Assembly (NCBI GenBank): GCA_964035545.1
Contig: OZ037768.1
Span: forward strand, 11,688,741-11,752,740
Direction of reading: 5' to 3'
DNA: 64,000 nt
DNA from: Bugula neritina
Lineage: Eukaryota; Animalia; Bryozoa
Notes under the pieces: model-generated
Databases searched by the model: none
Told to the model about the DNA's origin: nothing
Seen by the model: only the letters and a program-made list of their open reading frames with translations
In this document: positions 1 through 64,000 of the stretch, one piece after another
Layout: each line of letters begins with the position of its first letter
Numbering within the stretch: the stretch's first letter is position 1
Made by a program: the position numbers and the translations under genes

Positions 1-3000
1 TGAAGAGCCTTGCTATTTTGTGGTAACAAATGGATATTCTAATGCATTCTACCTAAAAGCTAGCTCTGATACAGAAAGGAATAAATGGGTCACTGCATTA
101 GAAAAGGCCAGAGCAAAAGTAACCGAAAATACAAATGGTGAGTTTTTATTACCAGTATATGTAAAAGCAGGAAGTAGTAGATAAGCATAGAATAAACTGT
201 GTCACACTACACATGGTGGTAGTGATTTTATGTTAGCAGAAACTAAATTAATTGAGATCCACGCTAATTGCTGTATTGTAATGTTATAGTAGATGGAGAT
301 AAAACGGGTGATTTGTTGATGACGTCCACATTTGACCCAACGGAGATAGAGGCTAGCGTCAAAACACTCAGCAGTAAGATTGAAGATCTCACAACTTGTA
401 ATACTCTTATAGTAAATCATGGCACACAGCTGCAGAGATCATTGGCTGAGTTAGATCAAATACAATCAGCCGAGGAGGCAACTTCAAAGATGAAAGCTAT
501 TAACGAGCAAACTACCCTCTTTCGCATAACTGTGAGCGCCATGATTAATGTGAGTGAACATCATTCTATCTCACTAGATGTGATTAGGTACGTTTGCTTT
601 TTTTCAACACCGAGCTAAAATTAGAAATTTATTCTATGTTTAAATTCATGCGAACAATTTGATTAATATAAAGTAACAAGTATGCTCGAACTGTTATAAA
701 TTGGATAACTCTAATTTATAACATTTGTATTTTGTTTTGTTTTAGGCTTGCAAAGACCATTTAGACTTTGTAACCTCTCAGCACCAGAATTGGCACAGCA
801 CCCTCAAACGTGAGCACGACGAAAGGTTAGCCCTACAGTCTATGGTGGAAGATTTAGCCAAGCAGCACAGTTCTCTGGAACACAGGGCTAGGTCTTTAGT
901 GAAGTCACCTGATACTGAAAGTAATAACCACCAAATCTCAAGAAGTACAGGTAGTTTTTAAAGCTATAAGGTAACACGTAAATGTTTAGTAAAATTGTCC
1001 CTCGTACAATGAAATATATTTGTTTCATTTTTTAAAGATTGGTTAATGTGCTCTACATTCTACATAGTTGGCTGTATCTTATCTAGAAGATTTGTCTTGT
1101 ACTCAATTTATACATGCTGCACATAGTATTATGTAATAATACAATTCTTTATTTCTACACAGCATCAAGCAGTGACGAAGAAGATGTTTTTCAAGATGCT
1201 GCCGACCAGTTTACTGTCGTCGTTTCTTCGGACATTGAATCAGACATAAAGTTTGTACACTGGCATCTCATCTATTGCGTTTCATGAGATAGAAGTAGTA
1301 GCAACCACGGTGATCTCTATTAATAAGCTAATGGAATTGTATCGTATGATGGTAACAGCTGATGTGTAGACTATGTACCTACTGATAAGGCTCTAGGCTC
1401 TAACCACACTGATAATTAATCAATACGGCAGTTTTTATTTGTTGTCTGATAAAAATACTATTTGTTTGTAGCGTATCTTCAAATAACCATTTAAAGCTTC
1501 CAAGTCAAGACAAGAGTGGTGAGACGCCTAAAGACTATATAACCCAAACGGTTAGCTGATATTTTAATACTAATAACTTTTTAGTCGAATGTTAATTGCC
1601 CTGTGCGTGGTTACATGAAAGAAATGATATTTTGCTGTTTTAATCATTATCAGCAGCAGGTGTACATTTAAGCACTGTATGTGTATGCCAGACAGTATCA
1701 CATGCTATACTCACTCTACTTACACTAACGCTATCTTATTCAAAATTGCATAATTTGAGTTCGCTGTTTTCAATATTAAAACAAAATATTATAGTAAATA
1801 ATGCAACCTAGATTTGGACTTTTGGCTCTTTTAATTTTAGACACTAAATATTGTGTTGTGTTGGAAAATGGATTAATAAATTATGGCACATTCATATATT
1901 TTCTGTTTATTCTCACTTATTTCCGCTTTGTCCTGTTCGGGTAGCGGGATATATTTTCTGTTCATTCACAACTGGAAATGGTTTGAAACATTATTGAGAC
2001 TTTATAAATATTTGCAGTTCAAATTAAATATGCAACACTTTATAGCTATTGTTTTAAATATTTCTGTGTGTTGTAGTCGAATGAGTCAACTAAGCATGTT
2101 AAGAGAGTTAGGCGTAGGACTATACCTGAAAGACCAAAATATGGCCTTACAAATCTGTGGGGTCTTTTAAAGAACTGCGTTGGAAAAGATCTCACCAAAA
2201 TTCCGATGCCGGTAAATATTTGGTTTATAAAGGTTCGCTGTAATTGTAAAGTGACTCAACTTGTATTTTTAATAAAAAAAAACTTTTTATTTCAGAATTT
2301 TTACAGCAGTATAAGTATTGCTCGTTAAGTGGTAAGGTAGGTCATAATTTAGAATAAGTGTTCCTTAATATGTGGGTTATGGTATTGTTTGTCACTACTA
2401 GAATAAATTTCTCTTGTGCCTAGTTTTCTTATCCATGTTTCACCCAAGTGTATCTCCATTTGTGCTTCTCTTCCTTAAACCTGTAGGTGTTGCTATTCTC
2501 ACATGGTTTTGGTGTTAACAAAATACACATAGAGTAAGTTGCTTCTAGCAATGGAATATATCAATAACCAAAATAATCTTTTTAGATTGACCTTTCACTG
2601 AAACTAGCGCATCACAAGATTTGGTATCTCTAGCTTTTATATGTTATTAAATACACACAGTTTAAATACAAATTTATTCTAATTCTAAAGTGATTAGTAA
2701 AAGAGCCTTTAATATAATGAAACACAAAACATATGTAAGAGATTATTGGAATATTATTTCATGTTATTTACATTTTCTTCTAACACACTCTAATGCCTCG
2801 TTCACACATGCAATGAATACATGTATAGGTTGTTCACCTTTTGCATTAATTTGTACCTTTTGTTCACTTGACACTAAAATGAAAATATGCTGAATGTTGT
2901 AAGTTTGCAATTCAATTTTAAGACTGTTTCCTTGTTTAGCCTGTGCTGCCAGAGATGTGACACCAAAGTAGTTAATCAGAGAGCGTGGTTAGACTTAGTT

Positions 3001-5975
3001 TGAGCCTTGATGGAATTTTGTCTAAAGAATGTTCAATGAAGGCCACTCAGTACTATTTGTCCAGTGAATAAAGCATAGCAGCTGTTGATTTCTGTGTAGG
3101 TTATGTTAAATGAACCGCTGTCCTTCCTGCAAAGATTTGCTGAAGACTTTGAGTATTCCTATTGTTTGGATAACGCTGCCAAGTGTGACCAGTGGGAGCA
3201 GATGTGTTGGGTGGCAGTTTTTGCCATATCCTCATATTGCTACACGAGTACAAGAAAGTCGTGTAAACCCTTCAACCCTCTCCTAGGGGAAACCTTTGAG
3301 TTTGACCGAAGAGATGACTTGGGATGGAGACTCTGTAGTGAACAGGTAGCGTTATGTTTTGTAATGTGCAGATACCTTTATAAGCTAGTGCTCTGTAAGC
3401 ACTATTAAGCAAAATGGTATTTAAGTTTTGAATGATGTCTGGTCCAAGATTCTGATGTTTGTATAGGCTCTCTTACTTAATTATTTTCTGTATGATAAAT
3501 TGAAGAAAAAGTTAGTTTGCAACAGCTAGTGTTTTACTTACACCGGAAATCATTTGTAATTTAGATTTACTCACTTAGTTTTTAGTTTTATTATTGCCTT
3601 TCGATTTTGACTAAATATGTGTTTTACATATATTGTAGTTTTATATAATTGGGTCATATATCACATAATTGCGTATATATATATTACTTATTTTATCGGA
3701 GTTTATTTTTCAATGAAATTGATTATTTTTAAAATAACCTTGGCTGTTAAGTTTTCTGAATGGCTAATTCTAGCCTCAATATGTTTTAATGGTTTGTAAA
3801 ACATCATAAAACACTTTCTCTTTGAAAGGTAAGCCATCATCCACCAACTTGTGCTAGCCATGTCACCGGGAATGCAGGCTGGGCTATTGACCAAGAAACC
3901 ACACTGACCAGCAAATTTAGAGGGAAATATCTTCAAATTGATCCCATAAGTAAGTAATTTAGCAATGTTACTATGGAATAGTTTATATTACATGTAGTTA
4001 TGTGGTATTTTGTCTTACATCAGTATTTTCATACTGTACTTCTTGAAAACTATACTTGCATTATGTATATTTTGTATACAGGCATTGTTCACTGCAAGTT
4101 TGATGGAAGTGGTAACCACTACACGTGGGGAAAAGTCACAACCACAGTACATAACATCATAGTCGGCAGGTTGTGGGTTGACAATCACGGTGATATAGAC
4201 ATTGTGAATCATAAAACAGGAGATAAATGTCATTTGAAGTTTTCAGCATATAGCTACTTTAGTAACGACATACCCAGAAAGGTAAGTTATGGTTCTATTT
4301 ATTTATAACCGTAATAAATAGTTACAAGGTACACACGTTTAAACATTAATTTAAAAAATTATGATTTTGTATAAATTTATTATGGCTTTATTGAACAGGT
4401 GACAGGTGTGGTGACAGATAAGCAAGGTACTGCAAGGTGGGTGTTGAGAGGCACTTGGGATAGTCAGATGGAAGCTGCCAAAGTTCTTGGTACTTCACAA
4501 CATGGCAGCAAACCCGTATTTGAAACTGGAGAATATAAAGTAATTTGGGAAAAGAAGCCACCACCGTAAGTGGAGACTGTACCTGTGGTCATCTCTATTT
4601 GTCGACAATATTTAGTGGCCGCAGCTCTGTTAAACTTTGTGTATTTATATTCTACTGCTTAAAAGTTACTTTACTGTTTGAGAAGCTGTTTTGTATAAGA
4701 GGTTTTGCCTTCTGTAAAATAGAACGTTTACTGTCTTCTTCGAGACTTGCATTGTATAAAGTTCTTAGCTTGGGAAAATCTAGCAGCATAAAGCTATGTG
4801 TCTAGCAAAATCTTGACAAATTGTGCATTTGTTTATTTTCGTCAACAACAGTTTCTGTTTTAAATTAATCATTTTTTTTTATAAAAGTAACTTTTAGTTT
4901 GCTGTGTGAAAAGTGATAGCACTTTGTCAGTAGTATCATGTCTGTTTATTGGGGAGGACAACTTCTGTTTTCTCAAGTCAACCATAGATTACAAACTTGG
5001 CTGAAAGTTGAGGCTGTTGAATCTGTTACTGTGTACATTTTCGTATAATGTTGCAGCCCCCATTTAGATAAGTGCTATAATATGATTCAACTGAGTGTGG
5101 AGATGAATGAGCCAGAAGATGGGGTGGCTCCCACAGACTCTCGTCACAGACCTGACCAAAGACTCATGGAAAACACACTATGGGATGAGGCTAACAAAGA
5201 GAAGTTGAGATTAGAGGAGAAACAGAGAGAATTGAGGAGACTGAGAGAAAAAAAGGCGGAGCTTGCTGCTGCTGAAGGTCAGTTAAATATTAGTTATTAG
5301 TTCTTGTCTTACTTCTTCAGTATAAGTTTGTAGTGTATAGCATTCAAATGTATAGCATATAAGAATGTAGTGTACAGTGTATAAGTGTATAGTTTAATAA
5401 ATTAATATACTTACTTATTTGTCTTCCTCTATTCTACACACCAAAGCTTACAGAAAGAAATAGAGACATCATTGCGTAATGTAATTTTGCTTGCATGTTT
5501 AATGTTTCAAAAGTCTTTCAACACATTTCAGCATTATAAAACTTGGATCTTGCTAATGTCATCCAATGTAGTGTTATGTATGCTGTCTATAGAATTATAT
5601 TCTATAATGTAGCAACAAATAGGATAAAACAGAGTATTATGTCGTGAAACGGATTCTTCTGTTCACTTCCTCTTACCCAGTAGATTCAGAGAAATTCAAG
5701 CTCTCTATTGACTTGTTTTGAAAATTGCAAATATGACTTTGAAGAACCAGCAAAACCCAGGCACTTGTTGCAAAATATTCATACAAACGGGCATATGCTT
5801 TTTTACATTTTATTTCATTTCATATCTTACAGGTAAAAGTTTTCCTGAATACCAACCTTCGTGGTTCAAAAAGACGAAGGATCCCATCACTGGTAACCTG
5901 ACACACATGTTTACTCATGAATACTGGGATTGTAAGGATAAACAAGACTTTAGTCGTTGTCCTGATATATTCTGA
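1..5975 (+). CDS. OSBP: Oxysterol-binding protein paralog A (multi-exon; 5' end outside window)
   Basis: Approximate exons <1-137, 292-549, 746-950, 1162-1251, 2077-2211, 3101-3345, 3829-3949, 4082-4281, 4400-4565, 5057-5277, 5833-5975. They encode the PH-domain end (KASSDTERNKWVTALEKA), a FFAT-like [30 protein letters not shown], the OSBP signature [33 protein letters not shown] and C-terminal CPDIF*. AATAAA at ~6046. Confidence 0.95.
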
Positions 5976-7189
5976 CATGGTGGAATATGATGGGTGATAA
6001 TTTAGAAGCTGTTTTCTACAAAGACATTTCTGACACACAAACTGCAATAAACTAAAACGTTGGATACAAAAGACAAAATTTCTGCGATTCTGTCTGGACA
6101 CTTTGCTCACGTTCCTAGTTCTGCCATTCTGTTGTATCATGTTTCTGCTATGCTCAAAGTTTTATGTACATCAGGTATTAACCTCATTTTAGTCTTGGTT
6201 CCATAAACAATCGACTAAAATGTAGGTTGAGATTCATTTAATGAGCTTCTTTGTATGTTTTATAGTATTTTTCAAATCAAAGCTACTTTTCGTTTTGCTC
6301 TTCCCTCAACTTTCCTAAGCTACAATCAGTGTGATGTTTTATTTTATTAAGCAAGTAGTATTTAGTTGAACAATTATTTTATTATTGCTAATGTATTTTT
6401 AACCTTCTAGGTTGCTAGCATAATGCTGAATGTTTTTTATTTTTGTAAAAAGCTTAAATATTATGTGTTTATCTGCAGTTTTCTGTTGAGGTCGAATTTA
6501 TCACTGTGTACAAAATTTGCCTTGCATAATATAGTATTTTATATATGAACACATGCTATAAATAATTGTTAAATTGTTAGTCAGGTCACACGTTGAGGTG
6601 CTCAATCCGAAATAATGTTAAAAGCCAAAATATTGGTGTGCTGCTCAGAATTTTACCTCAATTATGGAGTTATCTACACAATAAAAGTGACTGGTTTTAC
6701 CTACATACCATATCAACCCATTACACATCTAGATGGATGCTTTTTACTAATACATACAATTGACAAAATGGTTTGTTTTTAACAAAATCATTGATTTTGT
6801 TCAAGTGATGCAAGTTTTTTCAAAATGTTTTAAATAAAAAACTCCCTATATCAATAACGCTGTACGTATGGAACTATAAAAGTCGTACTGAAATTGGTTT
6901 AAAGGTTTTCTTTTCTTGCATTAGGTGTTTAATTTTCAACCTACAGTGTTTTATTTTTAACTCCTGCCTAGTTCTACTACGGCTATCAAACTACTACAGT
7001 AGTACACAATATAACAATGAATAATTGTCAAACCCATGTATGTACTACTTTTAATGTGCTGCAATATCACTATTTCTATATACAATAATTGAATTTGTAA
7101 TGAAGAAAAAATTCCAAAATAACTCAGCACTTTGGACTTGTAAAAAACTGACAAAAAAGTAATAATCAGTAATTGTCATCTCTACATTA

Positions 7190-10100
7190 TCACAAGTTTC
7201 CTTGTTTGTCTTTCTTTGCCTTCCTTTGTTTTTTTCGCTGATACAAATCTATTTTTCGCTGTACTCTAGTTGACCTGTTGTTTACACTCACTTCCTTGTG
7301 AATTGCTTCCACTACATTTTCAGCAAACTTTCCTTCAATATTTCCTCCAGGATAGTAGTTGGCAACCACCACTGTCTTGACAAACCCTGTCGCATCACTT
7401 GGCTCATACTCTGCATATGCTATTCCAAAAAACTTTGTAGCTTTCCATATAAGCTGGGTGAACTGTGCTTCATGAAAGAAATATTTAAATTTGTAAAGAA
7501 GTCAACTTACACTGAACTAGTTATTGTTGGAAGGCTATAAAATTAAGAGTTGTTTACTTCCATTGTAGATTAACTTTGTATTAGTTGTCTTACTTCTATT
7601 AAATTGAAGACAACTTTTATTTAAATATTTTCTTGCTTTAATTGCAAGGACTAAAAACGTTAGTTATATTTCAAAATATTGTTTGTGTAAGTCTGTAAGA
7701 GCTAATTTGTTATGAAAGTAAATATTTTAAATCTGAAATGAGGCTGAAACTTGTAACAAAATGTGCATAATAATATAATGTGATCAAGTTGAAAGGAATA
7801 TACAAGAAACCTTAGATATATCTAACATGCTAGTTCAAACATATACAAAAGAGTAACTTTCTAGTGTCATACATTAAGACTACTACAAAAAAGATATATG
7901 TAATTTGTTAGAAGAAAATCTATAACGAATCATAAATAATGTAAACGTAAACATACCACATTCTGGATCAAATTCAGTTTTCTTGAAGTTGTATTCTTTT
8001 CCCTCATCATACCAAATCAGAGTAACTTCCTCTCCACTGGGTCTCTTGTACTCATCATGCCAGAGTATAGATTCAGCTAGGTTTTCACCACAGTATCCCC
8101 TGAATGAGATAATCACAATATCCAGATGTGTTTTTATAAGCTCTATGATTAAGACTGTTTAGGCGTGGTGTAAAAACTGAGAAAAATATTGTTAGCAAAT
8201 TAATTTATTTAGAAAGCAACGTTTTTTTTTTAAAGTTTAGTGTTACGAAAAATTTTACTAGTTTTATGTTGCACTTCAACCAATTTATTTTAAAAACATT
8301 TTGCAATAAGCAAGTACTGCGGAAATTAGAGCTTGAAAAATTGTGCTAAATTTACAAAGTTTAGAATAGAACATACTGTTATGATTATACTTGGGTACAA
8401 GTTTTGATGTGATATAGTAAAGTTAGTCATAAACTAAAGATTTAGTCTCTTTATCTTCGCTGTTTTCTATTTGTACTGTTAATATTTCTATTAGCTTGAA
8501 AATATTTGCATGTTGAAATGCTGGTTGGCAGAATCAAAATTTAAATTGTCCATGCTGTTGAACAGACTTTCTTTCAGATAGCATTATATATTACATTATC
8601 ATACTATTATAATATATACTACATTAAATTATAGGGTACTATATAATATTCTCTGTATTACATTGTTATACTATAATATTTTATATTACACTGTTATACT
8701 ATAATATTATATACAAGATTAGAGAAGGTCGATGAGTAGTCTATAGTGTATTTTCTACTCAATAAAAATACTTTAATATTTGTAGTGCGTATAGTATTTC
8801 TCAGTGAACATTTAGTACATGTAATTTTTTAGGATAACAAATTATTTTTAAAAAGCTATTGTCTCATAAAAGCTCAACCTAATTTTGATTAAATGCATTA
8901 AATTATTCTGCAGCTGATTATTATTTTCTTTTAAACATATTATTATTCCGTGCAGGTAGTTTCATAGCTGCAGATAAGTTGTACTGGTTATAATTTCTAT
9001 TTCAGCATATGGCAGGTAACTGTAGCATATGCAAAGCCCAATTGTAGGCACAGTTCATCATAAACAGATTTCTAGAATTTTTTCCTGCTAGTTTGAGTTG
9101 CATTTTTGAACTGATAGAGATTTGGTTGGAAAAGGAAACATAATATTATTCAGACTCATCTTGCAACTTTTATAACAAAAGTATAAATATAATAGATAAA
9201 GGTGGAATTGTTCTATAAGCAGCTCCGAGTTGGGGGTGACTAAGTGTAGTAATTAGAGATTTTTGAGCTTGAAGCTAGAGGTTCCAACCTGAACCTCCGA
9301 CTTCAACTTTGAGAACCCGAACTACTGGACTCAGTCACCCCCAACTAGGAGCTGCTGGTAGAACAATTTATGAAGTTAAGCTCAAGCCCAACTAATATTT
9401 ATGCAAACTAGGCAAGACACGAAGCCAAGTGTATAAACTGCTATAAATGCATGCAAATAACTGCTACTTGATAATAGCTGTTATCAGTAAGATTATGTCT
9501 GTAGGTTGTTGGCAAATGGAAATCTGCAACAAATAAAATGTTGCATTAGCTGAGGCAATTTTTTTCCAAACAGCCTGGGTTCTAAGCTACAACTATTGAA
9601 TATATGAAATGCTGCCTATGCACTAATAGAAACAGTTGTATTTTAAACTCAAATATTGAAGACTTAGGCTATAAACAAGATAACATACTATTTGTACATA
9701 AGCGTTGACTCGGTCATATACTGCATACAATGTTATCTTCTGCCTGGTTTGAGATAAGATATTAAGTGCCCAGAACTGACCATCTACGATATAGTACACT
9801 ATAGGCTACAGTGTATTATACGCTGCTTAATACACTGTATCAAACACATTCAGGTGTAGCAAAAAATACCTATCCATAGCCAAAGACTCTAATTTCATAA
9901 AATTTGGTTGATTGAAAATTTCACAAGTACATAGTTTCGTTTGCAGGGGAGAAAAAAGTTTTTTGATCTGTAACACAGGCTTTTCCAATTTAATTCTTTA
10001 TTACTTTGACACACACTAGACTGCAAGGGGTCAGTAATTTAAGCCTCAAAGGTTATATACTGTCAAAGGTCAAAGGTTGACCTAAATACATTTTTCTAGG

Positions 10101-12876
10101 AAACTTTTCTTATTTCATATATAGTCATAGTTGAAGGTTAGTTTATCTTGCTCAAAAAACCAACAGTTTTGACCACATATTTTATTTGTCATAGTTGTAA
10201 ATGACCAAAACACCAGACAGAGTTAACTCAAAATCTGCTTGATCTATTTATTACCTTAGCGACTTAGCATCAATCCTGGATAACTCTAAATCATTAGTTC
10301 AAGTACAGTGATGCTATACAATACATCAAATGTAAGTTTATGTTTATTTCTAGCTAATAAATTTTTATGCAGTTTAAAGCAACTTTCTATATTAATATTT
10401 GCAACACACATGTAAAACTTTCTCACTGTAATTTCAAGTAATCAAATTTCGTTAGAAGCCTTTCTTAACGCTTGCCGATATGCTTAATCTCTTAAAGGAT
10501 TGCTCTATCTTAGTTTATTACAATCACATTATAATTATGAACTATAATCTAATGTGTATGCAAACAATTGTGACTTTGCAAAAGGATATATGCCTAGAAA
10601 ACAGCTTTTCAAAATTCCAATTTTGAGGGAGGTAAAATTTTCAGCCATGAAAAAGAATAGCCTAATACGTGACGTGTGAACGCCAGTAACTATGCTGCAC
10701 GTGCTAACTATAACGCTAGTATTCAAGGTTGCTGAGCGCAACATCAACCAATAACGCTCAAGCAGTTACAGTGCGCTATATAGGTCAGCTTTGGTGCGCC
10801 CGTAATATTGCACAATCTGACCTAGTTTAGATCGATCGCAGGCATTCATCCTAAAGAATGCATGTTTTTGCAATGCTTTTTTCTATGCTTACAAGCAAAA
10901 TATGGCCTAATGTTATCACATACATGTTATTTAACATGTCAAAAAACTATAGATTGAGATAATTCACATTTGCACTTCTATAAATATACAAATTATGAGC
11001 TGAAAGATCACATCTCACAGTCATACTTCTATAGTTATTCATTTGTATAGTCACGTGACCAGCAGGAATGCTGGCGCTGTTACGTCACATTTCCCAGCTC
11101 ATTTCAAAATCGGCGTTTTGGCTGTTACCAATCTACACCCTCAACTTCAACTAACTTTTTCTACCTTTGGTCAAATGCTTTTTGTCAATGCATGCTTAGA
11201 AAAACACAATATTATGTGTGTTTGACCTAAATGGCCATTTATTAGACAAGATAGAGCAATCCTTTAAGCTAGCTGAGATAACACAGCAAAGGTTATCACG
11301 TGGTCATCAGTTTAAGCAGCTTTGTTGTATGTGCAGAAGGTTAGGTCATCTTGATAATATGTGGCTAGTAATTTGAAAACTGTAAACAACTGTGATGATG
11401 GGGTAAAAAGGTGAAATAGACTATCTATACTCTAAATCTATTATCTATATACTCTGTAGGCTGTTATAGGAAGTACAAATGAACTAAATTATTATACTAA
11501 CAATCAAATAGCTCTTCCTGCTAGCTTGTATTGATAACCACAAAATATATGAGTACTGTGTTCAAATGTTACTTTATCATAGTGTAACATTACTTATTAC
11601 ACATGTCTGATCTTTTGGCTAGACATTTTAACAAAATAGATCCCTGACTATATTAATGTATTATATATACACATGATGCATCCGAATTTGTTAGAGACTA
11701 TGAAACTAATACAATGTATTTCACAAAACTCGTTTAATAGGACTGTGAAAGCCTGCCTATTACTTCAGGCATTTGCATTTTTCTAAACGAAAAAGTACGT
11801 TTATTTTTTAGTTACCTCTTTACTTTCAGCCAACTGTAAAACATATAATATTATAATAATACATTTGAATGAAATTAATTTCAACACACTCACTCTGCAT
11901 GTCTCCGGTCTTCTTTATCACTGTGCTCAAATATTTCATTGTCAGCTAAAAACTTAGCCTGAGAATGAGCCATCTTACAGAGGCGGAGGTTTAGGGCTAC
12001 TGGCTGAGAACCATGCTTCTGCCTTAATCTGTTGTGGGCATTCAATGCTCCCAGTGTAAAGCTACATTTAAAAAAGCATGGTATGAAAAAAACATATTTT
12101 AAAGTTGGCAAAACTTATTATTATAAATAAACTTGGCCAAAATGTTATATGATTTGTGTGTATATGCAGCCAAATAACATTTTATTTATAAACATGTTTC
12201 ACAAAAAATATGAAGAAGGTTTTTTTGTAATGCTAAACATGAAATCCCAGATTGTATTTTTATGATTTGCAATTTCGATAAAGAAGCTGTTTTGATCCAA
12301 TATCAAGTAAAAAAATCAAATTACTAATATATGCTACTATTTTGTTTCAGTTCTTTAAGTAATTAAAATCACAATATTGATAATGTTTTGATAAATATGC
12401 CACGGCAGCTTTATTTAGACCGGCTCTATTCTAACTGGCAGATAGTTTTTGGAATAAGCTGCAAGTCTTAAGCTGTTGGAACAAGTGAGATGCACATGTT
12501 TTTCTTAGTCATTCAAGTTGTAAATAATTTCAGATCCCAAAAATATTTTAAAGCTGCTAAACTTCTGTAACTGTTGGGTTTACATTTGAACAATAAATCA
12601 ATTGACAAAAATTTTGAAAATGGTTTTGTGCTGTTGCCAACTAGTCTACATGCTAAGATATGCCAAGAATGTTGAACTTAAGAATTAAGTCAACTGGGAA
12701 TTACGTAATCACAGTTACAGCAAATAAACATAAACTAAAATTAACCTTGACCATTGATCACGCCGTGTACTTTGAGACATACGGTAATATCGAGTGATAA
12801 AGCAGCATTTTTCATATTCATTTTTATAAATGGTGTCCATTTCATCGAATAATGCTCTAGAATCGTTGGCTCCCAT
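7190..12876 (-). CDS. GAPR-1/GLIPR2-like CAP (SCP/PR-1) domain protein, 4 coding exons
   Basis: Exons 12876-12746, 12061-11894, ~8099-7958 and 7467-7190, with GT-AG boundaries in compatible phases. Protein: MGANDS (MGxxxS myristoylation-type start), ALNAHNRLRQKHG, FEHS, GENLA, WYDE, FTQLIWK, VVANYYPGGN, ENV. Confidence 0.88.
9206..9368. repeat. Short hairpin-type interspersed repeat (~45-bp imperfect inverted arms)
   Basis: AATTGTTCTATAAGCAGCTCCGAGTTGGGGGTGACT at 9206 is mirrored by AGTCACCCCCAACTAGGAGCTGCTGGTAGAACAATT ending at 9368. A related copy is at 61577..61716. Confidence 0.65.
10496..11263. mobile_element. Non-autonomous TTAA-specific DNA transposon (Kolobok-like MITE), copy 1
   Basis: TTAA|AGGATTGCTCTATCTT ... 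AAGATAGAGCAATCCT|TTAA, 768 bp, with RR..YY termini and TTAA TSD. A highly similar copy is at 57176..57944. Lies in a CAP-gene intron. Confidence 0.85.
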
Positions 12877-15440
12877 GGTATATGGCTGCACTAAATAATG
12901 GGTTAAATTAAACAGGCAATGAACTAATTATTATCTATTAGCATATGAGAAAAAATCATTTAATAATTTTCACAGCTATTTTGTGTTGCTATGTGCTGAC
13001 ATCACCAGTGTTGTTTCTAAGCATGTTATGAAGAAAAACAGTATGGTATTCTGTTATAATGATAGTAATCATACTAAGTGTAATGATTAATTTACAGTTA
13101 TTAGGTTAAATGTATTATTGTGTTGCACTTAAATTGATTTAGTTCCTCTTTTAGTTACAGTAAATTATCACTTAAAGCATGTTTATATGCTTTACTAACT
13201 ACTCTGCATGAACAAAGTTTCTGGGTAAATTAATTCTCAAGATAGTGAATCAAAATTTACATTATTTCTTTTTTCATGATTTATCTTAGTGCTACTGAGT
13301 AAAAATTAGTAAAGGGTTTAACACATGTGTGATAGCAATTTAACATGAGTGGTTTTATACAAAACACATGCAACTATTTTTGTTTCCAGCCAAGTTGTGT
13401 TGTGAACAGCAAGTACATTTGATGTCTCAAGCAATATAATCTGATTGGCTTACCACAAGTTTAGACACACACACTAGGCATGTTCACAAGCAAGGTAGAA
13501 AAACTAGCTATTGGATACACAAATATTATATAAGAAACATATCAGTTTTGTCAATAGACTTCCACCTAAACGTTTCTGCTATATTACAAAATCACCCAAG
13601 TTCACATCAACCTTCACACTTTTAATTCTTGTAAACTAGTAACCACCAGGTAAGGTAGGACATATTTTGTTAGATATGGCTTTTAAATACTAGTTGTAAC
13701 TACAAGCACATGATATGAAGCAGTTGTCCTTTACTTTAGGTACTAATCTGAGATAGGTTTCATAAAGCATGACTGGAATTTGTTTATTCATCACATGAAT
13801 GAGTGAAATTGTGAAGAAAAGGAAAAGGAGGACAATCATAAATGTTTTCTCTCACTAATACGAAAATACAATAGTCTATAGTATTTCAGCAACCAGTAGT
13901 GTAGTAATCAATATCACACCCTTCCTACACCTTTAAAACTTATTAAAAGCATGATATTGCACATTTGTATTATAAGCCAGCACTAACTATAATAAGATTC
14001 TAAAATAATCAGTTATGCATGTATATATAACCCTAGAAGTGCCCAGCACAGCGTTAGCTGGCCCAAAATATGCTTGGACCAGATTTTGGTGGCCCTTACG
14101 TAGGCATGCTCATTGGCTAGTACTAATAGGGTAGTATTAGATATGGTTCTTGTGATTAAACAGATGAGTAACGTTTACTATTTTGTTTCAAATAAGCCTA
14201 GTATGTATTAGTAGAACAGAATATATAGTTGCAATGCAAAAACTGATTGTCCTAGGAATAATACTTTCTAGTCACACCCAAGTTAATGAATTGATGGGGT
14301 GGCCAGGCTGTATGCATGGAAGTTCGAAATTAGTGAGAAAATGTTGCTCTTCCTTCTTATTAGTACAAAAAAATATATAATGGCAATTTCCCTTTACAAT
14401 TAAGCAGGAAATCTGATGCATACAGTTGCTTCTATTAATTTCAAAAGTACTTGATATGGTCTACACTCTATCGTGACATAGTCTTTGATATCATCATTAA
14501 CTTTTTCAATGTTTTACCTTTAAAAATGTGTCATATAACTTCTCTAGTAGCAGTAGATCATGAGTTAATGCAGGTGACGTTGATGTCTGCTATACCATGT
14601 ACTTACCTGAACATTTGTTTACCAATGAAACTGGTGGGGCTTGCTTGTAAGGTCAAAGATATGTAAACAAAATAGGATTCATTTAGTACTACAGAAGGAC
14701 ATTAGTATTGTATTAGATAATTCCTTGCATTTACACTAGCATGTTGGATTGTAAGCAAGTAAGTGCTTGTTGTTCCAGTCTTATTGTTAAAGCAGTCTTG
14801 TGACATAATTATATGTGACATTATGACATGAGGCAAACCCACACATTATTACTTCTCATTAAGCTATTATATGTATGCATTGTATACATTAGCTATTCAA
14901 CTACTGCCAACAAAATCATGTTGTGTTTTTGTAATTCTGTGTTGGCGATATGCCATGCCGGGTGTGTATGAACTTTTGTCAGCTGGTAAGTTTAGTATGA
15001 GAAATCAAATTGTAAATAACTCCTAAGTAGGACACTGAAGGACATTTTGCTGTCAGAAGATTATGGTGAAAATATATATAATAAGTATAATGATGTCATA
15101 ATAAATACTCAAGCAAAAAGACAATATAATGGCCCAAAATAATAAATTTTTGGTGTATTGTGTTTCAATTCACAAACACATTTCCTTAGTGCAACATTAT
15201 TACAAATACATTAAATATGCTTATATTAATACACCATAATGGCTTCATAAAATGACAATTTTGAAAAAAAGAAACCAAGCTAACTATGGCTTCAAATCTT
15301 AAAGTTTCTTTTTTGAGGAAGAGGTAAAAAGGCTCTACTCTGGTTACAAACTGCTGAGCTAGTTTTCTGTATTCACATGAATGAGCAATGAGCATAGTTA
15401 CGTATAGCATTAACCTTTTCAGCCAGATTATAGACACTAT

Positions 15441-15747
15441 TGTTGTGTTCTTGTTATTTATGTTAAACAAGAGTAAACAGTAAGATTAAGCACGTATAAG
15501 TAAGATTGGCTGTAGAGTAGAATGTATGACTGTATTGTATTGAAGCTAACAAGTAACTGACATAAAAATACATGTAGATAAACAGTGACAGAATAACAAC
15601 TGGCTTGTATATTGATATGGCAAAAACTGTATATAATGAGTTTAAACAAATAGACATTAGAATAAAAAGTAACCGAGCACATAAAATGTGGTATGTCATA
15701 ATATGCATATATGTGGTGTATTGACAAGGCTAGTTCAATACATAGCA
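15441..15747 (-). repeat. 3' LTR of the Gypsy element
   Basis: Direct repeat of 18479..18785. Adjacent purine tract GTGAGGGAGGAG on the minus strand at ~15748-15759. Confidence 0.95.
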
Positions 15748-15921
15748 CTCCTCCCTCACAAATTTAGACTTAAGAGTTATGGCTTGTACCAATCTGGCTG
15801 TCTGCGCTCTCTGGTTGGATAGCGCCTCTCATGAGGATGGACAATATTATTATCAGCTTGGGGTGTGTTGGGTACCACTGATTTGTTCATATTTGTAAAT
15901 GGAAGGCGAATTTGAAGCTGA

Positions 15922-18435
15922 TTAGCATGCCTCTTCCAGTTGCCACTGTCTGTTTGTACTATGTAGATAGCATTTCCTTGTTTTTGAAGCGTAAGCCACT
16001 GGAACTTCTCCCTGATCAGTATCCTGCGAGAGAACAACTCCTAATCCATAGGATGACGCATCGGCTGCAAGAATTAGGGGTTTTGTCTCATCATAGTGTG
16101 TCAGGCTAGTAGCATTGATAATGCTATTCTTCAGCTGGGTAAAGGCTTGTTCACATTCATTTGACCATGTGAATGTGGTATCATTCTTGAGGAGCTTGTA
16201 CAGTGGAGCTGCTTTATCCGCAAGATTAGAGATGAAGCGCCCATAGTAGTTAACCTTTCCTAGAAATGCTTGCAGTTGGTGCAAGTCCTGTGGTCGAGGT
16301 AATTGAGAGAGAGCTGCCATGGAAGCAGCTGTTGGTCGTTTGCCACCCTTGTCGATGGTGTGACCCAGATACTCTACAGAGTGCTTGAAGAATTCACACT
16401 TGTCTAATCGTATTCGAAAACCATGCTCTTGAAGTGTTGAAAGCAGGTTTGTCAGATTAGTCCAGTGTTCTTCCTCCGTTTTACCAGTAATGATTAAATC
16501 ATCAAGGTATGCAGCAACTCCTGGTAATTTTTGAGTCAAGGTATCCATACACCGTTGAAACTGAGCTGGACCAGGGGCAATTCCAAAGCACATTCTATTA
16601 TATTGGTATAATCCGAATGGAGTGTTTATCACACACAGCTGTTTGGCATCATCTTCTAGCTCAAGTTGTAGGTAAGCATCAGCCAAGTCAAGTTTGGTGA
16701 AGAATTTACCTCCTCTAAGCCTGTTCATTAAATCATCCAGTTTTGGTAGTGGATGCTGATCTATGGAGATGCACTGATTGAGTCGCTTGAAATCTCCACA
16801 GATGCGAACTTTGCCAGACGGCTTGGTAACCACTACTATAGGAGCGGCCCAGTTACTGAAGTTAATACGTTGTATGACACCTTCAGCTTCAAGCCTGTTT
16901 AATTCAGCCCTAGTGGCCTCATGTTGAGAATAGGGGATTTCTCTAGGTTTAGAAAAACAAGGTTTCTGTTCTGATTTGAGGTAAATTGGTACTTTGAATG
17001 TTTTACAATGTCCTATTCCAGGTTTGAAAACATCGGGATATTTTGTTGTGAGAACTTTGACCTTGGTATCAACATTGTGTACTGCGTTAGTAACCTCGGT
17101 GTCACTGTCTACAGCAGATAGACCCTGTTGTGATAGTCCAAAACTGTCACTCCAGTTTACACCCAGTAAGTTGACACCTTCATCTGAGTCTACTATTAAT
17201 AATCGAAGATTGTTTTTTGTAGTCTGACCAATAGTTACTGTTACATAGCATTCACCACGTACCTGCATAGCGGTATTTCCATATGAATGAAGGGTCATGT
17301 CTGTCTGTTGATATGGTGGAGAGCCTAGGGCTTCGTAGCCTTTGTTCCCTACCATAGAACAAGTAGCGCCTGTGTCCCACTGAAATTGTGTTTGTTTGTT
17401 GTTCACAGTAGTGTTAATCCATATTTGTTTCCCCTTGCGTTCATATATATTGTAAACACTACTTGAAGATTCTTCTACGAAGTGAGAGTTGTTCCCACTT
17501 GATTTTGATGAAGTTTTGCAGACGCTAGAAATATGTCCTGTTTTGTTGCACAGCTTACATTGTTTGTTACGGAGAGGACATTGTTTACGATCGTGGCTAA
17601 TGTAGCATTGTGGACACGATTTCAACTTGGAAGGCTGTGTTGGCATAGCAGTCTGGTTTTCAGACTTGTGAAATTGTGGTCTCTTGCCCTGACTACCTTT
17701 GTTTTGACGTTTGTATGTTGAGGACATTTGATTTGTGGTAACAGGTGTAGAGGTCTCACCCTTCAAAACTTTATCAGTTTCTGCTGTTTGAATGTATGTA
17801 GCTGCCTTCTTTAACACATTTTCCAGTGTAGGATCTGGATCCAATAAGCATTGTCTACGTACATCAGCATGTGGAGTTTCTTTAATAATTATGTCACGGA
17901 TTTGATCATCAACATAACTTTCACCACAGTCTTCCTTTTTACAGGTAAAATTGCAGTTACGAGCTAAACCCCGTAAATCAGCTGCCCAATCTGAGTATGA
18001 CTGGTTAGGTTTCATTTTACAGTTATAAAACTGATATCTAGCTGCTTGCACATGTTTTGTTTCAATAAAATGTGTGCTAAGCTTACCTGCTAGATTATCG
18101 AACGACATGGTAGTTATGTCCTCCGAGCCATACAGTTTTGTCAGCAATTCATAACATTCTGAGCCAATCCATGAAAGTAAGCAAGCTCGTTTTTGTTCAC
18201 TGTCACTTACGTTGTAAACGGTAAAGTGCTGATTGAGCCGCTGTAAATACTGAGTCCATGATTCCTTGTCTCTGTCATAAGAGTCGAATCTAGGCACAGT
18301 TACAGATTTATTTTGTGCAGGTTCACCAGGCTTTACAGCTGTAGTAAATTGTCCCAGTATTTGAGCGAATTGCTCCATCTGCTGCTGCTGTTGTTGCTGC
18401 ATTGTTGTTATAAGTTGTTTTATAACTTCCTCCAT
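15922..18435 (-). CDS. Gypsy gag-protease-RT-(truncated RNase H) polyprotein, 837 aa
   Basis: Gag Zn knuckles (CPQCYISH..C, CKLCNKTGH..C), protease WDTGA, RT WAAPIVVV/RICGDFK/LDLADAYLQ/YLDD, and RNase H start ADASSYGLG..VAYASK, after which the frame is lost. Confidence 0.93.
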   Translation of the reverse strand: MEEVIKQLITTMQQQQQQQMEQFAQILGQFTTAVKPGEPAQNKSVTVPRFDSYDRDKESWTQYLQRLNQHFTVYNVSDSEQKRACLLSWIGSECYELLTKLYGSEDITTMSFDNLAGKLSTHFIETKHVQAARYQFYNCKMKPNQSYSDWAADLRGLARNCNFTCKKEDCGESYVDDQIRDIIIKETPHADVRRQCLLDPDPTLENVLKKAATYIQTAETDKVLKGETSTPVTTNQMSSTYKRQNKGSQGKRPQFHKSENQTAMPTQPSKLKSCPQCYISHDRKQCPLRNKQCKLCNKTGHISSVCKTSSKSSGNNSHFVEESSSSVYNIYERKGKQIWINTTVNNKQTQFQWDTGATCSMVGNKGYEALGSPPYQQTDMTLHSYGNTAMQVRGECYVTVTIGQTTKNNLRLLIVDSDEGVNLLGVNWSDSFGLSQQGLSAVDSDTEVTNAVHNVDTKVKVLTTKYPDVFKPGIGHCKTFKVPIYLKSEQKPCFSKPREIPYSQHEATRAELNRLEAEGVIQRINFSNWAAPIVVVTKPSGKVRICGDFKRLNQCISIDQHPLPKLDDLMNRLRGGKFFTKLDLADAYLQLELEDDAKQLCVINTPFGLYQYNRMCFGIAPGPAQFQRCMDTLTQKLPGVAAYLDDLIITGKTEEEHWTNLTNLLSTLQEHGFRIRLDKCEFFKHSVEYLGHTIDKGGKRPTAASMAALSQLPRPQDLHQLQAFLGKVNYYGRFISNLADKAAPLYKLLKNDTTFTWSNECEQAFTQLKNSIINATSLTHYDETKPLILAADASSYGLGVVLSQDTDQGEVPVAYASKTRKCYLHSTNRQWQLEEAC

Positions 18436-18458
18436 TTCAAAATGATATGGTTGTATTT

Positions 18459-18476
18459 ATCCCACTTCTGACACCA
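18459..18476 (-). promoter_or_regulatory. Primer-binding site (tRNA-Leu type)
   Basis: Minus strand reads TGGTGTCAGAAGTGGGAT, 2 nt inside the 5' LTR. This is complementary to a tRNA-Leu 3' end (...ATCCCACTTCTGACACCA). Confidence 0.8.
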
Positions 18477-18478
18477 GT

Positions 18479-18785
18479 TGTTGTGTTCTTGTTATTTATG
18501 TTAAACAAGAGTAAACAGTAAGATTAAGCACGTATAAGTAAGATTGGCTGTAGAGTAGAATGTATGACTGTATTGTATTGAAGCTAACAAGTAACTGACA
18601 TAAAAATACATGTAGATAAACAGTGACAGAATAACAACTGGCTTGTATATTGATATGGCAAAAACTGTATATAATGAGTTTAAACAAATAGACATTAGAA
18701 TAAAAAGTAACCGAGCACATAAAATGTGGTATGTCATAATATGCATATATGTGGTGTATTGACAAGGCTAGTTCAATACATAGCA
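18479..18785 (-). repeat. 5' LTR of the Gypsy element
   Basis: Direct repeat of 15441..15747; the ORF-track translations of both copies are identical. Confidence 0.95.
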
Positions 18786-19532
18786 ACTATCCAAAGTAGC
18801 ATTGCAGTAATTAGACAGCATGCTCTATGGCTCTATAGCCTCTAAAGTCTAGTGGTGTTACAACCTGCAGCCACCAGTCAACACCAGTACTAACGTAAAT
18901 CCTCAATCTAAGTGTAATTCTACTATTTTGACTGCCTGCTTCTGCCAGTGAACGTTTTGTAAAATCTTTCATGTTTTAACTTACTCAGATAGTTTGAATA
19001 GATCCTATGTTAGATCAATCATTTTCAGATGACACATTTTCGAAAGTTGCTAAGCACAAATTAAAAAATTTCAAACAACAACCTTGATGTTACTATAAGC
19101 TGCGTGATCAAGCATTTTTATTGTTTATGATATCAATATAATTATCAATAGTTAGCTAAGCACACACATTGTACTAAGTGTTACAAATACTCATCTAGTT
19201 GATAGCTGCAATATTGTTTAGTGATAAAATGTTATAACTATGGTATGTATACAGAGGTGTACCATGTGCAGTAATGTTTTATGATTACCATTAATATAAT
19301 TATTCTTATGCTGAATAAAATTACTGAATGACTAAATGCACCTTAAAAACTCTGTAAGTTGAGGTGAATTGCATTACAGTAAGCAGTTATTGTGCACAAC
19401 TACCTAATTAGCTTTTTAATCTGTTTTGTTATTTTAGTCAACTATTTTTCCATGTTGCCATGAATGCTTATATAGTAATTTTTCAGATGTGCAAAATAAT
19501 TTTTTTGAATTAGCAATTGACATATAAAAGAT

Positions 19533-19558
19533 GAGGTAGGTGCAGTAATGGAGATATT
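19533..19558 (+). repeat. Left TIR
   Basis: 22/26 match to the reverse complement of 35574..35599 and 42341..42366; immediately preceded by TAAAAGAT. Confidence 0.85.
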
Positions 19559-19612
19559 GGAAATCACATATAAAAATTTACTATACAACATTTTCATTTT
19601 CTCCACATTATG

Positions 19613-22600
19613 TTATATATCTACACTTTTGGAGATTTGTTGAAAGTGTTAGACAGAGCCCTATCTGATTATTTTGTTAGATTGTTAGATTGTTGAAAAT
19701 CCAATGCTTTTATATATAAAAAAGTGTTGGAGATTTGTTGAAAGTGTTAGACAGACCCCTATCTGATTATTTTGTTAGATTGTTAGATTGTTGAAAATCC
19801 AATGCTTTTATATATAAAAAAGTGTTGAAGATTTGTTGAAAGTGTTAGACAGAGCCCTATCTGATTATTTTGTTAGATTGTTAGATTGTTGAATATTCAA
19901 TGCTTTTATATATAAAAAAGTGTTGGAGATTTGTTGAAAGTGTTAGACAGAGCCCTATCTGATTATTTTGTTAGATTGTTAGATTGTTGAAAATCCAATG
20001 CTTTTATATATAAAAAAGTGTTGGAGATTTGTTGAAAGTGTTAGACAGAGCCCTATCTGATTATTTTGTTAGATTGTTAGATTGTTGAAAATCCAATGCT
20101 TTTATATATAAAAAAGTGTTGAAGATTTGTTGAAAGTGTTAGACAGAGCCCTATCTGATTATTTTGTTAGATTGTTAGATTGTTGAAAATCCAATGCTTT
20201 TATATATAAAAAAGTGTTGAAGATTTGTTGAAAGTGTTAGACAGAGCCCTATCTGATTATTTTGTTAGATTGTTAGATTGTTGAATATTCAATGCTTTTA
20301 TATATAAAAAAGTGTTGGAGATTTGTTGAAAGTGTTAGACAGAGCCCTATCTGATTATTTTGTTAGATTGTTAGATTGTTGAAAATCCAATGCTTTTATA
20401 TATAAAAAAGTGTTGGAGATTTGTTGAAAGTGTTAGACAGAGCCCTATCTGATTATTTTGTTAGATTGTTAGATTGTTGAAAATCCAATGCTTTTATATA
20501 TAAAAAAGTGTTGAAGATTTGTTGAAAGTGTTAGACAGAGCCCTATCTGATTATTTTGTTAGATTGTTAGATTGTTGAAAATCCAATGCTTTTATATATA
20601 AAAAAGTGTTGGAGATTTGTTGAAAGTGTTAGACAGAGCCCTATCTGATTATTTTGTTAGATTGTTAGATTGTTGAAAATCCAATGCTTTTATATATAAA
20701 AAAGTGTTGAAGATTTGTTGAAAGTGTTAGACAGAGCCCTATCTGATTATTTTGTTAGATTGTTAGATTGTTGAAAATTCAATGCTTTTATATATAAAAA
20801 AGTGTTGGAGATTTGTTGAAAGTGTTAGACAGAGCCCTATCTGATTATTTTGTTAGATTGTTAGATTGTTGAAAATCCAATGCTTTTATATATAAAAAAG
20901 TGTTGGAGATTTGTTGAAAGTGTTAGACAGAGCCCTATCTGATTATTTTGTTAGATTGTTAGATTGTTGAAAATCCAATGCTTTTATATATAAAAAAGTG
21001 TTGGAGATTTGTTGAAAGTGTTAGACAGAGCCCTATCTGATTATTTTGTTAGATTGTTAGATTGTTGAAAATCCAATGCTTTTATATATAAAAAAGTGTT
21101 GAAGATTTGTTGAAAGTGTTAGACAGAGCCCTATCTAATTATTTTGTTAGATTGTTAGATTGTTGAAAATCCAATGCTTTTATATATAAAAAAGTGTTGG
21201 AGATTTGTTGAAAGTGTTAGACAGAGCCCTATCTGATTATTTTGTTAGATTGTTAGATTGTTGAAAATCCAATGCTTTTATATATAAAAAAGTGTTGAAG
21301 ATTTGTTGAAAGTGTTAGACAGAGCCCTATCTGATTATTTTGTTAGATTGTTAGATTGTTGAAAATCCAATGCTTTTATATATAAAAAAGTGTTGGAGAT
21401 TTGTTGAAAGTGTTAGACAGAGCCCTATCTGATTATTTTGTTAGATTGTTAGATTGTTGAAAATCCAATGCTTTTATATATAAAAAAGTGTTGGAGATTT
21501 GTTGAAAGTGTTAGACAGAGCCCTATCTGATTATTTTGTTAGATTGTTAGATTGTTGAAAATCCAATGCTTTTATATATAAAAAAGTGTTGGAGATTTGT
21601 TGAAAGTGTTAGACAGAGCCCTATCTGATTATTTTGTTAGATTGTTAGATTGTTGAAAATCCAATGCTTTTATATATAAAAAAGTGTTGAAGATTTGTTG
21701 AAAGTGTTAGACAGAGCCCTATCTGATTATTTTGTTAGATTGTTAGATTGTTGAAAATCCAATGCTTTTATATATAAAAAAGTGTTGGAGATTTGTTGAA
21801 AGTGTTAAACAGAGCCCTATCTGATTATTTTGTTAGATTGTTAGATTGTTGAAAATCCAATGCTTTTATATATAAAAAAGTGTTGAAGATTTGTTGAAAA
21901 TGTTAGACAGAGCCCTATCTGATTATTTTGTTAGATTGTTAGATTGTTGAAAATCCAATGCTTTTATATATAAAAAAGTGTTGGAGATTTGTTGAAAGTG
22001 TTAGACAGAGCCCTATCTGATTATTTTGTTAGATTGTTAGATTGTTGAAAATCCAATGCTTTTATATATAAAAAAGTGTTGAAGATTTGTTGAAAGTGTT
22101 AGACAGAGCCCTATCTGATTATTTTGTTAGATTGTTAGATTGTTGAAAATTCAATGCTTTTATATATAAAAAAGTGTTGGAGATTTGTTGAAAGTGTTAG
22201 ACAGAGCCCTATCTGATTATTTTGTTAGATTGTTAGATTGTTGAAAATCCAATGCTTTTATATATAAAAAAGTGTTGGAGATTTGTTGAAAGTGTTAGAC
22301 AGAGCCCTATCTGATTATTTTGTTAGATTGTTAGATTGTTGAAAATCCAATGCTTTTATATATAAAAAAGTGTTGAAGATTTGTTGAAAGTGTTAGACAG
22401 AGCCCTATCTGATTATTTTGTTAGATTGTTAGATTGTTGAATATTCAATGCTTTTATATATAAAAAAGTGTTGGAGATTTGTTGAAAGTGTTAGACAGAG
22501 CCCTATCTGATTATTCTGTTAGATTGTTAGATTGTTGAAAATTCAATGCTTTTATATATAAAAAAGTGTTGGAGATTTGTTGAAAGTGTTAGACAGAGCC

Positions 22601-24449
22601 CTATCTGATTATTTTGTTAGATTGTTAGATTGTTGAAAATCCAATGCTTTTATATATAAAAAAGTGTTGAAGATTTGTTGAAAGTGTTAGACAGAGCCCT
22701 ATCTGATTATTTTGTTAGATTGTTAGATTGTTGAAAATTCAATGCTTTTATATATCTACACTTTTGGAGATTTGTTGAAAGTGTTAGACAGAGCCCTATC
22801 TGATTATTTTGTTAGATTGTTAGATTGTTGAAAATCCAATGCTTTTATATATAAAAAAGTGTTGGAGATTTGTTGAAAGTGTTAGACAGAGCCCTATCTG
22901 ATTATTTTGTTAGATTGTTAGATTGTTGAAAATCCAATGCTTTTATATATAAAAAAGTGTTGAAGATTTGTTGAAAGTGTTAGACAGAGCCCTATCTGAT
23001 TATTTTGTTAGATTGTTAGATTGTTGAAAATCCAATGCTTTTATATATAAAAAAGTGTTGAAGATTTGTTGAAAGTGTTAGACAGAGCCCTATCTGATTA
23101 TTTTGTTAGATTGTTAGATTGTTGAAAATTCAATGCTTTTATATATAAAAAAGTGTTGGAGATTTGTTGAAAGTGTTAGACAGAGCCCTATCTGATTATT
23201 TTGTTAGATTGTTAGATTGTTGAAAATCCAATGCTTTTATATATAAAAAAGTGTTGAAGATTTGTTGAAACTGTTAGACAGAGCCCTATCTGATTATTTA
23301 GTTAGATTGTTAGATTGTTGAAAATTCAATGCTTTTATATATCTACACTTTTGGAGATTTGTTGAAAGTGTTAGACAGAGCCCTATCTGATTATTTTGTT
23401 AGATTGTTAGATTGTTGAAAATCCAATGCTTTTATATATAAAAAAGTGTTGAAGATTTGTTGAAAGTGTTAGACAGAGCCCTATCTGAATATTTTGTTAG
23501 ATTGTTAGATTGTTGAAAATTCAATGCTTTTATATATAAAAAAGTGTTGAAGATTTGTTGAAAGTGTTAGACAGTGCCCTATCTGATTATTTTGTTAGAT
23601 TGTTAGATTGTTGAAAATTCAATGCTTTTATATATAAAAAAGTGTTGGAGATTTGTTGAAAGTGTTAGACAGAGCCCTATCTGATTATTTTGTTAGATTG
23701 TTAGATTGTTGAAAATCCAATGCTTTTATATATAAAAAAGTGTTGGAGATTTGTTGAAAGTGTTAGACAGAGCCCTATCTGATTATTTTGTTAGATTGTT
23801 AGATTGTTGAAAATCCAATGCTTTTATATATAAAAAAGTGTTGAAGATTTGTTGAAAGTGTTAGACAGAGCCCTATCTGATTATTTTGTTAGATTGTTAG
23901 ATTGTTGAAAATTCAATGCTTTTATATATAAAAAAGTGTTGGAGATTTGTTGAAAGTGTTAGACAGAGCCCTATCTGATTATTTTGTTAGATTGTTAGAT
24001 GGTTGAAAATCCAATGCTTTTATATATAAAAAAGTGTTGAAGATTTGTTGAAAGTGTTAGACAGAGCCCTATCTGATTATTTTGTTAGATTGTTAGATTG
24101 TTGAAAATCCAATGCTTTTATATATAAAAAAGTGTTGAAGATTTGTTGAAAGTGTTAGGCAGAGCCCTATCTGATTATTTTGTTAGATTGTTAGATTGTT
24201 GAAAATTCAATGCTTTTATATATAAAAAAGTGTTGGAGATTTGTTGAAAGTGTTAGACAGAGCCCTATCTGATTATTTTGTTAGATTGTTAGATTGTTGA
24301 AAATCCAATGCTTTTATATATAAAAAAGTGTTGAAGATTTGTTGAAAGTGTTAGACAGAGCCCTATCAAATTATTTTGTTAGGTTGTTAGATTGTTGGAA
24401 ATTCAATGCTTTTATATATCTACACTTTCAGAGATTTGTTGAAAGTGTT
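19613..24449 (+). repeat. Left subterminal tandem array, 98-bp unit, ~49 copies
   Basis: Period 98 (e.g. 19631, 19729, 19827). Unit GGAGATTTGTTGAAAGTGTTAGACAGAGCCCTATCTGATTATTTTGTTAGATTGTTAGATTGTTGAAAATCCAATGCTTTTATATATAAAAAAGTGTT; near-identical copies with no spacers. Confidence 0.98.
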
Positions 24450-24641
24450 TGTACATTGTTTTTTCCTGCAATGTATTTGTTGAATGCTTCTATGCTGTGA
24501 AGCCGATCATTTCATGCTTCCATTCAATTAAAAATAGTCATAACACTAATTTTTTTGACATTTTGAGCATTTAATAATTTAATTGCTAAAATATAAAAAA
24601 TACATTACTCTAAATAGCATCAATGTAAAACAACTCATCCT

Positions 24642-27442
24642 CTATTTCTTTATAAAATACATGGAGTTTTTTCTTGCTCCTTGTGTTATAGTTCCAAGTC
24701 CTATTTTTTCTGCCGCCATCAAAAAATCCTTGCATTCACTCGCAGTTTTGATTATTTTGTTCTGCTGCAGCGTCCTTGCTGTTATCACCTTCTCTTTTAG
24801 AGCATGCAACCTCTTTGTCGCATTGAGCTCCAAAAATTGTTCTTCGGTCATTGCCCCATAGTAACTGCTATTCTGCAAATTCATAACATATATTTCTTGA
24901 ACAGTCATTGGAAGGTTCCAAAGATGATTTGCTCCACATTTTCAATTGTTTTATATTTTAACAGCAGCTTCGCAACATATATCGTAATTGCTTTGTTCAT
25001 TATTGCAATTTTTTTTCGAAACACCAACCTCTTCAGCCTGTTCACCCTTTCTTTGAGGCATCCCAATGATATTTAATTTCCAACCATCAAGATGCCGCAT
25101 AACTGCAATTGCCTGTGTCATGCTGCTTGCTTGTACAATTCTAGTCCCTGGCACTCCTTCCTCAAGTGCATTGCTTGCCGCTTCCAGCACCATGGCCAAT
25201 CGTAGGACATAACCCTGCATAATTACAATCAAGCAACTATAAGTTTACACAATAAGGTGTTTACAAACATGTATGGATTGAGCTGCATCTATGATACTGA
25301 ATTTCATTAGAAAACAATTCTGGGTAAAAGAGATTCTCACACTTCATATTTTTAAAGCTTGTGACTTTGAGTTATCGTAACATAGTAATATTTGCAAATA
25401 TCTGTAGCGTTTTTTTGGTACATAGGCAATGAAATTTGTAAAAGCTAGCTTATAAAGTTTGTAAATTGCCGAAATTTTACTTACAGAAGATTTATTTACC
25501 AGTCCCAAAGACGGATCAGCTGCTGGGAGGTCAGACGTTTTTGCCTCCATCTCATCAAAATAATGTTCGAACAATGTTCCCGCTTCTGAATTTAGTTTAT
25601 AGAAGTTCTTCTGAAAAAGTGGCCTCACAAATATTAAATACTAAATAATGCAATACATACAATACATTTCAAGTCTCTTAACCAATTAAAATTTATAAAG
25701 ATCCAAATACATAATTTTAATGAAAATGAACTTTTTTACACACGATTCACTTGCATACAACTTATAACTTATCCAGTTTTAAAATCCAGCTACATGCCAA
25801 ACCAGTTACTAGCTATCTTGGCAGATTCAAATACATATAGACTTATACTATTCAGCATATATGCATTACTTAAAATTTTACCTCTGAACAATGGTGATTT
25901 TGAAACACCTTCAAAAAAAGATTGAACAGATCTTTCCCACTCTCCACTCGCTTTCCTATCTCTTGAAACTTTACATGGCGCTTTGTGGTGAAGCATATCA
26001 AATGGCGGTCTAAAAACCCGTCTATATCGCCTCTCTTCATGCGCTGGTTGAGCAGCCGAGGTTGAAGAAAGCCTAGAAGTTATATGAAAGATTTTGTATA
26101 AAGTTTCAACAGGTAAAATATATTATATACCATTGTACAACACTTCTTTTAATAAATAATAGAACAGTAGCCAATAAACTGCAAACTACAAGAAAAGGAA
26201 ATAAAGAAATTTTACATGTACACACTGAACTTTTGTGTACCTGTGTAATTTAATCTTGTTTCTTCTATTTCTTGTAGGCCTTGCTTGCTGTTTCGGGCCC
26301 AGCTCCCACCACCAGATAGTGTTAGCCAAACTCGTCTATCTAGGGAATCTGGTCTTCCCTTATTGTCTAGACATTCGAACAAGCCTTCAATCTCATCCAG
26401 TATATTAAGATAAGTTCCGTTATTGGTGGATAATTGCTCATGCAATTTTGCCATAGTGATTGTTTCATTTGAGCAGAAAAGGCGAGAGAGACATGGCTCA
26501 TTATCTATATATAAAGAAGTTCTATAGTAAATAGCAACAGAAAAATTTTTATCAGTAAAGTGAAAAAACAATGCTTATCTGAAAGAGCAGTTATTTTTTC
26601 CAGCAAAAGTTTAAACTGCAAATATTATGAAACATTGCATAACTACCTTGCGTTGAAAGTCCACTAAAACTTGTTTCAGCTTGTTCATTACACACAGTGT
26701 CTTTCACTCGCTTGAGGGCTGCCAACAGACACTTCAATGCCACTGTTTTTCGAGACCCTTTAGGTAACAGTAAATAAAAAATACTAATAATTTATCCTAA
26801 CATACAAGCGTGGGGGTTTGGGTAAAAAAAGCTCTAATCATGCTAAGCAAAAGACTGATAAATGGTTTTGAATAAAATTCTGTTCTCTTCATAATTTAGG
26901 CATTTTAATAGTCATTAGTTAATAAACATCAACATTCATGATATGTGATTATGATGTTTAACCTGGAGGAGCAGCCACTGCAGACCAAATTATATTTGGT
27001 TCAGTAAAGTTGATCTCATCCCTATGAGTTGAGACAGTAGAAATCCCCATCAATCCAGACACAATTGTGAGAACCGGTAGCAACAGCATCGAGATGTTGA
27101 CAGAGGCTTCTTTTGAAGTATCATCTAATAGCTTTACCAGCGGAGTGTTGGGGAGAACTTCCCATAATGGATCAGGATTTACCTGAAGTAAGTAAAATAT
27201 GGTTTAAATGATAAATTATTAAATAAAAATACAATTGGTCATTTATAATTTCCTAGAAATGTTATTCCTTACCAAGATATAGAAGAATAGTTGTATAAAT
27301 ATAATAATGCAAATCCATAGCTACTAATAACAATTCAAATACTTACATGTTCAGAAGTATCTGTAATAGTAATTTCAGTGCTTTCTACTGACATAGCTTC
27401 ACAGTTGAGATTGGTTATATCAGTATCTGCGTTAGTGTCCAT
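24642..27442 (-). CDS. Spliced DUF3987/YfjI-like P-loop NTPase (putative helicase), ~8 exons, ~480 aa
   Basis: Approximate exons 27442-27347, 27182-26963, 26757-26648, 26504-26241, 26072-25882, 25610-25485, 25213-25029, 24872-24642. They join in phase to give EPNIIWSAVAAPPGSRKT (Walker A-like), LNILDEIEG (Walker B), WLTLSGGGSW, NYTGFLQP, DGFLDRHLI and GYVLRLAMVL. The last intron is inferred, because it skips two in-frame stops. Confidence 0.75.
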
Positions 27443-27521
27443 CCTATTATAATTCTAAGTATAAATACCAAGATGGTGTAGTCTGGATGTAGTCTGTATC
27501 AGGCGAGCTTTACTGCTTTAC

Positions 27522-27912
27522 TGTCTAAACTGACAGCATGACTCTAACAATATTGCAACTACTAAAAATGGTTTTGTCTTATATACTAATCCATTTGATA
27601 AACATCATATTGTGTTGCAAGAAGTATTATTTCACATTTTAGCTATTTTGGGGTAGGATCTCACTATTTCAAAGAAGTGGGCTGAAGTAAACAAACACCG
27701 TGTGACATCACAGCTGATGCAAGCATAACTGCTGACTATGAATCATTCTACATGCGTAGCTACTGTTTTGGGGTAGTAATTAAAGAAGCATTAGGTTGAC
27801 TACTGGCAGCTAGTGGTTATATAGGCTAATTGAAGGTTGATGACATTGTGATTGTGCGTGATGGTACTACGAGTTATAATTCCTGTAAACATCCTATTTC
27901 ATAACATTACAC
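27522..27912 (-). repeat. Internal inverted repeat, left arm (~390 bp; candidate promoter/5' region)
   Basis: Reverse complement of 29275..29660 with a few substitutions and 2-bp indels; ends 80 bp upstream of the NTPase ATG. Confidence 0.92.
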
Positions 27913-28152
27913 TCGACCCTTTAATTTCTATCTATTCACTTAGAGGGAATTAACAATTATATTATTATGCATTTAAGATACTAAGCTAAAATACTAATAT
28001 AGGTATGCATGCAAAGGTTATGGGGTAAATAGGTAAATTAATTTGTGGATAGGCCTATCTAAATATTTGAGTGGAGCTAGTCTCACACCTTTACTGTTCA
28101 ACTCTGTAGTTGCTAGTTGCACTTTTACCTTACGAATTAAGTCATCTCAGTT

Positions 28153-29240
28153 TTATGTGTTTCTATCTTTACTTACACATTTGTCTTTACTTAGCCTGTA
28201 ATATTCATCTGAAAATGACCCTTTTTGTACCCACTGCAGTATAAGATGTTTAGCATCTGTCAAGTCAATAATTGTGAGTCTGGGAGTTATGCTACCTTTA
28301 TGCTTTACCAATCTTTTTCTTTTTGGGGTGATACACGCCAAAGTGGGGAATGTACCACTGATGTTTGCTTGCCTCACAATTTGTAGGTACCAATTCTGCA
28401 TCGCCATTGTTTATTATGTCTGCCATAAATGCCACGTAATCTGTTTCATATTTCTGGTCTTTAAGCATTTTAGTTTTGAGGATATCAAGTCTGTGCACAG
28501 CTATTTGTCTATTGTCTGGTAATTGTGGCTTAGCATTTTTAAATGACAGTGGCATGCTGTAATAATTGTCTTTTCTTTGTTTAATATTGTTGCGCATGTT
28601 ATCTAAAAACTTGGCATCTTCCTGTGACATTTTATGAGTAGCAATGCACTTTGTGTCAGTATAATCTTGCTGTAGGACATTCAAGATATCTGAACTCAAG
28701 TTCTGCTCATGAGCCATAGCCCTATTGCATGTGGGAAATGAGTTTGTTTCATGCTTACCACTATTGCCTACAATACACCATCCTAGAGGTGTTCTCAGAG
28801 CAAAGGGATCATTGATTGCAAGGCCTATTTTAGTTTCAAGTGGCACTAAAGCTCTGGAGCTGTCATACCCTATAAAAATTCATATCTCTATATCTAAACC
28901 TTGTGGTATTTTACCTGCAATGCATTTAAGGTGTGGCCATCTATTGGCAATTTCTGGTGTGGGTATGTGCTGCTTGTTAATTAGAATGCTGTCCGTACTG
29001 TAAGTCTATCCTACTTGTATCTGCTCATGCATGTTCAGTCCTCTAATAGTCAAGTTATTGTACACCTTACACTTCATTTCCAAGTTGTCAGCTGTCATTG
29101 TTGTTAGTTTAAGAGAAACTGGTTTGCTTGTAGCTGTTTATAGCTTACTAACAACTTGGTTGGTTACAAATGCGGTATCTGACATGCTATCTAAAAGTGC
29201 ATAAGTTAGCATTTCCTCAAGATTTACAGCACAACTATAC
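28153..29240 (-). pseudogene. Degenerate BEL/Pao retrotransposon pol fragment
   Basis: TYALLDSMSD (protease), PFALRTPLGWCIVG, YYSMPLSFK..LPDNR, WYIPHFGVYHPKK (RT start), then a jump to a post-RNase H-like segment (LTDAKHLILQWVQ). Contains stops and frameshifts; no LTRs seen. Confidence 0.85.
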
Positions 29241-29274
29241 CAACACTTTATTATCTCTATCTCTTACAAGGAGG

Positions 29275-29660
29275 GTGTAATGTTACGAAATAGGATGTTT
29301 ACAGGAATTATAACTCGTAGTACCATCACGCACAATCACAATGTCATCAACCTTCAATTAGCCTATATAACCACTAGCTGCCAGTAGTCAACCTAATGCT
29401 TCTTTAATTACTACCCCAAAACAGTAGCTACGCATGTAGAATGATTCATAGTCAGCAGTTATGCTTGCATCAGCTGTGATGTCACAGGTGTTTGTTTACT
29501 TCAGCCCACTTCTTTGAAACAGTAAGATCCTACCCCAAAATAGCTAAAATGTGAAACCATACCTCTTACAACGCAATAATGTTTATCAAATGGATTAGTA
29601 TATAAGACAAAACCATTTTTAGTAGTTGCAATATTGTTAGTCATGCTGTCAGTTTAGACA
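29275..29660 (+). repeat. Internal inverted repeat, right arm
   Basis: Reverse complement of 27522..27912. Followed by likely 5'UTR exons (donors at ~29764 and ~30201) of the transposase gene. Confidence 0.92.
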
Positions 29661-29780
29661 ACATTTTTTAAGTTTATGTAAGACTACCAAAGAGTAGCAT
29701 TATTTGAAAGACTGTGCAAAGCCACAGCATCAACATAACAGTAGATTAGGAGAGAGAGAAAAGGTAACAAACTTCTATTT

Positions 29781-29785
<5 letters not shown>

Positions 29786-29823
<38 letters not shown>
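29786..29823. repeat. (TA)19 microsatellite
   Basis: Read directly; it is (TA)20 in the duplicate at 36551..36590. Confidence 0.95.
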
Positions 29824-29827
<4 letters not shown>

Positions 29828-30888
29828 GATTACATTTTTATACTATAAAGTTTCAATAATATGGACTGTAGTTACATGCTAGGTTGAATTGTTATTTCAT
29901 GCTGCTATCTACAATTTATGATATACATTGCTAGTGCCTTTACATACATACTTATTATACTACATACATTTTGTTTGCGTTAATATCATTATGCCTTATG
30001 TTGTATCATTATTATTTTAGTTTTTACAGTCAGTATTTGATCAACATTGGTGATTCAAATAAACTCTGATCACGGCTAAAACCCTCCCTATTCCTAGTCA
30101 GGCTGTATAAGCTAGAGTGTCACTCTAAAGCAAGAATCATAGCAAAGAGTGTCATTCTATAGAGGGAGATCTCTGCCTGATTACATCACATTACGTAGAG
30201 GTAGGTTAAGTAAAGGGCAAAATTAGAAACTTACCATAAGAAGTCGTTTTCTTAAACCGAATTAGTGAACTTAGGCTATCTCAATTTTTCCACTGATCGT
30301 AATGCTCTAAATGTACATGTGAGTATTTGTCTGTATATATATGTATATACAACAATATTTTTAAAATTAGTATTCACACAAATGTATATTATTTCAAGTT
30401 TTTGCATAATGTTTTTTTACTCTAAATGAACTTCACACCCAAATTTAGTATGAGTTAAAAATACTTAAGCTACCTATCTCAATTATTTTACTGTTGCGCA
30501 GCAATATTGCTATATTTTGCTTTCAATCTTAGAATTAGGACATGTACATTAAAAGTTTTTACTTGATATTTCAATTGTGCAATTCATTCAATATACTTTT
30601 AAAGTTATATATAATTTGCTGGATGTACATCTATATTTTTTTATAAGACAAGTTGTTGTATTTCTAGTATAATTAATTGAAATGCATCTGACAAATGTAT
30701 AGTTGTAGTTGAAGTTTAAAAAAAAATTTGTGATCTAATGAAAAAGTTTGTAGTGGTAATAGTTTTCTTTGCCACATATATAAATAGTTCTACAGTATAA
30801 TCATACGTTACATAACTACTTTCAAAAAGACACTTCAACATATTTCTAACTATATGAGTATCATTTTATAGATACTACAAACATTGAC

Positions 30889-33369
30889 ATGCCTCAGTTT
30901 ACCCTGATAGCTGGAATAATGCCATTGTTTGCTTATGCATACTTTGCTGTCCCAGAGGGAACTCCTTTCAGATGGAAGAAAATTACCAGTTACATTAAAG
31001 ACCATTTGGCCAAGATTCAAAGCTATGGAGAGCTTACAAAAATAACTGTGAGTGTTTCTGTTGATTTAGAAACTAGCTTACGACAATATAATTGATTCAC
31101 TAGAAATTTAATAATTTTGTATTTGAAGTTTTTCTAAATATTTTTTGAGAGATGTAATGAAAAAAAAGAAATGTTGTAAATTAACTGAATATCATACACC
31201 GTTGTTAGTAAAATATCATCGCACAACAGTAAATACGATAACTTTGGTTAAATGCTTAGTTTAAAGTAATGAGATATTGGCAGAAACTCTAGGTAATCGC
31301 ATGGCTTCCTGTAGAAAGCTAGTCACATATGGAAATTTTTGAAAACACCCTTTTAATGTTTATGAATTGGATAAGAGGCAATGTGTATTACAAAATAAAA
31401 TGTTTTAAATTTAAAATTAGGTTGGAGCTGGAAAGCATAAAGAGAGTAACTATGAGTGCAGCAGTTTTTACAAAGAAGTGTTCCGGATCATTGGGGAAGA
31501 TAATTTGATGGTGTACAACCTTCCTTTAAAATCTCATATGGTGTTTTTACCAAAAAAGAAGCTATGTTGTGACCAGGTCGGTTAATATTTAAATCATTAA
31601 AAGTATTTCATTAGTGTATATGCGTATCTGGTATTATATATTATGAATAGCTAGCAGAGTTGGGGTAGTTGTAATTGGTTGTAATTAATTACATTTACTA
31701 AAGTAATTGAATGTAATTTGTAATTGATGTATAAGAATTTGATTGTAATTGTAATTAATAAAGAATTGCTAATGTTTTTGAATTTAATGTCATATTTATC
31801 AACCTATTTTTTACTGTTAAGAACAAAGAAGGTTTTCAGTTGTCAAAATTGCCCCAGAAATGAGATTAAATAACATTTAGTACTCTTTTGTTAGGACAAA
31901 TAATCTTGTAATTGTAATTAATTACATTACCATGTAATTGACTCCAACCTTGATAGCTAGAGTAGTAAAAAACCTTTGTACCAGTGTATGTTATCAACTT
32001 TTCACTAATGTAGATTATGAAGATAGACAAAGATCGGCCATCGGAAGTTGTAGTGTATACACGAGATGGTATGTCAACAGCACAAGTGTATCACACTACG
32101 TGCAGCAAATGTAAGACTGCATATTTTCCAACTTATGAAGAAACCAACACCAGCAGAACATTCTACACAACATCAAAGGACGATAAAATTATGATGACAA
32201 GCCGGTCAACAGCCTTTACATTGGATTACCTTAAAGAAGTGCTAGTTGATATTCAACTAGGTCGCAGCTTTGGGGAGCTCTGTGAGCGATACAGTAAGCT
32301 GTATGGCTCAGATGAGTACAGAGGAGAAGTTTTTAAAACCAGACTAGAAGATGTTTATTTTATAGCCCAGCTATTAAAATACTTCAATAACAATGTCAGC
32401 TTCTCAAAAGATAATATAGCTAACCGGCTTGCCATAGATGACGTGTGTGATGAAGCAGCTGAAATAATATTCGCACAGAACAGTAAATGGGCTGCTCACA
32501 ATTGTAAAATAAAAGGTTGCTCAGAGGGATTTGTTATGTGTGATGGCAATGAAAAAATAAACAGAAGAATTTGTGCTGCTCCTAAACAACATTTTAAGTT
32601 AGGGAAGGGAATGCCCAACACTATAGGTTGCTGCCCAAACACACCAACTTTAGGAGGAAAAAACAAATCCTCGTCGGTATATTGCAAAGATCATCAATTT
32701 TTAGATTCAGACATTGTTGACAAACACATCATAGTGACAATTAATGTGCCAGATCAAGCTGTATCATCTAGGATTGTTGATGTGAGTAAAGATGTGGTAA
32801 AGATGCAAGAAGAAGATGAAAATATTGGCTGCAAAAAAACAAAGAATATAACTAGATTTCATCAAAAAACAGCTGGGATTATGGCCATTGTCAAGCCCTG
32901 TGGGATAATCATAGATCATCGGGAGATGTACACTTGTGAATCGGCAAGCCAACTCTTTGTCCAGTTGTTGAAGTTAATAGATGATCATGGAGACAAGTTG
33001 AAATATGTGGGCTATGACAGGGCATGTGAATTTCAGCCATTTGTGGAGCGACTGCATAAGAACGGAAATGCTGGTGCTGCTGAGCTCAGCAAGTTGAAAT
33101 ATCTGGTAGACAGATTTCACATCAGAGGTCATACAAAAGCAGAGTGTGACATTTCCCAAGCCTCATGCAAATACCATCCAGATTTGCCGATCTTCACGGA
33201 AATAAGTGCAGCAAACACAGAATGTGCAGAGCAAACATTCTCCTGGCTAAAGAAGTATAAGCATACCGTTAAATACATGACTGCGGCAAAATTTCGGTTT
33301 TTCCTATACTCAATAATAGAGGACCGGAATACAGAAATCCACCAACAGCAAAAAGGAAAATTTCTTTGA
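30889..33369 (+). CDS. KDZ (Kyakuja-Dileera-Zisupton) transposase, CxC5/CxC6-like, 3 coding exons, ~556 aa
   Basis: Exons 30889-31047, 31421-31576 and 32014-33369, all phase 0. Cys clusters P..LCC..VYTRDG..CSKCKTAYFPTY and HNCKIKGC, then VMCDG, KPCGIII..E..ES, YDRAC, VDRFH..GH...C and NTECAEQTFSWL, which is the KDZ catalytic pattern. No disabling stops. Confidence 0.85.
31655..31952. mobile_element. hAT-type MITE in transposase intron 2
   Basis: 8-bp TSD ATAGCTAG (31647-31654 / 31953-31960). Termini CAGAGTTGGGGT vs reverse complement CAAGGTTGGAGT; internal GTAATT repeats. Confidence 0.8.
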
Positions 33370-33558
33370 AATAACACTTATTTTTATTTCTATATAGTTT
33401 AAATTTTTTTACTTTACCATAATTTTACTTATTATTATCTGAATTCCTTGTGAAAAAAACATAAATGTTAACAATTCTGACAGCTCAACATGTAAAATAT
33501 ATTTAAAACATTGTCTTAACATTTCCAACAAGCAAGTCAACATAATTGAAAATAGCTT

Positions 33559-35439
33559 TGTCTAACACTTTCAACAAATATCTGAAAGTGTTGATATATA
33601 AAAGCATTGAATTTCCAACAATCTAACAATCTAACAAAATAATCAGATAGGGCTCTGTCTAACACTTTCAACAAATCTCCAACACTTTTTTATATATAAA
33701 AGCATTGAATTTTCAACAATCTAACAATCTAACAGAATAATCAGATAGGGCTCTGTCTAACACTTTCAACAAATCTCCAACACTTTTTTATATATAAAAG
33801 CATTGAATTTTCAACAATCTAACAATCTAACAAAATAATCAGATAGGGCTCTGTCTAACACTTTCAACAAATCTCCAACACTTTTTTTATATATAAAGCA
33901 TTGGATTTTCAACAATCTAACAATCTAACAAAATAATCAGATAGGGCTCTGTCTAACACTTTCAACAAATCTCCAAAAGTGTAGATATATAAAAGCATTG
34001 AATTTCCAACAATCTAACAATCTAACAAAATAATCAGATAGGGCTCTGTCTAACACTTTCAACAAATCTTCAACACTTTTTTATATATAAAAGCATTGGA
34101 TTTTCAACAATCTAACAAAATAATCAAATAGGGCTCTGTCTAACACTTTCAACAAATCTCCAACACTTTTTTATATATAAAAGCATTGGATTTTCAACAA
34201 TCTAACAATCTAACAAAATAATCAGATAGGGCTCTGTCTAACACTTTCAACAAATCTCCAACACTTTTTTATATATAAAAGCATTGGATTTTCAACAATC
34301 TAACAATCTAACAAAATAATCAGATAGGGCTCTGTCTAACACTTTCAACAAATCTTCAACACTTTTTTATATATAAAAGCATTGGATTTTCAACAATCTA
34401 ACAATCTAACAAAATAATCAGATAGGGCTCTGTCTAACACTTTCAACAAATCTCCAAAAGTGTAGATATATAAAAGCATTGAATTTTCAACAATCTAACA
34501 AAATAATCAGATAGGGCTCTGTCTAACACTTTCAACAAATCTCCAACACTTTTTTATATATAAAAGCATTGAATTTTCAACAATCTAACAATCTAACAAA
34601 ATAATCAGATAGGGCTCTGTCTAACACTTTCAACAAATCTCCAACACTTTTTTTATATATAAAGCATTGGATTTTCAACAATCTAACAATCTAACAAAAT
34701 AATCAGATAGGGCTCTGTCTAACACTTTCAACAAATCTCCAACACTTTTTTTATATATAAAGCATTGGATTTTCAACAATCTAACAATCTAACAAAATAA
34801 TCAGATAGGGCTCTGTCTAACACTTTCAACAAATCTTCAACACTTTTTTATATATAAAAGCATTGGATTTTCAACAATCTAACAATCTAACAAAATAATC
34901 AGATAGGGCTCTGTCTAACACTTTCAACAAATCTCCAACACTTTTTTATATATAAAAGCATTGAATTTTCAACAATCTAACAATCTAACAAAATAATCAG
35001 ATAGGGCTCTGTCTAACACTTTCAACAAATCTCCAACACTTTTTTATATATAAAAGCATTGAATATTCAACAATCTAACAATCTAACAAAATAATCAGAT
35101 AGGGCTCTGTCTAACACTTTCAACAAATCTCCAAAAGTGTAGATATATAAAAGCATTGAATTTTCAACAATCTAACAATCTAACAAAATAATCAAATAGA
35201 GCTCTGTCTAACACTTTCAACAAATCTCCAACACTTTTTTATATATAAAAGCATTGGATTTTCAACAATCTAACAATCTAACAAAATAATCAGATAGGGC
35301 TCTGTCTAACACTTTCAACAAATCTCCAACACTTTTTTATATATAAAAGCATTGAATTTTCAACAATCTAACAATCTAACAAAATAATCAGATAGGGCTC
35401 TGTCTATCACTTTCAACAAATCTCCAACAATCTAACAAA
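33559..35439 (-). repeat. Right subterminal array 1: inverted 98-bp unit, ~19 copies
   Basis: Reverse complement of the left-array unit; a few units lack one 8-bp CAATCTAA. Confidence 0.97.
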
Positions 35440-35573
35440 TATGATACACTAGTCAGCCCTTGTCTAACAGTTGTATCCATAGCTCTCTACAATTCCAAAT
35501 ATGTTGGTAGGACTCATCTAACACAAGTCAAAAGCTTTCAACAAAAATGCTATTCAGTGAGGAATTTTTAGTC

Positions 35574-35599
35574 AAAATCTCCATTTCTGCACCTAACTG
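35574..35599 (-). repeat. Right TIR, internal copy
   Basis: AAAATCTCCATTTCTGCACCTAACTG, joined directly to TTCAAGTGGC, which is the sequence from 28835. Confidence 0.85.
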
Positions 35600-36545
35600 T
35601 TCAAGTGGCACTAAAGCTCTGGAGCTGTCATACCCTATAAAAATTCATATCTCTATATCTAAACCTTGTGGTATTTTACCTGCAATGCATTTAAGGTGTG
35701 GCCATCTATTGGCAATTTCTGGTGTGGGTATGTGCTGCTTGTTAATTAGAATGCTGTCCGTACTGTAAGTCTATCCTACTTGTATCTGCTCATGCATGTT
35801 CAGTCCTCTAATAGTCAAGTTATTGTACACCTTACACTTCATTTCCAAGTTGTCAGCTGTCATTGTTGTTAGTTTAAGAGAAACTGGTTTGCTTGTAGCT
35901 GTTTATAGCTTACTAACAACTTGGTTGGTTACAAATGCGGTATCTGACATGCTATCTAAAAGTGCATAAGTTAGCATTTCCTCAAGATTTACAGCACAAC
36001 TATACCAACACTTTATTATCTCTATCTCTTACAAGGAGGGTGTAATGTTACGAAATAGGATGTTTACAGGAATTATAACTCGTAGTACCATCACGCACAA
36101 TCACAATGTCATCAACCTTCAATTAGCCTATATAACCACTAGCTGCCAGTAGTCAACCTAATGCTTCTTTAATTACTACCCCAAAACAGTAGCTACGCAT
36201 GTAGAATGATTCATAGTCAGCAGTTATGCTTGCATCAGCTGTGATGTCACAGGTGTTTGTTTACTTCAGCCCACTTCTTTGAAACAGTAAGATCCTACCC
36301 CAAAATAGCTAAAATGTGAAACCATACCTCTTACAACGCAATAATGTTTATCAAATGGATTAGTATATAAGACAAAACCATTTTTAGTAGTTGCAATATT
36401 GTTAGTCATGCTGTCAGTTTAGACAACATTTTTTAAGTTTATGTAAGACTACCAAAGAGTAGCATTATTTGAAAGACTGTGCAAAGCCACAGCATCAACA
36501 TAACAGTAGATTAGGAGAGAGAGAAAAGGTAACAAACTTCTATTT

Positions 36546-36594
<49 letters not shown>

Positions 36595-37655
36595 GATTAC
36601 ATTTTTATACTATAAAGTTTCAATAATATGGACTGTAGTTACATGCTAGGTTGAATTGTTATTTCATGCTGCTATCTACAATTTATGATATACATTGCTA
36701 GTGCCTTTACATACATACTTATTATACTACATACATTTTGTTTGCGTTAATATCATTATGCCTTATGTTGTATCATTATTATTTTAGTTTTTACAGTCAG
36801 TATTTGATCAACATTGGTGATTCAAATAAACTCTGATCACGGCTAAAACCCTCCCTATTCCTAGTCAGGCTGTATAAGCTAGAGTGTCACTCTAAAGCAA
36901 GAATCATAGCAAAGAGTGTCATTCTATAGAGGGAGATCTCTGCCTGATTACATCACATTACGTAGAGGTAGGTTAAGTAAAGGGCAAAATTAGAAACTTA
37001 CCATAAGAAGTCGTTTTCTTAAACCGAATTAGTGAACTTAGGCTATCTCAATTTTTCCACTGATCGTAATGCTCTAAATGTACATGTGAGTATTTGTCTG
37101 TATATATATGTATATACAACAATATTTTTAAAATTAGTATTCACACAAATGTATATTATTTCAAGTTTTTGCATAATGTTTTTTTACTCTAAATGAACTT
37201 CACACCCAAATTTAGTATGAGTTAAAAATACTTAAGCTACCTATCTCAATTATTTTACTGTTGCGCAGCAATATTGCTATATTTTGCTTTCAATCTTAGA
37301 ATTAGGACATGTACATTAAAAGTTTTTACTTGATATTTCAATTGTGCAATTCATTCAATATACTTTTAAAGTTATATATAATTTGCTGGATGTACATCTA
37401 TATTTTTTTATAAGACAAGTTGTTGTATTTCTAGTATAATTAATTGAAATGCATCTGACAAATGTATAGTTGTAGTTGAAGTTTAAAAAAAAATTTGTGA
37501 TCTAATGAAAAAGTTTGTAGTGGTAATAGTTTTCTTTGCCACATATATAAATAGTTCTACAGTATAATCATACGTTACATAACTACTTTCAAAAAGACAC
37601 TTCAACATATTTCTAACTATATGAGTATCATTTTATAGATACTACAAACATTGAC

Positions 37656-40136
37656 ATGCCTCAGTTTACCCTGATAGCTGGAATAATGCCATTGTTTGCT
37701 TATGCATACTTTGCTGTCCCAGAGGGAACTCCTTTCAGATGGAAGAAAATTACCAGTTACATTAAAGACCATTTGGCCAAGATTCAAAGCTATGGAGAGC
37801 TTACAAAAATAACTGTGAGTGTTTCTGTTGATTTAGAAACTAGCTTACGACAATATAATTGATTCACTAGAAATTTAATAATTTTGTATTTGAAGTTTTT
37901 CTAAATATTTTTTGAGAGATGTAATGAAAAAAAAGAAATGTTGTAAATTAACTGAATATCATACACCGTTGTTAGTAAAATATCATCGCACAACAGTAAA
38001 TACGATAACTTTGGTTAAATGCTTAGTTTAAAGTAATGAGATATTGGCAGAAACTCTAGGTAATCGCATGGCTTCCTGTAGAAAGCTAGTCACATATGGA
38101 AATTTTTGAAAACACCCTTTTAATGTTTATGAATTGGATAAGAGGCAATGTGTATTACAAAATAAAATGTTTTAAATTTAAAATTAGGTTGGAGCTGGAA
38201 AGCATAAAGAGAGTAACTATGAGTGCAGCAGTTTTTACAAAGAAGTGTTCCGGATCATTGGGGAAGATAATTTGATGGTGTACAACCTTCCTTTAAAATC
38301 TCATATGGTGTTTTTACCAAAAAAGAAGCTATGTTGTGACCAGGTCGGTTAATATTTAAATCATTAAAAGTATTTCATTAGTGTATATGCGTATCTGGTA
38401 TTATATATTATGAATAGCTAGCAGAGTTGGGGTAGTTGTAATTGGTTGTAATTAATTACATTTACTAAAGTAATTGAATGTAATTTGTAATTGATGTATA
38501 AGAATTTGATTGTAATTGTAATTAATAAAGAATTGCTAATGTTTTTGAATTTAATGTCATATTTATCAACCTATTTTTTACTGTTAAGAACAAAGAAGGT
38601 TTTCAGTTGTCAAAATTGCCCCAGAAATGAGATTAAATAACATTTAGTACTCTTTTGTTAGGACAAATAATCTTGTAATTGTAATTAATTACATTACCAT
38701 GTAATTGACTCCAACCTTGATAGCTAGAGTAGTAAAAAACCTTTGTACCAGTGTATGTTATCAACTTTTCACTAATGTAGATTATGAAGATAGACAAAGA
38801 TCGGCCATCGGAAGTTGTAGTGTATACACGAGATGGTATGTCAACAGCACAAGTGTATCACACTACGTGCAGCAAATGTAAGACTGCATATTTTCCAACT
38901 TATGAAGAAACCAACACCAGCAGAACATTCTACACAACATCAAAGGACGATAAAATTATGATGACAAGCCGGTCAACAGCCTTTACATTGGATTACCTTA
39001 AAGAAGTGCTAGTTGATATTCAACTAGGTCGCAGCTTTGGGGAGCTCTGTGAGCGATACAGTAAGCTGTATGGCTCAGATGAGTACAGAGGAGAAGTTTT
39101 TAAAACCAGACTAGAAGATGTTTATTTTATAGCCCAGCTATTAAAATACTTCAATAACAATGTCAGCTTCTCAAAAGATAATATAGCTAACCGGCTTGCC
39201 ATAGATGACGTGTGTGATGAAGCAGCTGAAATAATATTCGCACAGAACAGTAAATGGGCTGCTCACAATTGTAAAATAAAAGGTTGCTCAGAGGGATTTG
39301 TTATGTGTGATGGCAATGAAAAAATAAACAGAAGAATTTGTGCTGCTCCTAAACAACATTTTAAGTTAGGGAAGGGAATGCCCAACACTATAGGTTGCTG
39401 CCCAAACACACCAACTTTAGGAGGAAAAAACAAATCCTCGTCGGTATATTGCAAAGATCATCAATTTTTAGATTCAGACATTGTTGACAAACACATCATA
39501 GTGACAATTAATGTGCCAGATCAAGCTGTATCATCTAGGATTGTTGATGTGAGTAAAGATGTGGTAAAGATGCAAGAAGAAGATGAAAATATTGGCTGCA
39601 AAAAAACAAAGAATATAACTAGATTTCATCAAAAAACAGCTGGGATTATGGCCATTGTCAAGCCCTGTGGGATAATCATAGATCATCGGGAGATGTACAC
39701 TTGTGAATCGGCAAGCCAACTCTTTGTCCAGTTGTTGAAGTTAATAGATGATCATGGAGACAAGTTGAAATATGTGGGCTATGACAGGGCATGTGAATTT
39801 CAGCCATTTGTGGAGCGACTGCATAAGAACGGAAATGCTGGTGCTGCTGAGCTCAGCAAGTTGAAATATCTGGTAGACAGATTTCACATCAGAGGTCATA
39901 CAAAAGCAGAGTGTGACATTTCCCAAGCCTCATGCAAATACCATCCAGATTTGCCGATCTTCACGGAAATAAGTGCAGCAAACACAGAATGTGCAGAGCA
40001 AACATTCTCCTGGCTAAAGAAGTATAAGCATACCGTTAAATACATGACTGCGGCAAAATTTCGGTTTTTCCTATACTCAATAATAGAGGACCGGAATACA
40101 GAAATCCACCAACAGCAAAAAGGAAAATTTCTTTGA
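37656..40136 (+). CDS. KDZ transposase, second identical copy
   Basis: Exons 37656-37814, 38188-38343 and 38781-40136; protein identical to 30889..33369. Confidence 0.85.
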
Positions 40137-40325
40137 AATAACACTTATTTTTATTTCTATATAGTTTAAATTTTTTTACTTTACCATAATTTTACTTATT
40201 ATTATCTGAATTCCTTGTGAAAAAAACATAAATGTTAACAATTCTGACAGCTCAACATGTAAAATATATTTAAAACATTGTCTTAACATTTCCAACAAGC
40301 AAGTCAACATAATTGAAAATAGCTT

Positions 40326-42206
40326 TGTCTAACACTTTCAACAAATATCTGAAAGTGTTGATATATAAAAGCATTGAATTTCCAACAATCTAACAATCTA
40401 ACAAAATAATCAGATAGGGCTCTGTCTAACACTTTCAACAAATCTCCAACACTTTTTTATATATAAAAGCATTGAATTTTCAACAATCTAACAATCTAAC
40501 AGAATAATCAGATAGGGCTCTGTCTAACACTTTCAACAAATCTCCAACACTTTTTTATATATAAAAGCATTGAATTTTCAACAATCTAACAATCTAACAA
40601 AATAATCAGATAGGGCTCTGTCTAACACTTTCAACAAATCTCCAACACTTTTTTTATATATAAAGCATTGGATTTTCAACAATCTAACAATCTAACAAAA
40701 TAATCAGATAGGGCTCTGTCTAACACTTTCAACAAATCTCCAAAAGTGTAGATATATAAAAGCATTGAATTTCCAACAATCTAACAATCTAACAAAATAA
40801 TCAGATAGGGCTCTGTCTAACACTTTCAACAAATCTTCAACACTTTTTTATATATAAAAGCATTGGATTTTCAACAATCTAACAAAATAATCAAATAGGG
40901 CTCTGTCTAACACTTTCAACAAATCTCCAACACTTTTTTATATATAAAAGCATTGGATTTTCAACAATCTAACAATCTAACAAAATAATCAGATAGGGCT
41001 CTGTCTAACACTTTCAACAAATCTCCAACACTTTTTTATATATAAAAGCATTGGATTTTCAACAATCTAACAATCTAACAAAATAATCAGATAGGGCTCT
41101 GTCTAACACTTTCAACAAATCTTCAACACTTTTTTATATATAAAAGCATTGGATTTTCAACAATCTAACAATCTAACAAAATAATCAGATAGGGCTCTGT
41201 CTAACACTTTCAACAAATCTCCAAAAGTGTAGATATATAAAAGCATTGAATTTTCAACAATCTAACAAAATAATCAGATAGGGCTCTGTCTAACACTTTC
41301 AACAAATCTCCAACACTTTTTTATATATAAAAGCATTGAATTTTCAACAATCTAACAATCTAACAAAATAATCAGATAGGGCTCTGTCTAACACTTTCAA
41401 CAAATCTCCAACACTTTTTTTATATATAAAGCATTGGATTTTCAACAATCTAACAATCTAACAAAATAATCAGATAGGGCTCTGTCTAACACTTTCAACA
41501 AATCTCCAACACTTTTTTTATATATAAAGCATTGGATTTTCAACAATCTAACAATCTAACAAAATAATCAGATAGGGCTCTGTCTAACACTTTCAACAAA
41601 TCTTCAACACTTTTTTATATATAAAAGCATTGGATTTTCAACAATCTAACAATCTAACAAAATAATCAGATAGGGCTCTGTCTAACACTTTCAACAAATC
41701 TCCAACACTTTTTTATATATAAAAGCATTGAATTTTCAACAATCTAACAATCTAACAAAATAATCAGATAGGGCTCTGTCTAACACTTTCAACAAATCTC
41801 CAACACTTTTTTATATATAAAAGCATTGAATATTCAACAATCTAACAATCTAACAAAATAATCAGATAGGGCTCTGTCTAACACTTTCAACAAATCTCCA
41901 AAAGTGTAGATATATAAAAGCATTGAATTTTCAACAATCTAACAATCTAACAAAATAATCAAATAGAGCTCTGTCTAACACTTTCAACAAATCTCCAACA
42001 CTTTTTTATATATAAAAGCATTGGATTTTCAACAATCTAACAATCTAACAAAATAATCAGATAGGGCTCTGTCTAACACTTTCAACAAATCTCCAACACT
42101 TTTTTATATATAAAAGCATTGAATTTTCAACAATCTAACAATCTAACAAAATAATCAGATAGGGCTCTGTCTATCACTTTCAACAAATCTCCAACAATCT
42201 AACAAA
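40326..42206 (-). repeat. Right subterminal array 2 (duplicate), ~19 x 98 bp
   Basis: Copy of 33559..35439. Confidence 0.97.
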
Positions 42207-42340
42207 TATGATACACTAGTCAGCCCTTGTCTAACAGTTGTATCCATAGCTCTCTACAATTCCAAATATGTTGGTAGGACTCATCTAACACAAGTCAAAA
42301 GCTTTCAACAAAAATGCTATTCAGTGAGGAATTTTTAGTC

Positions 42341-42366
42341 AAAATCTCCATTTCTGCACCTAACTG
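42341..42366 (-). repeat. Right TIR (outer)
   Basis: Followed by the TSD TAAAAGAT at 42367-42374. Confidence 0.87.
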
Positions 42367-43037
42367 TAAAAGATGCGAAGGTGGGTAGTAAAACCACATA
42401 ACAACTCGTGTACCTGGTAAGGATGCTACAAGCTAAGTGTTATAGTATGACATTATTCATCTCAGAAAATTACCAGTTTATGTGAACTACTCATGTAATT
42501 TCTATAATGCAATAAAGGAAACTATATTATCTTTCTCTGCTGGTGACTTTTTTAGTCTTGTTGATGTGTTATCACTATGTTTTATATTATGTACAACATG
42601 TGATTGGGGATTTCCTTTTATCTTTAGCCAATAACATGGAATGTTATTATCAGTTATTTATATAATTGTTCCAACTACATGGGTCAGGATAAGGTTACAA
42701 TAGGCATTAATGGTTAAGGAAAATTCAAGTTATTATCAGCTGACAAAGCACTAGTCATGGAACTATTCACTGGAAAGTTGAGCATGACTATTTGGGTTTT
42801 ACAATACTGTTTATCATTTGTTTTTAGAACATGCGCCTTCCAAAGGGATATAAAGCTGGCTGCTGGACAAAGTGTTTTCCAAATAGCAGTTCGTAGCTTC
42901 AGGATAAGTTTTGTTTTTATTGCAGATGAAAGTTTAGAGCAGAAGTTCGTCAACTGGAAAGCTATATAAAATATTACACTTACAGATTGCTAGAGTGAAT
43001 AGATCAACATATTGTATAGTATTACATCTTGGTTATC

Positions 43038-46000
43038 ATGAATGGACTTGACAAAGATACATCCTTCACTCAACAGCGAAGGTTTTCTAGCATCTCTACA
43101 TTTCCAACTGATTCAGAGGATGCATCAGTACTGAAGATTATAACGCTAGGGAATGTCGGCGTGGGCAAGTCAACGCTGCTGGCAAGTTATGTCAGAGAAA
43201 CTTGCCAATTAGACCTCTCGCACCAGAGTCTAGTGAGAGACAAAATAGTAGAGCGTGACGGATCCTTGTTGCAATTGGGATTGTGGGACACTGCAGGTAG
43301 GCTTCATTAAAGCAACATGTTTTGCTAGTAACTCCCTTTTTTGTAAAACTTAATGAGCATTAGACTCCCACCCTATGTATAGAATTGAGCTAGAGATTTA
43401 GTTTGTTGTTATAAAAACTGGGTTCTATAATTTATATATTTACACAAATCTTCCTGGTAGGGTCCTAAATATTTAGCTTGGTCATTCAGTTCAACACATG
43501 TATATAACATATATCAACATAAAAGTTGTTGAACAACTTTTATGGGTTGATCCAAAGTTACTAGGATAACAAGGTTTAGGTCTATCTGAATATATGATGA
43601 AGGTTATTCCATTGAATACTGTATTATTATATTTAACATACAACAAGGAAGTGTAGAATCCCCTTAGTATATAGCTGAATTAGGTCATCAACACCCACTA
43701 ACTCCACCAGGCCACACCATTGCTTGTCAGCAAACATCCCACCTCCACTTTTTGTCATGTCTGTGGGTCAGTATAATTATTCCTTAGGAAAGTAACTGCT
43801 GTTCAGCTGCTACCAGCTATGACAGAGAAGAAAGTACTTTGTGTTGTGCAGGACATGGTGGGTGATCGGAGCTGCTAAGCTGGCAGCAGGGTATCTGAGG
43901 AGAACGTCTATGACATTTTTTGTGTAAATATGTAACTAGAAAAAGGAACCCTGTAATGAAGTGAGGATTCCCTTGGGGTCAGGACCCATAGACTGGAATA
44001 ATTGATGTTATAGTGCAGAGGTGTTCAACCTTTTTAGACCGAGAGCCACTAAAAAGAATATTCTGGTGGCGAGGGCTAGGGGCTACAGTATCAGTATTTT
44101 TCAAACTGCTTTATTCCAAAACTTTGTGAATCATTGCGCAATTAAGTCCCAATAGTTACTGCAGGCTGCATGTTTTGTAGAACGCGTAGAAATAAGACAT
44201 TTAAAAGGTGGTTTGTCACTCTAATCCATATATATACGTGTGAAAACTAATTTTAGCTTTATGCCTTCGAGGGCCACATAGATGTAGGCTGGGGGCCACA
44301 TCCGGCCCTTGCATGGGGCTGCTTGTTGGACAGCCCTGTTATAGTGTATAGGGCCTATAGAGCCTGGTGATGATAAGCAAATTTGGTTATTCCATATAAT
44401 TGGTTTATAATGTTCCATTGTTTAAATGCTAATATCTCTTTATCTCAAGGTTATGCAACTGTAGACAGATATGCAGCTTAAATTATTAGTGTTAGTTGTC
44501 AGCTCTAGTGTTTTAGTCTGAGAATTTGATGAGGAACTAAAAAGATATAGTTACAGCCATGCAATGAATATACCATATAGGCAATGCAATATGATACGAA
44601 AAGACAATTAATTGCTAATTTCAGCGGTATATATTATAAACATGTCATATATTTAACATGCATAACATACAATGCCATGGTATTTTACACATGGAATTAA
44701 GTATGTTAGTATGAATATGTAACTGCTGATATAACAAATTTGCATTGGAGCAGTCTGTAACCATTCTAGTTTGTGTGAGTAAAATTTAGATTAATGATTT
44801 TGGCAGGGCAAGAAAGATATGATAGCATCACATCAAATTACTACAGAGACGCACAGGGATGCCTCCTCTGCTTTGATATAACAGATGAAAAGTCATATGC
44901 AGACCTAATAAACTGGTAAAAATAGTTTTATTCATCTAAACTCTAAAGCAATATTTCATACATATTTTTGACTTGTTGTATAGGAGTTGTACTCCCATTG
45001 ATGTTATGTAGATGAGACAACTTCTACTCAATAATTATGACTCTTATTAGATATGATATTTTTATTCGACATTCATCTAGCACTTAGCTGTGGAAATATT
45101 ATTGCGAGATAATTTTTTAACTGATATGTTAACATGCACAATGAATGTTCGGTTTTGGTTGAAGCAACCTGGGGAATGTGCTAATTTTCATTTCAAGAAC
45201 GCCCTACTTTGAGAATTCCTAATATTATTATGATGATCACAGCTATGGTTCTCTCTATATAACCTAGTCAAAATAGTATAGCTATTCATCAGAGTGTTTA
45301 AGGATTTCTACACAAATCCATTTCTTAGCTGACAAGATCAAAACTAATGTAGAACTTTGATTTCAAACTCAAGAAATACTTGAATTGAGTCGTACCCATT
45401 GTAAGTTGAGTACTGAATGATGATCACACATTTCATTAGATATGCAATAGTAGTTGTGAACACTTCAAGTTTTGATGGAAGCATGCATAGTATAGCAGCA
45501 TAACCAATTTTTATTGCGCTATAAAGTACAATTATCTGTTTGCAGTCTAGTAAAATAGCTGATAGTGCAATGTGTCGATATTAAGCATCGGATATCAATC
45601 GATGCACAATTTTTTCTACATAATTATATATATTACACTAATTAAAATTGCAAAAAGTACAGAAATTTTAATTAAAAATTGTAGGCATGATAGACTTTTA
45701 ATAAACTAGGCATTATAGATGCATTTTGATGTGTATTGCAGAAAACGAATCTGGTTTATTATTGCTGCTTACATTCTTTTAGGCACAACAAATTGAAGTA
45801 TCTCTGTGACCCTCTGCCACCCACATTACTTGTGGGAACTAAGGCAGACCTACGACACTCTACAGAGTATACCGATACAGTAACAAGTACTACAGACTGC
45901 CTACTAGCTGGTAGAAATCTCGGACTCAATTACAAAGAAGTGAGTTGCCACCAGCAAGATACTATAGACGATACATTCACCACTCTCATTGATCTAATAC

Positions 46001-46116
46001 TGGAAGAAAGGAGAAAAATGGCTCTGCAGGACAATAATAACAATGATCTCTCTCTGTCGATAACTATTAATAGACCTGTTCCAGTAAAAAAAAGTTTCTG
46101 TAGAAATCTTTGCTAA
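43038..46116 (+). CDS. Divergent Rab-like small GTPase, 3 exons
   Basis: Exons 43038-43296, ~44807-44915 and 45783-46116. G1 GNVGVGKS, G3 WDTAGQERY, RabF-like ITSNYYRDAQG, CFDITD, G4 GTKAD, G5 EVSC, C-terminus CRNLC. Confidence 0.88.
44016..44338. mobile_element. hAT/Charlie-like MITE in Rab intron 1
   Basis: 8-bp TSD TTATAGTG (44008-44015 / 44339-44346). Termini CAGAGGTGTTCAAC vs reverse complement CAGGGCTGTCCAAC. Confidence 0.82.
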
Positions 46117-47094
46117 TTCACATGTAGTTTAAAACTTTACTTATAATAGTGTATGCATAAATCATACGCCATTATAAGTAAACTCAGCCACAAGGCTGGA
46201 TATGATACAACTTGCACAGCTATACTATACTACAGTGTCTACTTAGTTTATGAATAGCAGCTGATTTTTGTGTCCTTTATAATGGCTTTATATAATATTT
46301 AGATTATTAATATTTAGATACCATATCAAGTTTTTTAGTTGTATATAAGAGAGTTTAAATGTTACACACAACTAGCAGTTGGATGGTTTCTCAAAAATTG
46401 ATTGTAACACAATATTCATATCTGTTGGTAGAAATGCTTTTCTAATGTTATATAATTTTGATACTCTACTGTACAGTTTGACATTGAAACTATGTGTATA
46501 TATGCTTTTATATTTCACTAGTATTATTATTGAACTATATTTATTATTTGTGTTGACGCTTGAACATAGCTCATTGAAAATAGCTATTATAATTTCAAAG
46601 TAAATAAAATATTAGCAAACCAGTATGACATTATGTGATAACAGAGAAATATTTTAACACAGTTTTGGTGTCTTATTTTTCATATTAGTGTATAGCAATA
46701 CAATTTTCATATGTAGATTATAAAGTATTTATACTTAATCAAAATATGAAATAAAGTAACATAGCACATATGCATTATGACTAAAATCTTACTTTGTACC
46801 GAAAATATATATAAATGGCATAATGATATGCTGTGATATATTGAGTATTAAAACAAACATGGATAAAACAACTCCTAGCGTGTTGATTGTAGCAAGGACA
46901 TAAAATGTTCATCAGTTACAGTTTTTTTATATTATAAATCAAATGACGGCATAAAAACCATAAAATATTCAACTACACTCCACCATACAAACAGTACCTT
47001 ACTAGTGGTAAAAGTTTATGCAAACCTAAAGAGTTATATGACCAGCTGGATCCTGGTTCATTGCTTGTGGCTCAGTTCTTCACTTAACGTCACT

Positions 47095-49421
47095 TCCTAT
47101 TGAAACAACACAAGTGAAGAATAATATTTGCTTTAATAACATCAGAAGTGCACTCAGCTCAACATAAGAATTCATCATTATTAGTCAGCATAATAATGAA
47201 ATTAGCTACAATATTGTATGAAAAAGGAGAAATAACTCCAAAAAGACAGAAATGGTGAAGGAGCACTGATAAAATTCCTTTTAACAATAATGGGCATAGA
47301 AGAAATAACTCCAACAAGACAGTAAATGCTGAACAAAAATAAAAACTTTTGGGCTATATAGCTTAGTTGATAAAATCCTTTTTCTTGCAAACATTTACAG
47401 AATATTTTGTGGTTGTGGTGAAAACTGAAAATTAAATCAACATTTTAGACCAGCTGCTAAGTTTTTGCAAAATATTATAGTCATATTAGTAATAGGGAAT
47501 ACATACATGTGTGTCGTTCTTGTCGACGAGATCTATTGTGTCGCTGAGCCTCATGGCACATTTTCTTTAACATTTCCACGATTGCTTTGGGTTGAATGTT
47601 GAGTTTGAGCAAATTGAGTATTATTCTACAACATAATATCAACAATCTATAAAAAGTTTCTTTACAATAATAAAACATCGACAAATACATTCTAGTTAAT
47701 GGTAAATAACCTATCAGTTACAAAGATTAACAGAATGAAAACGAGCTAATATCTATTTTAAGTCGGCGAATCAACAATTAGGCATGGTATGTTTACATTG
47801 GCCAGTTTCACAAAAATCTTAAAACATAAGCATGCAGAAAATTAATGTTATATTTGTTCATTTATTAATGATCAAAGGTGGGAATTCTGGAAGTATCTTG
47901 TTTAAAGTTTTTAACCTGCAAAATTTCTTGAAACTAGTTATTAATTTGATAGCACGCGTTAAAAATACTTTATGCAGAAGTTTTACGTAGATAAAATGAA
48001 ACAATAACAGCAGGAGGATTATCACTTCTTTGTCCTGAATTATAAGCAATCAAAATAATAACACGCGTGATTCGGAAATCTTGTTAACATCATATTAAAA
48101 TATTACTTTTATTTATAAGAATAATTAGCCCCTCAATTTAATGGCAGTTAAAATAGTAAATCAGTTAAAAATATGAAAGCGATTTGAAAAGTAAAGATAA
48201 TTTTTTGAAAAAACAAAATAATTATAATTGTAATGCATGCCTAATTTTTTAATATTATGTTGTTTCAGGAGTTGTCTTTACACAGTAATCATTTCAATAG
48301 TTTTGAGGGAATACTTTTTATTTGAGAGTGTATTAATGTGGGTAGCCTCACTCGAAATTCGCTCACATGTTGAACAGGGAGCTGCATTGAAGCTTTTATC
48401 AAGTGATCAAGTGAAATTTATATGGGAATGAAAGCTCAATATGGTGACAGTTGTTTAAACCAAAACAGAGTTTTTAAATGGGCTAACAGTTTTAAGGAAA
48501 GAACGACCTCTTTAGAGAGTGAACCTGGGTCAGGTAGGCCAATAGCAAAAGAGGCGGCTAGACCAGCCAATTTGGAAACTTAGAAAAAACTTTTGTCAGG
48601 GCAGTCAGGAAAGTAACAATATAGGAGAAAATTGCTAAGTTAATAAACATTTCCATTGGAACAGTGCATCTCATCTAAGTTTAGAAAGAGATTAAGTAGA
48701 AGAGTATAGGCATGCAATCACACAGTGTCCATATCCACAAAGACACTGCAAGGCCATAATCTGCCACTTAAACAATTGAGACCATCAGCAAACTAGGCTG
48801 GAAACTGTTGGAGCATCCTGGTCTTCCACCTTGTGAATACCATTTCTTTGGTGCTTCAAGTTCCACACCAAAGCTATTCATTCACATAGAGACTTATGAC
48901 GACGTCAAAACTACTGCGAGCGAATTTTTACTGAGTCAATCTACTGAATCTTATGCTGAGGGAGTAAAAAAGATAGTGCCAAGATAAAAAAATATGTGTT
49001 CACTTGCCAAGAAATTATGTTGAAAATTAAAAAAAAATCAAATCTCTAACTCGATCACAACTTGACTTATAGCAAAATTATTTTTAGTTTTCGAATCGCC
49101 CACATAGTAATACAAGTTCATAAGCAGTTTTAGAATACATTAAATGCATGTAAACAATCGTAACTTATATTATAAAATATTACGAACTAACAAGGTTTTT
49201 CCTTTACCGAACAATCAATCAAATCCATCAGATTACTCATAGGTGATTACAAGTACTAAAATATATGTAGGTTTATTTTTGACAGCAGTACACTTTTAGA
49301 CTAACTTGAAAACTTTAGGATCAATAGTAACTCCAGCCAGATCGGTCAACTCATACAATTCTGTTTCTTCGACATTAAATGGCAAGCTACTGGTCAAGGT
49401 AAAAGATTCCATCACCATCAT
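47095..49421 (-). CDS. MZT2: Mitotic-spindle organizing protein 2 (MOZART2/GCP8)-like, ~78 aa
   Basis: Exons 49421-49306 and 47625-47507, with the stop codon split into a third exon (47096-47095). Protein MMVMESFTLTSSLPFNVEETELYELTDLAGVTIDPKVFKIILNLLKLNIQPKAIVEMLKKMC... matches the MZT2 core EExELYEL...IDPxVFKI..LLKLN..P......LKxMC. Confidence 0.85.
48172..49106 (+). mobile_element. Degenerate mariner element in MZT2 intron 1
   Basis: TA-flanked imperfect TIRs (TGAAAGCGATTTGAAAAGTAAAGATAATTT vs reverse complement TGTGGGCGATTCGAAAACTAAAAATAATTT). Decayed transposase: MKAQYGDSCL..VFKW..F..EPGSGRP and LGWKLLEHP..LPPCEYHFFG. Confidence 0.8.
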
Positions 49422-50579
49422 ATATCCTTATGGAAGTGGGCACAGCAAGTGGCTAAAGAGCTCACTAAAATAAATAAATCACTTTTCAAGAACAAATACT
49501 GTAAGCCAAACAAATTGAGTGCTATATCAATCAAGAAGAAAATCAGAATGTATAAGACTACGCACTACTTTGAGCTTAGAATATAGAATGTCAAAAAGTT
49601 TAGTAGCTGCTTAAAAAAGACATAAAACTTTGTTATATTTAAAAAACTCAATAGTGAACTTGAAACATGGAATTGGTCTCATAATAAGAGTTGTTTAGAA
49701 TAATGAAATGTAATAGACACTTCCATAGGTCAATCAACCCAAACCTAAAACCTAAACAGTTACCAAAACAGCTAAAAATTGCACTACTTATAATTTTGTG
49801 ACACCTGGCAACTTATTTTTACAAAACTTTTCTATACCTGAATACAGGTATAGAAAAGTTTGAAGTATAAAAAATTCTGGTGTAGGACTATTAGTTTTTG
49901 TTAATAAAAGTGACATTATCTAGTTTATGAGATAATAATGCAAAACATGATAAACAGCAAAAAATTCTCTAAAAATTTACATCTTCAGTCAGTTTCTATC
50001 AGCATCTCACATGAATATAGATTACGTATACTTAAAATATAGCAAACTCATTACATATTGTAATTTTATACAATCATTTTGTCTAGTTATCTACATAATA
50101 TACATGAGTTGCAGGCTTTAGAGTTAGTGATATCAGCATCTCTGATAATATTCACCTGATACAATTGTCATATAAACATTAATAATAATTAATTTAATCA
50201 AAACTTAAAGATCAAATAATAATTAAAAACTATAATCACAACGACAATGACAATCATTCAATTTGATTTAGTCATTTACTCAGTCTCATAGTCACTATCA
50301 TAGTCAATGCCATGCTATTACTAATATTAATAACTATAAGTAATAACTAATACTCTGAGTCGTACTCATAGCCAAAGTGAAACTGAATGTGATACTGATT
50401 GTCATATAGTTACTGTTGGTGCTACAATAATATTGGTACTCATCACATTGTCAATATCATTATCATAATGATACTCATTGTGATTGTCAATGTCATTGAC
50501 TATTGAGTTTGACTTTCACTTTAACTTTAAGTTTGACATTTTCATTTTGATTTAGTAATAGTTTTACATTACTCATGAG

Positions 50580-50960
50580 TTTTGCGCCATAAGCTTTTGC
50601 CAGAGTGTGTGAAATTTTTGCGAGGTGAGCAACGATGCGAGGTAAATTATTCAACTATCTTATTTTTATGAATTTTCATTGTGATTTCATCCCACTTTCA
50701 GTTTGATTTTTGCAATAAACTGCTACAAAACTCGGCGGTTTCCGTTTGCTAACAAAATAGTTGACACGCGCAAGTTTGGACAATTTTGTTTGCCAACAAT
50801 GTGATGCGTGTCTACTGAGGACGCCCATATGTTTATTTATGCAATTCTGAGGTTTTTCAATCTACGCGTTTTGCCATATTGCTTCCGGTTTAGTTCACTT
50901 CTGCTCAACCTTCACGATTTGGCTTTCAGTCCCTTTCTTGCAGTTTCTCTGATGCTTTAA
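50580..50960. promoter_or_regulatory. Candidate bidirectional promoter between MZT2 and OSBP-B
   Basis: Local CpG enrichment in CpG-poor DNA between head-to-head genes. Contains an ETS-like CTTCCGG motif and a splice-donor-like GAG|GTGAGC. Confidence 0.4.
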
Positions 50961-52186
50961 TTTTAATACCATTTTTCGATATAACTATAAGTATACTATG
51001 ATTCATATCTGCTAAAAGCGTACTGCAGTGTTATAAACTGTAATTATTAGGTAACTCTAATACACGAACTTTCATTTAGTTGATTAGAATAAATGTCAAT
51101 TCGTTGAACTTAAAGTTAAAGTTAAACTGAAACTTGAACTTCAAGCTCATGTAATTTTATTTTTAATATTACTATTACTATTAGCCTTGGTTATACTTAT
51201 ACTTAATTATAATATTATAGTTATGCTTATAGTTGTACTATTACTATTAGTATTAGTGTTACTGTTACTCATAATTTTGCGCTTGTAGGTGTTACTGTTA
51301 GTGTTAGCAAAGTGTTCCAATTTTTACGAGGTGAGTTATACTAATACTTATACTTATAAAAAATTACTAATCAGTATCACTTAATGTTATACTAACTCTA
51401 AGTCTAACTTGTAGTTTAAGTTATTCTATTTGGATTTACTCCTAGTCCTAGTGACACCGACAGTGTTACACTTATAGTTATAAATTTGACTTACAGTTGT
51501 GAGTTACTGTTAGTGTTAGTGCTAGTGTTACTGTTAGTCTCATAGTGATAGTGAAACTGAATGCGATAGTAATACTAATAGGCTACTTACTTGCTCATAC
51601 TCAGATACTTATATTGATTGTGATGAACAGATAATCTTGAAGGCAATGATTATGATAATAATAATCATAATAAATACGGTAATCACCCCTAAGGCTAATG
51701 CATTTGTATTAGTATAAGTTAATTGTAAAAGTAATATTCAAGCTCCATGATGTAATAGTCAGGATGCTATTGATAGTGATGACGATAATTGATAAGGACC
51801 CTACCATAAACATTATCAGCATTCAACAGCATCATGATTATGATGGCAATTACTATCATCAGCATCAGTAAACTCGTACATTGGTTTTAGTTTTGAAGCT
51901 AGACCTAATGGGCAATTCGTAAAACTTAATTGTTATTCTACAGTAATTTATACTCATGAAGATAGAACACTGACCTTGGGCTCAGCTTGCTTATACTGAG
52001 TAATGATTATAGTCCCATGAGTTTAGCCTTGGTTTGGTTTGTGTTATTTTAATGATATGTCCAATCAACATTTTGTATTACTTATTTTGTTTTATTCAGA
52101 CTGACATTGGTCTACAATTATATTTATACTCAGATTTTTTGAAGACAAGTCTGAATATTTATTTGTAGTTACATTTGTGGATTGAT

Positions 52187-55100
52187 ATGGGAGATACTAA
52201 ACCCAAAGCCGAGTACAAAGGCTGGATTCACAAATGGACGAATTACATAAAAGGTTACCAGAAAAGATGGTTTGTGCTTCAAAATGGCATGCTTTCTTAC
52301 TATAGGTTCGTAATTTGTTGTGTGCTTTATAATTATTGATATATAAATGCCCCCTCCTGTACTTGAATTGGCTCTAGTAACCCATAGCAGCAGCCACTAT
52401 AAATATAGGCATCACTACTTATGACAGAGTAAGACATCACAGCAGCTATAGTCGTAGTGGCTGATGATCTTGGTTTTATTGTTCTTATAGAATAGTAATT
52501 CAATTATAATAACAAAGCTGAATTTCAAAGTTCTAAAGGTATAAAAATTGCACCCTTCATAAGTAATTGTGATTATTGTAATACTAGTGACAAGCAAACT
52601 GAGAGAGATAGTAGCCTGCACTTATTATTTATGAAGAAAATTTTTTAGCAAAAACAGCTAGAATTTAGTAAAAATTTCTACTAAAAAATCCTCTATTTCT
52701 GCAAAGGTTTCGCCTATACTCTGACTCTATCTTGAGGTTAAAAAGACGAAGTTACTAAAATACCTGCTACTAGTAGGATATCTTGACAGTCTGAGTTAAT
52801 CTAGTTTTAGTGTGGAGTTTTTTAAAGCAGTTACTCTTGTTAGAATTTAGAATGATTAGCTGTTATACAAATAAACTAATTTTATAGAGACATTTCATTT
52901 TTATAGTTTGTAGACAATACAACTGTCACTGCCCTTTGAAATAATACCTATTACTTCTAAACTAATGCAAACAATTAGACACATTGGATTACATTTCTGC
53001 ACTATTCCTTATTAGTGAATTAGGATATAGGACTGATTTCATAAAAGTTGCAAATTGTAGAAAGTTCTTAGTTTTAAGTGCATTTCTAGGTATGCTATAG
53101 CATCTACACATAGAAGTAAATAAATTATACGGATGTCGGTGTGCAAAATGCATAATCTAGATTCTAGTTAGTTGCAGACTAACATAATTTTTCAAAGGCC
53201 TAATTTACATATTACTTCAATGTTGAGACTTCTGATTTCAGTTAGAAATAGTAGATGGTCATGCTCTGTAAGTACAGTTTGTAGTAATATATATTTAGAA
53301 AAATTTACAGCTTATAAGGGTAGTGGCTAATACAGAAATAAGTTATCGTGGTGATGCTCGGGTATAATTATAATAAGATACAATTCATAACAAATTCATT
53401 GTCAGAGTAGAAATTACTCAGAATAAATTTTATTGGACAACTTTTGCATTAGTTAGGTATGAGATCAAAAAGGGGTTAGAGCAGCGCTGGCGAGATCACG
53501 GTAGGATCCCCAGCAAAGGTCATTACTGGTGTTAGAAAGAGCATGCAGTCACAGTTGCTCCTGCGCCACATATGAATAAGTCTTTGAAAAAAACTCTTTT
53601 CGCAGTGATAGCGACTATAAACATGCTTGAGATGTTATCGGATCAAAGGACCCTTTGCTACTTTTAAAGTGAACCTCTCCTGTAAATGCTGCAAATTTTC
53701 TGTAAATACCTGCCCACTACAATCAGTAGGTCTTCTGCATTTCTCTGTGCTGAGACAGTCTGCATGGTTGTAGAAGTCAAACGGAGATGGGGCACACTTG
53801 CCGAGGCACCATTAACCTACTCAATGCCATTGTGCACACTGAAGACTCATGCTGCTTTGTCATCTCTAATGGTGGAGCACACACATTCCACCTGAAAGCC
53901 AGTTCTGAAGTAGATAGACAAAAATGGGTGACCGCATTAGAGCTGGCCAAATCTAATGCTATAAGGGACATCGAAGGTGAGATATTGTCATTATTGTATA
54001 TATGGGGCTGATTTCATGGATATGCTTCACTTCAAAGCATCATCTGTTATAGTATAGGTGTATGATATTATGTTGCAAATGTATACTATAATGTTGCAGA
54101 TGTATAATATAATGTTGCAGATGTATAATATTGTGTTGCAGATGTATAATATAATGTTGCAGATGTATAATATAATGTTGCAGATGTATAATATAATGTT
54201 GCAGATGTATAATATAATGTTGCAGATGTATAATATAATGTTGCAGATGTATAATATAATGTTGCAGATGTATAATATAATGTTGCAGATGTATAATATA
54301 ATGTTGCAGATGTATAATATAATGTTGCAGATGTATAATATAATGTTGCAGATGTATAATATAATGTTGCAGATGTATAATATAATGTTGCAGATGTATA
54401 ATATAATGTTGCAGATGTATAATATAATGTTGCAGATGTATAATATAATGTTGCAGATGTATAATATAATGTTGCAGATGTATAATATAATGTTGCAGAT
54501 GTATAATATAATGTTGCAGATGTATAATATAATGTTGCAGATGTATAATATAATGTTGCAGATGTATAATATAATGTTGCAGATGTATAATATAATGTTG
54601 CAGACGAAGAGGAGGATGAATCAGATGACCAGTTGAGGGAAAAGACGTTTGACCCAACGGAGATAGAGGCTAGCATCAAAACACTCAGCAGTAAGATTGA
54701 AGATCTCACAACTTGTAATACTCTTATAGTGAATCATGGCACACAGCTGCAGAGATCATTGGCTGAGTTAGATCAAATACAATCAGCGGAGGAGACAACT
54801 TCAAAGATGAAAGCTATAAATGAGCGAGCCACTCTCTTTCGAATCACTACTAATGCTATGATTAATGTAAGCTACTGATCAAATTTTCACTTCACATTGA
54901 ATTTAGAGAATAATTGTTAACTTGAAAATTGGTAATTTGACTCTTCATATTGTTGATGTTAGTTGCCACGGTGACAGCTCTTCTATTATCCCCCATGGAA
55001 GAAGTGGACTTTAGCCGGGTGCAGTATAGTACTGCCTCCGTAACTCACTAAGCTTCGGGTCCAAAACCTCAATTCGTGACATAATAGAATACCAGATTTA

Positions 55101-58100
55101 ACTTGTGAGTCCGTTAAATTCGCCCACTTTGTCCCTATACACACATACATATATAAGCCACAAAACAGAGGTCCAAGCCCTTCTCATGACCTATGGAAGT
55201 TCGTGAGAACTGGAACCGTGAGATATGAAGAGAGCACTGTATATAGTTTCATGTCTAAATTATATGCATGCAAGCACAACTGCAAATATTTAAGTTCCCC
55301 TAATTAATGTGTATGGTGTTGCCTATATTTACTTGATCAAATCTTACAAGCATCTCTTTTAATTCTTTTTATATAAACTAAACATATGACAGATTGCTGT
55401 ACATGATACCTTAAACAGTGAACCCTATAGATTGTAGTGCATGCATTTGTGTAGCAATTAGTTAGTTTATACAACTCTTATCATAATTCAACTGGTCAAA
55501 GTTTACTTTTATCAACTTTAATTTGTAATTGACCCTGTTGGACTATAATCAGTGGAGGTTGTCAGTAATTGGGTATTGCTGATGACATTGCTTGAATGTT
55601 ATTAACATAGCTTCCTATAATAGTGCTTTGTGTTATGCTGTCGGGTTTTCTATCAGGTTTATAATAGTTTTAATTGCATGTATTTCTGTTGAAGGCGAGT
55701 AAAGATTACTTAGACTTAGTAATTGCTCAGGGGAGGAAATGGCAGAGCACCCTCAAACGTGAACACGATGAAAGGTTAGCCCTGCAGTCTATGGTGGAAC
55801 ATTTAGCTAAGCAGCACAGCTCTCTGGAACACAGGGCTAGGTCTTTAGTGAAGTCACCTGAGGCTGGGAACAACACCCCTCAACCTAAACCTATCACAGG
55901 TGCTGTGGATTAAATGCTAACTCCTATAGCAATTACAAACCTATTTATAATTTATTTATCTACACTCCAGTATATTTTAAAAAAAAGGCTTGAGTAATTT
56001 TAAATGCACACAAAACAGGCTTAATATTTAGTAACTTGTGGTTGGGTTGAGCTTTCCATTGCCACTGTAAACCGTAGGTGCAAGGTGTAAGCATAAACTG
56101 GGATTGTTGTAACCCCTATAGCATTCTCCCTTTCTGCTCTATTTTCCACGTCATTTCTATTTCTAAGGATTGTAATTGCTTACTTGGCCTCATCTTTGTA
56201 TTGAGTGATAACAAACCTTAGGCCCTGGCGTCCTTCATATAATAGTCATACTATGCAGTCTACTCTGTAGTCTTATACTGTGTGAGATTTAATCTACTAT
56301 TGCAAGGAACAGCAAATTCTGAGCCTCCTGTAGTGTAGTTGGTATTTACTCATCTCTGATGTACTGAAGGCTGCTGATGGGTTTATTTGCTTCATTCAAA
56401 TGGACTTATATATTTACCCAGCAATATTATGACTAATCAATTAAATTCAGTAGCAAGATCAGTTATTCAGATTAGCGCTATTGAATAACATACTGAAAGG
56501 GTTATTTGTTATATGGTAATTCTACTAGCCTATCATAGTCTGTGAGTTTAATTTAAATTACTGGCTGACTCAAAATTGCTAAGTGTACTGTCTACCACAT
56601 GTATGTGTGTAGTAGTATCATCACTATGGTTTATGCTGTTAGTTGTGTTGTTGCAGTGACTAGTAGTGATGACGAAGATGACTTTGAGGACGCCGTGGAG
56701 GAGCAGACTGAACAGTTCACCATAGTCATGCCTAAAACTAGTCACCTCAAGGGTCACTTGTAAGTTACTATACCTTCTGTAAACAAGTTCTTACCTAGCC
56801 TGTGATCTGAACTTGGTATATTTTGAGTTTTTGGAGCTAAGGTATCGTGAGTGATAAGCTGGTGTATCATCCACTTAGTGTAAAATCAAGGGGTTTAGTT
56901 TAAGAAGTCACTTGTATTTTGAAAATAAATTTGCACAGTAATCAAAGTTAAAGTGCAAGTTAATAGTTGTTTCTGTTAACTTATTCAGTTTCTTCTAAAC
57001 TCTAAAGTAACACTAATTTCTCTGTTGAGCCATGACTACTGAACTCACTTTCGGCACACCTGTAATTTAGAGGTGAATACAAGCTTGTACCTATGTAGTG
57101 TAGCATTAGTTAGCTCCAGTACACTTGCCAGCCTTGCCCTGCAACTAAAAGTTAAACCAAGAACTGGATACTTAAAGGATTGCTCTATCTTAGTTTATTA
57201 CAATCACATTATACTTATGAACTATAATCTAATGTGTATGCAAACAATTGTGACTTTGCAAAGCGATATATGCCTAGAAAACAGCTTTTCAAAATTCCAA
57301 TTTTGAGGGAGGTAAAATTTTCAGCCATGAAAAAGAATAGCCTAATACGTGACGTGTGAACGCCAGTAACTATGCTGCACGTGCTAACTATAACGCTAGT
57401 ATTCAAGGTTGCTGAGCACAATATCAACCAATAACGCTCAAGCAGTTACAGTGCGCTATATAGGTCAACTTTGGTGCGCCCGTAATATTGCACAATCTGA
57501 CCTAGTTTAGATCGATCGCAGGCATTCATCCTAAAGAATGCATGCTTTTGCAATGCTTTTTTCTAATGGTTACAAGCAAAATATAGCCTAATGTTATTAC
57601 ATACATGTTATTTAAAATGTCAAAAAACTATAGATTAAGATAATTCACATTTGCACTTCTATAAATATACAAATTACGAGCTGAAAGATCACATCTCACA
57701 GTCATATTTCTATAGTTATTCATTTGTATAGTCACGTGACCAGCAGGAATGCTGGCGCTGTTACGTCACAGTTCCCAGCTCATTTCAAAATCGGCGTTTT
57801 GGCTGTTACCAATCTACACCCTCAACTTCAAATAACTTTTTCTACCTTTGGTCAAATGCTTTTTGTCAATGCATGCTTAGAAAAACACAATATTATGTGT
57901 GTTTGACCTAAATGGCCATTTATTAGACAAGATAGAGCAATCCTTTAAGCAAATCAGAAATCTACGTTTTTGCATCTAATAGTTAATTTGGTGTTGAATT
58001 GCAGGTCAATCATTGTTTGGCTATGTACAAGTAAAAGCAATGCTAAATTCATTTGTTAGCTAATAGAAAGTTTCATGCCTTGGGCTTGACCTGGTATTCT

Positions 58101-61100
58101 TTCAAGTGTTTGAAGGAATTCTCTTCACATCATATCACTATTTACCTAAACAACAAAGTGTGCATATTAATGGATATTTTTGCTAAACCCTAGTTTTCTT
58201 ATTTGCCTTGTTGACTGCCATACCCACGTCCTTTAACAGTATTACTTGTAATGTTTATTAGATTCCCACAGCCGTCTTTACACGGAGTATTAAGGTACTT
58301 TAGTAATTGTTTGCTCTCTTTGGTATTTTTGTATCATGTCATACTGTCTTTCTGCTTTTGATTATTGTTTATTGATTGCACTCTTAAAGTTCTAATTCAA
58401 GTTCAAATGAAAACTCTGTCTTCCACTCTAACCTAATGTGTTCTTGCTTACAGCTGTGCTATCTATTTGTATATAGTAGATTCTTGGCATGCTTATATTT
58501 TGTTGCCTACGAACCTACCAGTGGTTTGGCGATGCTAGTTGGTAGCTCCAACAACTTGTGTAGTAATAGAAAACTTTTTATTTTCGTGAAATTATTTGAT
58601 CAAATTTTAAAAGGCATGAGATAAGCTATGTTACATTATACATAAAATTAGGTAGCAGATTGCATAATCAGCTCTTTAAGAAGATACTGCAAATGCTATT
58701 AATTATTAATTATAGAAAACATATTGACTACATAACAGTTTAGATTACTATAGCATTTTTTATGGAACGTTAGATCAGTACTTTATAAATAAAAATTTTA
58801 TAAAAAATATCAAAACTGTTATATAGTCAATACGATTCTTGTAAAACTTTTTACTATAAAACAATTACTCAACATGAACGTTTACACACATGTAAATACC
58901 TATGAAATCTTATAATTTTAATAGCCTTGCATTGACCATTAATTTATTTTTTGTTGGTTATGTTGTGGGTTGTCTCCTCTATGTCCTGGTTAAAGTTGTA
59001 AGTTCCCGAGAAAACAGGTGTCCAAGGTTACAAGTGCTAACAATAAAATTGCTATGTTCCTTCCCCAACTATTCCGAAGTTATAAGATACTCTGCTTTTA
59101 CCCAATTGTCACAGTAATATAACTATCTCCTTCCACCATGGGTAGTGTGTTCAAATACCAACTAGCACTGCTAGACCTGTTGAATGGCAAGCTGTTTGTT
59201 GTAATAATGTGCCCATGATCATCTTACCAAAACATTGCTCCCTGAGTAGCGGTTAGGTATGTTCTTGTGCCAGAAATTTAAGCTTAGATTATGCTTAGAT
59301 GCTGCCTGTAGATGATTTAGACAAGTTGTCATTTCAGTACCATTTCAATCTCCAAACCATCTAAATGGTATCCTTAGAGTTTTCTACAAACTGTCATAAT
59401 TGTAATATTAGCTGTAACAGAAGACCGTTTGATTAGTTGGGTGTAAATTTTCATTTTAGCTCAAGTAGCATATATACTTGTTATTTTTAAAACACTTGAA
59501 TTTTATTTCAAACATGGCATCTAGAATGAGGCTATGTTTTAAAAAAAATCACAAGTTATCACCTACCTCTAAATAATCATGCCTGGGTGTTTTGGTAATA
59601 CATAATTACAGTAGTATAGTACAGTAGTAGTAATATGAAACAACACATTATTGTTGAAATTGGTTAATTGTTGGGTGTAATGTAGCTGTGAAGGTCACAT
59701 CGTGTTTATTAATCTTGCAGTTTCTGTTCTCCATTTTCGATAGCTTCAATTTCTCATCATGTAAACTAGAGTTGGATCTTCACTATAGACTTAGCTCTTC
59801 TTAGGCTCAGCACTTACATACACCAAAAAGACTGAGGGAAAGCTTATGGGAATAGCATAATTTCACAGTTATTATCACTACACTACTCAAATTGTTATAA
59901 TTATTTTATCATAGATGCTATCATCTATGCAATTGATTTTAAAGTTAAGAAAAACATAGGCTTTATCAGGTCAGTGCTCGAATGAATGTTAGTCCTAATT
60001 AATATTCTATCATAACGTTAACCATCACCAGTGTTGCTGGTAGCCAGTTTAATATAAGAGATGGGAAATGAAGGGAGTCACTTAAGTTGTGCTAGGTCTG
60101 ACAGAACTCCCAGCAATTCTTCTAAGTCGCATCACCAGCATGAGCGCAAAGCCAGGTAGGCATTGACCCTGTTAAGAGTCGAAGTGTTGTAGCCTGCAGG
60201 GTATAGCAGTGTGTTTGATGCTGTACTGTTGTGTCATCTGAACTGTATTAGAGATATCCTGCAGGTTGTCAATCAGCCGAGCTTTGCCTGTAGCTTTAAT
60301 GTTTCTTCTGATGTTTATTGTTGTGTCCTCGTATACATGTGCTTTTGTTCATCAGATTATAATAGATAAACGTACAGTTGTGTTCAAATATCATTGGCAG
60401 CAAACAAATGAATGTTTCATATGAGTTACAACTCTTGTGATTCACCAAGCCTCCCTGATTCTACACATTAGAGCCTTAAAGAGACATTCAGGGCAGTGAT
60501 AGTTACCAGGGTTTCAAGGGATATTATTTACTACATGTATATATTTTAGGGCTAAACAGTATAATATAGGGGCTATTATAATATTTATCTTTAAAGTAAA
60601 GGCAGGAAAATCCTCAGTAGTGTTATATATAAAAATTAGTTTCGGAACTTCACTAGAACGTGCAGAAGATATCGTGTAAAACAAACTGTATTAGTCACAA
60701 GAGGCAACACCATAGCTGAATAATACTTCCATAACTATGTTTAGTAATAATACTTGACAATGTGGGAACAACTGTGCTCATACACACTTTTCCACACTTC
60801 CCTGTTGAGTTGCAACACACGAATATGAATTTGTGTAGCAACAGCTCTGAATAAACCATACTTATCATAGTTTTCATATTAGTGGTTGCCATGTAATGAC
60901 ATTTGCTGTTTCCTTTGGTCTCACTCTAATGGAAGTTGTAAGCCATATGCAATGAGATGGAGCAGCAGTAGTTATAGACACGTTTGAAGCTGCCAAATGT
61001 TTACCTCCATCATTTTAGATTTGAATAATAGCTGTGCTTGCATAAATTTCGATTTTTCTTTAAATTTAGGAGGAATCGTTTGCTATGGGATACCCCAGTC

Positions 61101-63627
61101 TTAGGATTTGAACTTAAAATGATCCCTTGTTGTGGATCTTCTCACCAGCATGTTTTCTGACTTTCAAGATTGCTCAGGCTGAAGATTTTATGCCAATAAT
61201 GTCAAGTAGATTCTTGTTTACCAGATTGTCATTTAGATGTACTAGTAACGCACCACTGCACTATAATACGACGTATAAGTGTAGAGTTTTATATGGAACT
61301 GTATACTTTAGACGCTCACCGAGTGCCGTGAGTGGAGATAGCCTGGGCTTCCAAAGACAAGGCAGTGACTCCAGCAGTGAGAGTGGAGATGAAAGGGAGA
61401 CAGCCATGGTGATCTACTCCAAGAACTCGGTAGGCTACATCTAGTTTTTCTCTAACAGCTCTAACTATCAGTTGCTCAGTGCTAAGAAGTTGTGTTGGTT
61501 TGAAGTCCTCTTAGCCTAAAACGTAGACACTTTCAATAGAACTGATCAGTATTCACAACTTACTCTGCTAAAAAATGCTAGAAGCAGCATAGAGTTGTTG
61601 GTCACTGAGTGCAGTGATTTGGTGGTCTCAGGTTTATAGTTCGGGACACCAACCCCCCCCCCCCCATCTATACAAATACTATAATCAGTCACCTCCAACT
61701 CGGTGCTGCTTCTAGCAATCTTCCAATGTAAAAGCTCAACAGTTCACAATATATTACACAAAGATTTTATTCCGATTCTGATAGGTATTTGTCTCACTGT
61801 TCAGGCTGAGATGGCCAATGTAATAGGTAGGTGTGTAGGTAGGTAGGTGTATTGCTAGTTATTGTTGTTGCAGGTAAAGGCATCTACTTCCTCTGCCAAC
61901 AGACCTGGCTCTGGTTCAAAAACCGTAGTCATACCAAATGGTGCTGCTAAGAGAAACCGGCGAAAATGTATCCCGGATAAACCCAACTACAGTATCAATC
62001 TGTGGAGTATAATGAAGAACTGTGTGGGGCGAGACCTTTCTAAAATACCTATGCCAGTATGTATCACTCTGTTTTCTCTCTAGTTGTTGATTCAGAGTAA
62101 ATCTGTGTTGTGTCACTTGTTATTACTTGCTTGCTTGCGTTTAATGTAGTTAGTAGTAACTTTTCTTCAACTTGCGTTTGCTTGTTGCGAAAAAGGATAG
62201 AGTATATATATAATGTTATATAATAATAATGTCACTGCATTATATCAACTCAAACTCTGACCTATGGTTATTTTTACTACTTTATAATGTATCGATTTCA
62301 GGTTAACTTCAATGAACCCATGTCTTTCCTGCAAAGACTGACTGAAGACTTTGAGTATTCCTATTGTTTGGATAACGCTGCCAAGTGTGACCAATGGGAG
62401 CAGATGTGTTGGGTGGCTGCCTTCACCATCTCCTCGTATTGCTCTACCACTACTCGTACTGGTAAACCGTTCAACCCTCTGCTAGGGGAAACATTTGAAT
62501 GTGACAGGAGAGATGATTTGGGTTGGAGATCATTTACGGAGCAGGTGGGCATCATGGTGGTAGTCACATGTAGAATTCAATTTCGATTTACAGCTAAAAT
62601 TAATTTTAGGTTTGTTTTATCAACTTTTTTGAGCTAATATTGTTGCATTTGAAGACAGAATAATTATTGTTAAAGTCCTCTAAAAGCTAGTCAATATTTT
62701 TGTGAGTTTTATTGGGCAGTGGTTCTTATATTGTTAGGTTAGCCACCATCCCCCAACCTGCGCCATGTATGCCACTGGGAATAGTGGCTGGAGTCTGGAG
62801 CAAGAGTTCACCATGTCTAGCAAATTTAGAGGGAAATATCTACAAATTATTCCACTAGGTACGAGGCTGATCTGAGACGGTAGTTAATAGTTTAATTTTA
62901 TGATGCTTCAATTCCTCATTTCCGATATAGGCTGGTATTAGGCAGAAACATGTTGAAATACTATGAAAGAAAAGAATAGATTTCTTATTTAAATTCTAAC
63001 TATAAATAGCAAGAATTTAAGTTGTTTATAACTACTCGGTTGGCTATAGTTTCTTTTTTCAAAATTGTTTAAAGAACAACTTGTCACCACTAGTGAGTAC
63101 GAGCAATTAGCTTGTCTGTTAAATAAAATTGTTATCTCTTGTGTTGTCTGTCAGGCATTGCTCACTGCAAGTTTGATGGAAGTGGTAACCACTACACGTG
63201 GCGGAAAGTTACAACCACAGTACATAACATCATAGTCGGCAGGTTGTGGGTTGACAATCACGGTGAAATGGACATTGTAAATCATAAAACAGGAGATAAA
63301 TGCCATTTGAAGTTTTCAGCCTATAGCTACTTTAGTAAAGACATACCCAGAAAGGTAAATTATGGTTTTGTTTATACATATAACTTTTTTAACTAGTTAC
63401 AAGTTACATTCATTTATTTGGTGTTTCATGTTTTTATATTTATTATTACTTTGTTGAACAGGTGACAGGTGTGGTGACAGATAAACAAGGTACCGCAAGG
63501 TGGGTGTTGAGAGGCACTTGGGATAGTCAGATGGAAGCTGCCAAAGTTCTTGGTACTTCACAACATGGCAGCAAACCCGTATTTGAAACTGGAGAATATA
63601 AAGTTGTGTGGAAAAGAAAGTTTCCGC
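52187..63627 (+). CDS. OSBP: Oxysterol-binding protein 1-like paralog B (3' end outside window)
   Basis: Approximate exons 52187-52305, 53774-53977, 54604-54866, 55695-55899, 56657-56759, 61312-61429, 61874-62056, 62302-62543, 62739-62858, 63155-63354, 63462-63627. PH domain [34 protein letters not shown]-like [44 protein letters not shown]. Confidence 0.96.
54058..54603 (+). repeat. 21-bp minisatellite (ATGTATAATATAATGTTGCAG) x ~26 ending at a splice acceptor
   Basis: Read directly; the last unit's TTGCAG is the 3' splice site of the OSBP exon starting at 54604. Confidence 0.95.
57176..57944. mobile_element. Kolobok-like TTAA MITE, copy 2 (in an OSBP-B intron)
   Basis: Same TIRs and TTAA flanks as 10496..11263, with scattered substitutions. 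Confidence 0.85.
61577..61716. repeat. Short hairpin-type interspersed repeat, related to 9206..9368
   Basis: GCTAGAAGCAGCATAGAGTTG..TCACTGA is mirrored by TCAGTCACCTCCAACTCGGTGCTGCTTCTAGC. Confidence 0.6.
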
Positions 63628-64000
63628 CGTGAGTGCTATGGTGTTCTCTGCCAACAGTTATGGTCTTAGGAATTTCTGCTTACGCGCTTTCCATTGTGTA
63701 ACATGGTGGCGCCTTAGTGCACATGTTTTTTTGCTTCCTCACAAAGAAATATTTTGCAATAATTTATGCTGTGAGCTGGTTTTGATAGAAATTGACAGAC
63801 AACATTATGCTGGCTGCAAATTCTTTTATGTCTACTTATTGTGAGTAGAAACTAAAGAATGTGTGGGCAGTAGTCTGTTGAAAAGGAGGCTGGTGCTGTA
63901 TCTGGGGGGGGGGCGGGGGTGTAAGAAATATGTGGCCCCAATCTTCACTTTTAAGGCGCTTTTCTCTTAGTGAAATAAAAGCTCGCCACACAATGACTAT

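Follow-up and report, generated by a model that had tools for sequence, protein, structure and literature searches.

The 64,000 nucleotides of Bugula neritina DNA analysed here (the window) contain a real and very young transposon of a known superfamily, KDZ, in which the transposase gene lies beside a gene for an ATPase assigned to the DUF3987 (MCM-like) family. With high confidence, this stretch is best explained as a single copy of an autonomous KDZ-superfamily DNA transposon that is young and probably still active. The copy ends exactly at positions 19533 and 42366 and is 22.8 kb long, including a tandem duplication that is specific to it.

The left terminal inverted repeat (TIR; 19533-19558, + strand) and the right end have 22 of 26 bases in common in an ungapped alignment, and the repeat contains the core GGTGCAG. 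The outer right TIR (42341-42366) lies within the second copy of the duplicated segment. Both ends are flanked by the 8-bp target site duplication (TSD) TAAAAGAT, at 19525-19532 and 42367-42374. In 26 genomic matches, homology begins exactly at base 19533. The initial annotation of the sequence, in which 26-bp TIRs and an 8-bp TSD enclose the satellites and both genes, is thus borne out. Its alternative reading of the TSD as 9 bp is unsupported, because other copies of the transposon have a different base at the ninth position. The right 6.77 kb being duplicated, the core extends from 19533 to 35599 and has the previously proposed length of 16,067 bp.

At least six further copies with the same termini are present in the B. 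neritina genome. Each has its own 8-bp TSD (CTATGTCT, TAAATATT, CATTTTTA, CATCAGAC, TGATTGAG and GCTCAATC), and, as predicted, the TSDs differ from copy to copy, with seven distinct sequences in seven copies, TAAAAGAT included. Seven copies with TIRs and different TSDs mark the family as a mobile unit of the kind known from the KDZ superfamily. The full copies are mutually collinear, and the family unit measures roughly 15-17 kb. The unique 9.1 kb of the copy in the window has about 6 differences per 9,100 bases from the copy at C5:10983288-11000354 and about 40 from the copy on C8. The frame of the ATPase gene (gene A) is open in every full copy, and the genome contains four intact copies of the KDZ-domain gene. 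Helicase-only and array-only derivatives also exist. One of the latter, an 11.8-kb copy on C2, has TSDs and so has moved without carrying the ATPase gene. An uninterrupted allele or haplotig of the insertion site, proposed earlier as a check, was not found in the assembly, where the left flank is single-copy, so that current activity is argued from near-identity and expression only. A recently active, autonomous-looking KDZ transposon is supported by the ends, the TSDs, the near-identical copies, and the splicing and transcription of both genes.

The segment 35600-42366 (+ strand) is a tandem second copy of 28835-35599 and comprises a retrotransposon interior piece, a solo long terminal repeat (LTR), the KDZ gene, a satellite array and a TIR. 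The two segments are 99.97% identical and differ by a single AT microsatellite unit. At the junction, the last base of the right TIR of the core (35574-35599, - strand) is joined to the unique internal position 28835. The duplication is absent from the other copies. It is unlikely, although the region is repeat-rich, that the duplication is an artefact of assembly. The halves are identical except for the one AT unit, the region ends in satellite arrays that are prone to confuse assemblers, and the duplication is known from the assembly alone and in one copy only. However, a TIR tip joined to a unique position fits cleavage by a transposase rather than the collapse or expansion of an array, and the full 22.8 kb is bracketed by an intact outer TSD. 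A genuine duplication would have a transposase-made junction, created most simply by sister-chromatid (alternative) transposition into the transposon itself.

Inside the TIRs lie inverted, kilobase-scale arrays of a 98-bp unit, as described previously. The left array (19629-24449, + strand) has 49.2 copies with 97% matches, and the right array (33555-35429, - strand) has 19.3 copies with a higher-order period of 481 bp and is repeated at 40322-42196 in the duplicate. The stop codons of gene A and the KDZ gene are 192 bp and 185 bp, respectively, from the arrays, in agreement with the earlier estimate of about 190 bp. The 98-bp unit is found only within copies of this transposon family, and copies differ in array length, with a range of roughly 4 to 110 units. 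The possibility that the arrays are multiplied TIR-like binding sites was considered and rejected. The TIR and the 98-bp unit have only the 7-mer TGGAGAT in common, and their local alignment score was equalled in 295 of 2000 shuffles. This similarity is not above chance and thus lends no support to the idea that the transposase binds the arrays.

Foldback-type and other DNA transposons, among them Drosophila FB, Tetris and the CACTA elements with their subterminal repeats, have long inverted ends composed of tandem repeats. The B. neritina family resembles them in that its inverted terminal regions consist of tandem repeats whose number varies between copies, in its array-only derivatives and in being a transposable source of satellite DNA. 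It differs in the superfamily of its transposase, in the position of the arrays inside short unique TIRs and in the inequality of the two sides (49 versus 19 units).

The KDZ transposase gene (30163-33369, + strand) begins with an exon that ends at position 30200, 38 nt beyond the solo LTR. This exon is followed by an intron (30201-30871, GT..AG) and by exon 2, which starts at 30872 and contains an ATG at 30889. The last exon carries a 450-aa open reading frame (ORF; 32017-33369, stop codon at 33367-33369) with the CxC5 and KDZ domains, and the ORF of a second intact gene is located in the duplicate (38784-40136, + strand). Both domains exceed their Pfam cut-offs: KDZ (PF18758, residues 268-438) with 37.3 bits against 26.6 (E 3e-9), and CxC5 (PF18718) with 39.7 bits against 26.9 (E 6e-10). 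The transposase motifs therefore fit the KDZ group, as was first suggested. The invariant Cys and His columns are retained, as are all residues that are invariant in the transposase family. The top matches of the protein model in the PDB are DDE transposases and integrases, at a weak E-value of 9e-3. Homology to the N-terminal exons amounts to a single weak match (30925-30999, E 0.012), and no conserved coding block was found upstream by tblastx. The complete transposase is probably about 580-600 aa long; its relatives have 450-650 aa. Neither CxC4 nor SWIM was detected in a Pfam scan of separate exons, CxC5 being the only such cluster. The gene does not have the structure of Zisupton proper, which combines CxC4, SWIM and KDZ in about 1,300-1,400 aa.

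Gene A (24642-27534, - strand) has eight exons and encodes 474 aa in an open frame from the ATG at 27442 to the stop codon at 24642-24644. The exons are located at 27343 to 27442 and beyond, 26962-27178, 26647-26756, 26240-26504, 25882-26071, 25485-25610, 25029-25214 and 24642-24872. The seven introns are of the GT..AG type, and spliced joints are present in RNA contigs from four studies. Both genes are transcribed and spliced. The RNA evidence consists of assembled contigs, which do not define transcript starts; several are only 90-97% identical, and some may stem from other copies.

The putative partner NTPase of the earlier description appears, through transitive homology, to be of the DUF3987 type. 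When the genome, translated in six frames, was searched directly against Pfam, no DUF3987 match emerged, the exons being too divergent and too short for it, and single exons of gene A, searched separately, match DUF3987 (PF13148) only at E 0.004-0.03. Homologues of the exons belong to DUF3987 at E 1e-25 to 1e-30. Exon 4 matches two of these proteins, P0099 and P0120 (E 2e-25 and 8e-30, respectively), and exons 2 to 7 are collinear with P0120, a protein of 483 aa. By this sequence homology the product of gene A is assigned to the DUF3987 family of ATPases. Its Walker A motif, PPGSRKT, is deviant but is kept across the family, and the motif LDEIE is present. Across 31 homologues, the equivalent columns G84, K87, T88, D150 and E151 show little or no variation. 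The MCM-like AAA+ fold is predicted from the full-length homologue P0120, not from gene A itself. The AlphaFold2 model of P0120 has a pLDDT of 88.5, and its top Foldseek matches are MCM subunits with a probability of 1.0. A sequence search of the PDB with the helicase homologue returned nothing.

Proteins of the DUF3987 family are SF6/MCM-like (PMC4889955, PMC11724360), and a bacterial member has proven 5'-3' helicase activity (PMC11724360). Gene A is related to the DUF3987 helicases of phages and integrative elements, such as AgaPH (PMC11724360; PMC4889955), through transitive membership of the same Pfam family and through its Walker A and B motifs; the modelled homologue also shares the MCM-like fold and a winged-helix-like C-terminal end. 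However, these helicases team with primases as replicative helicases, whereas the neighbor of gene A is a transposase and no primase is present.

The region between the two genes was originally interpreted as a pair of mirrored promoters, an intrinsic part of a symmetric design. This is not the case. The two arms, at 27522-27912 and 29275-29660, have a complementarity of 96.7%, but they are pieces of an unrelated LTR retrotransposon. The left arm (27522-27912, - strand) comes from a truncated LTR, of which it represents the first 391 bp, and its sense strand faces gene A. It is followed by 1.3 kb of retrotransposon interior (27913-29219, - strand), which is 95-97% identical to copies elsewhere and ends where the RNA contigs of the retrotransposon family diverge (29219). 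The right arm belongs to a complete solo LTR of about 886 bp (29276-30161, + strand), which contains an (AT)20 run, faces the KDZ gene with its sense strand and has its own 5-bp TSD, GAGGG (29271-29275 and 30162-30166). The interior piece contains a 182-aa pol-like ORF (28298-28846), which gave no Pfam match when the BEL/Pao clade, with its Pao-type protease, RT and integrase domains, was considered for the retrotransposon; its neighbors in the Atlas are unnamed animal clusters, and the nearest named ones, DUF1758 and RVT_1, score only 0.80-0.82. An opposite-strand RNA joint (27521/29674) could have indicated flip-flop inversion of the spacer, but it is explained by full-length LTR contigs of the retrotransposon. 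Two nested insertions in the copy at C5:8701702-8720832 are other young LTR elements, with LTR pairs that are 100% and 99.8% identical; they were considered as members of the arm LTR family and rejected, being without similarity to it.

That the 390-bp inverted arms are nevertheless an intrinsic promoter pair of the transposon is highly improbable. They do lie upstream of both genes and point outward, the mRNA contig of gene A extends to 27534 and so overlaps the left LTR piece by 13 nt, and every full copy in the B. neritina genome has them. At no fewer than 15 further loci, however, the same sequence forms direct LTR pairs with copies 4.4-7.3 kb apart, the spacer matches the interior of the same retrotransposon family, the right arm is a solo LTR with a TSD of its own, and the relatives L076, L077, L078 and L082 carry the gene pair without arms. 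As the arms are LTR pieces, much of the quasi-palindrome is the remnant of a nested insertion; of the mirror symmetry noted at the outset, the TIRs, the inverted arrays, the outward-directed genes and the arms themselves are present. In this host lineage the intergenic region received insertions from the retrotransposon family, and the outward-facing LTR remnants may secondarily drive gene A and the KDZ gene, probably by supplying or boosting their promoters.

Other invertebrates had been suggested earlier as a place to look for the same divergent gene pair between inverted arrays. The pair is divergent in relatives from other assemblies (L076, L077, L078/L079, L080 and L082). Their transposases are only 35-38% identical to that of B. 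neritina, but they share the TIR core GGTGCAG, the 8-bp TSDs (measured in L077, L078 and L082) and the subterminal arrays. The two-gene architecture is therefore conserved, and the pairing persists in at least six assemblies. In the closest relatives (L071-L075, 51-53% identical) the two genes are in tandem and not divergent, which means that the gene order is not fixed.

The transposase, with its CxC5 zinc cluster and RNase-H-like KDZ domain, would recognize the 26-bp TIRs and insert the transposon through 8-bp staggered cuts. The layout, in which a DUF3987/MCM-like ATPase gene and a KDZ gene on opposite strands are enclosed on each side by an array and, outside it, a TIR, has been kept in relatives with transposases of about 35% identity, which argues that the ATPase is a functional partner and not a passenger. 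By analogy, it could be an ATP-driven DNA-handling factor that serves in unwinding, in target selection or loading, or in a copying step. It is quite improbable that gene A was captured from a phage or virus and has no role in transposition. Such cargo has precedents, as fungal KDZ elements carry unrelated TET/JBP genes and ORFs without an assigned function (PMC12730594; bioRxiv 10.1101/2024.08.15.608186); furthermore, gene orientation varies between lineages, and the array-only copy on C2 was mobile without the gene. A non-autonomous copy can, however, rely on proteins supplied in trans, and a passenger would hardly accord with a pairing that has outlasted such divergence of the transposase, with exons that are 35-58% identical at the amino acid level between relatives whose introns cannot be aligned, with the near-invariant ATPase motif columns or with a frame intact in all full copies.

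Such a functional partnership would have parallels in bacteria. In Mu (MuA/MuB), Tn7 (TnsB/TnsC) and IS21 (IstA/IstB), an RNase-H-fold transposase is accompanied by an AAA+ ATPase with an essential or regulatory role in transposition. The B. neritina transposon likewise encodes the two side by side. Unlike the bacterial partners, gene A is on the DUF3987/MCM-like branch and has introns and a eukaryotic host. It is the general view that eukaryotic DDE-type cut-and-paste transposons require nothing beyond their transposase, AAA+ partners being a hallmark of bacterial systems. A tentative proposal is that these KDZ transposons form a widespread lineage in animals and require an MCM-like (SF6) helicase of their own, either as a eukaryotic counterpart of the Mu, Tn7 and IS21 systems or as a DDE transposon with helicase-assisted copying, and that its subterminal arrays are binding platforms that seed satellite DNA.

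Zisupton was reportedly described by Bohne et al. in 2012. TSDs are 8 bp in Zisupton and Dileera and 7 bp in Kyakuja (PMC12730594). The B. neritina transposon resembles Zisupton and Dileera in its KDZ domain with an N-terminal CxC cluster, its TIRs, 8-bp TSDs and multi-exon genes, and its animal host. It differs from Zisupton in having a short transposase (probably about 580-600 aa versus up to 1,400 aa) with CxC5 and no detected CxC4 or SWIM domain, and from both in its MCM-like helicase partner gene and kilobase-scale subterminal arrays. The fungal Cryptococcus elements KDZ1-3 and KDZx1 are 6.4-10.9 kb long, contain extra ORFs and are experimentally mobile. Together with the Kyakuja, Dileera and Zisupton elements that carry TET/JBP genes, they share large size, extra ORFs, TIRs and TSDs with the transposon described here. 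However, the accessory genes of the fungal elements are TET/JBP dioxygenases or ORFs without domains, not DUF3987, their CxC types are different, and the fungal accounts compared here report no subterminal satellite arrays. The initial claim that there is no earlier description of such an architecture is therefore too broad for giant multi-gene KDZ elements, which are known in fungi, as are KDZ elements and 8-bp TSDs in general. As regards the pairing of a KDZ transposase with a DUF3987 helicase, no description was found in the searchable literature.

Annotation pipelines would break the transposon up and list a satellite, pieces of LTR and a pair of 'host' genes separately. The family illustrates how a transposon generates satellite DNA, through arrays of variable length and an array-only mobile derivative, and how nested LTRs can persist as outward-facing regulatory modules. 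A phage-type helicase family can be traced into animal genomes through a KDZ transposon. That an expressed, conserved MCM-like helicase gene and a KDZ transposase travel together in distant lineages of animals suggests a mode of transposition that is still unstudied.

The KDZ-superfamily transposon occupies positions 19533 to 42366, and the window sequence carries a copy of TAAAAGAT on each side of it. Its two termini are identical at 22 of 26 positions without gaps. The terminal inverted repeats (TIRs) and the 8-bp target-site duplication (TSD) proposed in the initial annotation are thus borne out; its alternative reading of a 9-bp TSD is not, because the ninth base differs among other copies. 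Self-comparison of the window revealed that 28835-35599 recurs head to tail at 35600-42366, differing only by a single AT unit within a microsatellite. This makes 19533-35599 the basic unit, and the 16,067-bp core described earlier is recovered once the tandem repeat is set aside. The left 98-bp array (19629-24449) contains 49.2 copies of its unit, and the inverted right array (33555-35429) and its duplicate (40322-42196, also inverted) contain 19.3 copies each. A search of the host genome found no 98-bp unit outside copies of this KDZ family. The gap between stop codon and array is 192 bp for gene A, which is on the minus strand, and 185 bp for the plus-strand KDZ gene, in keeping with the reported spacing of about 190 bp. 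The original observation is confirmed as a whole.

An assembly error is a less probable origin of the duplication of 28835-35599. At its junction the right TIR's final base (35599) adjoins an internal base, 28835, which lies within retrotransposon interior, and the outer TSD surrounds the entire duplicated structure. Maize Ac undergoes alternative transposition, in which the insertion of a sister-chromatid end is expected to give a junction like the one seen here. The duplication would then have arisen when the right end carried by one sister chromatid integrated within the element on its sister. Other repeats in the window include a minisatellite at 54059-54604 (26 copies of a 21-bp unit, 98% matches) and a dispersed direct repeat of 780 bp (10491-11269 and 57171-57950, 97.8%). 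Two direct copies of a 316-bp sequence (15433-15747 and 18470-18785, 99.4%), separated by 3 kb, may represent LTRs of a small element immediately to the left of the insertion.

The element ends were used to search the host assembly (216 Mb, eukaryotic), in which the window is G000:C4:11688741-11752740. The search gave 26 matches to the first 100 bases, most of them beginning at the identical first base, and at least 40 to the last 150 bases. Pairing of left-end with right-end matches located six other copies, full or derived, each with its own, different 8-bp TSD, as had been anticipated. An empty allele of the window insertion, also sought, is not present in the host assembly. Two copies, C5:10983288-11000354 (17,067 bp, TSD CTATGTCT) and C8:6195058-6210418 (15,361 bp, TAAATATT), are collinear with the core along its entire length; in the unique 9.1 kb (24450-33554) they diverge from the window by about 6 and about 40 bases, respectively. 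The copy at C5:8701702-8720832 (19,131 bp, CATTTTTA) diverges there by about 1% and holds two nested young LTR retrotransposons of 4,734 and 4,290 bp, whose LTR pairs show 100% and 99.8% identity. The retrotransposon-derived spacer harbours one of these two elements, and the other interrupts the KDZ ORF. Two copies, C4:16747097-16752113 (5,017 bp, TGATTGAG) and C3:3889854-3894180 (GCTCAATC), retain gene A without the transposase. The copy at C2:21862097-21873874 (11,778 bp, CATCAGAC) consists of arrays only, in which the 98-bp unit fills about 10.7 kb (about 110 units) and a further stretch of about 0.9 kb in inverted orientation. Gene-free, with both termini and a TSD, it is a mobile 'satellite'. 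The stretch is a recently active KDZ element with two genes and subterminal arrays, and the initial annotation was right on the essentials.

Shorter and more distant relatives also occur in the host genome. MITE-like elements of about 300 bp carry the family's first ~59 bp and last ~150 bp (paired end matches L010/L044, L013/L040, L014/L055 and L020/L047; e.g. G000:C6:13463832-13464128). Because the flanking sequences resemble one another between copies, these elements lie within another, larger repeat that was amplified afterwards. A 12.4-kb unit at G000:C9:1603690-1616133 has termini related at 86-90% and other tandem arrays, with units of 212 bp and 109 bp; no KDZ or helicase gene was found in it, and it is probably a non-autonomous relative.

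The KDZ identification holds. A 450-aa ORF (32017-33369) has Pfam CxC5 and KDZ matches above the cut-offs and retains all invariant columns in an alignment of 29 proteins. Its AF2 model (pLDDT 80) has only weak matches in the PDB, all to RNase-H-fold transposases or integrases, the best being the ISCth4 transposase (E 9e-3). RNA contigs stop at 30200 and resume with letters just before the ATG at 30889, which places a GT..AG intron at 30201-30871. A 601-aa relative matches 30925-30999 weakly, compatible with a start at 30889.

Gene A has seven joints in RNA contigs from runs of four studies, where CT..AC on the plus strand corresponds to GT..AG introns. With these junctions its coding sequence of 1,425 nt (474 aa) is open from 27442 to 24642; the exons were joined only for this frame check, and homology searches were run exon by exon. 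Exon 4 matched 59 proteins with HMMER, the longer ones being DUF3987 (E 1e-25 to 1e-30), and exons 2, 3, 4, 5 and 7 align in order on a 483-aa DUF3987 protein, P0120. These homologies agree with the NTPase partner of the initial annotation, which listed DUF3987 among the domains to check. The best structural matches of a P0120 model built with 30 homologues (pLDDT 88.5) are MCM subunits (probability 1.0, TM 0.35-0.40). In the Walker A motif of gene A, PPGSRKT, the glycine that normally precedes the lysine is missing, as in all its relatives. MCM proteins are not known to have this glycine either. DUF3987 has been classed among divergent SF6, MCM-related phage replicative helicases (PMC4889955), and 5'-3' helicase activity has been demonstrated for one PriCT-DUF3987 protein (PMC11724360).

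The arms between the two genes (27522-27912 and 29275-29660) had been taken for intrinsic mirrored promoters. That interpretation is wrong. The left arm has at least 40 genome matches, typically paired direct copies 4.4-7.3 kb apart, and sequence beside one arm-like copy elsewhere matches the spacer (27913-29219) at 95-97% identity. Extended queries gave an LTR length of about 870-890 bp for this retrotransposon family. The right arm belongs to a complete LTR (29276-30161, including an (AT)20 run) with GAGGG at both sides, which marks it as a solo LTR that inserted separately. The left arm retains no more than the initial 391 bp of an LTR, accompanied by 1.3 kb of retrotransposon interior. The nested LTR elements of C5:8701702-8720832 were considered as members of the same family and rejected, as neither is related. 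The arms are indeed complementary, at 96.7% in the self-comparison, but nested LTR insertions, together with a duplication specific to this copy, account in part for the 'palindrome'. A purine-rich run adjoins the LTR start (TGTAATG...), and the minus strand carries a pol-like ORF, so the left piece would read toward gene A and the solo LTR toward the KDZ gene. This outward orientation is held with medium confidence, because the pol-like ORF in the spacer has no Pfam match. Use of the LTRs as promoters for the two genes is plausible, since one gene A mRNA contig reaches 27534, within the left LTR piece, and KDZ exon 1 ends 38 nt past the solo LTR. The arms are absent from relatives in other assemblies. 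At one of these, the distant relative L080, a Ty1/copia-type gag/pol fragment unrelated to the arms (7411-8592) separates the helicase gene from the KDZ gene; it is a second, independent instance of a retroelement occupying this intergenic position.

Relatives of the KDZ ORF at 31-57% identity occur in many assemblies, Clytia hemisphaerica included. The divergent pair, a DUF3987 gene upstream of a KDZ gene on the opposite strand, had been proposed as something to look for elsewhere, and was found at L076 (NCBI GCA_029782575.1) and in ENA assemblies at L077, L078/L079, L080 and L082. The L076-L082 transposases are 35-38% identical to that of the window, and the neighbour genes at L077, L078/L079, L080 and L082 encode Ig or NACHT-LRR domains. 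L077, L078 and L082 share a left end, GAG-NNN-GGTGCAGT...TGG, with a near-complement at the right and the same core as the window element, and have tandem arrays of 126-139 bp directly inside it; right-end arrays are also present in L077 and L078. The 8-bp TSDs of L082 (CTCTTGGT) and L078 (GAAGAAAG) are clear. L077 has a 10-bp direct repeat, GTGAACAGTC, which is shifted by 2 bp at the left end, with GAACAGTC as one 8-bp reading. In the closest relatives, L071-L075 from ENA metagenome assemblies (KDZ 51-53% identical), the KDZ gene is followed on the same strand, after 2.5-5 kb, by the helicase gene, which implies that one of the two genes was inverted in that lineage. The L072 contig ends within a 113-bp tandem array. 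Several further contigs, recognized by a length common to the matches of both proteins, putatively hold KDZ and DUF3987 together. The two-gene architecture is conserved in other assemblies.

Among known KDZ elements, Zisupton and Dileera have TIRs and 8-bp TSDs (PMC12730594); Zisupton is multi-exonic and present in animals (PMC9297572). In fungi, experiments have shown the mobility of 6-11 kb KDZ elements that carry additional ORFs (bioRxiv 10.1101/2024.08.15.608186). In the searchable literature DUF3987 is found in prokaryotic or viral contexts only, and none of it links DUF3987 to eukaryotic transposons.

Follow-up and report, generated by a model that had tools for sequence, protein, structure and literature searches.

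A KDZ element with captured LTRs

The window, a 64,000-bp stretch of the Bugula neritina genome (contig OZ037768.1), harbours a young KDZ (Zisupton-like, CxC5) DNA transposon with a DUF3987 gene, the right part of which is present twice (Table 1). A search of the whole assembly (216 Mb, 321 contigs) with both ends of the element yielded five further copies of 5.0-19.1 kb, all of which start with GAGG, end with CTG at the same base and are flanked by perfect 8-bp target site duplications (TSDs). Altogether, six copies have 8-bp TSDs and 27-bp imperfect terminal inverted repeats (TIRs). As the five other TSD-flanked copies share the end base, the right terminus deduced in the sequence-only reading is confirmed independently of the junction described below, and the possibility that the true end lies elsewhere is ruled out. 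Comparison of the six TSDs gave no usable consensus for a target preference. A locus from another sample (L072) has matching ends and an 8-bp TSD.

Table 1. Features of the transposon and of its duplicated part (window coordinates).
Feature	Position	Strand	Remarks
Left TSD copy (TAAAAGAT)	19525..19532	.	8 bp
Left TIR	19533..19559	+	starts GAGG; 23/27 bases match right TIR
Left subterminal array	19629..24419	+	98-bp unit, 48.9 copies
DUF3987-like spliced gene	24642..27442 (putative limits)	-	second gene of the element; weak Pfam DUF3987 on two exons
First 391 bases of captured LTR	27522..27912	-	points at DUF3987 gene, oriented by comparison with standalone copies; 96.7% inverted match to 29275-29660
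LTR-retrotransposon internal fragment	27913..29219	-	contains target site; 95% match to at least 8 standalone elements
Duplicated unit B1	28835..35599	+	6,765 bp
Inferred 8-bp target site (TTCAAGTG)	28835..28842	+	opening bases of the unit; length from the family's 8-bp TSDs
Full captured LTR	29276..30161	+	sense towards transposase; second copy ~36041-36928
Upstream transposase exons	30094 or earlier-30200, 30872-31047, ~31459-31576	+	second copy at +6767
KDZ transposase main coding exon, copy 1	32017..33369	+	450 aa, CxC5 + KDZ
Inner right subterminal array	33559..35429	-	19.3 units, opposite orientation to left array
Inner right TIR	35573..35599	-	without TSD
Junction	35599..35600		last base of right TIR fused to internal position 28835
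Duplicated unit B2	35600..42366	+	6,767 bp
KDZ transposase main coding exon, copy 2	38784..40136	+	identical to copy 1
Outer right subterminal array	40326..42196	-	unit-for-unit same as inner array
Outer right TIR	42340..42366	-	ends CTG
Right TSD copy (TAAAAGAT)	42367..42374	.	8 bp

The left arrays of the window element, L058 and L060 comprise 49, 60 and 48 units, respectively, in very different orders. Two of these elements differ by just 5 core SNPs, and their right arrays are nearly colinear. Internally deleted copies are also present in the family (C2, C4b). A TSD-flanked copy of 11.8 kb at C2:21862097-21873874 (L064/L065) consists almost entirely of the 98-bp array (109 + 8 units) and has no genes. 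Furthermore, miniature elements of ~300 bp (L015, L018, L021, L030, L041 and L044) bear the ends of the family within similar, CACAA.AT-like flanks, which suggests that they spread within another repeat or prefer that target.

Two features of KDZ transposons are found here, namely TIRs with 8-bp TSDs and a transposase domain in which acidic and histidine residues are conserved. The transposase ORF matches the Pfam families PF18718 (39.7 bits, cut-off 26.9, E 6e-10) and PF18758 (37.3 bits, cut-off 26.6, E 3e-9), and its residues D176, D334, H368 and E405 are invariant across 13 homologues. Within the KDZ group, Zisupton and Dileera have TIRs and an 8-bp TSD, and Kyakuja has a 7-bp TSD and no TIR (PMC12730594); the ends found here would thus fit Zisupton or Dileera better than Kyakuja. 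Two transposase introns, 30201-30871 and 31577-32013, have GT..AG borders and are skipped in the contigs of a spliced public run (X8), which we guess to be RNA and whose source copy is ~2-3% diverged from that of the window. The exons were examined singly rather than joined, and the position of the middle-intron acceptor is approximate. The transposase gene of each unit is intact and apparently spliced.

As for the DUF3987 gene, a tblastx search over 25545-27170 matched two loci of other samples in which a DUF3987 gene lies close to the KDZ gene. At L072, the KDZ and DUF3987 genes are arranged head to head, with subterminal arrays and the same unequal G/C terminal bases. Our literature search found no paper tying DUF3987 or CxC5 to such elements. 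Accessory SWIM, SAP and Ulp1 domains are a feature of fish Zisupton; none was found in the ORFs scanned with Pfam.

Between the two genes lie captured pieces of a retrotransposon. On sequence grounds, 29276-30161 is the LTR of an LTR retrotransposon: it starts with TG and recurs as direct repeats flanking standalone elements, 4.6-7.3 kb apart, as exemplified by the same-strand pair C8:1048384-1049228 and C8:1055587-1056431. Its 3' end in the window copy is not CA, and the boundary of the LTR family falls at 36928/36929 in contigs. From its motifs, the internal fragment is putatively BEL/Pao-like, a label that a Pfam search of 27913..29219 did not confirm. The retrotransposon piece containing the target site is present in all four long copies of the transposon, and the capture is old, since the left LTR arm is also found in an 89% identical 5-kb copy on C4. 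The mirrored LTRs (27522-30161) face the two divergent transposon genes. In the X8 contigs, the final 68 bases of the LTR are shared with the first transposase exon; the LTR may serve as the transposase promoter. Because position 28835 is upstream of the LTR, each unit contains the LTR, the exons and an intact transposase ORF.

Other repeats are found in and around the window. To the left of the transposon, at a distance of 750 bp, is a Gypsy-type LTR element (15433-18785, minus strand) whose LTRs are 99% identical and which lacks ~1.4 kb compared with a 4.7-kb copy with identical LTRs. The latter sits in another KDZ copy (L061/L062, C5), at the position of window 28802-28806, ~30 bp from the junction target site; the 28802-28835 region is possibly an accessible spot. 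In the same C5 copy (L062), the transposase ORF is broken, at the position of window 33277-33283, by another LTR element of 4.3 kb, the LTRs of which are nearly identical. Pieces of an older host duplication, 84-91% identical, are found at 268-4572 and 54645-63635 and include oxysterol-binding-protein exons (3103, 4000, 62287). The window also contains a Ras-family exon (45736-46116), a 780-bp repeat in two copies that are 98% identical (10491-11269 and 57171-57950) and a tandem array of 63-bp units containing open frames (54056-54604).

The duplication junction and its authenticity

Self-BLAST of the window aligns 28835-35600 with 35600-42367 as a direct tandem repeat, with 99.97% identity, no mismatch and one gap. 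The gap of 2 bp, (TA)19 at 29786 against (TA)20 at 36551, is the sole difference between the units. Together with the comparison of the unit edges, these data bear out, in the assembly, the 6.77-kb tandem duplication with a junction exactly at the right TIR that had been proposed from the sequence, as well as the TA run as the only difference noticed between the copies. The order L-A-B-R-B-R (L and R, element ends; B, duplicated part; A, the part between L and B) also holds, with a TSD on the outer R only: TAAAAGAT is found at 19525-19532 and 42367-42374, whereas the bases that follow the inner right end at 35599 are TTCAAGTG. The element sizes given previously, 16,067 and 22,834 bp, are correct, and the existence of two possible mobile forms of these sizes is supported. 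The junction occurs once in the assembly, and the 22.8-kb form has thus not visibly spread.

The units share no homology leftward of 28835/35600 and a single base (T) rightward, which leaves at most 1 bp of microhomology at an otherwise exact junction. The lack of homology rules out unequal crossing-over between repeats. Neither homology nor a second element is found at the other breakpoint (28835). Both outer TSD copies are perfect, and the flanks of the element show no excision footprint. A random breakpoint within the 16-kb element has a chance of ~2 in 10,000 of landing at most 1 bp from the right end. As this homology-free breakpoint coincides with the base at which the element is cleaved, participation of the transposase in the origin of the duplication is very probable.

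The two units also reveal the source of the donor. Against the nearest copy, C5:10983288-11000354, the window element shows 5 SNPs in 9 kb of core, in addition to changes in TA length and in the arrays. The SNPs at 30697, 31887 and 33093 are found in both units and are absent from the three other long copies; the two right arrays agree in the order of their 19 units, and the nearest copy (C5a) has 18 units. Since the units share private SNPs and array order, a donor from another assembled locus is ruled out, and donor and target must have been the same locus, or an identical copy that is no longer assembled. The duplication is also younger than these SNPs. With 0 substitutions in ~6,725 bp, the divergence between the units is below 0.045% (95% bound), which puts the age of the duplication under ~44,000 generations, given an assumed mutation rate of 5e-9. 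The very recent activity suggested by the sequence-only reading is thus supported as regards a recent origin, by the absence of substitutions over ~6.7 kb and the identical order of array units. In contrast, the predicted doubling of transposase dosage applies to this locus but not to the genome, where intact transposase ORFs increase from 3 to 4. The DUF3987 gene is outside the duplicated unit and stays single.

A chimeric read or a false duplication might have created the junction in the assembly, the chromosome having one 16-kb element. The near identity of the units, which differ by one TA unit, is typical of false duplications, and assembly graphs branch at repeat ends. Nineteen public runs include part of the stretch compared, 35431-40250 (4,820 letters), all as contigs. 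In the four runs that were aligned, no listed contig spans 35599/35600, although contigs omit minority branches and the bearing of this result is weak. Contigs that extend leftward to 35600 and whose unaligned ends are shown run on into normal A-type sequence. The best run has the alleles shared by the two older copies at seven diagnostic sites; as it carries these alleles, it must represent another colony, or a colony in which the window copy is a minority. No empty site or alternative haplotig was found in the assembly. A misjoin, however, needs shared sequence or reads bearing the adjacency; the overlap is at most 1 bp, and the adjacency is found nowhere else in the assembly. Moreover, a random chimera would reach the exact end only ~2 times in 10,000, and the bases past the junction are of the type embedded in the transposon, from which the standalone retroelement type differs at ~12 of 360 bases. 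We thus regard an artefact as improbable. The embedded-type bases past the junction also rule out the combination of an insertion into a standalone retroelement with a misjoin.

Possible routes to the duplication

The simplest route is a one-step transposition involving sister chromatids, with a hybrid element as intermediate, which we consider plausible but somewhat short of probable. After replication, the KDZ transposase would pair the right end on one chromatid with the left end on its sister. Both paired ends would be released from the flanking DNA and would integrate at 28835 of the sister copy, with the 8-bp stagger of the family. Fusion of the right end with what lies distal to 28835 in the sister element would yield flank-L-A-B-R-B-R-flank with both outer TSDs intact, and the left end would close on its own A segment to form a ~9.3-kb circle, which would be lost. 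The hybrid-element chemistry, the use of the sister chromatid and the single step are drawn by analogy, the pairing model being borrowed from P and Ac/Ds elements. The exact end, a microhomology of at most 1 bp, the lack of a footprint, the intact transposases and the splicing of a related copy support such a hybrid-end route. A single event of this kind would most simply account for all the features, and two other transposase routes yield the same final sequence. Accordingly, the sister-chromatid insertion put forward earlier stands as regards a donor at the same locus, but a single-step reaction is not established. The search for a reciprocal product, a left TIR behind TTCAAGTG, had been put forward as a test of this proposal. 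No such A-to-L junction was found in the assembly, but its absence tests nothing, because the model releases L-A as a lost circle, which leaves no chromosomal trace.

Alternatively, the whole element was cut and pasted into its sister copy at 28835, in the same orientation (L-A-L-A-B-R-B-R), before one 9.3-kb L-A repeat was lost by recombination or collapsed in the assembly. This would require only standard transposition and local hopping, and IS variants are known to arise by self-insertion followed by recombination of the nested homologous parts (PMC12065110). The half to be lost does recombine, as indicated by left arrays that are reshuffled between copies 5 SNPs apart in the 9 kb core. In addition, the left end of the family abuts internal transposase-intron sequence at an older locus on C7. 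Nevertheless, two events would have to take place in a very short time, given 0 substitutions in 6.7 kb, the 6.77-kb repeat would have to persist while the 9.3-kb repeat disappears, and the A-to-L junction is missing from the assembly. We find this nested self-insertion rather unlikely. At the C7 locus (L046:1501-1748, C7:11299534-11299781) and at L039, an inverted left end adjoins sequence of transposase intron 1 (window 30442 onward, 87%). On C7, this intron sequence belongs to an older, broken relative, and another worn left end is found at a distance of 12.7 kb. The locus is possibly the product of an older end-to-internal joining. As a second, mirror-image case it was not upheld, the end being inverted and backed by single-copy DNA.

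The two remaining routes start with an excision. In the first, an excised copy integrates into itself, giving a B-R circle that carries this junction and that re-enters by homologous crossover or serves as a gap-repair template. A single crossover of such a circle would give exactly L-A-B-R-B-R. Autointegration of Sleeping Beauty and piggyBac generates two deletion circles and increases with element size (PMC3952818), and the element is 16 kb long here. However, this route takes two steps, and we give it little credence. Germ-line re-entry of a circle is expected to be rare.

The second route is gap repair. When interrupted, such repair gives rise to internally rearranged P, Ac/Ds and mariner elements. 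Here, synthesis from one broken end would have run through the entire sister element as far as its right end, cut or transposase-bound, and synthesis from the other through R-B only. The joining of the copied ends through the 1-bp microhomology would make the event transposase-triggered without strand transfer. That microhomology and the internally deleted copies C2 and C4b are consistent with gap repair, but synthesis must have halted on the exact last base without entering the TSD, and there is no filler DNA. Such repair mostly deletes sequence. This explanation seems very improbable to us.

It is tempting to speculate that the structure records, for the first time, a hybrid-end (sister-chromatid) transposition carried out by a KDZ transposase, in an element whose two genes both read from mirrored captured LTRs and whose family is sufficiently active for testing; we would call this possible rather than likely. 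If the left end and the inner right end were to excise, a one-ended, immobile transposase gene would remain with its LTR. Should the hybrid-end reading be true, a one-ended transposase gene with its own promoter would lead directly to an immobile source of transposase.

Relation to known systems

Our literature search found no report of such self-joining for KDZ transposons and nothing on the mechanism of KDZ transposases. If reads confirm the junction, a KDZ transposase is able to attach an element end to another copy of the same element, and hence has no strict target immunity. Such joining, if real, parallels that of P, Ac/Ds and Sleeping Beauty. The young family with intact, spliced transposase genes would then provide material for a first assay, and the duplication would exemplify a route by which giant elements become larger and stable transposase genes are left behind. 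As a single event of a known class, known from the assembly alone, it carries moderate weight.

The element resembles KDZ/Zisupton transposons by its KDZ domain, TIRs, 8-bp TSD and large size (PMC12730594). It differs from them by its CxC5-type enzyme (~600 aa in full-length homologues), its divergent DUF3987 gene, its terminal bases (G on the left, C on the right), its long subterminal arrays of 98-bp units and its captured LTRs.

As for the duplication, autointegration of Sleeping Beauty and piggyBac similarly joins an element end to an internal site of the same element and is favoured by large size (PMC3952818), and nested IS-within-IS forms recombine into new variants (PMC12065110). Those cases are lost circles or laboratory bacterial variants, whereas the present one is chromosomal and TSD-flanked, with both genes intact.

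In P hybrid element insertion, left and right ends from sister chromatids are inserted with an 8-bp stagger, producing duplications bounded by an element end. The products are mainly flanking duplications or deletions with marker recombination. The model proposed here would share the sister-chromatid ends and the 8-bp stagger, but the target in the Bugula element is internal.

In maize, alternative transposition of Ac/Ds creates duplications bounded by element ends, with an inner end lacking a TSD as their signature (PMC3744419); the same paper cites P-element hybrid insertion. The reversed-ends and sister-chromatid events described for Ac/Ds (PMC3744419) likewise give a direct tandem duplication. 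One of its breakpoints coincides exactly with an element end, the other lacks homology, the inner end has no TSD of its own, and the target is thought to be the sister chromatid. In contrast, the maize reaction uses two separate elements and a hAT enzyme and duplicates flanking host DNA, whereas here a single element with a KDZ enzyme has an internal target, and nothing outside it is altered. The reciprocal product, with the TSD partner that is the hallmark of the maize events, was recovered there (PMC3744419) and not here. By analogy, the Bugula structure would be a duplication of a kind known from maize and flies, made by a KDZ enzyme and with the element itself as the target.
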